From: Chitinophaga pinensis
GTDB taxonomy: Bacteria > Bacteroidota > Bacteroidia > SXHM01
DNA length: 49,313 nt
Assembly: GCA_945861685.1 (NCBI GenBank)
Contig: CAMAVO010000003.1
Span: 1 to 49,313, forward strand
Reading direction: 5' to 3'
Part shown: one piece after another, positions 1 to 49,313 of the stretch
Numbering within the stretch: the stretch's first letter is position 1
Layout of the letters: every line of letters starts with the position of its first letter
Made by a program: the position numbers and the translations under genes
The notes under the pieces: model-generated
What the model saw: only the letters and a program-made list of their open reading frames with translations
Told to the model about the DNA's origin: nothing
Database searches by the model: none

Positions 1-3000
1 AAGCAACTACGCAATGCAAACAACATTCCGCAGGCGCAACCATATTATGTAATGGACGGAGAACATCGCATTACCATTGTGGGTAACCCCAACCTTGCCA
101 ACGTGCGCACCGCCATGATTGGTATCCGCAACCCGCCAAAGGCATCAAACCCGCATGCAGATGACGGCAAAGAAAAATGTGCAGAGATTTGGGTAAATGA
201 AATGCGCCTTACCGATTTCAATAACGAGAGCGGCTCGGCAGCGCGACTGCAGGCAAAAATTACGCTGGCTGATTTTGCAACCGTAAACATAGGAACAGGC
301 CTGCACACCTTCGGCTGGGGACAGGTACACGAAAAACTGAACCAGCGCAGCTGGACCGACAGTGTAGGTTACGACATTGCCACTACCGTTGCCCTCGACA
401 AATTTATTCCGCAAAAGATTGGCGTGAAGCTGCCGATGTTCTACAGTATTTCTGAATCATTTAGCAACCCGCACTATAACCCGCTGAACCCTGATATTGA
501 ATTGAAAAACGAAAACGACTCAACACGGAAAGCAGTAAAAGAAATTGCGCAGGGATATGTAAAACGGCAAAGTCTGAACTTCAGTAACGTGATGCGAACG
601 CGGGGCAAGGGCATTGGTTTCCCTACACCGATTGATATTTCTAATTTCTCGGCAACGTATGCCTATACCGAAATGGAAAGCCGCGACATTAATTACGAAC
701 TCAATAATGATAAGTCGCACCGCGGTTCATTAAACTATGCCTACAATCCTAACCCTAAGAACGTGCGCCCTTTTGCGAAACTGAAAATCATGAAAAAGAT
801 TTCGGACAGCATTATTGAACACAAAAAGAAAAAGGAGAAAGATGCCAAAGCCATTGTTGACAGTTTGAAGAAAGACAATAAAAAACCTTCGGCACTGAAA
901 GAAGCGGAAGACGAGTTGGCATTGCGCACCAGGAAAAAAGACCGCTTTGTAAAAGCATCGGACAGATACTTTAAGTCGGGCTACCTGAAACCGATAAAAG
1001 ATTTCAATTTCAATTACCTGCCCAGCAACTTTGGTGTGCGTAACGATGTGCTCCGCGATTATGCCGAACAGAAACTGCGCAACACCACCACCGATGATTT
1101 GATTATTGATGCTACGTACAACAAATCATTTCTGTGGAACCGATATTACACCTTTAAGTATGATTTGACCAAGGCACTTAAAATAGATTTCACCGCCACC
1201 AACAATGCCCGTATTGACGAGCCTCCCGGCAAGGTGGATAAAGATGACAAAGAAGAGTATGATTACTGGAAAGACAGTGTGTGGAACAACGTGCAGACCG
1301 GAGGAAGAACAGTTATGTATCAACATGCTACCAACGTTACCTATGCCTTGCCTATTAACAAGCTGCCAATTTTTGACTTTATAAACTCCAACGTAGGCTA
1401 CTCTTCTACCTATATGTGGAACGCTGCTTCGCTGGCAGCATTAAGTCTGGGTAACACCATCTCTAACTCCAACACCAAAACAGGAAATGTAAACCTGAAC
1501 TTTACACAGCTTTACAACAAGGTAAAATATTTTAAACGTGCAGGACAGCCGCAGTCGAACAAGCCCGCACCTAAGCCCAAGCCTAAAGATCCTAAGGCTC
1601 CGGTTCCCGATTCACTTAAAGCACCTAAAGACCCGCCTAAGGTTCTGGATGGTATTGGTATCACTTTTTCGCGTCTGTTGATTTCGGTTAAAAATGCTTC
1701 GTTCACCTACAACCAGACTAACGGAACGGTGCTGCCGGGCTATCGTCCGCAAACGGATTACATGGGTATGGACTGGGGTGACAGAATGGCTCCGGGCTGG
1801 GATTTTATTTTCGGAAGCCAGAACGATATACGCTACCGCGCAAGGGATAACAACTGGCTCAGCCAAAGTGATATTGTAAGCGGACAATACATTACCACCA
1901 AAGCTATTACCTGGAACGGAAGGGCTACGGTTGAACCTTTGCCTAACCTGAAGGTTGACCTGACCATGAATTACAGCGAAACCGAAAACCACAGCGAGTT
2001 TTTCCAGTGGATTGATACCTTGCAGGATTTTCGTTCCAACAGCCCTATGACCAATGGTAGCTACAGCGTTTCGTGGAACACCTTCGGTACTGCATTTGAG
2101 GGCAATGCAGATGATTATACTTCGGCAGCTTTTGAACAATTGCGTGCTAACCGCAAACCTATTGCCGACCGGATTGCAGCTATCAATGGTTCGCCCGGGG
2201 TAAACTCAGAAGGCTTCCCGATTGGCTATACCCAAACTTCGCAGGATGTTTTAATCCCTGCCTTCCTTGCTGCTTATTCTAAAACGGATGTCAATAAAAT
2301 AGGTTTGTCGCCCTTCCCGGCAATGCCTAAGGTAAACTGGAGCGCCAAGTATGACGGGTTGGGCAAACTTCCCTTCATGAAGAAAATATTCAAGTCCATT
2401 GTATTCAGTCATGCCTACCGTTCTACCTACGCTGTTTCGTCATGGATGACTAACCTTAACTACAACCCTGCCAACAACGGATTAGATTCGAGCCAGAATT
2501 TTATTCCGCAACGCACGATACAAACCATTACTATTTCAGAGCAATTCAGTCCCTTTATTGGGGTTGACATGACGTTTAACAACAGCCTGATTGCCAAATT
2601 TGAGTTGAAGAAAAGCCGCACGCTTTCATTAAGCATGGTAAACACACAGGTTACCGAAATAAAAAGCGAAGAGTGGGTGATGGGATTGGGCTACCGTTTC
2701 AAGAATGTGAAGTTCCCTATCAAGTTGGCTAAAGGCAAAAAGAAACCGGTTAGTGATGTAAACGTGCGTGTTGATTTAAGCATACGCGACAACCGAACCA
2801 TTATCCGCAAAATTGAGGACGATGTAAACCAGCCTACGGCAGGACAAAAACTGACCACCATTAAATTCTCGGCCGACTATGTGCTGAGCCCGCGCTTTAA
2901 CATTCGCGCTTTCTACGACCGGATTATCACCAAGCCGGTTATCTCCTCCTCCTTCCCTACCGACAATACCAATGCGGGGATAGCGTTGAGGTTTACGCTG

Positions 3001-3009
3001 GCGCAGTAA
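1..3009 (+). CDS. sprA: T9SS outer-membrane translocon SprA/Sov, 5'-truncated by the window edge
   Basis: Frame is open from base 1. Motifs GNPNLANVRTAMIGIRNP, EIWVNEMRL, SQDVLIPAFLAAY, ISEQFSPFIG and a beta-strand C-terminus are typical of SprA. Confidence 0.93.
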   Translation, partial: KQLRNANNIPQAQPYYVMDGEHRITIVGNPNLANVRTAMIGIRNPPKASNPHADDGKEKCAEIWVNEMRLTDFNNESGSAARLQAKITLADFATVNIGTGLHTFGWGQVHEKLNQRSWTDSVGYDIATTVALDKFIPQKIGVKLPMFYSISESFSNPHYNPLNPDIELKNENDSTRKAVKEIAQGYVKRQSLNFSNVMRTRGKGIGFPTPIDISNFSATYAYTEMESRDINYELNNDKSHRGSLNYAYNPNPKNVRPFAKLKIMKKISDSIIEHKKKKEKDAKAIVDSLKKDNKKPSALKEAEDELALRTRKKDRFVKASDRYFKSGYLKPIKDFNFNYLPSNFGVRNDVLRDYAEQKLRNTTTDDLIIDATYNKSFLWNRYYTFKYDLTKALKIDFTATNNARIDEPPGKVDKDDKEEYDYWKDSVWNNVQTGGRTVMYQHATNVTYALPINKLPIFDFINSNVGYSSTYMWNAASLAALSLGNTISNSNTKTGNVNLNFTQLYNKVKYFKRAGQPQSNKPAPKPKPKDPKAPVPDSLKAPKDPPKVLDGIGITFSRLLISVKNASFTYNQTNGTVLPGYRPQTDYMGMDWGDRMAPGWDFIFGSQNDIRYRARDNNWLSQSDIVSGQYITTKAITWNGRATVEPLPNLKVDLTMNYSETENHSEFFQWIDTLQDFRSNSPMTNGSYSVSWNTFGTAFEGNADDYTSAAFEQLRANRKPIADRIAAINGSPGVNSEGFPIGYTQTSQDVLIPAFLAAYSKTDVNKIGLSPFPAMPKVNWSAKYDGLGKLPFMKKIFKSIVFSHAYRSTYAVSSWMTNLNYNPANNGLDSSQNFIPQRTIQTITISEQFSPFIGVDMTFNNSLIAKFELKKSRTLSLSMVNTQVTEIKSEEWVMGLGYRFKNVKFPIKLAKGKKKPVSDVNVRVDLSIRDNRTIIRKIEDDVNQPTAGQKLTTIKFSADYVLSPRFNIRAFYDRIITKPVISSSFPTDNTNAGIALRFTLAQ

Positions 3010-3011
3010 AA

Positions 3012-3105
3012 GACCACCACTGACAAGGAAGGCATCATCGCTGACAAGGTGAGCAGAACCATCACTAATAAAGCTAGAAAGTATCTATACCCTTACCCTT
3101 ATCAG
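3012..3105. repeat. Short remnant of a 21-bp-period repeat with one inverted copy
   Basis: CTGACAAGG at 3020 and 3041 (21 bp apart), degenerate CTAATAAAG at 3065, inverted CCTTATCAG at 3097-3105. Confidence 0.5.
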
Positions 3106-3120
3106 AGCTACATTCATCGC

Positions 3121-3636
3121 TTAGTCTTTAAACCAACCCGAATACATCACATAGTTTTCGGCAATGCCTTTAATAAGAGTTGCGGTTTGTTCGGCATTTA
3201 AGGTCTTTACCTTTTTGGCGGGAACACCGGCATAGATGCAGCCGCTCTCCACATGTGTGTTTTCCAGAACCACCGCACCGGCAGCTATGATGCTGTTTTC
3301 TTCCACCACCACATTGTCCATAACAATGGCTCCCATGCCAATCAGCACATTGTCTTTTACCGTGCAGCCATGCACCAGCGCATTGTGCCCGATGGATACA
3401 TTATTGCCGATGGTAGTTGCTGCTTTTTTATAAGTGCAATGGATTACAGCACCGTCCTGCACATTCACCCGATTGCCCATGCGGATGTAATGCACATCAC
3501 CGCGCACCACGGCATTAAACCACACACTGCATTCGTCACCCATTACCACATCGCCTACCACGGTTGCGTTTTCGGCTAAGTAGCAGTTGTTGCCAAACTT
3601 GGGTTCAATTCCTTTTACAGGTTTTATAAGTGCCAT
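3121..3636 (-). CDS. Gamma-carbonic anhydrase-like (YrdA/PaaY family) hexapeptide-repeat protein
   Basis: VWFNAVVRGDV, NVQDGAVIH, IGHNALVHGC and GVPAK motifs. Confidence 0.92.
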   Translation of the reverse strand: MALIKPVKGIEPKFGNNCYLAENATVVGDVVMGDECSVWFNAVVRGDVHYIRMGNRVNVQDGAVIHCTYKKAATTIGNNVSIGHNALVHGCTVKDNVLIGMGAIVMDNVVVEENSIIAAGAVVLENTHVESGCIYAGVPAKKVKTLNAEQTATLIKGIAENYVMYSGWFKD

Positions 3637-3668
3637 AATTTCTTTCTAATATTCAGTTGTTGTGTTAG

Positions 3669-3716
3669 CCCTCTGCTCCCCTCTCCCTCGGAGAGGGGAG
3701 CAGAGGGTGAGGCTTT
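3669..3716. repeat. REP-like palindrome, CCCTCTCC/GGAGAGGG...GGGTGAGG type
   Basis: Perfect 18-bp stem (3669-3686 with 3690-3707), 3-nt loop, ending GGGTGAGGCTTT. A related copy is at 48247. Confidence 0.8.
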
Positions 3717-5067
3717 AAGTAAAAATCCAGCCGTCATTCAAATAGCAGTTCAGCATAAAAACATTCCACACAATATTAAAGAGCAGCACCACAGCAAAAA
3801 CAATTTTGCTCAACACATTTTTATACGGCTGAAAATAAAACAGGAAAACAAAATTCAGAAATACCAGCAACAATCCCATGCTGTAAAATTCCCACTCACC
3901 CAAAAAAGAAGAAAATGAATAGGTGAATAAAGCGGGTAAAAATGTAAACACAAACAGTGCAAGTTTTTGGTTTGATTCTAATTTTAAGAACCGTTCAAAG
4001 CTCAAGACACAGAAAGCAAAAAAGAAAGGCGTACATAATACATAACGAAACAACCCGTGCAGATTTCCACCCTGAAAAAGCAGAATAAAAAAAGTTGCGC
4101 CCAGCAAATAAAATACAGAGAAATTAAAAAGCTCATCGCGTTTGTTCAGTGTTGCGTTTTTCACAAAAACATTTTTAACCAGCAGGTAAATCATGAGCGG
4201 CACCAGCAGAAAAAGCGAAGCAATGTTTAAACCAAAACCTTCCTGCGACCAGTCGCGCAGGTTATGCGGCACCTGCAGTTTGTGATCCCAGTATTTGTTT
4301 ACATGGTAGAAATGGAAAAACTGCGAAGGGTCGTAATAATATTGAACCGCGCTAATTATTAATGTGCCAATTATCATTGGCAAAACATTCAGCACAATCT
4401 TTTTCGGTAGTGAATAATATTCTTTGGTGGTAACAAACATGTAAACATCTTTGCTCACAACGGCAGCGCCTATTATCAGTGCAGCAGGGCGTGTCATAGA
4501 ACACAACAACATACCTGTAAAGTAAAGCAGGTATTTCTCTTTTATCATGCCGTAAAACGCCAGACACATCGTAAAAAAGAAAACCGATTCGGTATAAGGA
4601 ATAAAAAAACAAACAGCGCCTGGAAGCGAGAGCAGAGTGATGTACTTCAGCAGATTTTCTTTGTTGTCCAACGAAATATCAAGCGCTTTAAAAAGCAATA
4701 TCAACCCTGAAATAAACAGCAGAAAATTTAAAATGCTGATACCGATGTTGGATAATCCTGTTACCTCCCAAATAAGCGGAAACAAAGGGAAGAATGCGAA
4801 AATATAATCGCCAACTTTGTTTTGGTCGTAATGATTATCACGGATAAAACGATAATGAACGGCATCCCAACGGATGAGGTTTTCGTTGGTTACTTTTTCA
4901 AACGCTTTGTCGGGAGCAGTTATTTCACCATTCACCTTTTGTATCTGGCGAATGTGTTTGCCGATTGTTTTGTCGTAAACCGTTTTATTCTGAAAAAGAA
5001 TATTTGCACCCCAGGCAAGAAGCAGCACCAAAACTCCGAGGGCAAAAGGTTTCAGAAATGAACCCAT
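3715..5067 (-). CDS. Polytopic GT-C glycosyltransferase (PIG-V-like mannosyltransferase family)
   Basis: Many TM segments; RWDAVHY, AFFPLFP and YTES motifs; next to GT2 genes. Confidence 0.72.
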   Translation of the reverse strand: MGSFLKPFALGVLVLLLAWGANILFQNKTVYDKTIGKHIRQIQKVNGEITAPDKAFEKVTNENLIRWDAVHYRFIRDNHYDQNKVGDYIFAFFPLFPLIWEVTGLSNIGISILNFLLFISGLILLFKALDISLDNKENLLKYITLLSLPGAVCFFIPYTESVFFFTMCLAFYGMIKEKYLLYFTGMLLCSMTRPAALIIGAAVVSKDVYMFVTTKEYYSLPKKIVLNVLPMIIGTLIISAVQYYYDPSQFFHFYHVNKYWDHKLQVPHNLRDWSQEGFGLNIASLFLLVPLMIYLLVKNVFVKNATLNKRDELFNFSVFYLLGATFFILLFQGGNLHGLFRYVLCTPFFFAFCVLSFERFLKLESNQKLALFVFTFLPALFTYSFSSFLGEWEFYSMGLLLVFLNFVFLFYFQPYKNVLSKIVFAVVLLFNIVWNVFMLNCYLNDGWIFT

Positions 5068-5070
5068 TAT

Positions 5071-5796
5071 TTATTTTGCGTTGAATAACCCATATTTCAG
5101 AATGCAATAGATAGCGCGGAAGCCATCTTTCCAGCCTATTTTTTTCCCTTCTTCGTAGGTGCGGCCGTAGTAGGAAATTCCCACTTCATAAATCCGGATG
5201 TTTTTTATGCGTGCAATTTTTGCAGTTACCTCCGGCTCAAATCCAAAACGGTTCTCCACTAAGTTAAGGCTCTTTACCATTTTGCTGTCAAACAGTTTGT
5301 AGCACGTTTCCATGTCGGTAAGGTTAAGGTTGGTGAACATATTAGACATGAATGTCAGAATATTATTTCCGATGGAATGCCAGAAAAATAAAATGCGGTG
5401 AGGATTTCCACCCATAAAGCGTGAGCCGTAAACCACATCAGCAAAGCCATCAACTATAGGTTGCAACAGCAAATTAAACTCCTGAGGATTGTATTCCAAA
5501 TCGGCATCCTGCACAATCAAATAATCTCCGGTTGCAAGCTGAATTCCTTTGTGAATGGCAGCGCCTTTTCCCCGATTAATTTCCTGATTATATAGTTGAA
5601 TATTTAGTTCAGGATGTGCCGTACTATATTTCTCCAATGCAGTTTTTGTGTCGTCTGTTGAGCAATCATTCACTATAATTATTTCTTTTTCAAAACCACC
5701 AATCAGTTGCACGGCATTTACTTTATCCAAAATAAGATGAATAGTTCGCGCTTCATTGTATGCTGGAATAATAATGGAAAGTTTTTTAGCGCACAT
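5071..5796 (-). CDS. GT2 glycosyltransferase (polyprenol-phosphate sugar synthase, DPM1-like)
   Basis: [33 protein letters not shown] and RFGFEPE motifs. Confidence 0.9.
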
Positions 5797-5800
5797 CAGC

Positions 5801-6730
5801 TTAATCTATGTTTGTGTTTTTAATAATGTAAAGCGGACGGTTACGAATGTTGGCGCTCATGCGGCTGATGTATTCACCAATGATGCCGATGGAGATTAAT
5901 TGTATTCCACCTATAAAAGTAATGGCAAGCATCAGCGATGTCCAGCCGGGTTCATAAACCTTTAAAATGTAGCGCGAATACAGCGCATACAAAATCATCA
6001 GAAAAGAAAAACCTGAAACAACAAAACCTGCACCTGAAGCAAACTTCAATGGAAAATTGGAGAACGATGTTATTCCATCCAACGCAAAACGAATCATTTT
6101 GCTGTAAGTATATCCCGTTTCTCCTGATTGCCTTTCGTCACGGTCATACTCTACAAATGTTTGCTCAAAACCCACCCACGAAATTTGTCCGCGCAGAAAT
6201 TTTTCTTTCTCGGGCATACTCTTTACAATATCAGCTACCTGTTTGCTCATAATCCTGAAATCACCGGTATCAACAGGAATAGAAACCGAAGTAATACTGC
6301 CAAGAATGCGATAAAACATTCCGGCTGTAAATTTTTTCAGGAAGCTTTCTCCTTTACGTGCTCTGCGTTTTGCATACACCACATCAAAACCATTTTGCAT
6401 TTTATTGAACATCTCAATAATCAGTTCAGGCGGGTCTTGCAGGTCAGCATCAATAATTACAATTGCATCTCCTGATGCCTTATCTAATCCTGCACTCACA
6501 GCCACCTGGTGACCAAAATTGCGGCTGAAATCAATGTATTTTACAAATGTGTTTTTTGCTGCCAAGGCTTTTATCAGCGCAATTGAATTATCACGACTGC
6601 CGTCATTCACAAAAAGAAATTCGGGCTCCACATCCATTTTAGAAACTACCGAATTAAGGCGTTCAAAAAGTGCAGGAATATTTCCTTCTTCGTTGTAAAT
6701 GGGAATAATTACGGAGAGTTTTTTTTTCAT
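5801..6730 (-). CDS. GT2 bactoprenol glycosyltransferase (GtrB/YkoT-like) with two C-terminal TM helices
   Basis: [28 protein letters not shown] and RPLYII motifs. Confidence 0.9.
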
Positions 6731-6736
6731 TACAAT

Positions 6737-7396
6737 TTAGTCCAAAATCATTTCAGGAATTTCACCATCCACAATTAATTTACCGGCTGTTGCATTTTGA
6801 ATGTGTTCAACTGAAATACCGGGAGCACGCTCCAGCAGCTTAAATCCACCTTCGGGCAACACATCTAACACGCCCAATTCCGTTACAATTTTTTTCACGC
6901 AGCGCAAACCTGTAATTGGTAAAGTGCATGAAGGTAACAGTTTTGATTCGCCTGCTTTATTTACATGCTGCATCGCCACAATTATATTTTTTGCCGAGGC
7001 AACTAAGTCCATTGCGCCACCCATGCCTTTCACCATTTTACCTGGAATTTTCCAGTTTGCAATATCACCATTTTCACTCACTTCCATGGCACCCAAAATA
7101 GTCAGGTTTACTTTCTGTGCGCGTATCATTCCAAAACTTAAAGCCGAGTCAAAAATTGCTGCACCCGGCAAAAGTGTTACTGTTTGTTTTCCTGCATTTA
7201 TCAAATCCGCATCTTCATCGCCTTCAAAAGGAAATGGTCCCATGCCCAGAATTCCGTTTTCACTTTGCAATACCACGTTCACTCCTTTGGGAATATAGTT
7301 AGCACAAAGGGTAGGAATACCAATGCCAAGGTTTACATAATATCCGTCTTTAATTTCTTTCGCAATGCGTTTTGCGATTCCGTTTTTGTCTAACAC
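6737..7396 (-). CDS. scoB: 3-oxoacid CoA-transferase subunit B; likely GTG start at 7396
   Basis: VNLGIGIPT, active-site QSENG, GMGGAMDLV. A -7 box at 7414-7421 supports the shorter start. Confidence 0.9.
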   Translation of the reverse strand: MLDKNGIAKRIAKEIKDGYYVNLGIGIPTLCANYIPKGVNVVLQSENGILGMGPFPFEGDEDADLINAGKQTVTLLPGAAIFDSALSFGMIRAQKVNLTILGAMEVSENGDIANWKIPGKMVKGMGGAMDLVASAKNIIVAMQHVNKAGESKLLPSCTLPITGLRCVKKIVTELGVLDVLPEGGFKLLERAPGISVEHIQNATAGKLIVDGEIPEMILD

Positions 7397-7413
7397 GATT
7401 AATGATTTTGCTG

Positions 7414-7421
7414 CAAATATA
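7414..7421 (-). promoter_or_regulatory. Bacteroidota sigma70 -7 element (TATATTTG) upstream of scoB
   Basis: Matches TAnnTTTG just upstream of the start codon. Confidence 0.6.
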
Positions 7422-7468
7422 AAGTTTGTCGCTTCATTACTAAATCTTTGCGTTCTTTGCTGAATTCT

Positions 7469-9298
7469 ATGCAATCATCATTAACATTAAACCGGAATGA
7501 GCGATGGGTCTATATCATCCTGTTTCTCTTTCTCTGGATATACTTGTGGCTTCGTGCTGCACTGATTCCATTTTCGCATGACGAGATAGCAACCTTTTTT
7601 CATTACATCCATTCCGAGCGCTTTATTCCGTTTGTGAATATGCATTGGTATGCCAACAACCATTTGCTGAATACGGTTCTGGCATTTTGCTTTTACAAAC
7701 TGTTCGGAGTTAGTGAGTTGATTTTACGTTTGCCTAACCTTTTATTTTTCCCTGTTTTTTTCTTTTTTGTTTACAAACTTTCACAGGAAATAAAAAACCT
7801 GATTTGGCGTTGGTTGTTTGTTATTGTCTTGTGCTTTGCGCATTATTTTATTGAATTTTTTGCCTTGTGCCGCGGCTATGGAATAGCAATGGCTTCGCTG
7901 GTTGCTTCAGTGTATTTTCTGATGCAGGCTATAAAAACAAATGAAACAAGGAATTATTTGTATTGCCTTTTGTTTGCTACAATGGCGAGTATGGCGAATC
8001 TTACTTTGATCAATTCCAATGCGCTGATTATTTTTTTGCTGGGAATGAATTTGCTCTTGCAATTTAAAAACACAGCCTGGAAAAATATAATTCTTAAGTC
8101 ACTTGTTATTCTTTTTACGGGCATAATTCCTCTTGGCTTGCTTGCGCGTTTTGCCATGGAATTACAGATACGCGGATTGCTGGATGTTGGCACTCACGAT
8201 GGTTTCTGGCAGGTAACGATAAAATCAAACACCCTGGTTTTTACCAATTCAGATAACCTGCTGATTGGTTATTATGTGATTTTTTTCTTTGCAGTAATCT
8301 GCCTGTTTTTTGTTTTACTTTTTCTGAAAGACAAGAGCCTGAAATTTTTTCATAATTCACGTTTTGTATTTTTATATTTGCTGCTGGGAAATCTTTTTAT
8401 CACACTTTTTCTTGGTAATTTTTTCAACGTAAATTATCCCGAAGACCGTGCTGCCATGTATTTTTTTCCTTTGCTGGTGGGCAGCTTTTGTTTCCTTGCA
8501 GATGATGTTTCAGGATTTATTAACAGTAAAATAAGTGCTGTGATTGCAGCGCCTGCGCTGCTACTTACTGTTCACTTTTTTCTGAATATAAATGTTTCGT
8601 ATGCTTCGTTTTGGAAAAATCTGCGGATACCTTACCGTTTTCACGACAAGGTGAAGGAATATGTGATTCCGGGTCAACCTCCACCAACTGTTGCCGGTTA
8701 TAAAATGCGGGGCTATGCCTGGAATTTTATCAATTTCAGGAGGGGCAATATTTTATCGCAGATACATTATGAAGGTTATCCGGATGTAAATGCCGATTTT
8801 CAATTGGCACTCATGGAACACCGTAGCGACTGGCTGCAATACTACGACTCGCTGGATTATGATAAGTACTCTGAGATATGGCTATTGAAAAGGAAAACCG
8901 CACCTGTTTTAAGTTTGGTTGCTGATAGAAGCGGACTTGCAACCGGTGAAAATTACACGAATGAGTTTTGGAATCTTTATGAAGGAACGGTTGATTCGCT
9001 GGCCGGAAAAACGCTTATCATTAATTATGATTTATCATTGCTGGCGTATGAAAATCCATTTACAGCGCAGGTGATTGCTGCCGTCAGCGACAAAGACAAT
9101 AAATCGTTGCGTTATGAGTGGCTGCAATTTGATTTTTTGCAAAGCGAGTACAACGGTGAGCCACACAATTTTGTGAAAAACTCAATTATTCACAACCTGC
9201 CTGCTGAAGCGCACAGCTTAGTGATTTATGTCTGGAATATTCGCAGCAAGCCTTATTCTATAAAGGATGCACGTTGCAGAATAGAAACAATGAAGTAG
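7469..9298 (+). CDS. Polytopic GT-C-like (ArnT/PMT-type) membrane glycosyltransferase with soluble C-terminal domain
   Basis: HDE motif after TM1; NNHLLNT, LRLPNL and RGYG motifs; multiple TM segments. ATG start chosen at 7469. Confidence 0.65.
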   Translation: MQSSLTLNRNERWVYIILFLFLWIYLWLRAALIPFSHDEIATFFHYIHSERFIPFVNMHWYANNHLLNTVLAFCFYKLFGVSELILRLPNLLFFPVFFFFVYKLSQEIKNLIWRWLFVIVLCFAHYFIEFFALCRGYGIAMASLVASVYFLMQAIKTNETRNYLYCLLFATMASMANLTLINSNALIIFLLGMNLLLQFKNTAWKNIILKSLVILFTGIIPLGLLARFAMELQIRGLLDVGTHDGFWQVTIKSNTLVFTNSDNLLIGYYVIFFFAVICLFFVLLFLKDKSLKFFHNSRFVFLYLLLGNLFITLFLGNFFNVNYPEDRAAMYFFPLLVGSFCFLADDVSGFINSKISAVIAAPALLLTVHFFLNINVSYASFWKNLRIPYRFHDKVKEYVIPGQPPPTVAGYKMRGYAWNFINFRRGNILSQIHYEGYPDVNADFQLALMEHRSDWLQYYDSLDYDKYSEIWLLKRKTAPVLSLVADRSGLATGENYTNEFWNLYEGTVDSLAGKTLIINYDLSLLAYENPFTAQVIAAVSDKDNKSLRYEWLQFDFLQSEYNGEPHNFVKNSIIHNLPAEAHSLVIYVWNIRSKPYSIKDARCRIETMK

Positions 9299-9301
9299 TA
9301 G

Positions 9302-10012
9302 TTAACTTCTTTTTCTTACGGTTCTTTGCTCTATTCTCTTCTCGTATTTCTCACCCTGGAAAATGCGTGTAACGTAAATTCCAGGCAAATGAATTTCCTG
9401 AGGATTCAGTTCTCCAGGTTGCACTAACTCTTCCACTTCTGCAATGGTAATTTTTCCTGCCATGGCAACAAGAGGAGAAAAATTTCGTGCAGTCATTCTG
9501 AAAATTAAATTTCCATGCGTATCACCTTTCCATGCTTTTACAATGGCGAAATCAGGTTCAAATGCATATTCCATTAGGTAATCTTTTTCCTCACCGTTGA
9601 ATTTGAATCTGCGCACTTCTTTTCCTTCAGCCACTTCAGTTCCAACTCCTGCAGGTGTAAAAATTGCAGGCATTCCATAACCACCGGCCATGAGGCGTGT
9701 TGCCAATGTTCCCTGCGGAATTAAATCCACTTCCAGTTCACCGCTCAGCATCTGGCGTTCAAACTCTGCATTCTCGCCCACATAAGACGAGATCATTTTT
9801 TTAATCAGTTTTTTTTGCAGCAATAATCCTAACCCAAAATCATCAACTCCCGCATTGTTAGAAATGCAGGTTAGATTTTTCTTTCCCTTCTTAACCAAAG
9901 CTGCAATGCTATTCTCAGGAATTCCGCACAAACCGAAACCGCCCAGTGCAAGCGTCATTCCATCTTCAAGTCCTGCAAGTGCTTCGTCAGCATTTTTTAC
10001 TGTCTTGTTCAT
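9302..10012 (-). CDS. scoA: 3-oxoacid CoA-transferase subunit A
   Basis: [29 protein letters not shown] and IHLPGIYV motifs. Confidence 0.93.
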
Positions 10013-10018
10013 TGTATC

Positions 10019-12262
10019 TTAATCGTATTGGGTGTCTTTATTCTTGTTTTGAAGTTTCTCTTTGCCGTATCTCACACAATCTAATTCCACTTTTATGGGT
10101 GTTGATGGTCGCTCAAAAGGTCCTTGCGAAATACCAAGTGTAGGGTCGGCATAAACCTTTTTCATGTATAAAGCCCAAATAGGCAATGCCATAGAAGCAC
10201 CCTGCCCTAAAGCCATTCCGCGGAAGTGGGCGCTACGGTCTTCGCAACCTACCCATGCTCCGGAAACCAGATTAGGAGTTAATCCCATGAACCAGCCATC
10301 ACTGTTGTTTTGTGTAGTTCCGGTTTTTCCGGCAATGGGGTTCATCATTTTGTAGCGGTAGCGGAGTCTTACACCCGAACCTCCCTGCACAACACCTTCC
10401 AATAAATTCAATGTTACATAAGCAGTTTCTTCGCTCATGGCTTCGTTTGTTATAGGAACAAATTCCTGCAACACGTTTCCGTTTTTATCTTCAATGCGGG
10501 TGATGTAAACCGGCTTTGTGTAAACACCTTTATTTGCAAATGTTGAATTTGCTCCCACCATTTCATACACAGAAATATCAGGTGTACCGAGGCAGATAGA
10601 AGGAACCGGATCAATCGGTGAAGTAACGCCCATTTTGCGAACTAAGTTAATCACTGCTTCGGGACCGTATTGTTTCATTACCCAAGCAGTAACATAGTTG
10701 ACAGATTGTGCCAACGCAAACTTGAGTGAAATTTCTTCGCCTTCGTGTTTGTGATCTGAATTTTTTGGGGTCCAGTTTTTCAACAAACCGAAAGTTCCTT
10801 TTTCAAAAGTATAAGGACGGTTTAACACTTTGTAACAAGGCGAATACCCTTCCTGAATAGCCAATGCATATACAAATGGTTTGAAGGTTGAACCTACCTG
10901 ACGTTTGCCGTAATAGACCTGATCGTATTTAAAATGCTTATAGTTGATACCGCCAACCCAAGCTTTTACGTAACCGGTTTGCGGATCCATGGACATAAAG
11001 CCCGTGTTGAGAAAATGCTTGTAGTAACGGATGGAATCCATGGGTGTGAGCACTGTGTCAATTTCTCCTTTGTAGGAAAAGATGGACATTTCGGTTGGCG
11101 TGTTGAATGATCTTTCAATGGAATCCATTGGCGCTTTTTGCAGTTTCATTTTGCGGTAACGCTCCGTGCGTTTCATCGCCTGCTTCATCACTTTCGGAAT
11201 TTCTTCATCCGTAAGTTGATAGAAAGGAGCTTTGCTTCTGCCTTTATGTTCTTTGAAAAATGATTCCTGCAACACCGATAAATGTTCGCGCACTGCTTCT
11301 TCTGCATAAATCTGCATCCTGGAATTGATGGTGGTGTAAATCTTCAATCCATCGCGGTACAAATCATAATTGGTGCCGTCAGGTTTTTTATTTTCCTTGC
11401 ACCACCGGATCAATTCACCACGCAAAAATTCGCGGAAATAGGTTGCGCTTCCCTCATTGTGGTCAACACTTCTGTAAATGAGTTTAAGAGGTATTTGTTT
11501 GAGTGAATCATACTTTACTTTTTCGAGGTAACCGTAATTCACCATTTGCATCATCACCACATTGCGCCTGTGTTCGGTAGTGTCGGGTCTTCTGCGGGGA
11601 TTAAACAGTGAAGGATTTTTAGCCATGCCTACCAACAAAGCAGCTTCCTCAATTTTCAAGGAGTCAGGAGAGGTATTGAAATAAACGCTTGCTGCGGTTT
11701 GAATGCCCACGGCATTGTGAAGAAAGTCAAACTCATTGAGGTACATGGTCAGGATTTCCTGCTTGGTGTAACGTCTTTCCAGTTTCACGGCAATAATCCA
11801 TTCCGAAAGTTTTTCAATTACAATACCTCCGTTCATCGCTTTGCGGGTATTGAAAAGTTGTTTCGCTAATTGTTGTGTAATCGTGCTTCCTCCACCGCTG
11901 CTGGTGTTTCCGGTAAGAACGCCTTTTACTACACGCATCAATGCCCGAAAGTCAATTCCTGAATGTTCGTAGAAACGGGCATCTTCGGTTGCCACCAAGG
12001 CATTTACCAGATCGGGTGAAAGGTTTTCGTAGCGTGCCTGTGTGCGGTTTACTGCGTAGTAGCTTCCCAGCACTTTCTGGTCGGCAGAAATAACCTGCGA
12101 AGCAAGCATGCTCTTGGGGTTTTCCAGCTCTTCCAGACTGGGCAATTCGCCAAACAGACCTACTGAAATGAGCAGAATAATTAATCCAATCAGCAGCAAA
12201 GGGGATGCAAACAGCAGCCAGAAGAGACGTGCGTATTTATTGTTATCGGTGGTTTTTGCCAT
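10019..12262 (-). CDS. Class A penicillin-binding protein (PBP1A-type transglycosylase/transpeptidase)
   Basis: ATEDARF, GGGSTITQQLAK, GSTFKP (SxxK), SVN and KTGT motifs; N-terminal TM. ATG start at 12262. Confidence 0.93.
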   Translation of the reverse strand: MAKTTDNNKYARLFWLLFASPLLLIGLIILLISVGLFGELPSLEELENPKSMLASQVISADQKVLGSYYAVNRTQARYENLSPDLVNALVATEDARFYEHSGIDFRALMRVVKGVLTGNTSSGGGSTITQQLAKQLFNTRKAMNGGIVIEKLSEWIIAVKLERRYTKQEILTMYLNEFDFLHNAVGIQTAASVYFNTSPDSLKIEEAALLVGMAKNPSLFNPRRRPDTTEHRRNVVMMQMVNYGYLEKVKYDSLKQIPLKLIYRSVDHNEGSATYFREFLRGELIRWCKENKKPDGTNYDLYRDGLKIYTTINSRMQIYAEEAVREHLSVLQESFFKEHKGRSKAPFYQLTDEEIPKVMKQAMKRTERYRKMKLQKAPMDSIERSFNTPTEMSIFSYKGEIDTVLTPMDSIRYYKHFLNTGFMSMDPQTGYVKAWVGGINYKHFKYDQVYYGKRQVGSTFKPFVYALAIQEGYSPCYKVLNRPYTFEKGTFGLLKNWTPKNSDHKHEGEEISLKFALAQSVNYVTAWVMKQYGPEAVINLVRKMGVTSPIDPVPSICLGTPDISVYEMVGANSTFANKGVYTKPVYITRIEDKNGNVLQEFVPITNEAMSEETAYVTLNLLEGVVQGGSGVRLRYRYKMMNPIAGKTGTTQNNSDGWFMGLTPNLVSGAWVGCEDRSAHFRGMALGQGASMALPIWALYMKKVYADPTLGISQGPFERPSTPIKVELDCVRYGKEKLQNKNKDTQYD

Positions 12263-12272
12263 GGTTTGTTTC

Positions 12273-12334
12273 GTCACCCTGAACTTGTTTCAGTGTCTTT
12301 AATCACCAAGATGTTGAAACAAGTTCAGCATGAC
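12273..12334. repeat. REP-like inverted repeat (GTCA..CTGAACTTGTTTCA type) in the PBP 5' region
   Basis: 20-bp arms at 12273-12292 and 12315-12334 with 2 mismatches. Confidence 0.8.
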
Positions 12335-12346
12335 GGCAATTTTGCC

Positions 12347-12354
12347 CAAAAGTA
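12347..12354 (-). promoter_or_regulatory. -7 element (TACTTTTG) for the PBP-scoA transcript
   Basis: TAnnTTTG match upstream of the PBP start. Confidence 0.55.
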
Positions 12355-12424
12355 ATACAAATCTCATGAAGGGATTTGGGTATTAAACGAAAAGACTAAC
12401 AGGAAATTGTTGGAAGTGCAAATT

Positions 12425-12870
12425 GTTTTTTCTCTTCCGGAGTTTTCGCTGCCTCTTGCAGCGGTGTTGCTCCCACTTGCAAAGGTTTTGTTGTCTCCTG
12501 CAGGACTGTTGCTGCCTCTTGCAGAGCTTTTGTTGTCTCTTGCAAGACTGTTGTTCCTTCTTGCAGAGGTGTGTGCGTCTCTTGCAGGACTTTTGCTCCC
12601 TCTTGCGGAGGTGTTGCTGCCTCTTGCAGAGGTGTGAGTGCCTCTTGCAAGACTGTTGTTGCCTCTTGCAGCGGTGTTGCTCCCTCTTGCGGTACTTACA
12701 GCATTAATTGCATAGCAATTGGTGTTAATTGCGGCACAGTGAGTGTTAATTGTAGAGATGTTGCTCCCTCTTGCAGGACTGTGAGCGCCTCTTGCAGCGC
12801 TGTGAGTATGGGTTTATTGGGTAATAATGTCAGTTTATGGGGTGTTTTGTGCCTAATTGGCAGAAAACTG
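12425..12870. repeat. Degenerate 21-bp tandem array, about 18 units with core CTCTTGCA plus a degenerate tail
   Basis: Core recurs every 21 bp from 12432 to 12789 without phase slip. Three TAATTG variants at 12705, 12726 and 12747. A 24-bp exact repeat occurs at 12451 and 12661. Confidence 0.92.
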
Positions 12871-12909
12871 GGTAAGAACCTACCGCTGCACGGCAATTTT
12901 GTGGTATTG

Positions 12910-15444
12910 CTACCTCCTCATAAACACCACTTTACCAGTTGCCATGCTTTCGTTAGTTTGCAAACGGATAAAATAAATCCCTTGTGCCAATCCCAAGCCA
13001 GCAAGGTTAATACTTAACCGGTTTATTCCCAGTTGAGGAATTGCCTTTTCTGATTTACCAATGTCATACAATAGTTGTCCGTTTACATCATACAATTGCA
13101 GGGTTAGATTTTCTGCTTTGGTTAATGTATATTCTATGTTTACTACATCCCCCGTTTGTGTTGGATAAACATTGAAATCAAAAAATGATTCCTGCTCGTT
13201 AATGCCGATGGTAATGTCGGTAAACACAGCTGTTATGGTATCACTTGTTGTAAAATCTGTGAAAACATGCGGATCGAGTGTGCTGTTGCTTAATACATTT
13301 CCGTTAGTGGTTTCCCAATGACTGAAGACAAAATTTGTATTAGCTGTTGCGGTGAGGTTGGTAGTTATATTTCCGAAATAGGTTCCTGTCCAAGGAAACT
13401 GATTCAGATTAAGTGAATTGAACAGAATTGTTCCTGCACCGGCAGGTTCGGTTTTCAGGGTAATATCATACGGTCCGGTTAAGGCATAGCAATCGGTCCA
13501 GCTGGTTGTTAATGCTGTGCAGCGGTCATCAATAAAGTCACGTAACTGCTGAACGTTTTGTGTCCACTCGTTGTACGTTCCGCTCCAGCGATTTGAGTGA
13601 CGTGTCATTTCGGGAGCAATCAATGCGGCAGTGCTGTCTAATTTGGGCAGCATGTTTTCGCAACTGAAAACGGTGTTCCATAAATCAATCTGGCGCGAAA
13701 TGTAATAATCGTTGAACCCTTCATTTTCGCGCAGTTTCATCAGCACACCGATGTGATCTTCGGGGTCGGAATCTCCGTCTAATCCTTCGGGGTCACAGAC
13801 ATCTGCGTTTGGTGAAATATCGGGAATGCCGGTGTAATTGATGTAGTGACCGAATGTGGCATCGTTGTCCCAAAGTGCATAACCCCACTTAAGATGTGTA
13901 CCGTTGGGATCGGTACCGCGCCACCATGCTGTGTTCCAGTTCAGCCAGTCGGAGCAAACAGTGAACATATTTACCAATACATAATCGGTAAGGCTGGTTA
14001 CATCGTAGCGGTCTGCGACATACTGGTAATTATTTTGCACACTTAGATCGTTGTTCATGATATAGTCATATAGCGTATACCAATCATCAAGGGCTGCCTG
14101 TCCGCCATATTCAGCCCAGGTATTTCCCCATGTTTCGATGTAATAAAGGTTAAACTTATCCTGATTGTAATAATATTTGGTGTTGTCGTGATCATCAGGA
14201 TTGTCGCGTAAATCATATACTCCCCAATAAGCACCGTTGAGGTAAATAACACATTTAGAACCTCTGCGCACATCAAGATTTAAGCCTCCCTGCAAACTTA
14301 GATTATGAATAAATGCATCGCGCAGGTGAGCACTACCGGCATTAGAAGGATTATGGTCTGCAGGATAATTATCATCACCGGCTGCACGAAGTATCACACG
14401 CTGAAAATTATTACGGTCGGTGGTATTAAATAATGGCGTTTCTACCGAATGGTTGTAACCCATTTCATCACGCGAAACAAAATCCAGACTGCGCTGACTG
14501 TTTGCCCACGAATCCTGTCCGTGGCTGTTGAACTCGCCATAACTTTTTGCGGTGCGGGTTCCTGAAGTATCAAAATATTCAAAGCTTCCGTAAGGGCGCA
14601 GACTGTTGTCGCCATTAGCAAGTGTGGTAAGCTGTGAACCTGTAACAGAAACAACGGGCAGGCTATGCGTTTCGTTTATAAAATACGTTTCAAAACGAAT
14701 GAAACTGCTGAGAATATTTGCATTGGTGGAATAAGTTTTTGCTTTTATCACCGTAGTTGCCGAAACAGTAATAGGTCCTGTATAAAGCGTAGATGATTGC
14801 AGCGGTTCATTTCCGTTGAGCGTGTAACGGATAGAAGAACTGGGTTCTGTTGTGGTAAGCGTAACAGTTTGTGTAGTTGTATAAAATCCTGCTGCAACAC
14901 TCGCCACCGGCTTTACGGAATAAGCACTGTAAGGTGTGGAGGTATTGTTAGATGCGTTGGGTGTGGGTGTACTGAAAATACTCCATCCGCTGTTACCGTT
15001 GGTAGTGCGCCCGTATGAGTGACCTACCTTGGTTGTGAACGTGATTTTATAATCAATGATAACGCCTGAAGCGTTGGAGAACACCACAAACTCGCCATTA
15101 TTTTTTGTTTGCTTGAGTGTGAAATTGGTGTGGTAATTTCCGACTGTTGAAACATCTCTGCCCGATGCCCAGATGCGCAGATAACTATTTCCAGCAATGG
15201 ATACGCCTGAAGGAAATTGCCATTTGGTATTGTTCAGTGAATCATCACTGAGGTAATAACCTGTAAGATTTACGGCACTTCCGGTTGTATTGTAAAGTTC
15301 AATCCAGTCGTTGTAATCATTGTGGTCGTCAACATACTGATTGAGGTTAGAGCAGGAGAATTCGTTGATTACAATTTGAGCCGGACAATTGATAATTGAC
15401 AATTGACAATTGATAATTACTAAAATGAGAAAAAGTTTCTTCAT
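12910..15444 (-). CDS. CotH kinase-family secreted protein: lamin-tail domain, FN3-associated/chitobiase-like domain, CotH domain, T9SS type A CTD
   Basis: IVINE...DWIELYN (LTD); IRYTLNGNEP; YLNGAYWGVY, DW..WN and LWDND (CotH); VYP...GIYFIRL CTD. ATG start at 15444. Confidence 0.85.
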   Translation of the reverse strand: MKKLFLILVIINCQLSIINCPAQIVINEFSCSNLNQYVDDHNDYNDWIELYNTTGSAVNLTGYYLSDDSLNNTKWQFPSGVSIAGNSYLRIWASGRDVSTVGNYHTNFTLKQTKNNGEFVVFSNASGVIIDYKITFTTKVGHSYGRTTNGNSGWSIFSTPTPNASNNTSTPYSAYSVKPVASVAAGFYTTTQTVTLTTTEPSSSIRYTLNGNEPLQSSTLYTGPITVSATTVIKAKTYSTNANILSSFIRFETYFINETHSLPVVSVTGSQLTTLANGDNSLRPYGSFEYFDTSGTRTAKSYGEFNSHGQDSWANSQRSLDFVSRDEMGYNHSVETPLFNTTDRNNFQRVILRAAGDDNYPADHNPSNAGSAHLRDAFIHNLSLQGGLNLDVRRGSKCVIYLNGAYWGVYDLRDNPDDHDNTKYYYNQDKFNLYYIETWGNTWAEYGGQAALDDWYTLYDYIMNNDLSVQNNYQYVADRYDVTSLTDYVLVNMFTVCSDWLNWNTAWWRGTDPNGTHLKWGYALWDNDATFGHYINYTGIPDISPNADVCDPEGLDGDSDPEDHIGVLMKLRENEGFNDYYISRQIDLWNTVFSCENMLPKLDSTAALIAPEMTRHSNRWSGTYNEWTQNVQQLRDFIDDRCTALTTSWTDCYALTGPYDITLKTEPAGAGTILFNSLNLNQFPWTGTYFGNITTNLTATANTNFVFSHWETTNGNVLSNSTLDPHVFTDFTTSDTITAVFTDITIGINEQESFFDFNVYPTQTGDVVNIEYTLTKAENLTLQLYDVNGQLLYDIGKSEKAIPQLGINRLSINLAGLGLAQGIYFIRLQTNESMATGKVVFMRR
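15384..15418. repeat. Five tandem 7-bp GAYAATT units within the signal-peptide coding region
   Basis: gacaatt-gataatt-gacaatt-gacaatt-gataatt, encoding IINCQLSIINC. Confidence 0.85.
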
Positions 15445-15459
15445 GGATTTTATTTTCAA

Positions 15460-15467
15460 CAAAGATA
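15460..15467 (-). promoter_or_regulatory. -7 element (TATCTTTG) for the CotH-family gene
   Basis: TAnnTTTG match just upstream of the ATG at 15444. Confidence 0.55.
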
Positions 15468-15508
15468 TATTTTCCGCACACAGCCTTCAAAATCATTAAA
15501 ATTGCAGA

Positions 15509-16564
15509 ATGAAAACCTACTCGCGCACAGTAACCGCTGCACCTGAAAAATTGGTGGAGAACGGAAAGTATAATCTTGGTTGTTTCAACACGCCCGTTAA
15601 GCAGGCTAATCTGTTGGATTTTCCTGCGCCTTATAAACTGCCGTTGCCGCGTGCACTGAAAGCTTTACAATTGCGAGAGTGGCAGGCTTTTCAATTGATG
15701 GGCAAAGACCATTTTGTGATGGTGGCTATTTACAATGCCAAGAAAATTTCGCTGGTGCAGTTTATTGTTTACGACATTAAAAACAACCACAAAATAAAAT
15801 ACGAGAAGAAGGTGGCTTCGTGGGATTTAACGGTACCTGATACGTTGTATAATTCGGTGGCATCTTATACCAGCAAGAACTTTTCGCTTGAGGCAAAGCA
15901 TAATATTGCTACCAATAAATTAGAACTTACTGCCTGGATAAAAGGCTTTCAAAATCTTCCGGATGTGAATGCGCACTTCAGCGGGCTGCACGATGTTATA
16001 ACCTACACGCCTATGGTGGTTTGCAATCCGTTTTCGGCAGGCAGAGTAATGTATTCGCACAAATGTCTGATGCCGATGGAAGGAGAGTTGGTAATTGGCG
16101 ACAAGCACTTAAAGTTTGAGCAAAGTGATTCGCAAATGATATTAGACGACCACAAAGGGTATTATCCCTACCCAACCGTTTATGACTGGGTAACGGGTAT
16201 GGGGCGTGATAAAGAAAACCGCATTGTTGGTTTTAACCTTACCAACAATCAGGTGATAGAACAGGAAAAATATAATGAGAACTGTTTGTGGCACGGTGGT
16301 CAATTGCATCCGCTGCCCCCCATAAAAGTAAAACGCCCCGAGGGTGTAAAAGGCAAGTGGCAGATAAGTGATGAATACGATATGGTGAATCTGGAATTCA
16401 CGCCCGTTATCCATACATCGGTGAACATAAATCTGCTGATTTTAAAAAGTCAGTACGAGGGGCCTTACGGTTTTTTTAACGGCTACCTGAAAAAGACAAC
16501 AGGCGAAAAAGTGATGATTGAAAATATGTTTGGTATGGGTGAGGATTTTTATTTAAGAGCATGA
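15509..16564 (+). CDS. DUF2804-like protein
   Basis: LREWQAF, YSHK, LDDHKGYYPY..YDW, GFNL, NEN.LW..G and PYG.F.G motifs. Confidence 0.7.
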   Translation: MKTYSRTVTAAPEKLVENGKYNLGCFNTPVKQANLLDFPAPYKLPLPRALKALQLREWQAFQLMGKDHFVMVAIYNAKKISLVQFIVYDIKNNHKIKYEKKVASWDLTVPDTLYNSVASYTSKNFSLEAKHNIATNKLELTAWIKGFQNLPDVNAHFSGLHDVITYTPMVVCNPFSAGRVMYSHKCLMPMEGELVIGDKHLKFEQSDSQMILDDHKGYYPYPTVYDWVTGMGRDKENRIVGFNLTNNQVIEQEKYNENCLWHGGQLHPLPPIKVKRPEGVKGKWQISDEYDMVNLEFTPVIHTSVNINLLILKSQYEGPYGFFNGYLKKTTGEKVMIENMFGMGEDFYLRA

Positions 16565-17238
16565 AGAAAATTAAGTTGGCAGCGGCAGGTGGCAGGTGGC
16601 AGTATTGGATGACTGCCGCCTGCTGCTTTCTGGTGCTTACCTCCCAAGCGCAGGAATGGAAACTGGTTAAAGATGAAGACGGCATAAAAGTTTATTCGCG
16701 CCTGCCCGAGGGTGCTAAATTTGATGAGGTGCGTGCCACCATGCGTGTAAAAACAACTCTTTCGGCTTTTACCGCTTTACTGAAAGATGTTCCGGGCTAT
16801 ACTGAGTGGGCTTATAACTGCGTGGAAGCAAAAATGGTACTTGCTGTTTGCGACACAGCGCAATGCTATTATACGCATACCGGTTTACCGTGGCCGGCCA
16901 GCGACCGCGACCAGGTTTTCCGTTCGTCACTGAAACAGGATAGCGTTACAAGGGTTATCAGAACTAATTCTGTTTGTGTGGTTGATATGGTAAAAGAAAA
17001 TGACGGAATTGTAAGAATTAAAGAAGGAAAAACCGGATGGACACTTACTCCGCTTGCGGGAGGCTTTGTTGATGTGGAATATTTCGCAAAAATAAATCCG
17101 GGCGGAAGTGTGCCGGCATGGCTGGTAAATTCCACTATTGATATGGGACCATTTAATACACTTAAAAAAGCCCGCGAACTGCTGGAAGGTGGAAAGTATA
17201 AAGACGCTACCTTCTGGTTTGTGAAGGAGTTGGAATAA
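16561..17238 (+). CDS. START-domain (lipid-binding SRPBCC) secreted protein
   Basis: WKLVKDEDGIKVY, PWPASDRD and PGGSVPAWLVN motifs; signal peptide. Confidence 0.88.
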   Translation: MKKIKLAAAGGRWQYWMTAACCFLVLTSQAQEWKLVKDEDGIKVYSRLPEGAKFDEVRATMRVKTTLSAFTALLKDVPGYTEWAYNCVEAKMVLAVCDTAQCYYTHTGLPWPASDRDQVFRSSLKQDSVTRVIRTNSVCVVDMVKENDGIVRIKEGKTGWTLTPLAGGFVDVEYFAKINPGGSVPAWLVNSTIDMGPFNTLKKARELLEGGKYKDATFWFVKELE

Positions 17239-17249
17239 ACATTATCACA

Positions 17250-17705
17250 ATGAAGTACTTTATACTTTTTCTTAGCATTCTCATCATCAATGCTTGTTCC
17301 TCTAAAACCAATTGCCCCGGGGAGGCCGATAACACGCTGCTTCAAAAAGTATCTGTTTATTCCAGCGATAGTATTGTTGCTGCAACCTATTTCAGTGCCG
17401 ATACCAATTGGGCAGAACTGGCAAAAGCCTTATGGCAGGAAAAAAACAAACTGCTTGCAGGAAAAGATTCAACTACAATCTTCTACCTTCTGGTTTTTAA
17501 TAACTGCAGGCACACCCCTGATATTTCTGCTGACTACACTACAGCATGGAACCCCGATTTAATGACTTACCGTTACTGCATCCTGGATAATGGTTTTGGC
17601 TTTACACGCTTTTGCTACGGTATTCGCTTTGACGAAGGCAGAATAGGGGATTGGGCATATTTTCGCTATGTAAATAATGACGGTTCATTGGCAAAAGTGG
17701 AATAA
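17250..17705 (+). CDS. Hypothetical lipoprotein
   Basis: Signal peptide with INA-C lipobox; 11 bp downstream of the previous gene. Confidence 0.65.
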   Translation: MKYFILFLSILIINACSSKTNCPGEADNTLLQKVSVYSSDSIVAATYFSADTNWAELAKALWQEKNKLLAGKDSTTIFYLLVFNNCRHTPDISADYTTAWNPDLMTYRYCILDNGFGFTRFCYGIRFDEGRIGDWAYFRYVNNDGSLAKVE

Positions 17706-17719
17706 TTCGCAGCCTTTCT

Positions 17720-17727
17720 TATTTTTG
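17720..17727 (+). promoter_or_regulatory. -7 element (TATTTTTG) for yebC
   Basis: TAnnTTTG match about 50 bp upstream of the ATG. Confidence 0.55.
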
Positions 17728-17776
17728 CCGCCCCCAACATTAAACATTGGACTTTCAACTTTAAACCGATACAGCA

Positions 17777-18484
17777 ATGGGAAGAGTATTTGAAAAACGC
17801 AAACACACCATGTTTGCCCGCTTCGACAAGATGGCGAAAGGCTTTACCAAAATAGGTAAAGAGATAGGTATAGCAATAAAACAAGGTGGTGCCGACCCGG
17901 GCTCAAACCCGCGACTGCGCGCTGCCATGCAAAATGCTAAGGCTATCAACATGCCGAAGGACAGAGTTGATGCCGCCATCAAACGTGCGTCTAGCAAAGA
18001 GGAAAAAGACTTTGAAGAAAGTACTTTTGAGGGTTATGGTCCTTATGGTATTGCCATGCTGATTGAGTGCGCCAGCGATAATAACACACGCACAGTTGCC
18101 AACATACGCATGTATTTTTCGCGGGCAAATGGTGCGCTGGGAACTACCGGCTCTGTAGCGTTTATGTTTGAGCGCAAAGGTGTTTTCACGATTGACGACA
18201 CCGGAAAAGACATTGAAGAACTTGAACTGGACCTGATTGACCATGGTCTGGAAGAGATAAATAAAGACGAAGACGGCACGTTCCTGTACACCGATTTTGT
18301 TGACATGGGCAGAATGCAGAAAGCCCTGGAAGAAAAACATATTCCAATTCTAAGTACTACCAAACAGCGCTTCCCCGCTACCACCTTAGAGTTAAACGAA
18401 GCGCAGCAAGCCGAAATAAACGCACTGATTGAACGCTTTGAAGACGATGACGATGTGCAGGCGGTGTATCATAATATGAAGTAA
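17777..18484 (+). CDS. yebC: YebC/PmpR family protein
   Basis: MGRVFEKRK, DP..NPRLR, NMPKD, EGYGPYG, DNNTRT and DDDDVQAVYHN motifs. Confidence 0.95.
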   Translation: MGRVFEKRKHTMFARFDKMAKGFTKIGKEIGIAIKQGGADPGSNPRLRAAMQNAKAINMPKDRVDAAIKRASSKEEKDFEESTFEGYGPYGIAMLIECASDNNTRTVANIRMYFSRANGALGTTGSVAFMFERKGVFTIDDTGKDIEELELDLIDHGLEEINKDEDGTFLYTDFVDMGRMQKALEEKHIPILSTTKQRFPATTLELNEAQQAEINALIERFEDDDDVQAVYHNMK

Positions 18485-18545
18485 CACATTAACACCTGAA
18501 TACAATATTTTCTATATTCGCAGCCCCAAATAAAAAAAGATAACG

Positions 18546-20645
18546 ATGTCCATTCTACAAAAAATCAGAGAAAAAACTTATTTAGCACTTATATTCGTTG
18601 GGCTTGGTATTGCCCTGTTTGTTATTGATCCCAGCTCTATTTTCAGCAGCTCGCAGCGTGGTGAAACCCATGTTGGTATTATTGCCGGTGAAAAAATTGA
18701 AGGACAGGATTTTGAACTGAAAGTTCAGGAGGCTATTGAAAACTACAAAGCCAACTATCAGCAGGCTAATATTGACGAGGCTACCAAAGAAGCTATCCGC
18801 AACCAGACCTGGGACCAGCAAATTCAGGAAATAGTAATGGGAAGCCAGCACGAAGAACTTGGGCTAACCGTTAGCGCTGAAGAATTGTTTGACATGATTC
18901 AGGGGCCAAACCCAAGCCCGCAGGTGCGCCAGGCTTTTGGCAATCCGCAAACAGGGGAGTTTAATCCTGCCAACGTAATTGCTTTCCTTAAAAGAATGGA
19001 CGAAGACGAAACGGGCGACACCAAAAAGCGCTGGTTGGCTTTTGAAAAGGACATGAAAAAGCAACAGGTTTACACCAAATACAACACGCTTGTAAAAAAA
19101 GGTCTTTACATTACTACTGCCGAGGCTAAAGCCGATAACGCAGCTAAAAACAAAATGGCAAACGTTCGTTTTGTGGCTAAGCGTTATGCTGCTTCAACCG
19201 ACACTACAGTTAAAGTTACCGATGCAGAGATAAAATCATATTATGCAGCCAACAACTACAAAGAGCAATACAAACAGGACGAAGCCGTTGACCTTAAATA
19301 TGTAGCTTTTGACATCAAACCTTCTGATGACGATAATCAGGCTGCAAAAAAATGGATAGATAAAACCACTGAAGAATTTAAACTCACCGATAACGATACC
19401 TTGTTTATCAATATCAATTCAGATAAGCCTTATGCAGCAATGTGGTACGCTGAATCAGCACTTCCTGCTGCTGTTGATACCCTTAAAAAAGCTGTGGTTG
19501 GAACTGTTGCAGGTCCTTATCTGGAAAATGAAAGCTGGAAAGTGTCTAAGCTTCTGGGAACTAAAATGGCTGTTGACTCAGTTAAAGCCCGCCATATTCT
19601 TTTGAAAGTGGAAGGCGGAAATGCGGAGCTTGTAAAAGCTAAAGCCGACAGTCTTAAAAAAGTAATAAAAGCAAAAAATAATTTTGCCGAATTGGCTAAA
19701 GTTCTCTCAACCGATGCCGGTTCAGGCGCGCAGGGTGGCGACCTTGGCTGGTTCAAAGAAGGTGTTATGGTTCCTGAATTTAACAATGCCTGCTTCAATG
19801 GCAAAAAAGGAGATATGACGGTTGTTGAATCACAATTTGGTATTCACCTGATTGAGATACTGGACAGAAGCAAAGAATCACGCAAGCTTAACATCGCAAC
19901 AGTGGAGCGCCTGACCGAGCCAAGCGATAAAACCTTCCAGAACATTTATTCTAAAGCAAGCGATTTTTCTACTAAAAACCGCACGCTCGAAGCATTTGAA
20001 GCTGCCGCAACCGAAGGTGGATACAATGTGCGTATTGCCGCAAACATTAAACCGATGGAAGGCAAAGTTGCCGGACTTGATAATCCCCGCCCTATTATCC
20101 AGTGGGCTTACAACACGGCTAAAAAAGGTGATGTATCGGAGGTATATGAAGTAGGCAACAAATATGTAGTAGTGGTATTAGCCGAGAAATACGAGAAAGG
20201 TGTTAAACCACTTGAAACCATTAAAGAAGAGTTGGAAGCCGAGGTGCGTAAAGAAAAGAAAGCAGAACAGTTCATCAAAGAATTTGAAGCCGCTCTTGCA
20301 GGAAACCCTGCTATTGACGCTCTTGCCGGTAAAATGAATGCACCGGTTGAAACGGCACAAAACGTAGTATTCAGCGCAGGCTCCATACCGGGAATGGGTA
20401 AAGAGCCTGAAGTATTGGGTACTATTGCTGCATTGAAAGCTGCCACAGCTTCTAAACCGGTAAAAGGTTTATCAGGGGTGTATGTAGTGTATGTTGACAA
20501 CGTGGTGGAAGCTCCCGAAGTAACCGATTTTGCTCCCGCTAAAAAACAATTAGCACAAACCCTTGCTTCACGTGCCGATTACGAAGTGTACGAAGCATTG
20601 AAAGACAAAGCGGAGGTAAAAGATAACCGCGTGAAGTTTTATTAA
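18546..20645 (+). CDS. PpiD-like membrane-anchored chaperone / parvulin PPIase with SurA-type N-terminal domain
   Basis: MSILQKIRE plus TM; ARHILL, GGDLGWF, MVPEFN and SQFGIHLI motifs. Confidence 0.88.
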   Translation: MSILQKIREKTYLALIFVGLGIALFVIDPSSIFSSSQRGETHVGIIAGEKIEGQDFELKVQEAIENYKANYQQANIDEATKEAIRNQTWDQQIQEIVMGSQHEELGLTVSAEELFDMIQGPNPSPQVRQAFGNPQTGEFNPANVIAFLKRMDEDETGDTKKRWLAFEKDMKKQQVYTKYNTLVKKGLYITTAEAKADNAAKNKMANVRFVAKRYAASTDTTVKVTDAEIKSYYAANNYKEQYKQDEAVDLKYVAFDIKPSDDDNQAAKKWIDKTTEEFKLTDNDTLFININSDKPYAAMWYAESALPAAVDTLKKAVVGTVAGPYLENESWKVSKLLGTKMAVDSVKARHILLKVEGGNAELVKAKADSLKKVIKAKNNFAELAKVLSTDAGSGAQGGDLGWFKEGVMVPEFNNACFNGKKGDMTVVESQFGIHLIEILDRSKESRKLNIATVERLTEPSDKTFQNIYSKASDFSTKNRTLEAFEAAATEGGYNVRIAANIKPMEGKVAGLDNPRPIIQWAYNTAKKGDVSEVYEVGNKYVVVVLAEKYEKGVKPLETIKEELEAEVRKEKKAEQFIKEFEAALAGNPAIDALAGKMNAPVETAQNVVFSAGSIPGMGKEPEVLGTIAALKAATASKPVKGLSGVYVVYVDNVVEAPEVTDFAPAKKQLAQTLASRADYEVYEALKDKAEVKDNRVKFY

Positions 20646-20669
20646 GCAACTTCTCAAAACTGAATAAAG

Positions 20670-20696
20670 AAACCCGCTTCATGCGGGTTTTTTTTT
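20670..20696 (+). terminator. Intrinsic terminator of the PpiD-like gene
   Basis: AAACCCGC-ttcat-GCGGGTTT followed by a T run. Confidence 0.85.
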
Positions 20697-20728
20697 GCCT
20701 TTTCAATACAAAATGTTGGTTGGGTGTC

Positions 20729-20954
20729 ACACAGACGCGTGTGTTGGGTCAAAAAACATTATTTAGTATCACACAGGCACGTGTGTTGCCTTAAATACCC
20801 TTATTGAATGCAACACAGGCTCGTGTGTCGGACAAAATAGCATGTTTGTATATAACACAGAAACCTGTGTTTGACAGAATAGCAGTATTTAATATAACAC
20901 ACGTGCCTGTGTGATACTAAAGAGGCTTCTTGATAGTAACACAGATGCCTGTGT
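20729..20954. repeat. Array of six 16-bp palindromes ACACA-N6-TGTGT at an exact 42-bp period with 26-bp dissimilar spacers
   Basis: Units start at 20729, 20771, 20813, 20855, 20897 and 20939. Perfect 26-bp inverted repeat at 20762-20787 / 20896-20921. Confidence 0.93.
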
Positions 20955-21014
20955 TACATCCAATAGAATTCAGCATCTAAACTTCCGTATCCGGATAACA
21001 CTCAATTGTCTTCT

Positions 21015-22280
21015 TCACCTCAACAACTGCATCCTGTACGCATCCAGTTTAATAAACACAAACAGCAGAATAGTAAACGCCCACAGCGATGAGCCTCCGT
21101 AGCTGAAAAAGGGAAGGGGAATACCGATAACGGGGGCAAGTCCTATGGTCATGGCAATGTTTACCGCAAAGTGAAAGAACAGAATAGAAGCCACCCCGTA
21201 GCCATAGATGCGTGTAAAGGTCGATTTCTGTCGCTCGGCTACATAAATAATGCGCACTAATAAAAACAGGAACAACACAATCACCACAAAGGCGCCCATA
21301 AAACCCCACTCTTCGCCCACGGTGCAAAAAATAAAGTCGGTGCTTTGCTCGGGCACAAACTTGTATTTGGTTTGCGTACCGTTTAAAAAACCCTTGCCTG
21401 TAAAGCCGCCCGAGCCAATGGCAATTTTACTCTGGTTCACGTTATAGCCAACGCCTTTCGGGTCATCTTCCTTGCCCAGCATAACATTGATACGCGTTTT
21501 CTGATGTATCTCCAGCACATTGTCAACCACATACCCCACGCTGTATGACATACCCGAAAACACCACCGCAGTGCCGCCAATAAGCAGCGCATTTTTCCAG
21601 TTGCGTTTGCCCGCAATAAAGATGAGAAAAGCAATTACGCCCACAATCCACATCATCGTCTTGGGGTCAAACAGCAGCGTAACAATAAACACCAAAACCA
21701 CCGCCACACCCGCCATCAAAAAGTTTCCCGATAAGCCTTCGCGATACAGCACAAACAAAAAAGCCCCGTAAACCAATGCCGAACCCGTATCGTTCTGCAA
21801 CAGAATAAGCAGGGCAGGGGCGGCAATAAAAGCAGCCGTAATCAGTTTGGTTTTATTGTCCTCAAACTTAATGTTCATGGTGCTCAGATATTTGGCAACC
21901 ACCAGCGCAGTGGCAAATTTCCCGAACTCGGCCGGCTGTATCCTGAAGTTGCTGCCAATCTCAAACCACGATTTGCTTCCCGAAACCTCGCGCCCGAAAA
22001 CCAATACCAATATAAGCAGCAGCATCACCAACCCGTAAACAGGATAGGCCGAAATGGTATAAAATTTTCCGTCAATCAGCAGAATAACCGCAGCAATAAA
22101 AATGGAACTGCCTATCCAGATCAACTGCTTGCCATAGTTTTCCGAAGTGTCGAGAATACTTTTGTGCTCCTCGTTATACACGGCAGCATAAATACTTATC
22201 CAGCCCAGGAAAATCATTACCAGAAAGATGGAAACCATCACCCAGTCTATGTTATCGAATATGGAGGTTTGTTTTCTCAT
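21015..22280 (-). CDS. rodA: Rod shape-determining protein RodA (SEDS family)
   Basis: IQPAEFGK, SKIAIGSGG, PEQSTDFIF and PFFSYGGSS motifs; follows mrdA. Confidence 0.95.
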   Translation of the reverse strand: MRKQTSIFDNIDWVMVSIFLVMIFLGWISIYAAVYNEEHKSILDTSENYGKQLIWIGSSIFIAAVILLIDGKFYTISAYPVYGLVMLLLILVLVFGREVSGSKSWFEIGSNFRIQPAEFGKFATALVVAKYLSTMNIKFEDNKTKLITAAFIAAPALLILLQNDTGSALVYGAFLFVLYREGLSGNFLMAGVAVVLVFIVTLLFDPKTMMWIVGVIAFLIFIAGKRNWKNALLIGGTAVVFSGMSYSVGYVVDNVLEIHQKTRINVMLGKEDDPKGVGYNVNQSKIAIGSGGFTGKGFLNGTQTKYKFVPEQSTDFIFCTVGEEWGFMGAFVVIVLFLFLLVRIIYVAERQKSTFTRIYGYGVASILFFHFAVNIAMTIGLAPVIGIPLPFFSYGGSSLWAFTILLFVFIKLDAYRMQLLR

Positions 22281-22290
22281 TCTGTTTTCC

Positions 22291-22360
22291 CGTCATTGCG
22301 AGCCATAGCGAAGCAATCTCTCAATAAGTTTGCTTCGGGTGAAAAACCCTCGCAATGACG
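22291..22360. repeat. REP-like nested inverted repeat (GTCATTGCGAG...CTCGCAATGAC type)
   Basis: Perfect 12-bp outer arms at 22291-22302 / 22349-22360; inner CGAAGCAA/TTGCTTCG pair. Confidence 0.82.
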
Positions 22361-22402
22361 AACTATCTTTATACTGTTAATCGTTTCCATTGAGTGAATC
22401 AT

Positions 22403-24250
22403 TTAATCAATTGATGTTTCTTTTTTAGCAACAGGTTTCTCAACCGGCTTCGGCATCAGGTTGGCATTCAAAATAAATTCTTCTACCAAAGGTCGTCTTA
22501 AACTATCGGTCAGGTATTTTTCAATCAGCAAACTGGCAATAGGTGCAGCATAGGTTCCGCCCTTCCCTGAATTTTCAACAAATACCGCCAATGCAATCTT
22601 GGGATTGTCTTTGGGCGCGAAACACACAAACACCGAGTGATCCTCACCATGCGGGTTTTGTGCCGTTCCTGTTTTTCCGCAATACGGTATGCCTTTCAGT
22701 TTCGAGCGCGCTGCCGTTCCTGCTTCAACAACCTGTTCCATTCCGTCAATCACCAGTTGAAAATAACCGCTATCAATAGTGGTGTAGTTGCGGGTGGTAA
22801 ATTCGTTCTCAATTTTTTTAGCACCAATCTGTTTCACCAGATGGGGCGGATAATAAAAGCCACGGTTGGCAAGCGTAGCCACAAGATTAGCCAATTGCAG
22901 CGGAGTAGTTCCCAACTCGCCCTGTCCTATACTTAACGAAACAACGGTCAAAGATTTCCAGCGGCTCTTGCCATAAATCTTATCGTAATAATCACCCGTT
23001 GGAATTAATCCTTTCAACTCGCTCGGTAAATCGGTGTTGAACTTTTTCCCGAAACCAAAACTCAAAACGTGTTTACGCCACACATCATATCCTTCGCGCA
23101 CCGATTTTTTGCTGTCGAGGATATTGCGGTAAACGTTGCAGTAATAAGCATTGCACGAGTGCTGCACCGATTGCAGCAAATTAAGTGGAGAAGGATGCTG
23201 GTGACAACCCACATGAATTGGTCCGGCAGAATAACCCATTCTGCAACCATAAGTTGTTTGCGGAAACACCACTTTCTCCTGTTGTCCGATAAGATTGTTA
23301 ACCAACTTAAATGTTGAGCCGGGCGGATACTGTGCCATCAGTGCGCGGTTAAACAATGGCTTGAATTCGTCTTTAGACATCAGCGAATAATTGGCAGAAC
23401 GCACTCTGCCCACTAACAAATTAGGGTCGTAAGTAGGACTTGTGGCAAGCACTAAAATCTCTCCTGTGCTGGGCTCTATCGCCACCACGCTGCCGATTTT
23501 ATTTTGCATCAGCTTTTCGGCATACGCCTGCAACTCACCGTCAATAGTGGAAATAAGGTCAAGCCCCGAAACGGGCAGCTTGTCGTACTCACCGTTTTTA
23601 AAACTTCCTTTCGGAACATTTTTTACATCCACCATCATCACCTTGTCGCCTTTTTGTCCACGCAGATATTCCTCGTAATATTTCTCAATGCCACTCACAC
23701 CAATGTAATCACCCGACTTGTAATACACATTATCCTTGGTCATGCGCTCGTCAACCTCGCCTACATAACCCAGCAAGTGTGCAGCCACCCTGCTCGGATA
23801 CTTGCGCAGCGTGCGGGTTTGCGTAAAAAATCCTTTATAGTGATGCAGCTTCTCCTGCAGCATGGCATAAAACTCAGACGACAATTGTTTCTCAAAAACA
23901 GAAGGCTTGTGTTTAGAGTAGTCCGTTATTTTTTGCATCCGCTGCTTAAAATCTTCTACCGTAATACCAAGCGTGTTGCAGAAATCCAGCGTATCTAAAT
24001 CATCCACCTGTTTTGGAATTACCATCAAATCATAATACGCTTCGTTATAAACAAGCAACTTGCCGTTGCGGTCGTAAACCAGGCCCCGCGCAGGATATTC
24101 AGTCATGTGGCGCAACACATTATTCTCTGCCGAAAGTTTATAGCTGTCGTCAAGCACCTGCAAAAAAAACAGGCGGATAAGAAAAATAATTCCCGTGATA
24201 ACAATCACGCCACCGATGAGAAGCTTACGGTCGGAATAGCGTAAATCCAT
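22403..24250 (-). CDS. mrdA: Penicillin-binding protein 2
   Basis: PARGLVYDRNG, YPPGSTFK, SCN and KTGTAQ motifs; within the mre cluster. Confidence 0.95.
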   Translation of the reverse strand: MDLRYSDRKLLIGGVIVITGIIFLIRLFFLQVLDDSYKLSAENNVLRHMTEYPARGLVYDRNGKLLVYNEAYYDLMVIPKQVDDLDTLDFCNTLGITVEDFKQRMQKITDYSKHKPSVFEKQLSSEFYAMLQEKLHHYKGFFTQTRTLRKYPSRVAAHLLGYVGEVDERMTKDNVYYKSGDYIGVSGIEKYYEEYLRGQKGDKVMMVDVKNVPKGSFKNGEYDKLPVSGLDLISTIDGELQAYAEKLMQNKIGSVVAIEPSTGEILVLATSPTYDPNLLVGRVRSANYSLMSKDEFKPLFNRALMAQYPPGSTFKLVNNLIGQQEKVVFPQTTYGCRMGYSAGPIHVGCHQHPSPLNLLQSVQHSCNAYYCNVYRNILDSKKSVREGYDVWRKHVLSFGFGKKFNTDLPSELKGLIPTGDYYDKIYGKSRWKSLTVVSLSIGQGELGTTPLQLANLVATLANRGFYYPPHLVKQIGAKKIENEFTTRNYTTIDSGYFQLVIDGMEQVVEAGTAARSKLKGIPYCGKTGTAQNPHGEDHSVFVCFAPKDNPKIALAVFVENSGKGGTYAAPIASLLIEKYLTDSLRRPLVEEFILNANLMPKPVEKPVAKKETSID

Positions 24251-24765
24251 TAGTTCTTTTTAACCGTGCTGAAAAGATACTGCGACACAATTACCAACCC
24301 AAGCGTAAATGCCGAACTCAATATAACGCGCAGCAGCGTTGAGAAAAACGAAGAGAACCGAAATATCTCTAAATAGAAAAGCGCAAAGTGATGCAGCAGA
24401 ATTAGTATCCCTGCATAGGTCAGCATCCATCCAATCCCAAACTTCTGAATGGTAGCTACACTGCCGCGGTCAAAGCCTTCGCGTGGCGAAATCATGCTCA
24501 GCAAATAGGGTCGGCAAAATGCCATAAACACACTTGCTGAGGTGTGCATTCCTGCAGTGTTTTCAAATAAATCAATGCTTAAACCCATCACAAAGGCAAG
24601 CAAAAGCAAAAGCCATCCTGGTATATCAATCGGCAGCATAAGTATGAAGAAAACGTAGAGGTAAGGATTGATGAACCCACCCAACTGAACGTTGTTAAGA
24701 ATCAACACCTGAAAGATGATGAGGAAAATAAAACGCAATACATTTCTCGCTAACAGTTCAATCAT
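24250..24765 (-). CDS. mreD: Rod shape-determining protein MreD
   Basis: Hydrophobic 171-aa protein between mreC and mrdA; INPYLY and GLSIDLF..T.G.H motifs. Confidence 0.88.
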   Translation of the reverse strand: MIELLARNVLRFIFLIIFQVLILNNVQLGGFINPYLYVFFILMLPIDIPGWLLLLLAFVMGLSIDLFENTAGMHTSASVFMAFCRPYLLSMISPREGFDRGSVATIQKFGIGWMLTYAGILILLHHFALFYLEIFRFSSFFSTLLRVILSSAFTLGLVIVSQYLFSTVKKN

Positions 24766-25588
24766 TGCTCAAATCTTCTTCTAATTGCAGTTGTTCGTTT
24801 TTAAGCAGGTTGCCCACTATATACACATTAGTAACACTGCGGAAATCCGTTCCGGGTTTTACTTTTATGGTGTAGAAATTATTACCCGCTTCCAGTTCAA
24901 ATTCTTCAATTGTTCCAATTATAATGCCTTCCGGAAAAATAGTGGAGAACGAAGTAGTGAGCACTGTATCACCCTTGTGCAGCTTCACGTGCGATGGAAT
25001 ATCAACCAAATCAACCACCGAAGCATCGTTGCCGTTCCACACTACCGAACCAAAATAATTGTTGTTTTTTATCTGCCCACTTATTTTTGAATTTACGTGC
25101 AACATGGAAATCACGGTGCAAAAATTTTCAGATACATTTTTCACAATTCCAACAACACCAACCGGAGTAATTACAGCCATGTCTGGTTCAACACCATGCA
25201 GACTTCCTCGGTTCAGTGTAAGGTAATTATTTCGCTTGTTTACCGATTTATTAACCACCCGTGCAGCCCGGTAGTTGTATTGTTGGCGGTAAACGGTATC
25301 GTTGATGCTGAATACCTGCACATCGTATCTGAAATATGAATTAGGATGATGCTTTTTCAGTTCCGCATTTTCAGCAGCAAGAATTTCATTAGCCTTTTTC
25401 AGCGAGAAGTATTCGGTGATGTTGCTGTAAATATTCAGGAAGTTTCCGCTGACCGTATTTGCTGAATTGATAAAACCCGCGCGCTGATAATTATTGTTTT
25501 GTATCAGCAGGTAAACCGCAAAACTCTGTAAAAGCAGAAACAGAAAAACAAAATGATTTCGCCAGATGAATACAAATATGTTTTTCAT
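24758..25588 (-). CDS. mreC: Rod shape-determining protein MreC
   Basis: TM, then coiled coil LAAENAEL, LNRGSLHGV, GVVG and FPEGI motifs. Confidence 0.93.
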   Translation of the reverse strand: MKNIFVFIWRNHFVFLFLLLQSFAVYLLIQNNNYQRAGFINSANTVSGNFLNIYSNITEYFSLKKANEILAAENAELKKHHPNSYFRYDVQVFSINDTVYRQQYNYRAARVVNKSVNKRNNYLTLNRGSLHGVEPDMAVITPVGVVGIVKNVSENFCTVISMLHVNSKISGQIKNNNYFGSVVWNGNDASVVDLVDIPSHVKLHKGDTVLTTSFSTIFPEGIIIGTIEEFELEAGNNFYTIKVKPGTDFRSVTNVYIVGNLLKNEQLQLEEDLSND

Positions 25589-25596
25589 TTTTTCGC

Positions 25597-25613
25597 ATCC
25601 GCCTCAGGCGGAT
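25597..25613. repeat. Short palindrome ATCCGCC-TCA-GGCGGAT between mreB and mreC
   Basis: Perfect 7-bp stem in a 32-bp intergenic gap. Confidence 0.55.
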
Positions 25614-25620
25614 TAGCAAC

Positions 25621-26646
25621 TTATCTCATGAGGAATGGGAACTTGTCAATATTTTTCAGCGCAATGCCCGTGCCACGCGCAACCGCGCGCAACGGGTCTT
25701 CGGCAATGTGTACAGGCAAACCTGTTTTGCGTGAAATACGCAAATCCAACCCGCGTAACAATGCACCGCCACCTGCAAGGTAAAGACCTGTTCTGTAAAT
25801 ATCAGCCGAAAGTTCAGGAGGAGTCATCTCCAACGCATTCATTACCGCAGTCTCAATTTTGATGAGGGATTTATCTAATGCCTGTGCGATTTCCTGGTAG
25901 GTAATTTTTACTTCTTTTGGTTTTCCGGTCATTAAATCTCTTCCGTGAACAGCTAAATCAGGTGGAGGATTTTCCAATTCCACCAATGCAGAACCCACTT
26001 CAATTTTTATTTTTTCTGCGGTGCGCTCACCTATTAAAACATTGTGTTGTCTGCGGATATAATCTTCTATATCAGCCGTTAAATCATCACCTGCCGTGCG
26101 GATAGAGCGGTCGCAAACAATACCCCCCAGGGCGATAACCGCAATTTCACTCGTTCCGCCACCAATGTCAATAATCATATTTCCCATCGGCTCTTCCACG
26201 TCAATGCCTATACCGATTGCAGCAGCCATCGGCTCCTGAATCAGATAAACTTCTTTTCCGCCAGCGTGTTCTGCCGAGTCGCGAACCGCACGTTTTTCCA
26301 CCTCGGTAATACCTGAAGGAATGCAAATAACCATTTTCAGTGAAGGCTGAAACAGTGAGCTTTTTCCCTGATTCACCATTTTTATCATTTCGCGAATCAT
26401 GTGTTCCGCAGCCTGGAAATCCGCTATCACACCATCGCGCAACGGACGAATGGTTTTAATGTTTTCGTGTGTTTTGCCATGCATCTGCATCGCTTTTTTA
26501 CCAACAGCCATCACCTTTTCGGTACGTCTGTCAATCGCAACAATAGAAGGTTCATCCACCACCACTTTATCATTGTGAATGATTAATGTGTTGGCCGTTC
26601 CAAGGTCAATCGCAATTTCCTGTGTTAAAAAATTAAAAAGTCCCAT
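25621..26646 (-). CDS. mreB: Actin-like protein MreB
   Basis: IDLGTANTL, EPMAAAIG, DIGGGTSE and GGGALLRG motifs. Confidence 0.97.
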   Translation of the reverse strand: MGLFNFLTQEIAIDLGTANTLIIHNDKVVVDEPSIVAIDRRTEKVMAVGKKAMQMHGKTHENIKTIRPLRDGVIADFQAAEHMIREMIKMVNQGKSSLFQPSLKMVICIPSGITEVEKRAVRDSAEHAGGKEVYLIQEPMAAAIGIGIDVEEPMGNMIIDIGGGTSEIAVIALGGIVCDRSIRTAGDDLTADIEDYIRRQHNVLIGERTAEKIKIEVGSALVELENPPPDLAVHGRDLMTGKPKEVKITYQEIAQALDKSLIKIETAVMNALEMTPPELSADIYRTGLYLAGGGALLRGLDLRISRKTGLPVHIAEDPLRAVARGTGIALKNIDKFPFLMR

Positions 26647-26666
26647 GAATTTTTAGTTGAAATATT

Positions 26667-28190
26667 TTAGTGTTTAAAATGTCTTGTTCCTGTCATTACC
26701 ATTGCCATCCCGTTGTTGTTACAATAGTCAATTGATTCCTGATCTTTTACGGAGCCTCCGGGTTGCAGCACTGCTGTAACTCCTGCGTTGTGTGCTATTT
26801 CCACGCAATCAGGAAAGGGAAAAAATGCATCAGAGCCCATCACCGAACCGTTGAGGTCAAAACCAAATGATGTTGCTTTTGCAATAGCTTGTCTCAATGC
26901 ATCTACTCGCGAAGTTTGTCCTACACCGCTTGCTAATAGTTGTTTGTTTTTTGCCAGAACGATGGTGTTGCTTTTTGTATGCTTCACAATCTTGTTGGCA
27001 AACTCCATGTCGGTGAATTCGTTTGCAGTTGGCGCTTTTGTTGTTGCCGTTTTCATATCGGCAGTGGTTTCTGTTTTCAGGTCTTTATCCTGTTCAATCA
27101 CTCCGTTCAGCAATGTGCGGAATTGTTTCTTGGAAAACTCAACAGGTTTCTGAATCAGAATAATTCTGTTCTTTTTCTGTTTCAGAATTTCAAGAGTCGC
27201 TGAAGAATAGGATGGCGCAATAATCACTTCAAAAAAGAGGTTATTAATTTCCGTTGCTGTTGCTTCATCCACTTCACGGTTGGTGATGAGAATGCCACCA
27301 AACGCTGAAACAGGATCAGCTGCCAGTGCAGCTTTCCATGCATCTGTCAAACTAGTTCTGCTTGCAATTCCGCAAGCGTTATTGTGTTTTAAAATGGCGA
27401 AGGTTGGTTCTGCAAATTCAGCAATCAAAGCAACTGCAGCATCAACATCCAACAGGTTGTTGTATGATAATTCTTTGCCGTGAAGTTTATCAAACAGGTC
27501 TTCCATCTTTCCATAGAAGATGCCTTGTTGATGTGGGTTTTCACCGTATCTCAGTATTTGTGCCTGTGCAATGCTTTGTTTGAAAATATTTTTCTTGCCC
27601 TGATTGAAATAATTGAAAATGGCGCTATCATAGTTCGATGAAATGTGAAACGCATTCAATGCATGTTCCTTGCGTTCTTCCAAAGTTGTTGAACCATTTT
27701 TTTCATTCAGTAATTCAAGTAATGCGGGATATTCATCACGTGAAGAAACAATCAGCACATCTTTAAAATTCTTAGCAGCAGCGCGGATAAGCGAAATGCC
27801 GCCAATGTCAATTTTCTCAATAATATCTTGCTCAGCAGCGCCTGAAGCAACTGTTGCTTCAAACGGATAAAGGTCAACAATCACTAAATCAATTTCAGGA
27901 ATTTCGTATTCCTCAAGCTGCAATATATCAGATTGTAATTCACGTCTGCCAAGTATTCCGCCAAAAATTTTCGGATGCAACGTTTTTACTCTTCCTCCTA
28001 AAATAGAAGGGTAGGAGGTAAGTTCTTCAACCGGAATAACCGTTTCACCAAGGTCTTCAATGAATTTTTGTGTCCCACCTGTTGAATAAATATTCACACC
28101 AAGCTCACGCAGTTTTAAAATTATAGGTTCAAGATTATCCTTGTAGTAAACAGAAATCAAGGCATTCTTAATTTTTTTCAAGTCGCTCAT
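26667..28190 (-). CDS. purH: Bifunctional AICAR transformylase / IMP cyclohydrolase
   Basis: GRVKTLHP, IDIGG, LRYGENPHQ, SDAFFPF and RHFKH motifs. Confidence 0.97.
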   Translation of the reverse strand: MSDLKKIKNALISVYYKDNLEPIILKLRELGVNIYSTGGTQKFIEDLGETVIPVEELTSYPSILGGRVKTLHPKIFGGILGRRELQSDILQLEEYEIPEIDLVIVDLYPFEATVASGAAEQDIIEKIDIGGISLIRAAAKNFKDVLIVSSRDEYPALLELLNEKNGSTTLEERKEHALNAFHISSNYDSAIFNYFNQGKKNIFKQSIAQAQILRYGENPHQQGIFYGKMEDLFDKLHGKELSYNNLLDVDAAVALIAEFAEPTFAILKHNNACGIASRTSLTDAWKAALAADPVSAFGGILITNREVDEATATEINNLFFEVIIAPSYSSATLEILKQKKNRIILIQKPVEFSKKQFRTLLNGVIEQDKDLKTETTADMKTATTKAPTANEFTDMEFANKIVKHTKSNTIVLAKNKQLLASGVGQTSRVDALRQAIAKATSFGFDLNGSVMGSDAFFPFPDCVEIAHNAGVTAVLQPGGSVKDQESIDYCNNNGMAMVMTGTRHFKH

Positions 28191-28241
28191 TTAATCAATT
28201 ATCAAAAAAAAATCCGGGGAAGTGCCGTTTTTCAGGCGTAT

Positions 28242-28280
28242 CAAAAGTAGATATAATTCTACATTTAAAACCTACATTTG
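28242..28280. promoter_or_regulatory. Divergent -7 elements: TACTTTTG (-, 28242-28249, purH-mre operon) and TACATTTG (+, 28273-28280, ABC permease)
   Basis: Two TAnnTTTG boxes facing outward in the divergent gap. Confidence 0.6.
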
Positions 28281-28326
28281 TAAACGATTTTTTAAAAATT
28301 ATTTTCAAGTTTTAAACAAACCTGTT

Positions 28327-29577
28327 TTGAGGCTTTACCTGAAGTTAGTGAATGAGAGTATTGCAATGGCAGTAGGCGCATTGGTGGTGAATAAACTGCG
28401 CACTGTTCTTTCACTGCTTGGAATTACCATTGGCATTCTGGCTATTATTTCAGTTTTCACCATGGTCGACTCTATGGAAAAACAAGTTCGCGGCAGTGTT
28501 GAATCGTTGGGTGATGATGTTATTTTTATTCAGAAATGGCCATGGACTTTCGGACAGGGCTACCCCTGGTGGAAATACTGGCAACGCCCTGTTCCCACTT
28601 TGAAAGAGTTGCACGAAGTGCAGGAGCGTAGCAAAAATGCTGAAGCGCTGGCTTTTATGGCACACATGCAGAAAACAGTGGAATACGGTAGCAGCAATCT
28701 TGAAAACGTAAGTATTGTTTGTGTGTCGCACGATTGGCAAAAAATAAAAACCTTTGAGTTAATGGAAGGCAGATACTTTACACCTTTTGAATCGGCAGGC
28801 GGAAGAAATGTTGCCATTATCGGAAGTCAGGTGGCAGAGGGGCTTTTTGGTGAAGCAAACCCTATTGGAAAAACTATAAAAACAATGGGCAGAAAGATTG
28901 ATGTGATTGGCGTGTTTGACAAAGAAGGCGAGAGCCTTTTTGGTAATTCAACAGATAATCAGGTAGTGATTCCGGCAGTGTATGCTCGTAGTTTGGTTGA
29001 CCTTAGAAAAGAGCGTTTCAACCCGATGATTCAGGTGAAAGGAAAAGAGGGTGTTAGCAATGAAGAATTGAAAGATGAACTGCGAGGAATCATGCGCTCC
29101 GTGAGGAAACAAAAGCCGTTGGCTGATGATAATTTTGCGTTGAACGAAACCAGTTTGTTAAGCAACAGCATGGAAGGATTGTTTACAGTAATTAATGGTG
29201 CCGGTTGGTTGATTGGCTTGTTCTCTATTCTTGTTGGCGGTTTTGGAATTGCCAATATCATGTTTGTTTCTGTAAAAGAACGCACACACATTATTGGAAT
29301 ACAAAAGTCATTAGGCGCAAAGAATTATTTTATTTTGTTGCAGTTTTTATTTGAAGCAGTTTTTCTTTGCATTATTGGGGGGGCAGCAGGTCTGCTGATT
29401 GTTTTTTTTCTCAGCCTTGCGGGAAGCAATATTTTGGACTTAGATATTTCCTTGTCGCTGAAAAATGTTTTCCTTGGCTTAGGCATCTCAGCCGGAATAG
29501 GTTTGGTGTCGGGTATTGTTCCTGCATGGATTGCATCACGACTTGACCCAGTGGAAGCTATCCGTTCAAATGGTTAA
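28327..29577 (+). CDS. MacB/FtsX-family ABC transporter permease; likely TTG start at 28327
   Basis: NKLRTVLSLLGITIG, VGGFGIANIMFVSVKERT and LDPVEAIR motifs. Confidence 0.9.
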   Translation: MRLYLKLVNESIAMAVGALVVNKLRTVLSLLGITIGILAIISVFTMVDSMEKQVRGSVESLGDDVIFIQKWPWTFGQGYPWWKYWQRPVPTLKELHEVQERSKNAEALAFMAHMQKTVEYGSSNLENVSIVCVSHDWQKIKTFELMEGRYFTPFESAGGRNVAIIGSQVAEGLFGEANPIGKTIKTMGRKIDVIGVFDKEGESLFGNSTDNQVVIPAVYARSLVDLRKERFNPMIQVKGKEGVSNEELKDELRGIMRSVRKQKPLADDNFALNETSLLSNSMEGLFTVINGAGWLIGLFSILVGGFGIANIMFVSVKERTHIIGIQKSLGAKNYFILLQFLFEAVFLCIIGGAAGLLIVFFLSLAGSNILDLDISLSLKNVFLGLGISAGIGLVSGIVPAWIASRLDPVEAIRSNG

Positions 29578-30011
29578 CCCTTGGTGTGGCTTACACGCGA
29601 AACACTGTAAACACCGCGTCCTTCTGCAATAATATTTTCAGGACTGTCGTGATAAGCAATCATTCTTGTAAAGATTACTTTGTTGCCGCTTTTCACAATG
29701 GTGCCTTCACAAATTAAATCTTTTGCCAAGCCCGGTGAGAGATAATCGACACGCAAGTCAATTGTAGAGAGTTTGTCGTCATAATGCTTTAACGTGGTTA
29801 TTCCTGCAGCACCGCCAACTGCATCCATGGCTGTGGCAATAACACCTCCGTGAATACTGCGTCTGCGCGGGTCGCCAATCAATTCGGGTTTATATGGAAT
29901 AAGGAGCGAAACAAAATTTTCGCGGACATCAATCAATTTAAAACCAATTACCTTGTGAAAGGGTATAAATTCTTCAATTATGTTTTGAAACAGTTCTTTC
30001 GGGGCTTCCAT
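29574..30011 (-). CDS. PaaI-family hotdog-fold thioesterase
   Basis: IHGGVIATAMD and STIDLRVDYL motifs. Confidence 0.9.
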   Translation of the reverse strand: MEAPKELFQNIIEEFIPFHKVIGFKLIDVRENFVSLLIPYKPELIGDPRRRSIHGGVIATAMDAVGGAAGITTLKHYDDKLSTIDLRVDYLSPGLAKDLICEGTIVKSGNKVIFTRMIAYHDSPENIIAEGRGVYSVSRVSHTKG

Positions 30012-30056
30012 GTATATTTGTATGAATTGGGAGGCAAAACTACACTATTTGCAAGG

Positions 30057-30746
30057 ATGAAAATTTTTAAAACACTTTTGTTTTTGATTGTTGCGGCAGC
30101 TGTATTTGCTGCTTGCAGCCGACCATCGGGCTGCCCTTCCACGTTTATTACCAAGCCCAAAATAAGTCAGCGCGATGTAAATAAGTGGTTTGCTTTCAAG
30201 GAAAAGAAAAGCAGCAATTACCGCGAAAAGGAATTCTTTGCAATGCGGACAAATAGTTACCGCAATAATGCAACTATGAAAAATTATTTTGCCACAAGCT
30301 CGAAAAAAAGAAGTGCTGATACGGAGCGTAATTTTTTCGGAACATTTTCATCCGGTAAAAATAAATACCGCGATATGGATGCCTTTGCTTCCAAGTCCAG
30401 GAAAACACGTGCACAGAAAGAGGCTGACCATTTTTCATCGCCTTACAGCAAGCAAAACAGGGCAGGCAGTCAGGATTATTTTTTACTTGCAAGTCGTTCG
30501 GGAAGCAATAAGCAAAGCAAAGATTTCTTTAGTTCTTCCAGTAAAAACCGAAGACAACGGGCAAGTTATAACCGCGCTGAAGAAAGTCCCTTTGCTTCGC
30601 GCTCCAAGCAAAAGCAATTTGTTCAGCGTGAATATCAGCCCGATTTGTTTGAACCCAAAGTGCTATGGTATAAAGGCAAGAAGCGTGATAAAAATGCGCC
30701 TAAAGATTCAATGGGGAAAGAGGGTGGCGCAGATAAAGAAGAATAG
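30057..30746 (+). CDS. Hypothetical basic, Ser/Lys/Arg-rich lipoprotein with about 16-aa degenerate repeats
   Basis: ATG at 30057 gives a signal peptide with FAA-C lipobox. TATATTTG at 30013-30020 lies upstream. Confidence 0.7.
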   Translation: MKIFKTLLFLIVAAAVFAACSRPSGCPSTFITKPKISQRDVNKWFAFKEKKSSNYREKEFFAMRTNSYRNNATMKNYFATSSKKRSADTERNFFGTFSSGKNKYRDMDAFASKSRKTRAQKEADHFSSPYSKQNRAGSQDYFLLASRSGSNKQSKDFFSSSSKNRRQRASYNRAEESPFASRSKQKQFVQREYQPDLFEPKVLWYKGKKRDKNAPKDSMGKEGGADKEE

Positions 30747-30863
30747 CGAAATCAACATTATCCTGTTTACAACTCTCGTATTTAATTTTGATTTAAAAAT
30801 AATTTTTAATTAACTTTAGGGTGGATTTAACTCATCAGTTATTAACCCTTAAAATTAATTATT

Positions 30864-31052
30864 ATGAAACTCCGGTCTCTGTTAATGTTTTTAGGATGCC
30901 TTTTGGGCGGAATAGGTGGTCTTGGTTATTCAGCTATTTCCGGTAGTTTGGAAATGGGTTCAGATCTTTTCTCGGTTGTGTTGTATGGAGTTTTCATCGG
31001 ACTTTTTTTTGCTGACTTCTTAAGCCAGTTATTTGAAAAACAGTTACATTAG
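30864..31052 (+). CDS. Small two-TM protein, paralog of the next gene (DUF6132-like) lacking the Cys loop
   Basis: Shares MK.RSL.MF.GC.LGG.GGL and LYGVFIGLFFADFLSQ with the downstream ORF. Confidence 0.72.
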   Translation: MKLRSLLMFLGCLLGGIGGLGYSAISGSLEMGSDLFSVVLYGVFIGLFFADFLSQLFEKQLH

Positions 31053-31076
31053 ACTCTAAATTCTAAAATCAAGTAA

Positions 31077-31277
31077 ATGAAATTTAGATCCCTGATAATG
31101 TTTTTTGGATGTTTCTTAGGAGGATTAGGTGGGTTGGTTTATTGGTATATAAGCACCTGCGCTTCGGGTGATTGCGAATTAGGCTCTTCTCTTTTCTCAG
31201 ATGCTTTGTACGGAGTTTTTATCGGACTTTTTTTTGCTGACTTTTTAAGTCAGGGAATGACAAGAAAAGAAGCCTGA
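31077..31277 (+). CDS. Small two-TM protein with CxxxxC loop (DUF6132-like)
   Basis: GG..G..YW.I.CASGDC...S...LYG..G pattern. Confidence 0.72.
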   Translation: MKFRSLIMFFGCFLGGLGGLVYWYISTCASGDCELGSSLFSDALYGVFIGLFFADFLSQGMTRKEA

Positions 31278-31281
31278 TTTT

Positions 31282-33234
31282 TTATTCCTGTCCTACAGGT
31301 TCTGCTTCTACCCAATCACCATGCAAGCGGATGAGGTCTATCAGTTCGTCTAACGCATTTTCGGAAGCAACATTTCTTTTTACAACTTCTTTGCCTTTGT
31401 AGAGTGTTATTTTTCCGACACCTGTTCCAACGTAACCGTAATCAGCATCGGCCATTTCACCCGGCCCGTTTACAATGCAGCCCATGATGCCAATCTTGAT
31501 TCCTTTAAGATGACTGGTGCGGTTGCGAATTTTTGCGGTTGTTTCCTGTAAATCAAACAATGTTCTTCCGCAAGAAGGGCAAGAGATGTACTCTGTTTTA
31601 GATATACGAGTTCGCGCAGCTTGCAAAATTCCAAAGGCGGTTGCATTGATTGTTTTGGAAGCTATTCCGTTTGCCTCTATCAGTATGCCATCGCCTAAGC
31701 CATCAATTAATAATGCGCCTGTATCGGTGGAGGCATGGAGCTGAAAGCGGTTTTCATCCATGCCTTGATAGGTTCTTTTTATGATGACAGGGGTTTTGCA
31801 ATTGCTGTTCATAAGGGTTGCAAACATGCTGCGCTGTTCTGCCATGCCATGTTCGTTGGCGGTTGTTATAATAAGGACAGCTGTTGTGTCTGTTTTTAGT
31901 TTTTCAATAAAGGATGGCGAAAGCTGAGTTAAAGTTGTTGAAATGAAATTGAGAACAGAAGATTTTTCTTTTGTAGAAAGGTATTCTTCATTTGTAAGCA
32001 GAGGGTATCTTCTTTCTTCTGTTTTGTGAGCATTCCAGGCAGTGTAATCATAAATAATTCCAAGAGTTCCGGGAGTTTGAAAATTTACCAGAGTTGCTCC
32101 TGTATAGATGTAATCGCAAGCCTGATCGGCAATATTCCATTTATCAAGAGTTGCAGAATAATTATAGCCGAGGCTGAAGAAGTTTGCGGGTGTTATTTCC
32201 GGCTTATTAGCTAAGCAAGCAATAACAACAGGGACTTTATGTCCTCCTATATTCTGCACTTCGTGAGTATTCCTGCGATTGTGTTCGTAAGGATTTACAG
32301 GGTATTTTTCAATTTCAGGGATTGCAGATTGTTTTTCTTCTCTTGTTGAGTATCGTTCTACCAATGCCTTGGCAACGGGTATTTCAAACTCGGGGTCTTC
32401 TGTTAAGGAAACACGCACGGTATCGCCAATCCCGTCTTCTAACAAGGTGCCGATACCGACTGCTGATTTTATTCTGCCGTCTTCGCCTTCACCTGCTTCG
32501 GTAACGCCTAGATGCAGGGGGTAATTCATTCCTTCTTCGTGCATCTTTTTAATGAGGAGGCGGTAGGCCTGCACCATTATCAGTGTGTTGCTGGCTTTCA
32601 TGGAAAGAACGATTTCATGGAAATCATTATTCTCACAGATGCGGACAAACTCCATGGCTGATTCAACCATGCCCAGGGGAGTATCGCCATAGCGGCTCAT
32701 GATTCTATCGCTGAGGGAACCGTGGTTGGTACCGATGCGCATGGCGGTGCCGTGGTCTTTGCAGATTTTTACCAAAGGGGTAAAGCGTTCACGGATGCGT
32801 TCTAACTCGGCTTCGTAGCTGAGGTCATTGTATTCATGGACTTCAAACTTCTTGCGGTCGGCATAGTTGCCTGGATTTACGCGCACTTTTTCTACTATGC
32901 GTGCGGCCACTTCGGCTGCATTGGGGGTAAAATGTATATCGGCAACCAGCGGGGCAGTGTAACCGCGCTTGCGCAATTCGTTTTTTATGTTGAGCAGGTT
33001 TTCGGCTTCTTTAATGCTGGGTGCGGTGATCCGCACAAGCTGACATCCTGCTTCAATCATGCGGATGCTTTGTTCCACGGTTTTGAGGGTGTCCATGGTA
33101 TCGGTGGTGGTCATGCTTTGCACCACGATGGGGTTGCCGCCACCGATTAATACGTTGCCCACTTTTACTGCACGGGTTTGATAGCGTGAGTAGGAGGTGA
33201 GGCTGTTGCAGTAGAGGGCAGGTTGGTCGGACAT
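31282..33234 (-). CDS. ispG: HMBPP synthase IspG/GcpE, long three-domain form; ATG start at 33234
   Basis: VQSMT, PLVADIHF, RVNPGN, RIGTNHGSLS, HLGVTEAG, ISCPSCGRT and GCIVNGPGE motifs. Confidence 0.96.
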   Translation of the reverse strand: MSDQPALYCNSLTSYSRYQTRAVKVGNVLIGGGNPIVVQSMTTTDTMDTLKTVEQSIRMIEAGCQLVRITAPSIKEAENLLNIKNELRKRGYTAPLVADIHFTPNAAEVAARIVEKVRVNPGNYADRKKFEVHEYNDLSYEAELERIRERFTPLVKICKDHGTAMRIGTNHGSLSDRIMSRYGDTPLGMVESAMEFVRICENNDFHEIVLSMKASNTLIMVQAYRLLIKKMHEEGMNYPLHLGVTEAGEGEDGRIKSAVGIGTLLEDGIGDTVRVSLTEDPEFEIPVAKALVERYSTREEKQSAIPEIEKYPVNPYEHNRRNTHEVQNIGGHKVPVVIACLANKPEITPANFFSLGYNYSATLDKWNIADQACDYIYTGATLVNFQTPGTLGIIYDYTAWNAHKTEERRYPLLTNEEYLSTKEKSSVLNFISTTLTQLSPSFIEKLKTDTTAVLIITTANEHGMAEQRSMFATLMNSNCKTPVIIKRTYQGMDENRFQLHASTDTGALLIDGLGDGILIEANGIASKTINATAFGILQAARTRISKTEYISCPSCGRTLFDLQETTAKIRNRTSHLKGIKIGIMGCIVNGPGEMADADYGYVGTGVGKITLYKGKEVVKRNVASENALDELIDLIRLHGDWVEAEPVGQE

Positions 33235-33250
33235 AGGTGGTATTTGGGTG

Positions 33251-33258
33251 CAAAAGTA
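33251..33258 (-). promoter_or_regulatory. -7 element (TACTTTTG) for ispG
   Basis: TAnnTTTG between the porP terminator and the ispG ATG. Confidence 0.6.
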
Positions 33259-33261
33259 TTT

Positions 33262-33298
33262 AAAAAAACAGCCCCGCATTTTGGGCGGGGCTGTTTTT
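33262..33298 (-). terminator. Intrinsic terminator of the sprB-like/porP transcript
   Basis: AAAAACAGCCCCGC-loop-GCGGGGCTGTTTTT with A/T runs on both sides. Confidence 0.88.
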
Positions 33299-33316
33299 AA
33301 ATATAATAAGTTTAAT

Positions 33317-34270
33317 TTATTTTTCTTTGCTTGTTGGAGTCTCCACCGGGCTTTCAGCCGGTACATCATCGTTGTGACGGATTTTTGCAAAGCGAGCGCC
33401 TATCATTACTTCATGGCTTCCGCTGCTGTAGTTCTTGAGGCTCGACATCGGGAAGTCGTAAGCATAACCCAAAATAATGTTTTTGCCGATGTTGAAGCCT
33501 GCCATTACTGAAACGGCATCTTTGATTCGGAAAGCACTTCCTGCCCAAACCACATCGCGGTAACCGATTTTAAGACCAAGGTCAATCTGCATAGGAACCG
33601 GAGTAACGTATTTTAAAAGGAAGGAAGGTTGCACTGTCCAGTTGTCGCCCAGGTTAAAGGTATAGCCTCCCATGATGAGCAGGTGGCGGGCAAGGCGGCT
33701 TTGTGCATCAGATACGTTGTCAAAGAATTTTAACTTGTTGCCAATCAACTGCGGCATTGAAACTCCGAAGTAGAACTTTTTGGTGTAAAGTTGAATTCCG
33801 AAGGTTGCATCAGGAGCAATAACACTCATTACTCCGTTGCTCATTGCCGGGTCGTTACCTTCTTTCAAGGTAACTTTTGAGCCATCGATTTTAAATTGCA
33901 TTACACCAAATCCAAGACCGAAAGAGAGTTTCAGTTTTTGTGAAAGTTTTACATGATAGGCATAAGAAAGGTATGCCCCCGTGCGACTGGTAGGCCCGGT
34001 AACATCGCTATACACAGCGCCTCCAAAGCCCATGTTGTGCTTGCGGTGCGGACCGTGCACACTCAGCACATACGTGCGGGGAGCATCGGTAACACCCACC
34101 CACTGGTAGCGGTTGTTCGATTTTACTTCGTAGAAATCCTCGGTGCCTGATACGGCAGGGTTGAGGATATAATTGTTCAGCATGTATTGTGCATACTGTG
34201 GCACTTGCTGGGCTTTAAGGCCTGAAACAGTGCAAACAATTACTGTAAGAAGGGTGTATAGCTTTTTCAT
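33317..34270 (-). CDS. PorP/SprF-family T9SS beta-barrel protein
   Basis: QQ.PQYAQYM.N...LNPA..G, RYQWVG...AP, GYAYD and SSGSHEV motifs; directly downstream of a type B CTD protein. Confidence 0.93.
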   Translation of the reverse strand: MKKLYTLLTVIVCTVSGLKAQQVPQYAQYMLNNYILNPAVSGTEDFYEVKSNNRYQWVGVTDAPRTYVLSVHGPHRKHNMGFGGAVYSDVTGPTSRTGAYLSYAYHVKLSQKLKLSFGLGFGVMQFKIDGSKVTLKEGNDPAMSNGVMSVIAPDATFGIQLYTKKFYFGVSMPQLIGNKLKFFDNVSDAQSRLARHLLIMGGYTFNLGDNWTVQPSFLLKYVTPVPMQIDLGLKIGYRDVVWAGSAFRIKDAVSVMAGFNIGKNIILGYAYDFPMSSLKNYSSGSHEVMIGARFAKIRHNDDVPAESPVETPTSKEK

Positions 34271-34308
34271 AGTTCTGGATTTTTATTTTTTACCACTATT
34301 ATTTTTTT

Positions 34309-34367
34309 ACCACTAAGAGCACTGAGCTCACCAAGTAATTCTAAGTGTTCTAAGTGCACTTAGTGGT
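34309..34367. repeat. REP-like degenerate inverted repeat (ACCACTAAG...CTTAGTGGT) built from 9-bp subunits
   Basis: Perfect 9-bp outer arms; internal CACTAAG/CACTGAG versus CTAAGTG/CTTAGTG subrepeats. Confidence 0.65.
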
Positions 34368-34376
34368 TAATTTTTT

Positions 34377-37300
34377 TTATCTCGCTATTGTTATAGGTCC
34401 GGTATAAGGTTCAGTTGTTCCATTGTGCAGGTCTATTACATAATAGTATGTTCCTACAGGCAGGTCTTTGCCTTTGTATCTTCCATCCCAAGCTGTTCCG
34501 TAGCCTTTAGAATAGAAGAGTTCTTGTCCCCAACGGTTGTAAACCATTACCACTGCTTCCGGGAAATTATTGATAAAGTCAATAATCCAGGTATCATTAA
34601 TACCGTCATCATTTGGTGTTATACCATCAGGGAAAACAATTCCGGGAGATACTTCAATGGTTAACGAATCAACCGCAGAGCATCCGTTTTCATCTGTTCC
34701 GGTTACAAAGTAGATAGTAGTTATTGTTGGTGATGCAATCGGGTTGTAGATGTTTGCATTATCCAACCCATCGCTTGGCGACCATGAATAAGTTCCGTTG
34801 GTTCCAGCACCGGCAGCTTCTAATTGCACCGTAGTTCCTGAAAGAATTTCAGCACCAGCACCCGCATCAATTACAGGAAGAGGGTTAACGGTAACAGTTA
34901 CTGTGTCATAATCCACGCAACTGAAGTTGGTAACCTGAACAATATAGGTTGTAGTAGTAGTGATGGTTGCAACCGGATTGTCGATGTTGTTGTAATTTAA
35001 TCCTGAAGCAGGAGTCCACAGATAACCGCTTCCGCCTGTTGCCTGCAACTGAACCTGATCACCAATACAAATTGTAATATCGGGTCCTGCGTTTGCATCA
35101 ATTACTATCTGCTCAACCACTGTTACAATGAGTGTTTTAGAGCAACCTGTGTTGTCGGTTACGGTTACGGTATAAACTCCGGGAAGCAGGTTAGTCAGGT
35201 CTTCGGTAGTTGCTCCGTTATCCCAATCGTAGGTATATCCCGGAACACCACCTGATACAGAAAGGTCAATTGCTCCGTTGTCAGTATTAGTACATGTTGG
35301 TGCAGTTACAGAAGCAGAGACTACAATAATCGGAGGCTCGCTGATGGTAACAGTTGCTGTGGTATCACAACCATTCGCATCGGTTACAGTTACTGTGTAA
35401 GTACCTGCACAAAGACCGGTAGCAGTTGCAGTTGTTTGTCCGCCCGGAACCCAGATGTAAGAGTATACAGGAGTTCCACCTGCAGGTGTTACTGTAGCTG
35501 TTCCATCGCAATTGCCTCCGCAGCTTGCGTCTACACCTGTTGCAGCTGCAGTAAGCAATGCAGGTTCGGTAATGGTAATTGTTGAAATTGAAACGCAGTT
35601 TGCAGCATCGGTTACGGTTACTGTATAAGTGCCCGGGCAAAGATTGGTTGCCATAGCAGAATTTTGTCCGTTAGCCCATACAAAGCTATATGGCTCAACA
35701 CCGCCTGTTGCAATTGCAGTTGCCGTTCCATCGCACTGGCCAAAGCAACTTACGTTGTTGAACAATGGAATTGCAGTTGCCAAAGCATTCTGGTCGCTGA
35801 TGATGACTGTGGAAGTAGTATTACAACCGATTGCATCAGTAATAACAACACTGTATGTTCCAATACAAAGATTAATTGCGGTGCTATCGGTTTGTCCGTT
35901 ATTCCACAGATAAGAGTATGGAGGAACACCACCCAATACGCTAACTATTGCATACGCATCGCAATTTCCAGCGCAAAGTATTTCACTGAAATCAGTTATA
36001 GAAGAAGTTAGGATTGGTGGTTCAAGAATGATAACGTTGACAGAAATGGTACAACCGTTTCCATCGGTAACTAGCACTGAATAATTTCCTGCGCAAAGAG
36101 CTACAGCGGTGCTGTCGGTTTGTCCGTCACTCCATGCATATTGGTAAGGAAGTGTTCCACCACCAACGTTAGCAGTTGCTGTTCCATCACACACACCACC
36201 GCAACTTGCATTGGTTGTAGTCGGGTAAAGTGTAAGGATAGGAGGCTCAGTGATTACAATGGTTTGTGTTGTGTCGCAACCGTTGGCATCTGTAACGGTT
36301 ACCGTGTAGGTTCCTGCACACAGATTAATTGCAGTTTCGGTAGTTTGACCTGATGGAGACCACAAGTAAGAGTATGCCGGTGTTCCACCGTTTGCTGTTG
36401 CAGTAGCAGAACCATCGCATAGTCCACCGCAGCTTACATTATTAATTACTGTAGCATCAAATACAAGTAAAGTTGGTTCTGTTACAATTACTGTATCCTG
36501 ACCTGTGCAACCATTAGCATCGGTTACTAACAAGTAGTATTCGCCCGGACAAAGGCTATCAACAAAGTCTATTGTTTCCAGTCCTGTAGTGTTCAGCCAC
36601 TGATACGTGTAAGGAGCAGTTCCGCCCGCAGGGGTTGCAGTTACATCTGCATTGCAGAAACCAAAGCAGGTTACGTTATTCACTGCAAATGTCATAGTAA
36701 CAGGTGCCGGTTCAGTAACGTTGATAACAGCTGATTGCACGCAACCAAGAGAGTCGGTAACGGTAACAGTATAAATACCTGCACACAATGCAGTAGCGGT
36801 ATCACCTGTTTGAGAAGTTGGATTCCATGAATAGGTGTATCCTGTAACTAACGAAGGAGTACCACCTGTAGCAACTACCCAAGCCGAAGCATCGCAAACA
36901 CCGTTGCAACTTGCAGGCAGCATGTCTGTTGTAAGTGTGATTTCGGTAGGCTCACCAATTAATACTGAAGTTCCCTGAACGCATCCGTTGGCATCCGTAA
37001 CCTGAACAATGTATGTTCCAGCGCAAAGACTGTCTGCCGTTGCATCGGTTTGGTTACCGGGAGTCCATAAATAGGTGTAAGCACCGGTGCCGCCTGTTGC
37101 GGTAACTGTTGCTGTTCCATCGCAAACGCTAAAGCACAAAGCATCTGTCCATGAAGTTGACAAAACAATAGGTGTAGGTTCTGTAACCGGAATGTCAGTC
37201 CATGTAGAAGTGCAACCGTTAGCATCGGTAACAACTACACTATACGTTCCGGGGCAAAGTGTTACTGCAGTTGCAGTAGTTTGTCCATCGTTCCACAGGT

Positions 37301-40300
37301 AAGAATATGGTAACACTCCGCCTGAAGGAATGATAGTAGTTGTGCCATCGCATGCTCCGTTGCAGGTTATGTTAGAAACAACAGGAAGACTGAGCGCTAA
37401 CAAAGAAGGTTCGGTCACAATCACTATATCGGTTGCAATGCAACTAGAAGCATCGGTAACCTGAACAGTATAAACTCCCGCACAAAGATTAGTAGCAGTA
37501 TCAGTGGTTTGTCCATCGCTCCACAGGTAAGTGAAAGGGGCAGTGCCAAGCGTTACAGTAACGGTAGTAGCACCATCACAACTTCCACTGCAGGTTGCAG
37601 GCGTTGATGAAACTGAAATGCTTGAGTTAGGAACGTTGTTTACAGGGAATGCCAGTGATTCAACACATCCGTTGGCATCTGTAATGTCAACCGTGTAAAC
37701 TCCGGCACAAAGTCCAGTTATTGAATTTGTTGTTTCACCACCACCCCACAAGTATATGTAAGGCGCTTGCCCGTCTGAAGGAGCAAGTGTTATGCTTCCA
37801 TTGCAAACTCCGCAATCAGCAGTAACAACAACTTCGTTTGCCTGAATTTGTAAAGGCTCAGCAATAGTAACTGTTTCTGTAAGCGTACAGTTGTTGGTAT
37901 CGGAAACCTGCACAAAATAAGTTCCTGCGCATAATCCTGAAACTGAAGTAGTAGTTGCTCCTCCCGGTACCCACAGGTAATCGTAAGGTGCAATTCCTCC
38001 TGTTACCCCTGTAACCGTAGCAGAACCATCACATGAACCAAAGCAACTTGCATCGGCTGTAGTAACTGTAACTGAAGTTGGGCCACCTGTATTGCTGATA
38101 GCAACTGCAAAGCTTCCTGTGCAACCGTTAGCATCCGTAACAAAAACAGGATAAACACCTGCGCACAGGTTAGTTGCTGTTGCAGTAGTAGCGCCTGTTC
38201 CCCATAAGTAGGTGTAAGGTGCAGTTCCACCGATAACTGATAAAGTAGCTGTTCCATCACACTGTCCGCAAGTAGCAGGAGTTGAAGTGTAAGTCATATC
38301 TACTATTCCCGGCTCAACGATAGTTACTGAGGTGGTAGCTGTACAACCATTAGCATCGGTAACAGTTACTGAGTATGTTCCCGGAATAAGATTGCTCAAA
38401 TCCTGAGTAGTTTGCCCGTTATCCCACAGGTAAGTGTAACCCGGAGTTCCGCCTGAAACAGTCAGGTCAACTGAGCCGTCTGTGTTTCCGTTGCACGAAA
38501 TATCGGTAACGTTGGTTGTTAGTGAAATAGCAGTTGGCTCAGAAACGTTAACGTTTGCTGTTTGAGTACAACCATTGCCATCTGTAACAGTAACTGTATA
38601 GAAGCCTGCGCAGATATTGCTTAATGAAGTTGTTGTTTCACCGCCCGGAGACCATAAGTAAGTATAACCAGGAGTTCCGCCCGAAACCGAAATACTTGCC
38701 GAAGCATCACAAACGCCATTGCAACTTGCAGGTGTTGTAGTTGGTGTAATTACAATTGGTGTAGGTTCAGCAAGGATGATTACAGCTACTTGCTGGCAAC
38801 CGTTTGCATCGGTAACAGTAATGGTGTAGGTGCCTGCACAAAGGTTGTTGATGGAGTTGGTGGTTTCACCACCAGGTGTCCATAGGTAAATGTATGGTGC
38901 TGACCCGCCTGAAATGCTTGTGTTTATGAAGCCATCACAACTTCCGTTGCAGGTTGGTTCGCTTGAAGTAACATCGATTACAATAGCCGAGTTACTTGGA
39001 ACAGCAACTGTTGCAATTGTTTCGCAACCGTTTGCATCCGTAATAGTGCAGGTCATAATACCCAAGCAAAGATTGATAGCAGTTTGTGTTGTTTGTCCGT
39101 CACTCCACAGATAGGTGTATGGAACAAAACCACCGCTTGGGGTAACTGTGGCAGTTCCGTTACACTGACCGTTACAAAGAACAGGAGTAGCACTTGAAGT
39201 ATAAGTAATAGGAGCAGGCTCGTTGATTGTAACCGAAGCAGTATCGTCACAACCGTTAAAGTCGGTTACCACAATTTGAAAGGTTCCGGCACAAAGATTA
39301 TTTACGGTGTTGGTTGCAGGTCCTGAAGGCAGCCAGAAATAAGTGAAAGGGCTTGTTCCTCCAACCTGTGTAGCTATTGCCGTTCCGTCACAAACGCCAT
39401 TGCAGCTTGCATTGGTTCCTGTTGCAGAAGCAACCAGGTCACCCGGTTCAATAATAGTTACCGTTGCTGAAGCTGTGCAACCGCTTGCATCCGTTACTGC
39501 AACGTTGTAAATATTAGGACACAAACCTGTTGCAGTTTGTGTTGTTTGTCCACCCGGTGTCCATAGGTAAGTATAGCCACCGCTTCCACCGCTTGCGCTA
39601 ACTGTTGCTGAACCATTACATAATCCGAAACAACTTACGTTACTGCTTGACGAAATATTTACTGAAAGTGCTGAAAGCGGTTGAGTGATTACAACATTAT
39701 TGATTGCTGTTGTACACCCGTTTGCGTCAGTAATAGCCACTGAATAAGTACCCGGAGCAAGACCTGTGCGGTCTTGTGTGGTTTGTCCGCTTGGTGTCCA
39801 TAAATAGGTGAAAGGACCAGTGCCACCGCTTACTGTTACATCAATAGCTCCGTTGTTTGCTCCGAAACAGTTGATATTAGTATGTGTTTCTGATGCAGAA
39901 AGTACAGCGGGTTGAGTAATAGTAACCGATAAATTTGAATTACATCCGTTGATGTCTGTAACTGTTACCGTATAGGTATTAGGTGCAAGAGCGGTGCGGT
40001 CTTCTGTAGTTTGTCCGCTTGGTGCCCATAGATAAGCATAAGGAGCAGTTCCACCTGAAACAGTGATATTAATAGCTCCGTTGTTAAGCCCGTTACAGGT
40101 TACGTTTGTATGTGTTTCGGTAATAGTAATTGAAGTTGGCTGAGCAATGGTATAAGAGTAAACGCCACCGCAACCATTGGCATCAGAGAACGTCAGGATA
40201 TAGGTTCCTAATGCAAGTCCGCTGATATCCTGTGTGGTTGCTCCGGTAGACCATGAATAGGTATAGATTGGAGTTCCACCGCTTACAGTAAGGTCAATAG

Positions 40301-43300
40301 AACCTGTTCCGCTTCCGTTACAAGGAATGTTGGTTACGTTAGCAGAAAGTGTAATGGTTGTTGGTTCGGTAACGGTATAAATTGCAAACGAAGTACAGCC
40401 TGTTGTTACATCGGTAACACTTACTGAATATGAGCCTGCAGGAATAGAAGATAAATCCTGAGTAGTTGCTCCGTTACTCCATGTATAGGTATAGTTTCCT
40501 GAACCACCTGAAACGGTGAGGTTAACAGCACCGTTGCTTCCGCCTGCACAATTAATATTGGTGATTGCAACAGAAAGTGTAAATGCTGAGGTTTCGCTTA
40601 CTGTGAAGAATGAGTTAGCTGTGCAACCGTTTGCATCGGTAACAGTTACTCCGTATATAGCACCCGGTAATCCGCTAATGTCTTGTGTTGTTGCTCCGTT
40701 TGTCCATAAGTAAGTATAAGGTGCAGTTCCACCGCTTACACTTAAATCAACGGCACCTGTGCTGGTGCTGCAACTTGAATTGGTTATGCTGGATGTAAGC
40801 GTAATTCCGCTTCCTGCAGTAACTGTGAAGCTTGTAAGACCCGAGCATCCAGTTGTAATATCTGTTACCGTTACAGTATAAGCTCCGGGAGCAAGTGCTG
40901 TGCGGTCTTGTGTAGTTTGTCCGCCTGGTGACCATAAATAAGAGTAGTTGCCTGAACCACCGGAAACGGTAACATCAATTGCACCGTTGGTTGCCGCACA
41001 ATTCGTAGCAGGAGTTACAACTCCTGAAACGTTAGGCGCTCCTGTTTCTGATACATTGATTGCTGTTGATTGAACGCAACCCAGGGTAATATCTGTAACG
41101 GTTACAGTATAAATTCCGGGAGCAAGACCTGTTAAATCCTGAGTGGTTAATGAGCCCGGAGTCCATGAATAGGTATAGTTTCCTGATCCACCTGTAATGG
41201 TTATATCTATTGATCCCGTGTTTGCATTGCATTGTGAGTTTACAACACTTACTATATTAATGGTAAGATTTGAAACCTCAGTGATGGTAACATTAAGGCT
41301 TGATGAGCAACCGTTGGCATCTGTAACGGTAACATTGTAAAATCCTGCTGAAAGCCCGCTGATGTCTTGTGTTGTTGCACCGTTGCTCCATCCATAAGTA
41401 TAAGGTGCAGTTCCACCTGAAACGCTTAGGTTAACAGAACCATTGGCTCCGCTTGCACAGCTTACATTTACATGTGTTTCGGTTAAAGCGATTGCAGCTG
41501 GTTGTGTAATTGTAAATCCGGCACCTGCTGTGCAACCGTTGGCATCTGTAATAGTTACCGAGTTGGTGCCTACACCTAGTCCGCTGATGTCTTGTGTGGT
41601 TTGTCCACCGGGTGACCATAAATAGGTATAAGGAGGAGTTGCCCCACCAAGTGTAAGGTCTATACTTCCGTTGCTGCCGCCATTGCAGGTTACATGAATA
41701 ATATCTACAAATCCATTATATCCAGCAGGCTGTGTAATGGTAAATGATAAAAATGAAGAACAAAGACTTACTGCATCTGTAACTGAAACGGTATAAGTTC
41801 CGGGTGAAAGACTGCTGATATCCTGTGTTGTTGCTCCGTTTGACCACGAATAGGTATATGAGCCTGAACCGCCTGAAACGGTAAGGTTAACACTTCCGTT
41901 GCCGGCACCTGCGCAGGTTATATCCGTTTCAACCGAGGTAACTGTTATGCCATTTGAACCGCTTACAGGGAATACGCTGTTAGCTGTGCAACCATTAGCA
42001 TCTGTAACGGTAACTGAATATATTCCGGCACCAATGCTGCTGATGTCTTGTGTTGTTACCCCGTTGCTCCACAGATAAGTTAAAGGAGCAGTTCCACCCG
42101 TAACAGTTAAATCAACTGCACCGCTGTTGCTGCTGCAATTAGAGTTGGTAACAGAACCAGAAAGCGTCATTGCATTATTATAGGATACAGCAAATGTTGC
42201 TATCGCAATACAACCTGAAGTGTTATCAGTAACGGTAACGGTATAGCTGCCTACTGCAAGATTGATGCGATCTTGTGTAATTTGTCCGCTTGGCGCCCAT
42301 AAATAAGAATAACTTCCTGAACCGCCTGTAACGGTAATATCTATTGCACCATTAGTAGCGTTGCAATTTGTTGCATTAGTTACTGTACCTGTAATATTAG
42401 GATTGCCTGAGTTCTGAACATTATTTGCCAATGTTTGCGTGCAACCCAATGTTACATCGGTAACAGTAACGGTATAAACTGCGGCATTAAGACCGCTGAT
42501 GTCTTCTGTGGTTGCACCTCCAGGTGACCATAAATACGTGTAGTTTCCCGAACCGCCCGCAACAGTTAAATTAACTGCTCCGTCACTTGCGCCACATGTT
42601 GCATCAGTAATAAGTGATGAAACGCTGAGGTTCGATAATTGTGTAATGGTTGCGCTTCGTGTAGAGGTACAACCGTTGGCATCGGTAATGTTTACTGAAT
42701 AAAAGCCGGGTGCCAAGCCTGATAAATCCTGAGTGGTTTGTGCAGTGTTCCAAAGGTAGGTGTACGGTGATGTTCCGCCTGAAACAGTTATATCAATAGA
42801 GCCGGTGTTTGAGCCGGCACAGTTTACATTCACATGTGTTTCGGAACTGATAAGAATTGTTGGTTGCGAAACCACGATTGCCGGTGGACTAAGTGTGCAA
42901 GTGTTTGCATCGGTAATAACTACTGAGTAACTTCCAGCTGCAAGTCCGCTTATATCTTGTGTTGTTGCTCCGTTAGACCATAAATAGGTGTAAGGTGCTG
43001 TTCCTCCACTTACTGTTAAATCAATGGCTCCGTTCAATTGCCCGAAACACAAAACGTTGGTAACAACTGAACTTTGGCTCATTCCGGCAGGTTCTGTAAC
43101 AGTAACGGTTCCGTTGGTTGTGCAACCAAGTGCATCGGTAACTACTACGTTGTGAACACCTGCTGACAAGCCTGTTGCTGTTTGTGTTGTTTGATTGCTT
43201 GGTGACCAGAGGTAGGTATATCCAGGAGTTCCACCTGAAGGTGTTGCTGTTGCAGTTCCGTTTGCCCCACCGTTGCACGAAACAGGTGTGAACGACATTG

Positions 43301-43691
43301 TAGTAGTTACGCCTGCTGCCGGTTGTGTTATGGTTATGGTAGTTGAAATTTGTGTAGTTCCGCAACCACTATTGTCTGATTCAAATACCACAATGTAATT
43401 ACCTGCCGGTAAGCCGGTAAAGGTGTGTGTTAATATATTGTCAGTGAATGTCAGGAAGATAGAAGGTACCTGCACCACGCCAAAGTCATAAGGTGCAACG
43501 CCTCCGTTACCTACAATGGTTATGCTTCCGTCACTCCCGCCAAAGCAGGTTACGGGGGTCATTGTTACAGATGTAAAGCTCAACGGACATTGGGCCTGTG
43601 CTGTGTTACTTGAGAAGGTGGTAAGGAATACCGCAAGCACCAGGGCTGCACTTTTCAAAATAGTATTCATAGGGCGTATAATTTTTTCCAT
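34377..43691 (-). CDS. Giant SprB-like surface adhesin with tens of Cys-containing ~75-aa SprB repeats and a T9SS type B CTD
   Basis: Repeats of C....G.I...V.GG..PY.Y.W......L..G.Y.V.VTD.NGC; C-terminal ITPNDDGIND.W...YNRWG...WDG...GTYYY; cognate porP/sprF downstream. Start may be 43670. Confidence 0.92.
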   Translation of the reverse strand: MEKIIRPMNTILKSAALVLAVFLTTFSSNTAQAQCPLSFTSVTMTPVTCFGGSDGSITIVGNGGVAPYDFGVVQVPSIFLTFTDNILTHTFTGLPAGNYIVVFESDNSGCGTTQISTTITITQPAAGVTTTMSFTPVSCNGGANGTATATPSGGTPGYTYLWSPSNQTTQTATGLSAGVHNVVVTDALGCTTNGTVTVTEPAGMSQSSVVTNVLCFGQLNGAIDLTVSGGTAPYTYLWSNGATTQDISGLAAGSYSVVITDANTCTLSPPAIVVSQPTILISSETHVNVNCAGSNTGSIDITVSGGTSPYTYLWNTAQTTQDLSGLAPGFYSVNITDANGCTSTRSATITQLSNLSVSSLITDATCGASDGAVNLTVAGGSGNYTYLWSPGGATTEDISGLNAAVYTVTVTDVTLGCTQTLANNVQNSGNPNITGTVTNATNCNATNGAIDITVTGGSGSYSYLWAPSGQITQDRINLAVGSYTVTVTDNTSGCIAIATFAVSYNNAMTLSGSVTNSNCSSNSGAVDLTVTGGTAPLTYLWSNGVTTQDISSIGAGIYSVTVTDANGCTANSVFPVSGSNGITVTSVETDITCAGAGNGSVNLTVSGGSGSYTYSWSNGATTQDISSLSPGTYTVSVTDAVSLCSSFLSFTITQPAGYNGFVDIIHVTCNGGSNGSIDLTLGGATPPYTYLWSPGGQTTQDISGLGVGTNSVTITDANGCTAGAGFTITQPAAIALTETHVNVSCASGANGSVNLSVSGGTAPYTYGWSNGATTQDISGLSAGFYNVTVTDANGCSSSLNVTITEVSNLTINIVSVVNSQCNANTGSIDITITGGSGNYTYSWTPGSLTTQDLTGLAPGIYTVTVTDITLGCVQSTAINVSETGAPNVSGVVTPATNCAATNGAIDVTVSGGSGNYSYLWSPGGQTTQDRTALAPGAYTVTVTDITTGCSGLTSFTVTAGSGITLTSSITNSSCSTSTGAVDLSVSGGTAPYTYLWTNGATTQDISGLPGAIYGVTVTDANGCTANSFFTVSETSAFTLSVAITNINCAGGSNGAVNLTVSGGSGNYTYTWSNGATTQDLSSIPAGSYSVSVTDVTTGCTSFAIYTVTEPTTITLSANVTNIPCNGSGTGSIDLTVSGGTPIYTYSWSTGATTQDISGLALGTYILTFSDANGCGGVYSYTIAQPTSITITETHTNVTCNGLNNGAINITVSGGTAPYAYLWAPSGQTTEDRTALAPNTYTVTVTDINGCNSNLSVTITQPAVLSASETHTNINCFGANNGAIDVTVSGGTGPFTYLWTPSGQTTQDRTGLAPGTYSVAITDANGCTTAINNVVITQPLSALSVNISSSSNVSCFGLCNGSATVSASGGSGGYTYLWTPGGQTTQTATGLCPNIYNVAVTDASGCTASATVTIIEPGDLVASATGTNASCNGVCDGTAIATQVGGTSPFTYFWLPSGPATNTVNNLCAGTFQIVVTDFNGCDDTASVTINEPAPITYTSSATPVLCNGQCNGTATVTPSGGFVPYTYLWSDGQTTQTAINLCLGIMTCTITDANGCETIATVAVPSNSAIVIDVTSSEPTCNGSCDGFINTSISGGSAPYIYLWTPGGETTNSINNLCAGTYTITVTDANGCQQVAVIILAEPTPIVITPTTTPASCNGVCDASASISVSGGTPGYTYLWSPGGETTTSLSNICAGFYTVTVTDGNGCTQTANVNVSEPTAISLTTNVTDISCNGNTDGSVDLTVSGGTPGYTYLWDNGQTTQDLSNLIPGTYSVTVTDANGCTATTSVTIVEPGIVDMTYTSTPATCGQCDGTATLSVIGGTAPYTYLWGTGATTATATNLCAGVYPVFVTDANGCTGSFAVAISNTGGPTSVTVTTADASCFGSCDGSATVTGVTGGIAPYDYLWVPGGATTTSVSGLCAGTYFVQVSDTNNCTLTETVTIAEPLQIQANEVVVTADCGVCNGSITLAPSDGQAPYIYLWGGGETTNSITGLCAGVYTVDITDANGCVESLAFPVNNVPNSSISVSSTPATCSGSCDGATTVTVTLGTAPFTYLWSDGQTTDTATNLCAGVYTVQVTDASSCIATDIVIVTEPSLLALSLPVVSNITCNGACDGTTTIIPSGGVLPYSYLWNDGQTTATAVTLCPGTYSVVVTDANGCTSTWTDIPVTEPTPIVLSTSWTDALCFSVCDGTATVTATGGTGAYTYLWTPGNQTDATADSLCAGTYIVQVTDANGCVQGTSVLIGEPTEITLTTDMLPASCNGVCDASAWVVATGGTPSLVTGYTYSWNPTSQTGDTATALCAGIYTVTVTDSLGCVQSAVINVTEPAPVTMTFAVNNVTCFGFCNADVTATPAGGTAPYTYQWLNTTGLETIDFVDSLCPGEYYLLVTDANGCTGQDTVIVTEPTLLVFDATVINNVSCGGLCDGSATATANGGTPAYSYLWSPSGQTTETAINLCAGTYTVTVTDANGCDTTQTIVITEPPILTLYPTTTNASCGGVCDGTATANVGGGTLPYQYAWSDGQTDSTAVALCAGNYSVLVTDGNGCTISVNVIILEPPILTSSITDFSEILCAGNCDAYAIVSVLGGVPPYSYLWNNGQTDSTAINLCIGTYSVVITDAIGCNTTSTVIISDQNALATAIPLFNNVSCFGQCDGTATAIATGGVEPYSFVWANGQNSAMATNLCPGTYTVTVTDAANCVSISTITITEPALLTAAATGVDASCGGNCDGTATVTPAGGTPVYSYIWVPGGQTTATATGLCAGTYTVTVTDANGCDTTATVTISEPPIIVVSASVTAPTCTNTDNGAIDLSVSGGVPGYTYDWDNGATTEDLTNLLPGVYTVTVTDNTGCSKTLIVTVVEQIVIDANAGPDITICIGDQVQLQATGGSGYLWTPASGLNYNNIDNPVATITTTTTYIVQVTNFSCVDYDTVTVTVNPLPVIDAGAGAEILSGTTVQLEAAGAGTNGTYSWSPSDGLDNANIYNPIASPTITTIYFVTGTDENGCSAVDSLTIEVSPGIVFPDGITPNDDGINDTWIIDFINNFPEAVVMVYNRWGQELFYSKGYGTAWDGRYKGKDLPVGTYYYVIDLHNGTTEPYTGPITIAR

Positions 43692-43795
43692 TTGTTTCGG
43701 GTTGGAACTATTGTAAAATCAGGATAAAAATACATCTTTCCTGATAGAATGAAAATTATAGATTGTATTTATTTTTGAACGAGGGTTTAACGCAA

Positions 43796-43803
43796 CAAAT
43801 ATA
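43796..43803 (-). promoter_or_regulatory. -7 element (TATATTTG) for the adhesin gene
   Basis: TAnnTTTG in the AT-rich upstream gap. Confidence 0.5.
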
Positions 43804-43949
43804 AAATAGTTGTCGTTTGTCGAAAATTCTTTTTCCCTTGCAGGCAAAGGATTTTAGAAACATTTTGAAGAAAATTGTGTCCACCTGAGAATACAGGTTA
43901 CTAACAATTTTGGGTGTTAAAATAATATGAAAAAGTGAAAAAAACGTTT

Positions 43950-44615
43950 TCAGTAAATAATAAATAGCCCTTTTTCTTCGGGTTCGTTATAAAAAACCGA
44001 TTGTGCCGCACTGTTTACGGTTTTGCAAAATTCATAAAGGTTGTTCATTTTTTCAACGCGCTGGCTGGAGTAGCGTATGCGCAGGTGTTTAAAATACTCC
44101 TGTTGGGTTTCTTTTTCCAGAATGGTTTGGGTTTTTGTGCCCAGGTTGGTTAGCAAAATGGCGGGCATTCCCACTGCAGCAAGTTCGGCACTATAATCTT
44201 CAGCAATTTTTTTCATTACCAGTAGCCACATGTATTGGTTAAGCTGGGTGGCACGTGCTTTTTTGCGTTCGGTAAATCCAAATTCTTCGGCTTTTCGTTT
44301 TTTAGCCGGAAATGCTTTTTTTACATAATGTTCCAATTCGCTGGCTATTGTAAATCCTGCTTTTTTCGCTTGCTCAAGTTCTTCTGAATGGTGTTGCAGT
44401 TGATCCATTACCGTTTCATCGGTTTCGGTGGCTTCACATTCGTTGATAGATGATAGCCAATTGCCGGCATAGGCGGCATTAAGGTCGGGGTCAAAGGCGC
44501 TGAACCGGGCAAGGTAATTTAAAAAGTGCGTGTGCAGCGTTTCGCTTTTTTGAATAAGCAGAGTATCTTCCATTGAAAAATCGCGTTCGCGTTCTTTTGG
44601 TTGTGTTGTTGCCAT
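43950..44615 (-). CDS. Hypothetical 221-aa cytoplasmic protein, probably all-alpha
   Basis: ATG-started ORF with amphipathic helical patterning; no signal peptide, TM or motif I can name. Confidence 0.8.
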   Translation of the reverse strand: MATTQPKERERDFSMEDTLLIQKSETLHTHFLNYLARFSAFDPDLNAAYAGNWLSSINECEATETDETVMDQLQHHSEELEQAKKAGFTIASELEHYVKKAFPAKKRKAEEFGFTERKKARATQLNQYMWLLVMKKIAEDYSAELAAVGMPAILLTNLGTKTQTILEKETQQEYFKHLRIRYSSQRVEKMNNLYEFCKTVNSAAQSVFYNEPEEKGLFIIY

Positions 44616-44635
44616 GGTTTAGGTTTATTTTTAGG

Positions 44636-44904
44636 TTGTCCGCAAATATAATGCAATTGTCCGAAGATATTACTTAGTTGTCCGCTAAAATTATATAGTT
44701 GTCCGTAAAATTTACTTAGTTGTCTATTAAAATTACTTGATTGACCGCAAAAATGATAGTTATTATTTTTGCGGTCAGCTACGTTATCTTTGCGGACAAC
44801 ACAGAAATAATTGCGGACAACACAGAAGTAATTGCGGACAACACAGAAGTGATTGCTCCCACCCAAGTAAATAGAGCGGACAACACAGAAAATAGTGCGG
44901 ACAA
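44636..44904. repeat. Mirror-symmetric 21-bp-period array: six TTGTCCGC-type units, central hairpin, seven GCGGACAA-type positions
   Basis: Left cores at 44636, 44657, 44678, 44699, 44720, 44741. Right cores at 44771, 44792, 44813, 44834, (44855 degenerate), 44876, 44897. Central 13-bp stem TGACCGCAAAAAT/ATTTTTGCGGTCA. Confidence 0.93.
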
Positions 44905-44970
44905 CGCAGAAAAATGCTGTTTTTTGATGAAATTGGGGCTAAACAGGAGTGTTTAGAGTTTAAGGAAGGC

Positions 44971-46692
44971 TTACTCCACTAACTTGCCTTCAGCCAGTTT
45001 GCGCTCCAACAAATCAGAACCCCCGCCCGCAGATTTCGCCTTGTTCCAGTATTCTTTGGCGGCATCTTTTTCGCCCAATTGCCAAAGGGCATCACCATAG
45101 TGCTCGTATTCTACACCGCTTGGTTTTTCAGATGATTTAAGTGCTTTTCCAATCCACTCTTTAGCTTCTGTAAATTTACCTTGCTGATACATTATCCAGC
45201 CGTAGGTATCTTCAAACGATGCGTTGTTGGGCTCCAGTTCATTTGATTTTTTCGACATTTCTTCGGCACGCGCCATATTCTCTTTGCGCAGCGAAAGGTA
45301 ATAGGCATAGTTATTCAAAACGGTTGAGTTTGCCGGGTCAATCTCCAGTGCTTTTTCATAAGCGGCATCACTCTCTTTATGCTTTTTCTGAAAGTTGTAT
45401 GCATCTCCCAGGGTTGAATAAAATTGTGACGAAAGTTCTTTGTCTTTTTTTGCATACACAACTCCTGAATTTAAAATGGAGATAGCATCATCGTACTTTT
45501 TCAATTGCATATTGGCAATGCCGTTGAAAAGATAAACCATTGCCTGCGTTGGAAAAAGTTCCAGCGCCTCGTTGCTTTCTTTCAGCAGGCCATCGTAGTC
45601 TGATAAATTATAATCAACCTGCAGGAGCGAACTCCACACTAAAAATTTGCTGTTGTCTAATTGTATGGTTTTACGAAACGCCTCCTGTGCCGCTTTCATT
45701 TTGCCTTCGCGGAATAAAAAATCAGCGTGCATGGCATGTGCTTTTCCTTCTTTGGGATGCACAGCCACTAAAATTTCTGTCAGCTCCAATGCCTGCGAAG
45801 TAAGTGCCTTGTCCACCTCGGTAAGCACATAATAACTGATCAGAATATTTATTTTGGTGTCAATATCAAGGTCGGGATTTTCAAATGCTTTTTTCAACTC
45901 CTGATACGATTTTTCTTTATCACCTTTTTCGCGGTGATAGTTTGCCAACGAAAGATGAAGTAATGGGTCGGAAGGATTTAGTTTCTCCATTTTTTCATAC
46001 AGGGCAAAGGCTTCGTCTTTTTTATTTAGCGAAAGATAGAGGTCGGCCAGAATGCCCAGGTAGCGGGAGTTATCAGGAAAATAGGCAATCAGTTTTTTTA
46101 TTTCCTCGGCAGCTTTTTCTCCCTGTTTCATACTCAGGTAAATGCTGTGTTTTTGAATGGAAATCTCTTCGGTGATGCCTAAATTTTCTTCAATGCGGTT
46201 GTAAACCTTTATACCCTCTTCATACTTACCGGCTTTCAGTAATTCGGTAGCCCATTCATATAAAAACTCAGGCTTTTTAGGGTAATCATTCACTAACGTT
46301 TCCAACACATTTGCAGCAGCCTCATTTTTGCCTAATTGAGAATAAATATCGGATAACAACATACGATACCACTCATTTTTTTGGTCAATTTTTATGGCGT
46401 TGATGATGAGCACAATTGCCTCGTCATCTTTGCGCGCGTTGAAATAAATTGTACCCAACTCATACATTGCAGCAGCATTGTTGGCATCAATTTTTAAGCA
46501 TTCTTTGAATAATTCAACAGCGTTGGCAGGGTTGCCCAGCAAGCGTTCTTTGGTGGCATCAATAAAAATACTTTCAGCTTTTGCTTTGTCCTGTTCCGAA
46601 AGTCCTTTCTTGTTTTTCTTTTGTGCGAAAGAAGAAACTGTTACCAGTAAAAAGATAAAAGTAGTGCTGAATATTTTTGTGAGAAGCCTCAA
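44971..46692 (-). CDS. Secreted tetratricopeptide-repeat protein
   Basis: Signal peptide, many TPRs, C-terminal VLNNYAYYLS, DTYGWI and EHYGD motifs. Confidence 0.88.
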   Translation of the reverse strand: MRLLTKIFSTTFIFLLVTVSSFAQKKNKKGLSEQDKAKAESIFIDATKERLLGNPANAVELFKECLKIDANNAAAMYELGTIYFNARKDDEAIVLIINAIKIDQKNEWYRMLLSDIYSQLGKNEAAANVLETLVNDYPKKPEFLYEWATELLKAGKYEEGIKVYNRIEENLGITEEISIQKHSIYLSMKQGEKAAEEIKKLIAYFPDNSRYLGILADLYLSLNKKDEAFALYEKMEKLNPSDPLLHLSLANYHREKGDKEKSYQELKKAFENPDLDIDTKINILISYYVLTEVDKALTSQALELTEILVAVHPKEGKAHAMHADFLFREGKMKAAQEAFRKTIQLDNSKFLVWSSLLQVDYNLSDYDGLLKESNEALELFPTQAMVYLFNGIANMQLKKYDDAISILNSGVVYAKKDKELSSQFYSTLGDAYNFQKKHKESDAAYEKALEIDPANSTVLNNYAYYLSLRKENMARAEEMSKKSNELEPNNASFEDTYGWIMYQQGKFTEAKEWIGKALKSSEKPSGVEYEHYGDALWQLGEKDAAKEYWNKAKSAGGGSDLLERKLAEGKLVE

Positions 46693-46708
46693 ATTAGTTG
46701 CTTTAATG

Positions 46709-46770
46709 TTGCCACAGATTCACAGATTTCAAGAAATAGATTCATTTATTAATCTGTGAATCAGTGGCAA
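46709..46770. repeat. REP-like inverted repeat (CCACAGATTCACAGAT type)
   Basis: 20-bp arms at 46709-46728 and 46751-46770 with 1 mismatch. Confidence 0.82.
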
Positions 46771-46776
46771 TCTTTT

Positions 46777-47784
46777 TTAATTATTTACAGTGGTGAAATC
46801 GCCAATACTAACCTGATGTGCCGTGCCATTTAACTCAACGTTATTACCCACCATTGAATTGTCTAAATGCGAATTTTTAATTTTTGCAGATGCCTGTATA
46901 ATGCTGTTTTTAATAATGCTGTCTTTAATTATACTTCCCTTGCTGATAGAGGCATAAGGACCAACTACCGAACCAGAAATTTGCACGTTATCACCTATAT
47001 AACAAGGTTGCAGAATAACCGAGTCTGTAATTACTGCTTTATCTGAAACCAGGTTTTCATTCTTGTTAAATTCAAGTATGCGTTTGTTGGTGTAAACGGT
47101 AGCATCTTTGTTTCCGCAATCCAGCCATTCGGTAACTGCACCGGGAGAAAATTTGGTGCCTTTTTTCTTCATGTTCTCCAGCGCGTTGGTCAACTGATAT
47201 TCGCCTTTATCCTTGATGTCATTATCAATCAGGTACTGCAGTTCACTGCGCAGGTAAGCACCGTCTTTGAAATAATAAATACCGATAATGGCAAGGTCAG
47301 AAACAAAAACTTCCGGCTTTTCAATAAAGTCGGTAATTATATTATTTACATCCACTTTTACTACGCCAAAAGCGCGGGGGTCAGCAATTTTCTGCACCCA
47401 GATAATCCCATCTTTTTCAGCTTCTAAAACAAAGTCGGCTTTGAATAAAGTATCGGCAAAAGCTACAATCACTTTTCCGTTTAGTGAAGGCGCTGCGCAT
47501 AGAATAGCATGGGCAGTTCCCAACGCTTCATCCTGATAATATATTGTTCCTTTTGCGCCAAGACTTGCAGCAATATCTTTCAGATTTTTCTCAGTTTCTG
47601 CACCAAAGTTTTCACCAATGATATAAGCAATTTCATCTACTTTTTCGTTGGCAATTTTGGTGATATCTTCCACCAAGCGCTGAACAATTGGTTTGCCGGC
47701 AATAGGCAACAAAGGCTTTGGAATTGTTAATGTATGCGGGCGCATCCGTTTCCCCATCCCCGCCATCGGTACTATTATTTTCAT
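46777..47784 (-). CDS. Sugar-phosphate nucleotidyltransferase
   Basis: PMAGMGKRMRPHT..PKPL, LGTAHA, GEYQLT and WLDCG motifs; C-terminal beta-helix. Confidence 0.9.
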   Translation of the reverse strand: MKIIVPMAGMGKRMRPHTLTIPKPLLPIAGKPIVQRLVEDITKIANEKVDEIAYIIGENFGAETEKNLKDIAASLGAKGTIYYQDEALGTAHAILCAAPSLNGKVIVAFADTLFKADFVLEAEKDGIIWVQKIADPRAFGVVKVDVNNIITDFIEKPEVFVSDLAIIGIYYFKDGAYLRSELQYLIDNDIKDKGEYQLTNALENMKKKGTKFSPGAVTEWLDCGNKDATVYTNKRILEFNKNENLVSDKAVITDSVILQPCYIGDNVQISGSVVGPYASISKGSIIKDSIIKNSIIQASAKIKNSHLDNSMVGNNVELNGTAHQVSIGDFTTVNN

Positions 47785-47799
47785 ATTCTCTGCTTAAAT

Positions 47800-48234
47800 T
47801 TATTTTACTCCTGTGTGCCCGAAACCACCTGCACCTCTTACGGTTTCTTCAAGCGTTTCCACTTGTTCCCACTCCACTTTTTCGTGTGCGGCTATTATCA
47901 TCTGCGCAATGCGTTCACCGTTTTCAACCGTAAAATTTTCATTGGAAAGATTAACCAAAAGCACTTTCACTTCGCCTCTGTAATCTGCATCAATTGTGCC
48001 CGGTGAATTTAATACGGTTACTCCTTTTTTAAATGCTAGACCGCTGCGTGGGCGAATTTGTGCTTCGTATCCAACATGCAATTCAATAAATAAACCGGTT
48101 GGAATTAATGCTCTTTCCAATGATTTTAAAACAACAGGCTCAGCTAGATTTGCTCTCAGATCCATTCCTGCCGAAGCTACCGTTGCATAAGCAGGTACTT
48201 CGTGTTGTGAGGTGTTTACTATTCGTACTTTCAT
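47800..48234 (-). CDS. dut: dUTP diphosphatase
   Basis: [27 protein letters not shown] and [10 protein letters not shown] motifs. Confidence 0.97.
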
Positions 48235-48246
48235 TTTTTCTCTGTT

Positions 48247-48280
48247 CCCTCTCCTTTGGAGAGGGTTAGGGTGAGGCTTT
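48247..48280. repeat. REP-like palindrome CCCTCTCC-TTT-GGAGAGGG...GGGTGAGGCTTT
   Basis: Same core and tail as the element at 3669. Confidence 0.75.
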
Positions 48281-48289
48281 TAAAGCGCG

Positions 48290-48297
48290 CAAAGTTA
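48290..48297 (-). promoter_or_regulatory. -7 element (TAACTTTG) for dut
   Basis: TAnnTTTG overlapping the flippase stop codon. Confidence 0.5.
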
Positions 48298-49313
48298 ATT
48301 TTTTTTAGGTCGTTCCGCGATGTAAATTCCTGTAAGGAAAAGCAGCATCAACAAGCTGTTCAGCGAGTAATGAACCAACTCACCGTAATCCGGAATTTTT
48401 GTGCTGATAAAATAAAGCGAAACAGCAGCTACTATGTAGCCAAAGATTTTACCCAGATTATAAGGCACAGGATAAAAATGCTGCCCCAGAAAATAGGAGG
48501 CAACCATCATGCTTCCGTAACAAGCGAGGGTTGCCCAGGCAGATGCTATGTAATTATATTCAGGAATAAAAAGATAATTTACCGTAACCGTTATTGCCGC
48601 TCCGAAAACAGCGAGCAACGCACCATAACGGGTTTTGTCGGTAAGTTTATACCACACACTTTGGTTGTAATAAATACCAAGAAAAACATTGGCAAGCAAA
48701 AGAATCGGAACCACTTTCAGACCTACCCAATAAGCTTGATTGGGAATAAAATATTTCAGGATATCAATGTACAGCATCACCCCTAAAAAGATGGTGGCGC
48801 ACACAATCACAAAATAGTTCATTATCCGGGCATACAGTATGTGCGGGTCTTTTTCCTTTGCCTGTGCAAAAAAGAATGGCTCAGCCGCATAGCGAAATGC
48901 CTGAATGAAAAGGGTGATGATAATGGAAACCTTATAATTCGCACCATAAATACCGATAATGCTCATCGTATCTTTTTCGCCCAGTGAATCAAACAACATG
49001 CGCTTGAGCATAATCCGGTCAAGTGTTTCGTTGATAATGCCTGCTAAACCTGCGACTAAAAGAGGTAGAGAATAAATCAGCATTTCCTTCAATATTGCTT
49101 TGTCAAAACCATAACGGGCTTTCAGCATTTCGGGAAGCAGCAACAGAAATTTGAAAATGCTGGCCACCAGATTTGCAATAAAAACATAACCCACTCCAAT
49201 CTCGGGATTGTAAAATGTTTCAATCAAAAAATTACTGTTTCCAGCTTGGTGCATGGGCAAACAGTAACCGATAAAAAATAGGTTCAATGCAATGTTTACA
49301 AACACATTGCTCA
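48295..49313 (-). CDS. MOP-superfamily oligosaccharide flippase, 5'-truncated by the window edge
   Basis: Frame is open to the edge; multi-TM; GIYGANYK, QAFRYAAEPFFF and SVWYKL motifs. Confidence 0.85.
   Translation of the reverse strand, partial: SNVFVNIALNLFFIGYCLPMHQAGNSNFLIETFYNPEIGVGYVFIANLVASIFKFLLLLPEMLKARYGFDKAILKEMLIYSLPLLVAGLAGIINETLDRIMLKRMLFDSLGEKDTMSIIGIYGANYKVSIIITLFIQAFRYAAEPFFFAQAKEKDPHILYARIMNYFVIVCATIFLGVMLYIDILKYFIPNQAYWVGLKVVPILLLANVFLGIYYNQSVWYKLTDKTRYGALLAVFGAAITVTVNYLFIPEYNYIASAWATLACYGSMMVASYFLGQHFYPVPYNLGKIFGYIVAAVSLYFISTKIPDYGELVHYSLNSLLMLLFLTGIYIAERPKKN

What the first reader, a model, noticed from the sequence alone, without database searches (positions are those of the whole stretch)
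3012..44904. Recurrent class of helically phased (21n bp), often mirror-symmetric intergenic arrays with unrelated core motifs
Four intergenic tracts share geometry but not sequence: 3020 (CTGACAAGG, 21 bp), 12432 (CTCTTGCA, 21 bp), 20729 (ACACA-N6-TGTGT, 42 bp) and 44636 (TTGTCCGC, 21 bp). In the three long arrays phase is kept exactly while spacers diverge, which simple slippage explains poorly. Two clearly invert at a centre and a third has one inverted copy. Only the 44636 array has an adjacent orphan gene. Inference: a family of array-plus-helical-protein modules with orphan arrays left elsewhere, acting as multimeric DNA-binding scaffolds, ladder-like structured RNAs or non-autonomous mobile elements.
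Basis: inference. Interest (0 to 1): 0.78.

Follow-up and report, generated by a model that had tools for sequence, protein, structure and literature searches.

The report
Phase-locked 21-bp arrays with partner protein
This freshwater Bacteroidota genome is dotted with non-coding repeat arrays that differ in sequence but almost always repeat every 21 bases (two turns of the DNA helix), and an uncharacterised helical protein family is nearly always preceded by one, which points to an undescribed DNA-array-plus-protein module.

Summary
Three of the four tracts are real, exactly phased arrays: 12432-12789 (15 cores, all in one 21-bp phase), 20729-20939 (six palindromes at exact 42-bp steps) and 44636-44898 (two inverted 21-bp arms). 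The 3020 tract is only two copies.

They belong to a genome-wide class. Sixty-four loci repeat at lag 21/42, against 1-10 at control lags, and 52 of the 64 lie between genes. Open reading frames are no commoner than in column shuffles, so the arrays are not heptad-repeat coding.

The orphan 221-aa protein founds a Pfam-less helical family found in 30 of 299 genomes of the class. A 21n array lies directly upstream of 7 of 8 members here, 18 of 27 in relatives, 16 of 24 in five other families and 5 of 5 metagenome loci. The figure for other genes is 1.6%.

Turnover is fast. Congeners have empty sites at the PBP1a locus and unrelated arrays at the SurA locus.

Best reading (inferred, about 0.45): iteron-like cooperative binding platforms for dimers of this protein family, with orphan arrays seeded elsewhere. 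DNA binding is untested and the protein is acidic.

I found no published description in four literature searches.

The parts
3020..3049 (.). Two copies of CTGACAAGG, 21 bp apart, between convergent genes. At most a minimal or decayed member of the class, not an array.
   Evidence: only 2 hits with <=2 mismatches; no TRF row.
12411..12810 (-). Direct 21-bp array, about 19 units. Thirteen consecutive in-phase CTCTTGCA-type cores (12432-12684), then four 21-bp slots with CAATTAAC-type units (three recognisable), then 2 more cores. It lies upstream of PBP1a (10019-12277, -), inside a roughly 480-bp insertion that four congeners lack.
   Evidence: phase; core identity 0.93 vs 0.79, shuffle p<0.002; empty sites; homologous composite array on contig C72.
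20666..20694 (+). Terminator-like hairpin of the SurA-like gene. The array starts just after it.
20720..20963 (.). Six 42-bp units, each with ACACA-N6-TGTGT, arranged as two inverted 109-nt halves. It lies between convergent genes (SurA-like 18546-20645 +, FtsW/RodA 21015-22280 -).
43950..44615 (-). 221-aa acidic all-helical protein (P0001), founding member of a Pfam-less family. A homodimer is predicted.
44616..44741 (-). Proximal arm: five to six 21-bp units with core TTGTCCG (+ strand), abutting the start codon of P0001. The last unit carries TATATTTG. I recall that this resembles the Bacteroidota -7 promoter box; no call tested it.
44742..44777 (.). Central perfect 13-bp palindrome (TGACCGCAAAAAT / ATTTTTGCGGTCA) with a 10-nt centre, forming the hinge between the arms.
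   Evidence: Read; folds it as the apex of a long hairpin.
44786..44912 (-). Distal arm: six 21-bp units in the opposite orientation (core GCGGACAA on + strand). One odd unit at about 44850-44870 carries the core type (GGGAGCAAT) used by the orthologous array of a congener.
33317..43691 (-). Context: a 3104-aa SprB-repeat adhesin with CHU_C type IX secretion signal, and a PorP/SprF gene, directly downstream of P0001.

Best explanation
Shown. The three long tracts are members of a lineage-wide class of non-coding minisatellite-like arrays. Their unit length is locked to 21 bp or a multiple, that is, two turns of B-DNA, while the unit sequence differs from array to array. The class is tied to an uncharacterised helical protein family of about 215 aa, sometimes with a C-terminal CarboxypepD_reg-like beta-sandwich. 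Most family genes are directly preceded by their own array, each paralogue with its own core motif. Arrays turn over quickly between species.

Inferred. The arrays work like iterons or plasmid centromere repeats. Each unit, or each dyad unit, would be a site for a dimer of the family protein. The 21-bp spacing puts all sites on one face of the helix, so that dimers could bind cooperatively and build a nucleoprotein filament. At the family genes this filament would cover the gene's own promoter region and so allow autoregulation. In the window the proximal arm ends 20 nt before the ATG. Orphan arrays such as 12432 and 20729 would be extra platforms, seeded by amplification of a single site or by copying of a whole array. 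They would be read in trans by a family member or by another factor. Unequal exchange between units in register expands them in blocks of 21n. Selection on the short core keeps the phase and lets the spacers drift.
For: Class and period. TRF on the genome finds 92 of 271 arrays with period 21n. The 7-mer lag spectrum peaks at 21, 42, 63, 84, 105 and 126. There are 64 loci at lag 21/42 against 1-10 at control lags.

Non-coding. Only 27 of 92 of the 21n arrays lie in long ORFs, against 67 of 82 for other 3n periods. Open frames number 44 observed against 39.2 in column shuffles, and 23 of 48 arrays have stops in all six frames.

Core under constraint. Conservation clusters in an 8-bp core (p<0.01) in 13 of 37 arrays, including 12411-12717. 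The 12270-15416 stretch, array included, is gap-free in a strain about 6% diverged, and 20240-21100 is gap-free in another.

Link to the protein. An array lies upstream of 7 of 8 family genes here, against 38 of 2359 others. The counts elsewhere are 18 of 27, 16 of 24 and 5 of 5 upstream, against 3 of 27, 1 of 25 and 0 of 6 downstream (one search gave 18 of 25 with a 520-nt window). In four tandem long-short gene pairs the array sits between the two genes.

Motif follows protein. Paralogues 92% identical (C50, C122) share the core GCTTCCCCCTGCT. Overlap of recurrent 7-mers falls from 0.23 at >=80% identity to 0 below 45%. A 55%-identical metagenome homologue keeps the TTGTCCG core and the two-arm layout. 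C135 and a 52%-identical protein in another GTDB family share a 42-bp two-palindrome unit. An orphan array on C221 has the same unit as the array beside family gene C25_2966.

Co-occurrence across genomes. Arrays per ~400 kb sampled are 16, 7, 6 and 4 in four carrier genomes. They are 0 per 400 kb and 0 per 120 kb in two genomes where no family member was found.

Dimer. The homodimer model scores ipSAE 0.70 against a best control of 0.00. That mark was reached by 20 of 30 solved homodimers and 1 of 23 single chains. The runs agree in >=63% of contacts and partner pLDDT is >=88. Invariant residues E111, F112, G113, W130, E169, Q172, E173, K176 and R181 lie in that interface. A basic patch at 100-125 sits beside it.
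Against: No DNA-binding fold or family was detected. Pfam, NCBIfam and a PDB sequence search found nothing. Foldseek gave no hit with E<=0.001. The best VIA-align match was LemA at Z 10.7, rmsd 3.6 over 123 residues, which is within the noise for helical bundles.

The family is acidic, with median pI 5.18 over 51 members against 6.85 for 1218 background proteins.

The genome has at least 45 distinct array cores but only 9 family members, so one-protein-one-array cannot cover the orphans. The 44 genes that face arrays are functionally diverse.

Nine of 64 arrays lie between convergent genes, where there is no promoter to regulate.

In 24 of 37 arrays, core conservation was not significantly clustered when read at period 21.

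The genome co-occurrence rests on 7 sampled genomes, of which four carriers are one genus. Further sampling was not possible.

Phase-keeping by itself also follows from unequal exchange between repeats in register.
Confidence: 0.45

Rival explanations
1. Ruler-type mutational or selfish minisatellites. A lineage-specific process, unknown in bacteria, creates and expands duplications of exactly two helical turns in intergenic DNA whatever the sequence. The arrays have no function of their own. The family genes are either part of that process or simply sit in array-prone DNA.
For: Unit sequences are unrelated, with at least 45 cores. The PBP1a site is empty in four congeners, and the SurA site holds three unrelated arrays plus one empty site in the same genus. 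In another lake population one contig skips the 20645-21010 tract and another stops matching at 20645. Arrays occur in all intergenic contexts, including 9 convergent ones. The genes facing them are functionally random. Higher-order periods of 42, 63 and 84 are typical of block amplification. The single palindrome at the empty site of G005 resembles the unit amplified in the window.
Against: Clustered core conservation is seen in 13 of 37 arrays. Array length is stable in diverged strains. The array-gene link is kept across at least six GTDB families, with upstream and downstream sharply different. Core and layout are conserved with 52-55% identical proteins. No candidate enzyme was identified.
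Confidence: 0.2
2. Cis-regulatory or architectural arrays bound by other factors, such as ordinary dimeric transcription factors or a nucleoid protein. The helical family would be their most regular regulated target, not the binder.
For: Many cores look like palindromic transcription-factor sites, for example GTAATTAC, CACATGTG, ACGATCGT and TTGCAA. Two arrays precede Cro/C1-type HTH genes. The family protein is acidic and has no recognisable DNA-binding domain.
Against: No DNA-binding family is enriched among the 44 genes facing arrays; HTH_26 occurs in 2 of 44. Paralogue-specific cores beside each family gene would need a separate regulator for each. Arrays in convergent gaps have nothing to regulate.
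Confidence: 0.2
3. Non-autonomous mobile elements: MITE-like array cassettes that insert into intergenic DNA.
For: The 12432 array sits in a roughly 480-bp insertion relative to four congeners. A second copy with the same composite order (CAATTAAC units, then TGCAAGAGG units) lies on C72. Other two-copy families exist: C2/C126, C25/C221 and C50/C122.
Against: Similarity between copies stops at the array, and no shared flanks, terminal inverted repeats or target duplications were found. Most arrays are single-copy. The protein has no hits in plasmid or phage collections, nor in PHROGs beyond chance level. The genome's genuine dispersed hairpin elements look quite different, with at least 37 near-identical copies.
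Confidence: 0.07
4. Structured or repeat RNAs, either ladder-like hairpins or a long dsRNA formed by the mirror arrays.
For: The two mirror arrays fold far better than shuffles (z -8.6 and -8.9).
Against: That signal follows trivially from the inverted halves. The direct array has z -1.8. There is no Rfam match in the window. The 20729 array lies behind a terminator between convergent genes. Twenty-nine of 48 loci have no inverted component.
Confidence: 0.05
5. Fragments or small genes encoding heptad (7-residue) repeat proteins.
For: The 21 nt period equals 7 codons. Some arrays are open in several frames; 12411-12717 has 5 of 6 frames open.
Against: Open frames number 44 observed against 39.2 expected from column shuffles, and 23 of 48 arrays have stops in all six frames. 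Conservation is a contiguous core, not a period-3 pattern. Arrays are not in frame with the family genes, whose extra length is C-terminal.
Confidence: 0.02

Closest known systems
Iterons of theta-type plasmid replicons with their Rep initiator (R6K, pPS10, P1, RK2). Recalled from general knowledge, not from a call.
   Same: Directly repeated units of about 19-22 bp in helical phase. An array sits upstream of, and overlaps the promoter of, the gene for the presumed binder. The motif is specific to each paralogue. Extra arrays occur away from the gene, as with P1 incA.
   Different: These arrays are chromosomal and many per genome: 64 loci and 9 genes. There is no winged-helix Rep fold or Pfam Rep family. 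No plasmid homologue was found. Arrays are often longer, at 10-23 units, and there is no sign of an origin.
Plasmid centromere arrays and their binding proteins (parC/ParR, sopC/SopB with 43-bp units each holding an inverted repeat, tubC/TubR). Recalled, not from a call.
   Same: Phased repeat arrays that assemble a multimeric nucleoprotein scaffold and lie upstream of the operon they regulate. The 42-bp palindrome-bearing units of the 20729, C135 and L206 arrays resemble the geometry of sopC.
   Different: No ParA, ParM or TubZ-type NTPase lies beside the genes; the window neighbours are a TPR protein and a SprB adhesin. The protein is acidic and all-helical with no RHH or HTH detected. There are dozens of arrays per chromosome.
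BrickBuilt minisatellite-MITE of Porphyromonas gingivalis (PMC4596501; I read the abstract and outline only).
   Same: An intergenic minisatellite in a Bacteroidota genome, present in multiple copies, with proposed promoter or regulatory effects.
   Different: BrickBuilt is one 23-nt unit sequence with leader and tail subunits and inverted-repeat ends, present 19 times. Here the unit is 21n and at least 45 unrelated unit sequences exist. No shared leader, tail or ends were found. A dedicated protein family is attached.
LytTR-type regulator sites: 9-bp direct repeats separated by 12 bp, giving a 21-bp period. Recalled, not tested.
   Same: A core of 8-9 bp plus a 12-13 bp spacer gives the same 21-bp register.
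   Different: Known sites have two or three repeats, not 10-23. No LytTR gene showed up among the top families of the 44 genes facing arrays, though one search lists only the first 25 families.

Membership tests
Iteron plasmid replicon (Rep + iterons) | Tandem 17-22 bp direct repeats in helical phase next to the initiator gene | tested here: met
   21-bp phase is exact. The array abuts the gene start.
Iteron plasmid replicon (Rep + iterons) | Adjacent protein is a Rep/RepA-type winged-helix initiator | tested here: not met
   No Pfam or NCBIfam family. The AF2 model is all-helical with pLDDT 91.6. No PDB sequence match.
Iteron plasmid replicon (Rep + iterons) | Located on a plasmid or secondary replicon | tested here: not met
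   The contig carries housekeeping genes (SprA, PBP1a, FtsW, GcpE). There is no tblastn hit in 72,556 plasmids.
Partition centromere + centromere-binding protein | Partner NTPase gene (ParA/ParM/TubZ) in the same operon | tested here: not met
   The window neighbours are a TPR protein and a SprB-repeat adhesin. Neighbours of other members are type IX secretion cargo or unrelated genes.
Partition centromere + centromere-binding protein | Binder with RHH, HTH or winged-helix DNA-binding fold | tested here: inconclusive
   No such fold appeared among the Foldseek or VIA-align matches. An absent match does not exclude it.
BrickBuilt-type minisatellite MITE | One unit sequence shared by all copies, with leader and tail and inverted-repeat ends | tested here: not met
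   At least 45 different cores exist. BLAST of the arrays with 150-bp flanks finds no shared ends. The unit is 21 nt, not 23.
CRISPR array | Identical repeats of 23-47 bp separated by unrelated spacers of similar length | tested here: not met
   The period is 21 bp, and the 'spacers' are diverged copies of each other.
Heptad-repeat protein coding sequence | One frame kept open, with codon-type conservation | tested here: not met
   44 open frames observed against 39.2 in shuffles, and 23 of 48 arrays are closed in all frames.
Described RNA families (Rfam 15) | Match at gathering score | tested here: not met
   0 matches in the window.
Array-plus-helical-protein module (the class proposed here) | 21n-phased non-coding array within 450 nt upstream of a member of the P0001 family | tested here: met
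   The window locus: sum of 21/42/63 lag matches is 141, against 0.47 per other lag.

The most novel reading that the evidence does not exclude
Part of the class Bacteroidia runs a dedicated system in which a fast-evolving, multi-copy family of helical dimers and a measuring process of exactly two helical turns continuously write, expand and replace sequence-diverse 21-bp arrays in intergenic DNA. The resulting paralogue-specific nucleoprotein filaments would form a chromosome-wide addressing or insulating layer with no described counterpart in bacteria. The family protein would be both reader and driver of array growth.
Probability: 0.25. Interest if true: 0.92.

Novelty: new variant of a known kind. 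Interest (0 to 1): 0.8.

Why it matters
If the arrays are binding platforms for the helical family, this is a new DNA-binding protein family. It would also be a new way of organising bacterial intergenic DNA: about 7% of intergenic-like DNA here lies in such arrays.

The module would be highly evolvable, because each paralogue carries its own address. It recurs beside type IX secretion adhesin genes, including a SprB-like gliding adhesin.

If instead the arrays are products of a length-measuring mutational process, that process is unknown in bacteria.

Either way, the arrays break assemblies. Several metagenome contigs end within 100 nt upstream of the gene. They are also invisible to gene callers, so they are systematically missed in MAG-based studies.

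Tried and rejected
Function of the protein:
- Pfam, NCBIfam, PHROGs, PADLOC and a PDB sequence search gave nothing above chance.
- Foldseek pdb and VIA-align wide gave only generic helical bundles.
- ESM Atlas returned only unnamed Bacteroidota clusters. A DUF6261 lead at 0.88 was not borne out by Pfam at E<=1.
- tblastn against plasmids and phages found no match.

Distant family membership: hhalign of the family profile against the N-terminal parts of three array-adjacent CarboxypepD_reg proteins (C49, C1, C4) gave probability <=1.2%, so this is inconclusive.

Curvature idea: A4/T4 tracts occur in 16 of 48 array consensus units against 48% of 7848 intergenic 21-mers, so there is no enrichment.

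Expression: no RNA holder was listed among the 24 runs. All laid runs were DNA contigs.

Sigma-70 promoter scan: 0 sites in 20600-21050. The consensus does not apply to Bacteroidota anyway.

The co-occurrence therefore rests on 7 genomes.

The search for related loci with the wide alignment A3 failed because the alignment was too diverse. The narrower A1 gave only 10 metagenome loci, 5 of them with enough upstream DNA.

Literature: four full-text searches found no description of 21-bp phase-locked arrays in Bacteroidota. I saw only listings and abstracts, plus the abstract and outline of PMC4596501. Supplements were not seen.

Notes on this genome in the scan's own index: none.


Full report
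**1. What is in the window**

TRF finds 21-bp arrays at 12448-12690 (11.6 copies) and 12767-12806. It finds 42-bp arrays over 20727-20901, and 21/42-bp arrays at 44635-44738 and 44790-44912. It finds nothing at 3020.

Core positions are exactly phased. Fifteen in-phase CTCTTGCA-type cores run from 12432 to 12789, all in one phase mod 21; the search also returned two 2-mismatch hits out of phase. Six ACACA-N6-TGTGT palindromes sit at exact 42-bp steps from 20729 to 20939. Five TTGTCCG and five CGGACAA cores sit at 21-bp steps, with one degenerate unit in each arm.

The 20729 tract is a 109-nt inverted repeat. The 44636 tract has two inverted arms around a perfect 13-bp palindrome. The 12432 array is purely direct. 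The 3020 tract is two copies only.

Flanking genes are ordinary. They include SprA, a hexapeptide transferase, PBP1a, a CotH/T9SS protein, a SurA-like PPIase, FtsW/RodA and a TPR protein. The 221-aa orphan is followed by a 3104-aa SprB-repeat adhesin and a PorP/SprF gene.

**2. A genome-wide class**

The window is a whole contig of a 3.04-Mb, 259-contig, 40% GC assembly. The organism occurs in freshwater-lake metagenomes.

- Of 271 non-overlapping TRF arrays, 92 have a period of 21n: 54 at 21, 18 at 42, 9 at 63 and 8 at 84.
- 7-mer self-matches peak at lags 21 to 126 in steps of 21, at two to three times the level of other multiples of three.
- A lag-identity scan gives 64 loci (15 kb) at 21/42. 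Control lag pairs give 1 (20/40), 1 (22/44), 10, 8, 5 and 5.
- Unit sequences are unrelated, with at least 45 different cores. A few families have two copies.

**3. Not coding, not RNA, not curvature**

- Only 27 of 92 of the 21n arrays lie inside long ORFs, against 67 of 82 for other 3n periods.
- Whole-array open frames are no commoner than in column-shuffled arrays (44 against 39.2). Twenty-three of 48 arrays have stops in all six frames.
- The arrays upstream of family genes are not in frame with them.
- Rfam finds nothing. Only the mirror arrays fold well as RNA, which follows from their symmetry.
- A-tracts are not enriched.

**4. The protein family**

P0001 has 21 homologues in the 5.8-billion-protein set. 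All are hypothetical proteins of Bacteroidia MAGs. There is no Pfam, NCBIfam, PDB, PHROG or PADLOC family for it.

The AF2 model is a confident helical bundle (pLDDT 91.6) with no informative fold match. A profile of the N-terminal domain converges on 9 members in this genome. It finds the family in 30 of 299 genomes of the class and 18 of 167 genera, often at 4 to 10 or more copies.

Long forms add a CarboxypepD_reg-like C-terminal domain. The family is acidic, with median pI 5.18.

A homodimer is predicted with ipSAE 0.70 against a best control of 0.00. That mark was reached by 20 of 30 solved homodimers and 1 of 23 single chains. Contact agreement is >=63% and partner pLDDT >=88. The interface is rich in invariant residues.

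**5. The link between array and protein**

The criterion used was that the top 5-mer lag is 21, 42 or 63 and the summed count is >=19 within 450 nt.

| Set | Upstream positive | Downstream positive |
|---|---|---|
| Family genes in this genome | 7 of 8 | not tested |
| Other genes in this genome | 38 of 2359 | not tested |
| Loci in relatives | 18 of 27 | 3 of 27 |
| Loci in five genomes of five other GTDB families | 16 of 24 | 1 of 25 |
| Testable metagenome loci | 5 of 5 | 0 of 6 |

The contrast within this genome gives Fisher p 4e-12. Two further loci carry the same kind of array at period 22.

The negative loci in relatives include L016, L019, L020 and L023. These are the upstream genes of tandem long-short pairs, where the array lies between the two genes.

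Each paralogue has its own core. Close paralogues share cores, and the overlap decays with protein divergence.

Some cores and layouts survive deep divergence. TTGTCCG in two arms is kept with a 55%-identical homologue. A 42-bp two-palindrome unit is shared with a 52%-identical protein in another family. The window's array, the G002 array and the G003 array share the piece CAATTACTTCTGT beside different cores. One window unit carries the G002-type core.

**6. Turnover**

Upstream of PBP1a (87-97% identical proteins), four congeners have a gap of about 95 nt with no array. The window has an insertion of about 480 bp.

Downstream of the SurA-like gene the picture varies by genome:
- the window has the 42-bp palindrome array;
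- G003 has an unrelated 21-bp array (CACCTCGCTTCA);
- G004 has an unrelated 42/84-bp mirror array;
- G005 has a single palindrome that resembles the window's unit;
- G002 has other DNA.

In lake populations both window arrays occur at unchanged length in strains 3-6% diverged. Another contig joins 20645 to 21010.

The 12432 array has a homologous composite copy on contig C72 with no shared flanks.

**7. Distribution of the arrays**

Arrays per ~400 kb sampled were 16 (G003), 7 (G005), 6 (G004) and 4 (G017, another family). All four genomes carry the family. Counts were 0 per 400 kb (G018) and 0 per 120 kb (G016), where no member was found.

Context of the 64 loci: 27 co-directional, 10 divergent, 9 convergent, 12 genic and 6 at contig ends. 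The 44 genes that face arrays are functionally diverse. Apart from the family, only CarboxypepD_reg (3) and HTH_26 (2) recur.

**8. Reading**

The shown facts fit best with iteron-like, cooperatively bound platforms whose binder is the adjacent dimeric protein. Orphan arrays would be additional or newly seeded platforms.

The weak points are the acidic, domain-less protein, the excess of array types over family members, and the arrays in convergent gaps.

The main rivals are a period-measuring mutational process and binding by other factors.

**9. Earlier notes of this scan**

Four notes describe the same class in other Bacteroidota genomes: e1-1403824, e1-2811256, e1-1096491 and e1-1438824. 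One of them includes a roughly 220-aa gene family preceded by arrays.

I found them after reaching the same reading. They are AI notes, not independent evidence.

Four literature searches found no published description.

Noticed in passing
window 12272-12335: A hairpin element of about 65 bp (14-bp stem CTGAACTTGTTTCA / TGAAACAAGTTCAG) is inserted in the PBP1a leader and absent in congeners. BLAST finds matches on 37 other contigs of the genome. Lake contigs show very high depth and loose ends exactly at 12272 and 12335. It looks like a REP- or MITE-like dispersed element.
   Followed up: partly
G000 contig C72:4684-4718; also L015 and L061 (G002): A second dispersed hairpin element of about 35 bp (GTCATTGCGAGG...CGAAGCAATC) with about 20 copies in the genome. 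It is also seen upstream of a family gene in a congener.
   Followed up: no
window 15384-15418: GACAATT x5 heptamer repeat just upstream of the gene at 15509. Periods 7 and 14 are also over-represented genome-wide (22 and 21 TRF arrays). Lake contigs show many loose ends at 15387 and 15418. It may be akin to the heptamer direct repeats reported in other bacteria (PMC4679880; search listing and abstract only).
   Followed up: no
G000 contigs C175:963-1609, C191:4114-4611, C51:1-263, C26:20203-20579, C76:5399-5675: A separate repeat class with period 41/82/123 bp that contains the palindrome CCGTGGCC(A/G)CCACGG, up to 12 copies per array. C86:6969-7167 also has period 41 but a different unit without this palindrome. 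It is not part of the 21n class.
   Followed up: no
L006/L016 (G003), L005/L019 (G002), L013/L020 and L017/L023 (G017): Family genes often come as a tandem pair. The long form (helical domain plus beta-sandwich) comes first, then the array, then the short form. The window has only the short form, with a TPR gene in place of the long one.
   Followed up: partly
window 33317-43691; G000 C156:4731-5930; C135:1951-2859: Three family genes in this genome are followed by type IX secretion cargo genes: a SprB-repeat adhesin with PorP/SprF, and two proteins whose C-terminal ends look like Por_Secre_tail by eye. A possible functional tie to surface adhesins; no statistics were done.
   Followed up: partly
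L021 (G003:C6) and L202 (G211:C11): Two family genes carry upstream arrays with period 22/44/66 instead of 21. These are the only departures from the 21n rule seen beside family genes.
   Followed up: no
L215, L220, L221, L222 (metagenome contigs): Several metagenome contigs end within 100 nt upstream of the family gene. This is consistent with arrays breaking short-read assemblies, so counts of arrays in MAGs are probably underestimates.
   Followed up: no

Follow-up and report, generated by a model that had tools for sequence, protein, structure and literature searches.

Known operators of GerE/LuxR/NarL-type regulators are single or paired and lie in promoters, and the NarL arrangement, "7-2-7", consists of inverted heptamers. 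The F-plasmid centromere sopC is built of twelve 43-bp units, each carrying a 16-bp inverted repeat that is bound by SopB. A further class of periodic DNA, the "enigmatic" bacterial tandem repeats of Subirana and Messeguer (PMC8161180), is characterized by a constant unit size of 20–21 nt (in some cases 40–41 nt) and a variable sequence. In the sections of that report drawn on here, the authors pointed out the two-turn repeat length, described the arrays as species-specific, and proposed protein polymerisation on DNA or small RNAs as explanations; these sections do not name a partner protein for the repeats.

We analyzed a palindromic array in a 49,313-bp stretch of DNA (hereafter the window), which forms contig C3 of genome assembly G000 (3.04 Mb in 259 contigs, 88% complete). 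The motif ACACA-N6-TGTGT matched exactly six times in the window, with a period of exactly 42 bp throughout the six sites (Table 1). The first-pass annotation, made from the letters alone, had reported these sites and their period, and both proved real: against a chance expectation of 0.12, none of 100 dinucleotide shuffles reached six sites. In the entire assembly the motif occurred seven times, with six of the seven matches in this array. The same annotation had called the 26-bp spacers dissimilar, which was overturned by the repeat finder: the 42-nt units, linkers included, showed 62–76% pairwise identity, and the linkers mirrored each other. The mirror arms at 20720–20828 and 20855–20963 span 109 nt with 72% complementarity around the dyad, and the array is composed of six 42-bp units laid out as an imperfect 3+3 mirror. 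The proposed flip of orientation in mid-array held for whole units, but cores 4 and 6 could be read either way; a forward site in one sister element is a single base different from site 4. As also claimed earlier, the array is located behind the ppiD terminator, between the convergent ppiD and rodA genes. Site 6 lies 60 nt from the rodA stop codon, and a PBP2 gene follows next after rodA. No ORF of at least 40 aa spans the array, and stops are present in all six frames.

Table 1 Features of the palindromic array and its flanks, in window coordinates.
Feature	Position	Strand	Basis or remark
ppiD-like gene (SurA_N + PPIC rotamase), upstream flank	18546..20645	+	ORF + Pfam
Intrinsic terminator of ppiD, GC stem + T run	~20670..20697	+	sequence, inverted repeat
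Conserved left-end motif, AAAATG..GGTTGGGTGTC	20710..20728		common to sister copies
Element proper, six 42-bp units mirrored about 20841/20842	20715..20963		repeat finder + alignment
Palindromic site 1, ACACAGACGCGTGTGT	20729..20744		pattern search
Perfect 26-nt inverted repeat, left arm	20762..20787		encloses site 2; partner 20896–20921
Palindromic site 2, ACACAGGCACGTGTGT	20771..20786		pattern search
Palindromic site 3	20813..20828		pattern search
Palindromic site 4	20855..20870		pattern search
Perfect 26-nt inverted repeat, right arm	20896..20921		encloses site 5
Palindromic site 5, exact reverse complement of site 2	20897..20912		pattern search
Palindromic site 6	20939..20954		pattern search
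rodA/ftsW-family gene, convergent downstream flank	21015..22280	-	ORF + Pfam

Several classes of repeat were rejected for this locus. The array is not CRISPR-like, because its "spacers" can be aligned to one another and the complete element of ~290 bp recurs; in the related genome G001 the linkers were nearly identical from unit to unit. The suggested processed repeat-spacer RNA fails on the same point, since the spacers are homologous within the array and across copies, and blastn of the spacers against phage and plasmid collections gave no match in either at E ≤ 0.01. Rfam searches over 19500–22500 at E up to 10 returned sub-threshold chance matches only and nothing meaningful on the array. 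Type III toxin-antitoxin (ToxI-like) repeats were dismissed since the convergent flanks leave no gene downstream of the array in the window, and the downstream genes of the remaining copies are mutually unrelated. The seven pattern matches in the genome, six of them in one array, are far from the high copy number of REP/BIME/REPIN sequences; REP-like palindromes with a GTAG head matched the pattern in Daejeonella and Mucilaginibacter, but these were unphased. A role as the main chromosomal centromere was judged unlikely because the canonical parS consensus is matched perfectly at two other places in the chromosome (C1:17385 and 17578).

The window array is one copy of a small, conserved family of non-coding elements of ~290 bp in a freshwater Bacteroidota lineage; the possibility that the locus was unique was thereby set aside, as the element recurs both in the genome and in relatives. 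Our alignment (A1) comprised seven copies: three in G000 (the window copy on C3, C11:13900–14140 and C34:2927–3215), three in the sister species G003 (C7, C30 and C4), and one on the metagenome contig L100, which is the ortholog of the G003 C7 copy. The number of units was six, their period exactly 42 bp and the end motif TGGTTG.GT.TC invariant in all seven copies, and the alignment required a single gap across 257 columns at a mean column identity of 66%. The exact-pattern search under-counts the family, because BLAST and alignment show that the inherited unit is the six-unit element of ~290 bp. BLAST counted three elements per genome, and there are no singleton copies. The genes beside the copies differ from copy to copy, and the copies occupy non-syntenic intergenic sites.

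The order of the window genome was sampled as six genomes of a single genus (G000–G005). Within it, the exact two-site pattern detected two arrays of ~7–11 homogeneous units in G001 and two six-unit arrays in G003; G002 and G004 gave no match, and G005 gave one chance pair with another spacing. Outside the genus, none of 393 genomes sampled across the class had two sites 11–41 nt apart, a result that does not bear independently on the 42-bp period. When one genome per species was scanned, 20 stretches were returned, four of them from G001 and G003; the others included 42-bp arrays in three other uncultured Bacteroidota (L020, L021 and L024), one array in Ignavibacteria (L037) and two Parabacteroides loci, the rest being REP-like pairs and coding or other repeats. 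The palindromes of the Parabacteroides arrays were near-identical to those of the window family. These arrays suggested a HU-DNA_bdg/DUF4469 protein as the binder, a candidate that was dropped since the family was not found in any of the six genomes of the order. In metagenomes at least 115 stretches matched, mostly AC/GT-rich low-complexity DNA; among the matches listed, L050, L056, L061, L078, L089, L100 and L132 were family-like. Viral contigs contained five pattern-matching stretches.

The aligned copies revealed a common site form, A-xyz-ACG-NN-CGT-zyx-T, a 16-bp 7-2-7 palindrome with symmetric arms in all seven; the rest of each unit is a linker rich in A/T. The arm triplets were CAC/GTG in four copies (ACAC type), GTA/TAC in C11 (GTAA type), and ATG/CAT in G000 C34 and G003 C4 (ATGA type). 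Measured at site positions 2–4 and 13–15, arm identity among the six sites of one copy was 1.0 for the ACAC type, 0.89 for GTAA and 0.56–0.59 for ATGA, compared to 0.14 between types; the ACG..CGT centre retained an identity of 0.81 between types. In the six local palindromes 71% of cells paired, both sides had changed in 29 of 66 pairs, and covariation reached 0.348 versus 0.138 in shuffles, a value attained by none of 500 shuffles, with slid controls far lower. The long-range mirror of the linkers was also paired more often than slid controls (58% versus 36–43%), but its covariation was below that of all 500 shuffles, and a maintained long-range helix of mirrored linkers was rejected on this ground. 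We take the 3+3 mirror for the trace of an ancient inverted duplication.

Conservation of the element was assessed between species and between strains. The C34 and G003 C4 copies were 92% identical over 316 bp; in 100-bp windows the identity across the element was 92, 97 and 88%, compared to ~88% in the adjoining cytochrome-like gene, and homology ended just past the element. Two strain contigs came from DNA of other studies. One (X4) showed zero differences over 20552–20950; the second (X8, 869 nt) carried 29 differences and no indel, with all six units present, and among the 26 differences listed 2 fell in 20696–21077 versus 23 in 20240–20695. The ppiD-rodA spacer elsewhere in the genus was short and array-free with one small hairpin in G005, held a different palindromic repeat of ~60/120 bp in G004, and consisted of 2.9–4 kb of other DNA in G002 and G003. 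This variation shows that the element is mobile or replaceable over longer times.

Tandem Repeats Finder (TRF) run on the whole assembly identified 271 non-overlapping tandem arrays, whose periods peaked at 21 bp (54 arrays), 42 bp (18), 63 bp (9) and 84 bp (8), with neighbouring periods being rare (3 arrays at 20 bp, 2 at 22 bp and 0 at 43 bp). Fifteen of the 18 arrays at 42 bp and 28 of the 54 at 21 bp lay outside any open frame of at least 150 aa. This pile-up at multiples of 21 bp (21n), at 42 bp mostly outside long frames, points to DNA helical phase. The unit sequences of the 21n arrays were unrelated, and many combined a palindrome with an A-tract. The window array, with its 42-bp period, is likewise non-coding and is accompanied by many unrelated arrays of the same length.

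Two gene families were found beside the sister arrays. The first, P0001, is a hypothetical gene of 311–333 aa with arrays directly 5′ of it at the orthologous loci G000 C11, G003 C7 and L100, where the arrays lie 30–50 nt before the start codon. A P0001 homolog also lies 3′ of the arrays at G001 C98 and L056 (the L056/G001 C98 homolog being only 48% identical), and four of five further paralogs examined had 42-bp arrays upstream, of 5.7–6.8 units and each with a different palindrome. P0001 (324 aa) was discarded as a candidate binder: it had no match in Pfam, PHROG or NCBIfam and no sequence match in the PDB, and its AlphaFold model (pLDDT 85), a helical bundle plus a beta sandwich, gave a best Foldseek query TM of ≤0.24. 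The Foldseek rows for P0001 included chance-level ones to large toxin-complex subunits. Matches in the Atlas were hypothetical proteins only.

The second association is a new finding: in six of seven loci examined, a sister array directly follows a fast-evolving gene for a ~90-aa GerE/LuxR-type helix-turn-helix (HTH) protein. At G003 C7, L100 and G000 C11 this ORF precedes the array on the same strand. Three more paralogs, retrieved with a family HMM at G002 C5, G002 C1 and G003 C24, have an array ~85–100 nt past the stop codon, with periods of 42 bp (~11 units), 42/21 bp (4.8 units) and 63 bp (5.9 units), respectively, and the promoter-like motif CGTTCTTTGAAT directly precedes the array in three HTH-paralog loci. 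The seventh locus (G005) has ~220 nt left on its contig. The G003 and L100 proteins, both beside ACAC-type arrays, were 81% identical; the G000 and G003 proteins, beside arrays of different arm type, were only 32% identical, although the P0001 proteins of the same loci were 91% identical. Members are rare: a search of 1.84 billion proteins gave 10 representatives at E ≤ 1e-3, and only one clear member, at C11 beside the GTAA array (L176:2910–3188, minus strand), was found in the 88%-complete G000 assembly. The earlier remark that no regulator is nearby was thus correct for the window copy, where Pfam on the neighbours revealed no GerE-family gene, but not for the sister arrays. A weak HTH-like match at C6 turned out to be an ECF sigma factor adjoining a coding repeat.

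Assignment of the ~90-aa protein to the GerE/LuxR fold relied on profiles and models. Of 12 members tested, three exceeded the curated cut-off of the Pfam GerE profile and three others matched it with lower scores, and two members adjoining window-type arrays gave no match to this profile even at E ≤ 10. The family profile matched PDB sequences weakly (DosR, DegU and GerE, E 0.7–1.4). AlphaFold, given an alignment of five rows, yielded a low-confidence model (pLDDT 63), whose top Foldseek matches were all LuxR/GerE domains, led by GerE 1fse_D (TM 0.82 by target, rmsd 2.1 Å over 65 residues), with further matches to RhlR, LiaR, VraR, DegU, DosR and the NarL-DNA complex 1je8. A homodimer model scored 0.88 versus 0.00 for the best of three controls, with partner pLDDT of at least 91 and at least 98% of contacts shared between runs; in a benchmark, 20 of 30 proteins with structures solved as pairs attained that mark, compared to 1 of 23 solved as single chains. 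The predicted dimer is symmetric, with an interface formed by helix 54–68 (the fourth helix) and the C-terminus. The homodimer pass may reflect likeness to GerE-family dimers, since such dimers have already been solved. On these models, the candidate binder is a predicted GerE/LuxR-type HTH dimer.

Taken together, we tentatively interpret the array as a set of phased operators for a GerE/LuxR-type homodimer, with the window copy bound in trans, a reading to which we assign a probability of roughly 0.4. The six palindromes would serve as operator-like docking sites for the homodimeric HTH protein. Because they are spaced exactly four helical turns apart, all six would face one side of the duplex, and six bound dimers would form a multi-dimer nucleoprotein stretch of ~250 bp. 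At the sister loci, protein and arm sequence change together. The window copy, bound in trans, would perhaps act as a secondary target, a decoy or a roadblock at the end of two convergent operons, and its place between these operons suggests a roadblock or an insulator. We infer that the protein binds the palindromes, that it would reach the window copy and that binding there would lead to such an outcome. A DNA-level reading was favoured because of the strict helical phase, the 21n quantum and the 7-2-7 symmetry, and because arm letters are uniform within copies and different between them, protein and arms diverge jointly and the protein is a predicted dimer; symmetric, element-wide arm changes are what an altered homodimer specificity predicts. 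Among the three hypotheses offered by the first-pass annotation, phased sites for a dimeric protein fit best, given the 7-2-7 sites, the near-indel-free spacing and the HTH neighbour, while recombination sites and a repeat-spacer RNA found no support.

Several points stand against docking. For the window copy (ACAC type) and the C34 copy (ATGA type), no cognate was found in G000, since the sole member found there adjoins the GTAA array. Because the arrays far outnumber such genes, an HTH-array module cannot explain every 21n array. Small dimers on sites 42 bp apart could not touch each other directly without bending or wrapping of the DNA. The compensatory changes in the arms fit a hairpin equally well, and just two arm types underlie the covariation of protein and arms. 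Linker identity between types at homologous positions (0.54) does not exceed that between positions within a copy (0.43–0.61). Finally, the arrays may be transcribed, because of the promoter-like motif directly before the array in three paralog loci.

Transcription would be expected if the element were a structured RNA, present as a 5′ leader, a 3′ UTR or a stand-alone transcript that forms six tandem hairpins or one long hairpin and acts, for example, as a protein sponge, a stabiliser or terminator, or a translation-coupling leader. Every unit is capable of forming a hairpin, the whole element folds as a single strand into one long hairpin (−112 and −118 kcal/mol, z −10.6 and −12.2), and covarying arms around a conserved apical ACG-NN-CGT are the usual pattern of RNA hairpins. 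Besides the motif CGTTCTTTGAAT, transcription would be consistent with a terminator-like hairpin after the C34 copy (L183, 3225–3262), with the short distance from the P0001-locus arrays to the start codon together with an open sense frame in G003 C7, L100 and G000 C11, and, for the window copy, with the lack of any terminator seen in the sequence between the rodA stop and the array. The motif and the open frame keep an RNA or translated-leader reading alive. Contigs from two RNA-library runs covered only ppiD (20229–20420 and 20450–20645) and, being contigs only, are neutral on transcription of the array. We nevertheless consider the RNA reading unlikely. It leaves without reason both the 21-nt quantum shared by unrelated sequences across the genome and the use of the same arm letters in all six stems of a copy but different ones in other copies; moreover, the mirrored linkers pair without covariation, with 500 of 500 shuffles scoring higher, and the array has no Rfam match even at the relaxed threshold. 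Equally improbable in our judgement is a functionless or selfish satellite, a hairpin-prone minisatellite or MITE-like repeat that would spread and be reshaped by slippage and template switching without a dedicated partner, in which palindromy and mirror layout would be mechanistic footprints. The non-syntenic intergenic sites with unrelated neighbours, the differing content of the ppiD-rodA spacer in G002, G003, G004 and G005, and the homogeneous, longer arrays of G001, as expected after a recent amplification, all agree with it, as do the common descent of the 3+3 mirror without covariation and the perfect 26-nt inverted repeat, which looks like a recent conversion. A satellite shaped by template switching would, however, fit poorly with conservation equal to or exceeding that of adjoining coding DNA, very few strain differences within the array, a nearly indel-free alignment of seven diverged copies, the fixed count of six units and the non-random placement of arrays beside two gene families.

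When extended, the palindrome has 10-bp arms on either side of 6 bp, ATGCAACACA-N6-TGTGTTGCAT, and core orientation differs between units, as would suit targets of a tyrosine or serine recombinase with inverted arms around a short asymmetric core, the flips being inversion products. The ACG-NN-CGT centre presumably resembles a consensus reported for Bacteroides Mpi invertase sites; a literature search for the Mpi site motif found nothing. However, no recombinase gene lies beside any copy examined, and a crossover site needs no six sites at fixed helical phase. DNA contigs of the two independent studies showed no joints or rearranged forms, which is weak evidence because contigs drop rare variants. 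Recombination sites are therefore very unlikely in our estimation. The least probable reading is a coding repeat, in which a protein with 14-residue repeats would be encoded by the 42-bp units, or the window copy would be a defunct version of such a gene. At the P0001 locus of G003 C7, L100 and G000 C11 a sense frame of 112–118 aa starting with MRQ(G/S)MQ is open, and the G001 C43 array is also open in one sense frame. A 14-aa-repeat protein in relatives, which the first-pass annotation had foreseen as a way to be proved wrong, is thus matched as far as the open frame goes, but these arrays carry no coding signature, because the differences between G003 C7 and L100 are distributed 17/19/19 over the codon positions. 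Furthermore, the C34, G003 C30 and G003 C4 copies share with the window copy stops in all six frames, in G001 C98 the palindrome stands in a different reading frame, and the conserved feature is the palindromy of the DNA and not a peptide.

The docking reading could be extended beyond this family, although we regard the extension as doubtful. The variable repeats of 21n length, at least in this Bacteroidota lineage, would then be cognate docking arrays of rapidly diversifying, stand-alone GerE-type HTH dimers of ~90 aa, encoded in co-evolving modules of HTH gene, promoter-like motif and array; the two-turn quantum would arise from dimers stacking on one face of the DNA, and orphan copies would be trans-targets that extend the reach of a module.

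The locus itself is real and non-random, and represents a well-structured new form within a known class of period-locked bacterial repeats. Tandem repeats of fixed length and variable sequence have been catalogued in many bacteria without a partner or a function. To this catalogue the locus adds a defined element, whose six 7-2-7 palindromes lie four turns apart and combine a common centre with arms particular to each type; signs of constraint, namely conservation like that of coding DNA and almost no indels; and a specific candidate for the partner, a small GerE-type protein encoded beside sister arrays, whose divergence coincides with that of the arms. If the arrays are protein-docking platforms, they would offer a route to intergenic roles such as roadblock, insulator, decoy or nucleoid anchor.

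In comparison with described systems, the sites of the window family resemble GerE/LuxR/NarL operators in being 16-bp palindromes of two heptamers around a 2-bp centre, and the sister arrays are accompanied by a gene for a small protein of GerE fold with a predicted symmetric dimer via the fourth helix. We know of no GerE/LuxR/NarL operators that are arranged six-fold at a strict 42-bp phase or dispersed between convergent genes, and of none with copy-by-copy swaps of arm specificity. Like sopC, the array consists of tandem units of ~42–43 bp, each with a 16-bp palindrome, the dimeric binder being known for sopC and a candidate here. Unlike sopC, the array has no plasmid or phage matches, parA/parB-type genes are absent beside all copies examined and the copies lie among housekeeping genes. 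With REP/BIME/REPIN sequences and the BrickBuilt minisatellite-MITE of Porphyromonas gingivalis (PMC4596501), as far as the portions of the literature used here describe them, the element shares extragenic palindromes, often placed after a terminator between convergent genes, and clusters that are sometimes of alternating orientation; those families reach tens to hundreds of copies, in contrast to three copies per genome, no singletons, and a strict phase and unit count here. The closest likeness is to the class of PMC8161180, within the sections of that report drawn on: G000 too contains many unrelated, non-coding arrays locked to a two-turn quantum. The window element departs from that description in its 42-bp unit built around a 7-2-7 palindrome and its fixed count of six, in being a mirrored 3+3, dispersed element of ~290 bp with type-specific arms, and in the pairing of its sister copies with a GerE-type gene.

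A sister species (G004) carried, in its ortholog of the ppiD-rodA spacer, a different palindromic tandem repeat of about 60/120 bp, and the corresponding spacer of G005 was short and carried a single small hairpin, TGTGTCGG-N8-CCGACACA. Elsewhere in the window, four additional tandem arrays of unrelated sequence were observed with 21-bp or 42-bp periods, one of them built of 11.6 copies of the 21-bp unit GCTGCCTCTTGCAGAGGTGTT.

Nearly all paralogs of P0001, the gene preceded by the array at several sister copies, had ~6 tandem units immediately upstream, with a period of 41/42 bp or three times that length. This family was found only in Bacteroidota and comprises proteins of 311-333 aa without a known domain, which are predicted to fold into a helical bundle and a beta sandwich. 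At three loci where a small HTH gene (a ~90-aa GerE/LuxR-type frame) is followed by an array, a shared motif, CGTTCTTTGAAT, was found immediately before the array and after a hairpin; this motif resembles a Bacteroidota-type promoter. The same motif also abuts an array of 18.8 copies of a 21-bp unit in the window's own genome (G000), with a divergent XRE-type HTH gene ~130 bp from that array.

A conserved terminator-like hairpin lies directly 3′ of the ATGA-arm copies of the ~290-bp family, and no gene end was found at this hairpin in either G000 or G003; in G001, the end of the C98 array borders directly on a (TC)n microsatellite. A 42/84-bp repeat found immediately 3′ of an ECF sigma-factor gene lies within a long open frame and is probably coding; the frame perhaps encodes an anti-sigma-like protein.

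Coordinates of the features (G000, genome of the window; G001-G005, other genomes of the genus; C, contig; L, locus)
Feature	Source	Position
Motif CGTTCTTTGAAT		L197 ~1390; L200 ~1400; L201 ~1410
Motif CGTTCTTTGAAT	G000	C187:4262
21-bp array	G000	C187:3855-4248
Additional 21-bp or 42-bp arrays	window	12448-12690; 12767-12806; 44635-44735; 44790-44912
P0001		L018:8836-9810
P0001 family members	G000	C11:12870-13841; C175:4-825; C48:2070-2714; C204:312-1133
parS matches	G000	C1:17385; C1:17578
ppiD-rodA spacer repeat	G004	C8:58774-59390 (L166)
Terminator-like hairpin	G000	C34, L183:3225-3262
Terminator-like hairpin	G003	C4 ~139735-139775
(TC)n microsatellite	G001	C98, L017:1287-1310
42/84-bp repeat in open frame	G000	C6:30429-30737 (L211 630-938)
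26-bp palindromes	P. segnis, P. goldsteinii	L032:5371-5455 and L034:4870-4995
REP-like palindromes	Daejeonella	L022; L035
REP-like palindromes	Mucilaginibacter	L023; L025; L038
REP-like palindromes	Solibacter MAG	L027; L028

The canonical 16-bp parS consensus had two perfect matches in G000, 193 bp apart. The ACACA...TGTGT core recurred in REP-like perfect palindromes of other genomes, some with a GTAG head, which formed pairs or loose clusters without the 42-bp phase. In Parabacteroides segnis and P. goldsteinii, 2-3 palindromes of 26 bp with the core ACACAGG-TA-CCTGTGT likewise recurred every 42 bp, interleaved with a second palindrome, and were located directly upstream of a gene for an HU-DNA_bdg and DUF4469 protein.

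Follow-up and report, generated by a model that had tools for sequence, protein, structure and literature searches.

The window analysed here, a stretch of 49,313 nucleotides from a Chitinophaga pinensis contig, contains an open reading frame of 221 aa directly next to an array of short repeats arranged in two mirrored halves. This raises the question whether gene and array belong together and, if so, whether the protein acts on the array. The first-pass annotation of this DNA had proposed that the protein binds or processes the array as DNA or RNA, or mobilises it.

Extent and architecture of the module

The 221-aa reading frame was found in the window as annotated before, and it is the one real gene in a unit of 981 bp that is bordered by genes for a TPR protein and a giant adhesin (Table 1). 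Its ATG ends at 44615 and the nearest TTGTCCG starts at 44636, which leaves 20 nt between them and corresponds to the previously noted distance of 21 bp. Gene and array had also been described as a self-contained unit of about 1 kb, and comparison with related sequences bore this out. An independent metagenome contig (L059) aligned to positions 44930..43950 with 70% DNA identity over 990 columns, and the blastn alignment stopped at both ends. It halted at the stop codon of the gene and resumed in the upstream region of the adhesin (43813-43601). The same segment was absent from three congeners (G002, G003 and G004), in which the neighbouring TPR protein has orthologues with 87-91% identity. 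In these genomes the match to the adhesin upstream region (window positions 43601-43937) lay about 12 bp from the match to the 3' end of the TPR gene, and the site held roughly 25-30 bp of unalignable spacer versus about 1.03 kb in the window. The extent of the module follows from these limits, as marked by the homology to L059 and by the absence in congeners. The module is thus carried by two organisms at the same site, while three others are without it, a pattern that insertion and loss may fit equally.

Table 1. Features of the gene-plus-array module, in positions of the window.
Feature	Position	Strand	Basis or remark
Whole module (gene and array), 981 bp	43950..44930	-	blastn to L059; absence at the syntenic site in G002, G003 and G004
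221-aa gene, unnamed all-helical family	43950..44615	-	ORF; 602 representative clusters; AF2 mean pLDDT 95.9
A-rich leader between last core and ATG, 20 nt	44616..44635	-	read from sequence
Gene-proximal arm, 6 slots at 21 bp	44636..44747	+	4 exact TTGTCCG and 2 degenerate units (TTGTCTA, TTGACCG)
Central palindrome, 13-nt arms, 10-nt centre	44742..44777		symmetry point of both arms; read from sequence
Distal arm, 7 slots at 21 bp	44771..44911	-	5 exact cores on the minus strand
Conserved distal edge, ending in GTTTTTTGATGA (44919-44930)	44912..44930		same word borders the L059 array; blastn alignment ends here

The array consists of 13 unit slots with an exact spacing of 21 bp, in two arms that are inverted relative to each other. 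Nine exact TTGTCCG cores were found between 44636 and 44904, all in the 21-bp register, at 44636, 44657, 44678 and 44699 on the plus strand and at 44793, 44814, 44835, 44877 and 44898 on the minus strand. Degenerate units occupy the slots at 44720, 44741, 44771 and 44855. Tandem Repeats Finder likewise returned a period of 21 for both arms. TTGTCCG occurred 27 times in the whole window compared to 5.5 +/- 2.7 times in 100 shuffles, none of which reached 27. Within the genome assembly the two-core pattern was confined to the array of the module, save for one pair spaced by 13 nt elsewhere. The arms of the palindrome (44742-44754 and 44765-44777) form the apex of a predicted RNA hairpin. The variable stretches within one array were diverged copies of each other, e.g. 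AATTAnTTCTGT.

Next to the gene the word TATATTTG (44640-44647 in plus-strand coordinates) overlaps the last unit and recurs in L059. We take it to be a match to the Bacteroidetes -7 box. A scan for sigma-70 promoters and terminators was uninformative, with five instances compared to 3.2 expected and a model that leaves promoters of Bacteroidota uncovered. Two open reading frames run through the array, 44741..44956 on the plus and 44519..44866 on the minus strand; both are by-products, because the period equals seven codons.

Further modules of the family were found in the source genome. One of them (contig C25) is located inside a 3.7-kb segment that was missing from all five congeners; in two of them (G004 and G001) the site is occupied by another mirror array that has no gene, and G005 holds nothing. 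At the C1 site the module is down to 54% identity although its flanks are still nearly identical. A 130-bp multi-copy element adjoins the C122 module, and no repeats of this element were found in the source genome.

An orphan helical family with phased repeats in its 5' flanks

The 221-aa protein and six other orphan ORFs flanked by arrays belonged to no family in Pfam, NCBIfam, PHROGs or PADLOC. Weak matches to Dak2 and to a PCNA inhibitor were rejected, as they were far below the respective cut-offs. An exhaustive sequence search recovered 602 representative clusters at E<=1e-3, which fell into a shorter (about 220 aa) and a longer class (about 310-330 aa). A C-terminal CarboxypepD_reg domain was present in three of the ten longer members that were scanned, and a confident model of the long form (pLDDT 94.6) showed a C-terminal beta domain that matched only generic cupin or jelly-roll structures at low TM-score. 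A search for fused longer forms found none, which is weak evidence. When 399 genomes sampled from the class were searched with a profile of 70 members, 35 of them had the family; by genus, it was present in 19 of 200. Its distribution is patchy. Some genomes encoded seven or more copies, and the source genome at least eight. A search for related loci with the single protein yielded three metagenome loci and none in genome contigs.

The helical pattern read from the sequence was confirmed by the AF2 model, which was helical throughout (mean pLDDT 95.9). It describes an elongated bundle with two long helices (residues 66-101 and 153-207) and no strands. Structure prediction followed by Foldseek, also proposed earlier, resulted in a confident model with an orphan fold, for which the PDB and viral libraries held no match at E<=1e-3. 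A profile search against the PDB returned designed helix bundles at best, with E-values of 0.02 or worse. VIA-align, run widely, returned generic helical bundles only, with a best Z of 10.6 for LemA followed by talin rods and sensor bundles; values below about 13 may reflect a common arrangement alone in the case of helical bundles, long helices and repeats. The ESM Atlas contained unnamed Bacteroidota clusters and a lead to DUF6261 at 0.88. Pfam, NCBIfam, PDB profile search, Foldseek and VIA-align gave no match to a nuclease, a recombinase or any known DNA-binding fold or domain. The basic patches pointed out by the first-pass annotation are present in the sequence; the protein overall is slightly acidic (pI 5.8, net charge -5), and the median pI of the family is 6.1. 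Judging from its hydrophilic N-terminus, the protein is probably cytoplasmic.

Prediction of two copies together supports the view that the 221-aa protein would form a symmetric homodimer. The two-copy score was 0.69, while the best of three controls reached 0.00. Among proteins solved as pairs of one chain, 20 of 30 attained this mark, compared to 1 of 23 among those solved as single chains; both counts are only rough because our own alignment was used. At least 66% of the contacts agreed between runs, partner pLDDT was at least 88, and the predicted interface was symmetric and comprised residues 105-113, 123-137 and 169-184. The nearly invariant residues of the family include Q172, E173, K176, R179, T183, R186 and N191 on one face of the long helix. 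Among them Q172, K176, R179, T183, R186 and N191 form a conserved polar and basic stripe that adjoins the predicted interface at 169-184 on this 55-residue helix. By simple arithmetic on the model the helix (~55 x 1.5 A) would be close in length to one 21-bp unit (~71 A).

The first-pass annotation had likened the protein to uncharacterised Bacteroidota proteins that lie beside 21-bp repeats. We computed autocorrelation at lags 5-49 for flanks made up of 500 bp upstream and 30 bp of the gene, and called an array strong at a match fraction >=0.5 and z >=3.5. Among 27 full family matches (the partial L013 was dropped) the best lag was 21 or 42 in 23, and 25 when lags 20, 22, 41, 43 and 44 were included; strong arrays were present in 15, or 16 with the wider set of lags. 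Taking the best match per genome in the sample of the class, 24 genomes could be evaluated; L073 had no flank, L080 and L086 were dropped as partial or at a contig edge, and L062-L064 as repeats of earlier loci. The best lag was 21 or 42 in 19 and the array strong in 15 of these genomes, which confirms the association with 21-bp repeats. As a control, 600 random ORFs of at least 250 aa from the source genome (G000) showed a best lag of 21 or 42 in 71 cases and a strong array in 11; this control stems from one genome only, and two of its 11 strong matches were family members and several more orphan genes. Strong arrays were thus roughly 34-fold enriched in the 5' flanks of the family (15/24 versus 11/600), and homologues cannot be said to lack arrays for the most part, because strong 21/42-bp arrays occurred at these frequencies. 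One homologue had a period of 22/44. Both periodicity and inversion had been suggested as features to check in the 500-bp flanks. Periodicity of 21 or 42 bp was found in 19 of 24 genomes, and mirror arrays in the whole clade with at least 50% identity; more distant members often had direct arrays only (e.g. L003, L024, L026, L029 and L034). In tandem gene pairs the order was long gene, terminator, array and short gene, and the upstream long gene had no array of its own. Overall, it is strongly supported that gene and array form one unit and that the family as such is associated with phased repeats.

The repeated words themselves were private to single modules. The window protein and that of L059 are 67% identical and both arrays use the core GTTGTCCGC, even though the spacers and unit numbers have changed and the L059 array has six distal and three proximal exact units. 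Likewise, L016 and L017 (87% protein identity) share AGTAATAATA. Cores differ between L011 and L060, whose proteins are 69% identical. Paralogues at 50-69% identity carry other cores (GCTCCCGA, CTGTTTGCAAT, GGTAGCAT, AGTAATAATA), for example GCTCCCGA in L012 with 57% identity to the window protein, and among the printed arrays almost every homologue had a different core. One part of the unit, AATTAnTTCT, was common to the distal arms of several paralogues, which suggests that arrays were duplicated together with genes. That cores are fixed between orthologues while spacers drift supports the view that selection may act on the core. Because the words are fixed in orthologues, different in paralogues and nearly unique genome-wide, whatever reads them has to be specific for the module, and the adjacent, co-inherited gene would be the simplest candidate for such a reader.

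Arrays elsewhere in the genome and comparison with known systems

We found 77 periodic regions in the source genome, with a period of 21 or 42 in 53 of them, 41 in seven, 20 in one and 43 in one. Accordingly, 62 arrays of period 20-43 are spread over 3.04 Mb, five inside long ORFs and 57 in intergenic regions. The genome is a metagenome-assembled draft (87.85% complete, 259 contigs, ORFs called mechanically) and arrays may break assemblies, for which reason all copy and array numbers are lower bounds. Only two pairs of the 62 arrays clearly share repeated 9-mers, and four further pairs share a single 9-mer. A gene of the family or of similar build starts next to 16 of the 57 intergenic arrays: five face a family member and 11 face other orphan ORFs, whose N-terminal part is helical and whose C-terminal part is of the CarboxypepD_reg or FN3-like type. 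The other 41 face PBP1a, T9SS sorting-domain proteins, other ordinary genes or no gene start, and some arrays of the genome lie between convergent genes. Gene-less arrays are thus common, so arrays can exist without a neighbouring reader.

One orphan family of similar build, C135, is probably a remote relative of the 221-aa family. Alignment-to-alignment comparison with hhalign gave a probability of 73.6% and an E-value of 2.9e-5 over 160 columns, and the C135 HMM also matched four members of the first family, C48 and C11. Single-sequence profile comparisons of the other orphan ORFs with the family gave no significant results. Bare arrays turn over quickly, as two examples in the window show. 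The array at 12391-12790 was absent in G004, G005 and G002; at the site of the array at 20679-21050, G004 and G003 had unrelated arrays, G005 had nothing and G002 an 882-aa gene.

The layout of the module recalls several known systems. Plasmid iterons with their Rep initiators are known from plasmids of the R6K, pPS10, RK2, P1 and F type. As in these, phased direct repeats of about two helical turns adjoin the gene of the (here putative) reader, with inverted copies near the promoter, a specificity private to the element and a reader that dimerises, in our case by prediction. Iterons are phased repeats of ~22 bp next to the initiator gene; here 13 slots at 21 bp begin 20 nt from the ATG. Unlike Rep, however, the protein shows no winged-helix fold of the Rep_3 type and no match to a Rep Pfam, and its model consists of helices only. 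The module also differs from iterons in its mirror arrays of six to seven units and in being chromosomal, with several copies per genome and a location between TPR and adhesin genes that are syntenic in congeners.

Type II and type III partition centromeres, i.e. parC-ParR of plasmids R1 and pSK41 and tubC-TubR, are bound cooperatively on one face, which leads to one large complex and to autoregulation. The module resembles them in its blocks of phased short repeats upstream of the gene of a putative binder and in having two such blocks; a one-face complex and autoregulation would be proposed for it by analogy. In contrast to parC and tubC, there is no gene for a motor NTPase (ParM, ParA or TubZ) in the 981-bp unit, whose neighbours are the TPR and giant adhesin genes. 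ParR and TubR differ from the 221-aa protein as well, since its model has no beta strand, neither a ribbon-helix-helix nor a winged-helix element, and no matches to these families.

TIGR-Tas systems, as described in the available parts of two sources, consist of a compact, mostly helical protein beside a short-period array that shows little sequence conservation and escapes CRISPR tools (PMC12045711; 10.64898/2026.09.09.750476). The module similarly pairs a compact helical protein with a short-period array that has these traits. The accessible text of 10.64898/2026.09.09.750476 gives the Nop domain as the defining feature of Tas proteins, and box C and box D words on either side of 8-10-nt spacers as that of the arrays. 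No Nop domain was matched by Pfam in the protein or in 70 aligned relatives, and no Nop-type chain was among the 50 VIA-align matches listed, although such a fold could escape this comparison. Compared with TIGR arrays so described, the module has no periodic box C or box D words: TGATGA occurs once in the array region, at its distal edge, and reading of the units gave no periodic CTGA. Its variable parts are also not independent spacers. CRISPR arrays, as far as described in the accessible part of 10.64898/2026.10.21.760802, have repeats of 23-50 nt, unrelated spacers and a period of about 60-79 nt, unlike the 21-bp period of the module and its variable parts that are diverged copies of one another. 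The same source describes, in that part, mirror arrays with fixed n-mers and variable 3-mers at periods of 7-8 nt (clusters #8,581 and #156,623). In these, too, the reverse-complement copy of an array comes directly after it, with complementarity limited to the fixed word; they have no co-localised protein or fold in the text available, whereas the module has a period of 21/42 and a strongly associated gene family. No 21-nt class was found among the arrays described in the accessible part of that paper, where arrays of 21 bp would likely be missed because some periods that are multiples of three were removed and clustering was by sequence.

A heptanucleotide simple-sequence repeat (STRR-like) was considered and rejected, as the best lag was 21 or 42 and not 7 and the units were not internally 7-periodic. 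Full-text literature searches for 21-bp, helical-turn tandem or iteron-like chromosomal repeats in Bacteroidetes or Bacteroidota returned nothing relevant. Thus, the module matches no described system that we found and departs in defining features from Rep, ParR/TubR, TIGR-Tas and CRISPR systems.

Possible functions of gene and array

We tentatively favour, with a probability of roughly 0.45, a reading in which the helical dimer recognises the phased words of its own array and is assembled on a single face of the DNA. The predicted binding would follow a logic similar to that of iterons or centromeres, without Rep, ParR or a motor. As a two-fold symmetric dimer, the 221-aa protein would recognise GTTGTCCGC, a word of roughly 9 bp in the upstream region of the gene that encodes it, with all sites on the same side of the DNA because the word repeats every two helix turns. 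Binding would nucleate at the central palindrome, and the complex would extend outwards from there over the two oppositely oriented arms. One large nucleoprotein complex would then cover the promoter region of the gene, and this coverage is proposed to result in feedback on its expression. A period of two or four helical turns that is kept over dozens of unrelated words points to duplex DNA and to recognition on one face, and a symmetric dimer, as modelled, would fit the mirror layout. The phased mirror array, its joint inheritance and loss with the gene, the link across the family and the private cores that orthologues conserve are shown, whereas the role of the protein as reader of the cores, nucleation, spreading, autoregulation and any cellular role of the complex are inferred.

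Several observations count against self-reading. The protein is slightly acidic and no DNA-binding fold was detected in it, and the beta-sandwich domains of the long forms are more typical of surface or structural proteins. Only 16 of the 57 intergenic arrays have a start-facing gene of this kind, and bare arrays at one syntenic site are unrelated in three congeners. Finally, L011 and L060 differ in their cores despite 69% identity, and the long gene of tandem pairs has no array.

In the main rival to self-reading, the arrays would be generic cis elements that the protein does not touch, since a word of any sequence, when repeated in helical phase, makes the DNA curved or stiffly phased. They might act as promoter-upstream elements, insulators or terminator regions, and the helical gene would be one of several kinds of users. 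We consider this unlikely, although several observations speak for it: the number of arrays in 3.04 Mb, many of them gene-less, and their mostly intergenic position, their occurrence upstream of PBP1a, T9SS sorting-domain proteins and ordinary genes or between convergent genes, the constant period with nearly all words different, the unrelated bare arrays at the same site in congeners, and the acidic protein with no DNA-binding fold detected. However, generic phasing fails to explain a 9-mer that is fixed in about nine units in each of two lineages whose proteins are 67% identical and whose spacers have changed, and it leaves the enrichment of strong arrays at the 5' flanks of the family unexplained. 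The module might also be a small mobile cassette, with the mirror array as a site of recombination or transposition and the protein as a new mobilisation factor. Inverted multi-site ends are typical of Tn7 and Mu, and the layout of the array resembles them; congeners vary in whether they have the exact unit, the family is multi-copy and patchy, a second module lies in the 3.7-kb segment missing from five congeners, and at the C1 site a diverged module sits between nearly identical flanks. Still, mobilisation seems very unlikely, given that no catalytic motifs and no recombinase or transposase fold were found, that both arms abut each other on the same side of the gene, rather than enclosing it, and that the search for a target-site duplication at the borders yielded only an imperfect repeat too weak to count. 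Loss in the other lineage accounts for the pattern just as well, since the module occupies the same site in L059.

Should the array act as RNA, it would be transcribed as a long leader or a separate RNA whose mirror arms form a beads-on-a-string hairpin, and the protein would bind this hairpin, or the hairpin would control translation or stability. The 320-nt array indeed folds at -96 kcal/mol compared to -57.7 +/- 4.2 for shuffles (z = -9.2), and the closest homologues all have mirror arrays. The accessible part of 10.64898/2026.10.21.760802 suggests that mirror arrays which combine fixed words with variable spacers may be beads-on-a-string RNAs. The hairpin follows automatically, though, because any inverted arrangement of DNA sites yields one. 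The direct-only arrays of many members (the five named above among them) cannot form a hairpin, RNA would have no reason to hold a period of 21, 42 or 41 nt, and Rfam contained no family match, with chance hairpin matches far below threshold. An RNA function is therefore very improbable in our view. Of almost negligible probability is a system similar to CRISPR or TIGR-Tas, with an RNA-guided array in which the variable 12-nt stretches would be guides. It is true that a small helical protein adjoins an array of fixed words alternating with variable stretches, and that TasA, in the available text of 10.64898/2026.09.09.750476, is likewise small, nuclease-free and encoded beside an array. But the supposed spacers of one array are diverged copies and not unrelated acquisitions, periodic box C and box D words are absent, Pfam found no Nop domain, and close paralogues differ in their fixed word, contrary to what would be expected of a repeat that a conserved effector reads.

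Self-reading can be extended to the helical superfamily as a whole, which would then comprise orthogonal pairs of protein and DNA address. With a fold that is so far not known for DNA binding, each paralogue would read its own word of roughly 9 bp, and rapid re-coding of specificity would lead to a dozen or more private pairs per genome. The gene-less 21/42-bp arrays would be part of this system too, either as satellites to which such proteins bind in trans or as remnants or products of the modules. The whole would be a bacterial counterpart of satellite DNA that has its own satellite-binding proteins. We regard this extension as decidedly unlikely.

Even if the protein does not bind its array, an orphan gene family that is so strictly coupled to phased repeats calls for an explanation. 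If it does read its own array, the family would represent a new DNA-recognition fold with easily re-coded specificity. Self-reading would also give a handle on the dozens of arrays with a two-turn pitch, nearly all with different words, in one 3-Mb genome. The module would then be a new kind of chromosomal gene-plus-address unit that, given the 602 clusters of the family, is widespread in environmental Bacteroidia.

Phased arrays and the proteins beside them

A whole-genome scan of the draft genome that holds the window (G000, 3.04 Mb) found 62 arrays with periods of 20-43 bp, mostly 21 or 42 bp, and almost every one of them had a repeated word of its own. Several of the arrays (C2:13406, C126:4992 and C221:939) precede genes for large proteins that carry T9SS sorting domains. 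The giant protein beside the module, which comprises the 221-aa all-helical protein gene and its mirror array, is made of repeats of about 75 residues and has a C-terminal segment that is probably a type-B sorting sequence of the gliding-motility / T9SS kind. Another small orphan family, with three members in G000, showed a helical N-terminal half and, by eye, a fibronectin-III-like signature in the C-terminal part, and the start of every member was preceded by a 20-42-bp array.

Coordinates of arrays, genes and short elements in the window and elsewhere in G000
Feature	Location	Context
Gene-less 21-bp array, core CCTCTTGCAG, ~15 units	window 12391-12790	
42-bp array of palindromes, AACACAGnnnCnTGTGTT	window 20679-21050	flanked by two convergent genes
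3104-aa protein gene	window 34377-43691	immediately downstream of the module
8-nt tandem word CACAGATT, x2	window 46713-46728	
Orphan family member (family range 223-236 aa)	C187:3036-3746	
Orphan family member (same range)	C188:4885-5556	
Orphan family member (same range)	C31:10105-10791	
Palindromic element, ~40 bp	L092 3941-3986 (contig C25)	directly 3' of the C25 family gene's stop codon

Array sites compared among congeners

The gene-less array separates the start of a PBP1a gene from the end of its neighbouring gene, and it was absent from the corresponding site in the congeners G004, G005 and G002. Its core recurs in a second array of G000 (C72:4754-5202) and also in an array on contig C44 of G003. 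At the site between the convergent genes, G003 and G004 carried arrays with periods of 21, 42 or 84 bp that were unrelated to the one in the window, G005 had nothing there, and in G002 the position was occupied by a gene for an 882-aa secreted protein. This site is a hot spot for arrays.

Palindromic elements and the C1 cassette

The palindromic element behind the C25 family gene was multi-copy on both strands in all five congeners and is either a REP-like element or a shared terminator. Short 8-nt tandem words also occurred on contig C1 as an inverted pair (L002 1416-1458), forming a hairpin 3' of the stop codon of the paralogue, and a CACATAG-type hairpin upstream of the C1 module was present in three species. 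The C1 site is syntenic in G000, G003 and G002, with near-identical flanks across species; the family protein encoded there in G000 was just 53-54% identical to its counterparts in the other two genomes, and the G000 array at this site was degenerate. These sequence comparisons suggest either that the C1 cassette was replaced in place or that it diverges far more rapidly than the DNA on either side.

Follow-up and report, generated by a model that had tools for sequence, protein, structure and literature searches.

A mirror-image array of 21-bp units upstream of the F221 gene in Bacteroidota, a candidate docking platform on DNA

Plasmid iterons commonly repeat every two helical turns, 21 bp being two turns of B-DNA, and omega protein is a small regulator that binds arrays of heptad operators. 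The iterons in parC of plasmid R1 measure 11 bp and run in the same direction, and LytTR sites consist of 9-bp direct repeats with a 12-13-bp spacer. parC is described as having two sets of five-fold repeated iterons, beside the promoter and upstream of the genes served; ParR is a small protein whose cooperative binding to the repeats bends the DNA into a defined complex (PMC2241845). Direct repeats are also the sites of the small regulator BldC (PMC5859096) and of AgrA and other LytTR regulators (PMC4227749). The closest repeat described in Bacteroidota is BrickBuilt of Porphyromonas gingivalis, a minisatellite-MITE with a 23-nt unit that forms one family, occurs 19 times in a genome and has leader and tail subunits and inverted-repeat ends (PMC4596501). 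It was the only such element found in our literature search (supplementary files and subscription journals were outside its scope), which turned up no account of intergenic arrays with a fixed 21-bp period in this phylum. To our knowledge, gene control in Bacteroidota is poorly understood outside a few model species.

Here we describe an array found in a stretch of 49,313 nucleotides (the window), part of a 3.04-Mb assembly. The array lies in the gap between the stop codon of a TPR-repeat gene and the ATG of a gene encoding a protein of 221 amino acids, F221. The features of the locus are as follows.

44620..44918, no strand: whole array of period 21 bp, about 14 unit lengths, occupying the intergenic gap (autocorrelation at period 21, Tandem Repeats Finder, repeat search)
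44636..44748, minus strand: promoter-proximal arm, six units; on the F221 strand the cores read (G/A/T)CGGACAA(C) (sequence, 21-nt row layout)
44742..44777, no strand: central palindrome, 13-bp perfect stem, 10-nt loop, dyad at 44759.5 (sequence, repeat search)
44771..44905, plus strand: distal arm, seven units with GCGGACAA-type cores, the unit at 44855 degenerate (repeat search)
44643..44650, minus strand: promoter-like TATATTTG box in the last proximal unit, 35 nt before the F221 ATG (matches TAnnTTTG)
43950..44615, minus strand: F221 gene, 221 aa; product all-helical, acidic and lacking a signal peptide; the conserved partner of the array
43799-43806, minus strand: second TATATTTG box, within the 258 nt separating F221 from the giant gene, about 110 nt before the giant-gene ATG
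34377..43691, minus strand: giant surface protein (adhesin) gene, 3104 aa, downstream of F221
33317..34270, minus strand: PorP/SprF type IX secretion membrane protein gene (Pfam PF11751, E 1.2e-82)
44971..46692, minus strand: upstream TPR-repeat gene, stop codon 53 nt before the array

A first-pass annotation, made from the letters alone, had described six cores facing seven in exact register about a dyad at 44759/44760, and our row layout bears this out: the step between units is exactly 21 bp throughout the array, centre included. In the proximal arm, six TTGTCCGC-type cores start on the plus strand at 44636, 44657, 44678, 44699, 44720 and 44741 and read, in that order, TTGTCCGC, TTGTCCGA, TTGTCCGC, TTGTCCGT, TTGTCTAT and TTGACCGC. 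The seven GCGGACAA-type cores of the distal arm start at 44771, 44792, 44813, 44834, 44855, 44876 and 44897; five are exact, that at 44771 is GCGGTCAG and the degenerate one at 44855 is GCTCCCAC. The core at 44741 is mirrored by 44771-44778 about the dyad at 44759.5. The perfect closing stem of 13 bp was found where it had been placed, with 44742-44754 pairing with 44765-44777 around a 10-nt loop, and the innermost two units carry a mirrored A/T change (TTGACCGC and GCGGTCA). Tandem Repeats Finder called period 21 on both arms. The repeat search recovered direct families D1-D3 and inverted pairs I1-I8 within the array, six copies of the distal arm falling at 21-bp spacing into a single direct-repeat family; super-periods of 42 and 63 bp were also present.

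Ten of the window's 54 matches to GCGGACAA (at most one mismatch) fall within the 269 bp of the array, where shuffled sequence is expected to give about 0.2 (mean 37 per 49,313 bp). Nowhere else in the 3.04-Mb assembly does this core form a phased cluster, the four other listed clusters being irregularly spaced. Core positions are nearly invariant within arrays and spacers are variable. The annotation had also stated that the arms have different spacers, which is true insofar as each arm has its own flavour; the spacers are not unrelated, however. Laid out in one orientation, both arms consist of GTTGTCCGC, an A/T-rich stretch and TTAC or TTTC, the spacer motif of one arm being offset from that of the other by about 3 nt. 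This makes the spacers related, although shifted and separately homogenised, in agreement with the earlier view that core and phase were kept while each arm was homogenised on its own.

The -7 box of Bacteroidetes promoters, known from the Bacteroides and Flavobacterium promoter literature, is TAnnTTTG, and we take the TATATTTG box at 44643-44650 to be of this type. The same box occupies the same place in the orthologous locus L033, and a TAnnTTTG box was found at or just after the last proximal unit at L001, L033, L037 and L040. Many family loci have no such box after the array, so the promoter position at 44643 is a candidate only. Since the giant gene has a TATATTTG box of its own, the array may control F221 alone; judged by this motif, the adhesin gene may have its own promoter. 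A scan for sigma-70-type promoters and terminators gave nothing above shuffles, this promoter type being inappropriate for the phylum. Strong terminators of the upstream gene adjoin the distal arm in L002, L003 and L034. The window contains no tRNA genes.

The locus shares with parC/ParR the two phased repeat sets beside a promoter and upstream of the genes served. It differs from the sets of five described in PMC2241845 in its 21-bp units, in their number (6 + 7) and in their inverted arrangement, and further in being chromosomal and in belonging to a genome with dozens of arrays of different units. A Pfam scan of the flanking genes revealed neither an actin-like ATPase nor a ribbon-helix-helix family. 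Iterons repeat directly, in helical phase, at about 17-22 bp; the step of exactly 21 bp falls within this range, though the arms are inverted, and no Rep initiator was found beside the array with Pfam, NCBIfam or PHROGs (the neighbours are the TPR protein and F221). Short sites arranged head-to-tail or head-to-head, which a multimer would read cooperatively, are common to this array and to those of iterons, omega and BldC (PMC5859096). Unlike iterons and tandem operators, the present array has no adjoining replication or partition gene, is far longer than typical operators and has a partner family, that of F221, with no known DNA-binding fold. A core of about 9 bp and a variable spacer of about 12 bp, giving a 21-bp step upstream of a promoter, recall LytTR sites; those come in pairs, whereas arrays here run to 5-22 units, and the mirror form is not typical of them. 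As for LytTR regulators as candidate readers of the arrays, the genome has only six such genes and none lies beside an array that was checked. With BrickBuilt, which is always intergenic, the array has in common that it is an intergenic minisatellite of Bacteroidota, with no spacers between units and carrying promoter elements (PMC4596501), but its unit is 21 bp, units are locus-specific and no common ends were seen. A CRISPR array was ruled out by the period (21 bp instead of about 55-75), the related variable parts and the inverted arms. By analogy, the array would work most like parC/ParR and iteron arrays and follow the 9 + 12-bp logic of LytTR sites, yet it lacks features that define those systems: neither Rep, ParM nor ParR was found among the neighbours scanned, and a LytTR gene does not adjoin it.

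The upstream regions of homologous F221 loci were set out in 21-nt rows. Ten close loci, encoding proteins of 40-87% identity (L001, L002, L003, L006, L007, L008, L033, L034, L037 and L040), were compared, the closer orthologues P0003 and P0004 (86-90% identity) being left out. Homologues that lose the register between the arms, or keep only one arm, would have spoken against the array as first described. Instead, all ten have two inverted arms in continuous 21-bp phase; nine are clear and the AT-rich L008 is irregular. Each arm has about 5-8 units, and the array ends about 20-60 bp before the ATG. Seven close loci, all with proteins of 213-222 aa, are clear mirrors by score (inverted complementarity of at least 0.57 and z of at least 2.9). 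The core is locus-specific, for example TCGGGAGCAATT / AATTGCTCCCGA, ATGGGAAT / ATTCCCAT and GTTTGTCG / CGACAAAC at different loci, and at many of them the two units at the centre make up an extended palindrome with few mismatches; in L003 and L040 it spans 34 bp without any. In the orthologous locus L033, gene order is the same, protein identity is 67% and F221 is followed by a giant-protein orthologue (74% identity over 812 aa). L033 has kept the core GTTGTCCGC while its spacers differ, and its arms are unequal, with 8-9 and 4-5 units. The proteins of L002 and L034 are 72% identical and their cores differ.

At greater distance, long forms of the protein that stand alone (n = 6) are preceded by 12-15 units in one direction only, with a step of 22 bp at L027, and those that come first in a tandem pair (n = 4) have no array of their own, the array standing before the short form. 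Judging by the sequences compared, conservation of the layout holds within the close subfamily, and distant members are one-directional. The best period in the 400 nt upstream (range 12-33) was 21 in 19 of 26 family loci across the phylum, and the period-21 score reached at least 0.5 in 15 of the 26, against 110 of 14,817 background windows of this genome. In several genomes (L021, L022, L023 and L024), a long (about 300-320 aa) and a short form (about 215 aa) lie in tandem with an array only between them; the sequence upstream of the pair at L022 resembles, by eye, an XRE-type HTH gene.

The period is not confined to these loci. In a genome-wide scan of the 3.04-Mb assembly, period 21 accounted for 43 arrays (each at least 105 bp long) and period 42 for 65; every other period from 10 to 45 gave at most 10. 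Examples are C187:3815-4282, C128:8074-8461 and C9:31515-31876 of assembly G000. By orientation, 32 of the 43 are clearly one-directional and 9 ambiguous; 2 were flagged as mirrors, the present array and a 7-bp repeat, so that only the present one is clearly mirrored. Units agree to at least 80% at a median of 9 of 21 positions, many units contain a small internal palindrome, and the consensus has an A-tract in 19 of the 43 arrays. Consensus units differ among the 43, except for one core, TTCCTAAA, which is common to two unlinked arrays with a 21-bp step (C2:13431-13760 and C126:5061-5312). These have unrelated 12-nt spacers, and the proteins downstream (1010 and 1326 aa) are not homologous; the N-terminus of the 1010-aa protein resembles a signal peptide. 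A core shared by two unlinked loci looks like the mark of a shared trans factor.

All six F221-family genes of the genome have, by eye, an array in front: those on C3, C25, C50 and C122 pass the scan, that on C156 lies about 220 nt upstream and that on C1 is too irregular. When array-adjacent proteins were compared as single sequences with the F221 profile, only those on C25, C50 and C122 matched. Other arrays precede HTH_26 genes, housekeeping genes and genes for uncharacterised and signal-peptide proteins. Two of them (C112:242-494 and C41:17892-18084) lie directly upstream of genes for 123-aa Cro/C1-type HTH_26 proteins, which are possible array-binding regulators. A second large protein family with upstream 21-bp arrays (C4:11955-13169, locus L075, and C14:31792-32178; 118 database matches) has an N-terminal domain of about 215 aa joined to either one or two CarboxypepD_reg domains. 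At the C-terminus, the domain shares 44% identity with that of the long F221 forms, and its N-terminal domain was not detectably related to F221 in a profile comparison (hhalign probability 7.8%). By crude gene calls, 19 arrays lie between tandem, 11 between divergent and 5 between convergent genes, compared with 773, 322 and 153 genome-wide, so arrays are not depleted between convergent genes. In a small, non-independent sample of five genomes with the F221 family and four without, those with it included G201 (12 arrays of period 21 in 400 kb sampled), G115 (4 in 400 kb), G369 (none of period 21 and three of period 42 in 200 kb) and G331 (3 in 200 kb, low-complexity). Among those without it, no array was found in G075 and G099 (400 kb each) or in G091 (200 kb), and one, coding-like, in G119 (200 kb).

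F221 belongs to no family in Pfam, NCBIfam or PHROGs; with Pfam only Dak2 appeared below the cut-off, other matches being at chance level, and no signal peptide was predicted. Its pI is 5.8, and those of two long forms were computed as 4.75-5.76. The AlphaFold model (pLDDT 97) is all helical, a long bundle with one helix of 55 residues. Foldseek returned no match to this model at E <= 0.001 in the PDB or among viral structures, and the best VIA match, LemA (Z 11), is inside the range common for helical bundles. The profile matched only designed helical bundles among Protein Data Bank sequences, at E 0.014 and weaker, and a protein atlas gave only unnamed Bacteroidota clusters, apart from a lead to DUF6261 (0.88) for which Pfam gave no confirmation. 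No recognisable DNA-binding fold was found in the model or in the family and fold searches. A symmetric homodimer joined through the most conserved residues was predicted with a score of 0.68, against 0.00 for the best of three controls; among proteins of solved structure, 20 of 30 one-chain pairs and 1 of 23 single chains reach the mark for this score. Agreement between runs was at least 60% of contacts, with a partner pLDDT of at least 88. The prediction supports F221 being a symmetric homodimer; it speaks for a dimer, not for DNA binding. The family comprises 602 clusters at 50% identity (E <= 0.001), was present in 24 of 401 sampled Bacteroidota genomes and has short (about 220 aa) and long forms (about 300-400 aa), three of seven scanned long forms having a CarboxypepD_reg-like C-terminal domain. 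Downstream of its members are genes for type IX secretion cargo, a TonB-dependent receptor, or DUF6642 and PorZ.

The reading that we favour, with a probability of roughly 45%, is that the array is a phased, two-fold-symmetric docking platform on DNA that controls F221. About 13 copies of the 9-bp core GTTGTCCGC would be offered to a protein directly against the F221 promoter. Because the cores are exactly two helical turns apart, all copies lie on one side of the double helix, and the two inverted arms around the central palindrome would make the platform two-fold symmetric. A sequence-specific protein of the same symmetry might nucleate at the palindrome and then spread cooperatively over both arms; the resulting nucleoprotein complex would set how strongly F221, and perhaps also the adhesin gene that follows, is transcribed, and would be tuned by gain or loss of whole units. 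The binding of a protein, its identity and whether it raises or lowers transcription are points that we infer. Among candidates, only F221 itself occurs one-to-one with the arrays, yet its fold gives no sign of DNA binding.

Several observations favour the docking platform: the strict two-turn step carried through the dyad, the conservation of core over spacer both within arrays and in L033, the core TTCCTAAA at two unlinked loci, and the persistence of the mirror layout while cores change. It is further supported by the link of 21-bp arrays to the F221 family (10 close loci, 19/26 phylum-wide), by the upstream terminators adjoining the distal arm and the TAnnTTTG boxes at the proximal end, and by the predicted symmetric homodimer. 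Against it stand the nature of F221 as an acidic helical bundle with no solved relative, a period that is not special to this family (43 arrays with different units), the presence of arrays between convergent genes at no reduced rate, and the many family loci with no TAnnTTTG box after the array. The different cores of the 72%-identical pair L002/L034, the absence of the window's other array (12418-12806) from sister genomes and the differences of whole units between strains also tell against it. Together, the two-turn step, locus-specific core, mirror layout and link to the F221 family point to a design of promoter-upstream control region that has not been described. The family is widespread, occurs one-to-one with arrays and stands ahead of genes for surface proteins, type IX secretion and TonB receptors.

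A bolder extension, which we think improbable as a whole, is that F221 and its relatives form a new class of array-reading proteins. They would be symmetric dimers shaped like rods, long enough to match a footprint of two turns (21 bp); each paralogue would polymerise along its own locus-specific array, protein and core would co-evolve, and orphan 21/42-bp arrays would be further targets or decoys. Phased operator arrays are known, and the finding would go beyond them if the F221 family proved to be the reader: such a genome would possess mutually insulated switches for its surface-protein loci.

The serious rival to the docking platform, in our estimate rather unlikely, is a fast-evolving minisatellite with no dedicated function, in which 21-bp units in intergenic DNA of this lineage arise and are kept uniform by replication slippage and hairpin-templated repair, and the perfect central stem is a by-product of quasi-palindrome correction. 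Sequencing runs that carry this DNA are lake and freshwater metagenomes, and contigs from four such studies are nearly identical outside the array and differ inside it. Exactly one 21-bp unit is missing at 44808, in the distal arm, in X7, X13 and X16, and 21 bases in all are missing around 44710-44742, in the proximal arm, in X4, X13 and X16. In X7 and X13, A>T at 44744 is accompanied by T>A at 44775; the two positions mirror each other in the central stem, and the paired change restores the canonical core on both sides. Such differences indicate that whole-unit slippage and, at the centre, hairpin-templated correction are active. Quasi-palindrome correction is an established mechanism that would yield paired changes of this kind, so the pair at 44744/44775 need not reflect selection for pairing.

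Turnover is also seen at the window's second array (12418-12806), which consists of 18 one-direction units with consensus AGAGCTGTTGGTGCCTCTTGC and lies upstream of a gene for a 747-aa protein (10019-12262, minus strand) that, by its N-terminus, looks like a penicillin-binding protein. Five sister genomes carry this gene at 92-98% identity. In all four with enough upstream sequence the array is missing before it, and the fifth, with only 199 nt upstream, is likewise without it. The unrelated units of the 43 arrays, their gene contexts, which are like random intergenic DNA, and the 42- and 63-bp super-periods, which point to block duplication, agree with a minisatellite as well. What slippage does not explain is the pronounced excess of periods 21 and 42 (43 and 65 arrays, no other period exceeding 10), the conservation of cores and not of spacers, within arrays and in the 67%-identical orthologue pair, and a two-arm layout retained at ten of ten close loci despite a changing core. 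The same genome holds conserved and rapidly turning-over arrays of one period, which makes the 21-bp arrays a test case for selection versus mutational mechanism alone in bacterial minisatellites.

It is also conceivable, if unlikely, that the array is structural DNA acting independently of sequence, its two-turn repeats summing small bends in one plane to give a curved or easily wrapped segment whose shape is read by RNA polymerase or a nucleoid protein. The step of two B-DNA turns would suit such a role, the period is all that the 43 arrays have in common, and 19 consensus units carry an A-tract; the other 24 do not, however, and bending gives no reason for a fixed 9-bp core with drifting spacers, nor for the recurrence of a core at two unlinked loci or in an orthologue.

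The first-pass annotation had also read the array as RNA, as a ladder of short helices separated by internal loops; the array would then be transcribed, cores would pair between the arms, and the product would be a leader structure or a small-RNA precursor. Folding does give ladders on both strands (-96 and -99.7 kcal/mol, z -8.1 and -7.7), although any inverted repeat would give such values on both strands. The mirror layout is kept in close homologues, and the one paired change among strains preserves the central stem. Across nine loci, arm complementarity was 0.51-0.67 in register, 0.44-0.61 when the arms were slid by one or two units (21 or 42 nt) and 0.24-0.37 out of phase. Pairing that is about as good after a shift by whole units implies that there is no unit-by-unit compensation. 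What the arms share is one repeated motif, with no matching of each unit to its partner. Degenerate units have no matching mirror partners, arms are unequal in relatives such as L033, and the one-direction arrays of distant family members and of 32 of the 43 genomic loci could not form such a hairpin. With the candidate -7 box in the last proximal unit, most of the array would stay untranscribed, and the upstream terminators of L002, L003 and L034 adjoin the distal arm. Rfam gave no match in the whole window at gathering thresholds, none of the 24 sequencing runs listed as carrying this DNA is an RNA run, and four metatranscriptomes contained next to no matching words. We consider the RNA ladder quite improbable. 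The annotation's other reading, head-to-head sites on DNA two helical turns apart, is the explanation that we favour.

That the array consists of plasmid-type iterons or is a partition centromere, whether still active or a relic, is very improbable, since the period of about two turns and the two arms beside a promoter, which recall R1 parC as outlined in PMC2241845, are set against a chromosomal setting among housekeeping and type IX secretion genes, neighbouring genes in which a scan found no Rep, ParM, ParR or ParA-like family, and 43 arrays per genome.

Words of the array core were also seen elsewhere in the window. GCGGACAA and ACGGACAA recur on the coding strand of the giant gene (35664-42289, minus strand), several of them at 228-bp spacing (35664, 35892 and 36120; 39783 and 40011). 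This spacing arises from the 76-aa coding repeats of the giant protein gene, and the words are probably unrelated to the array.
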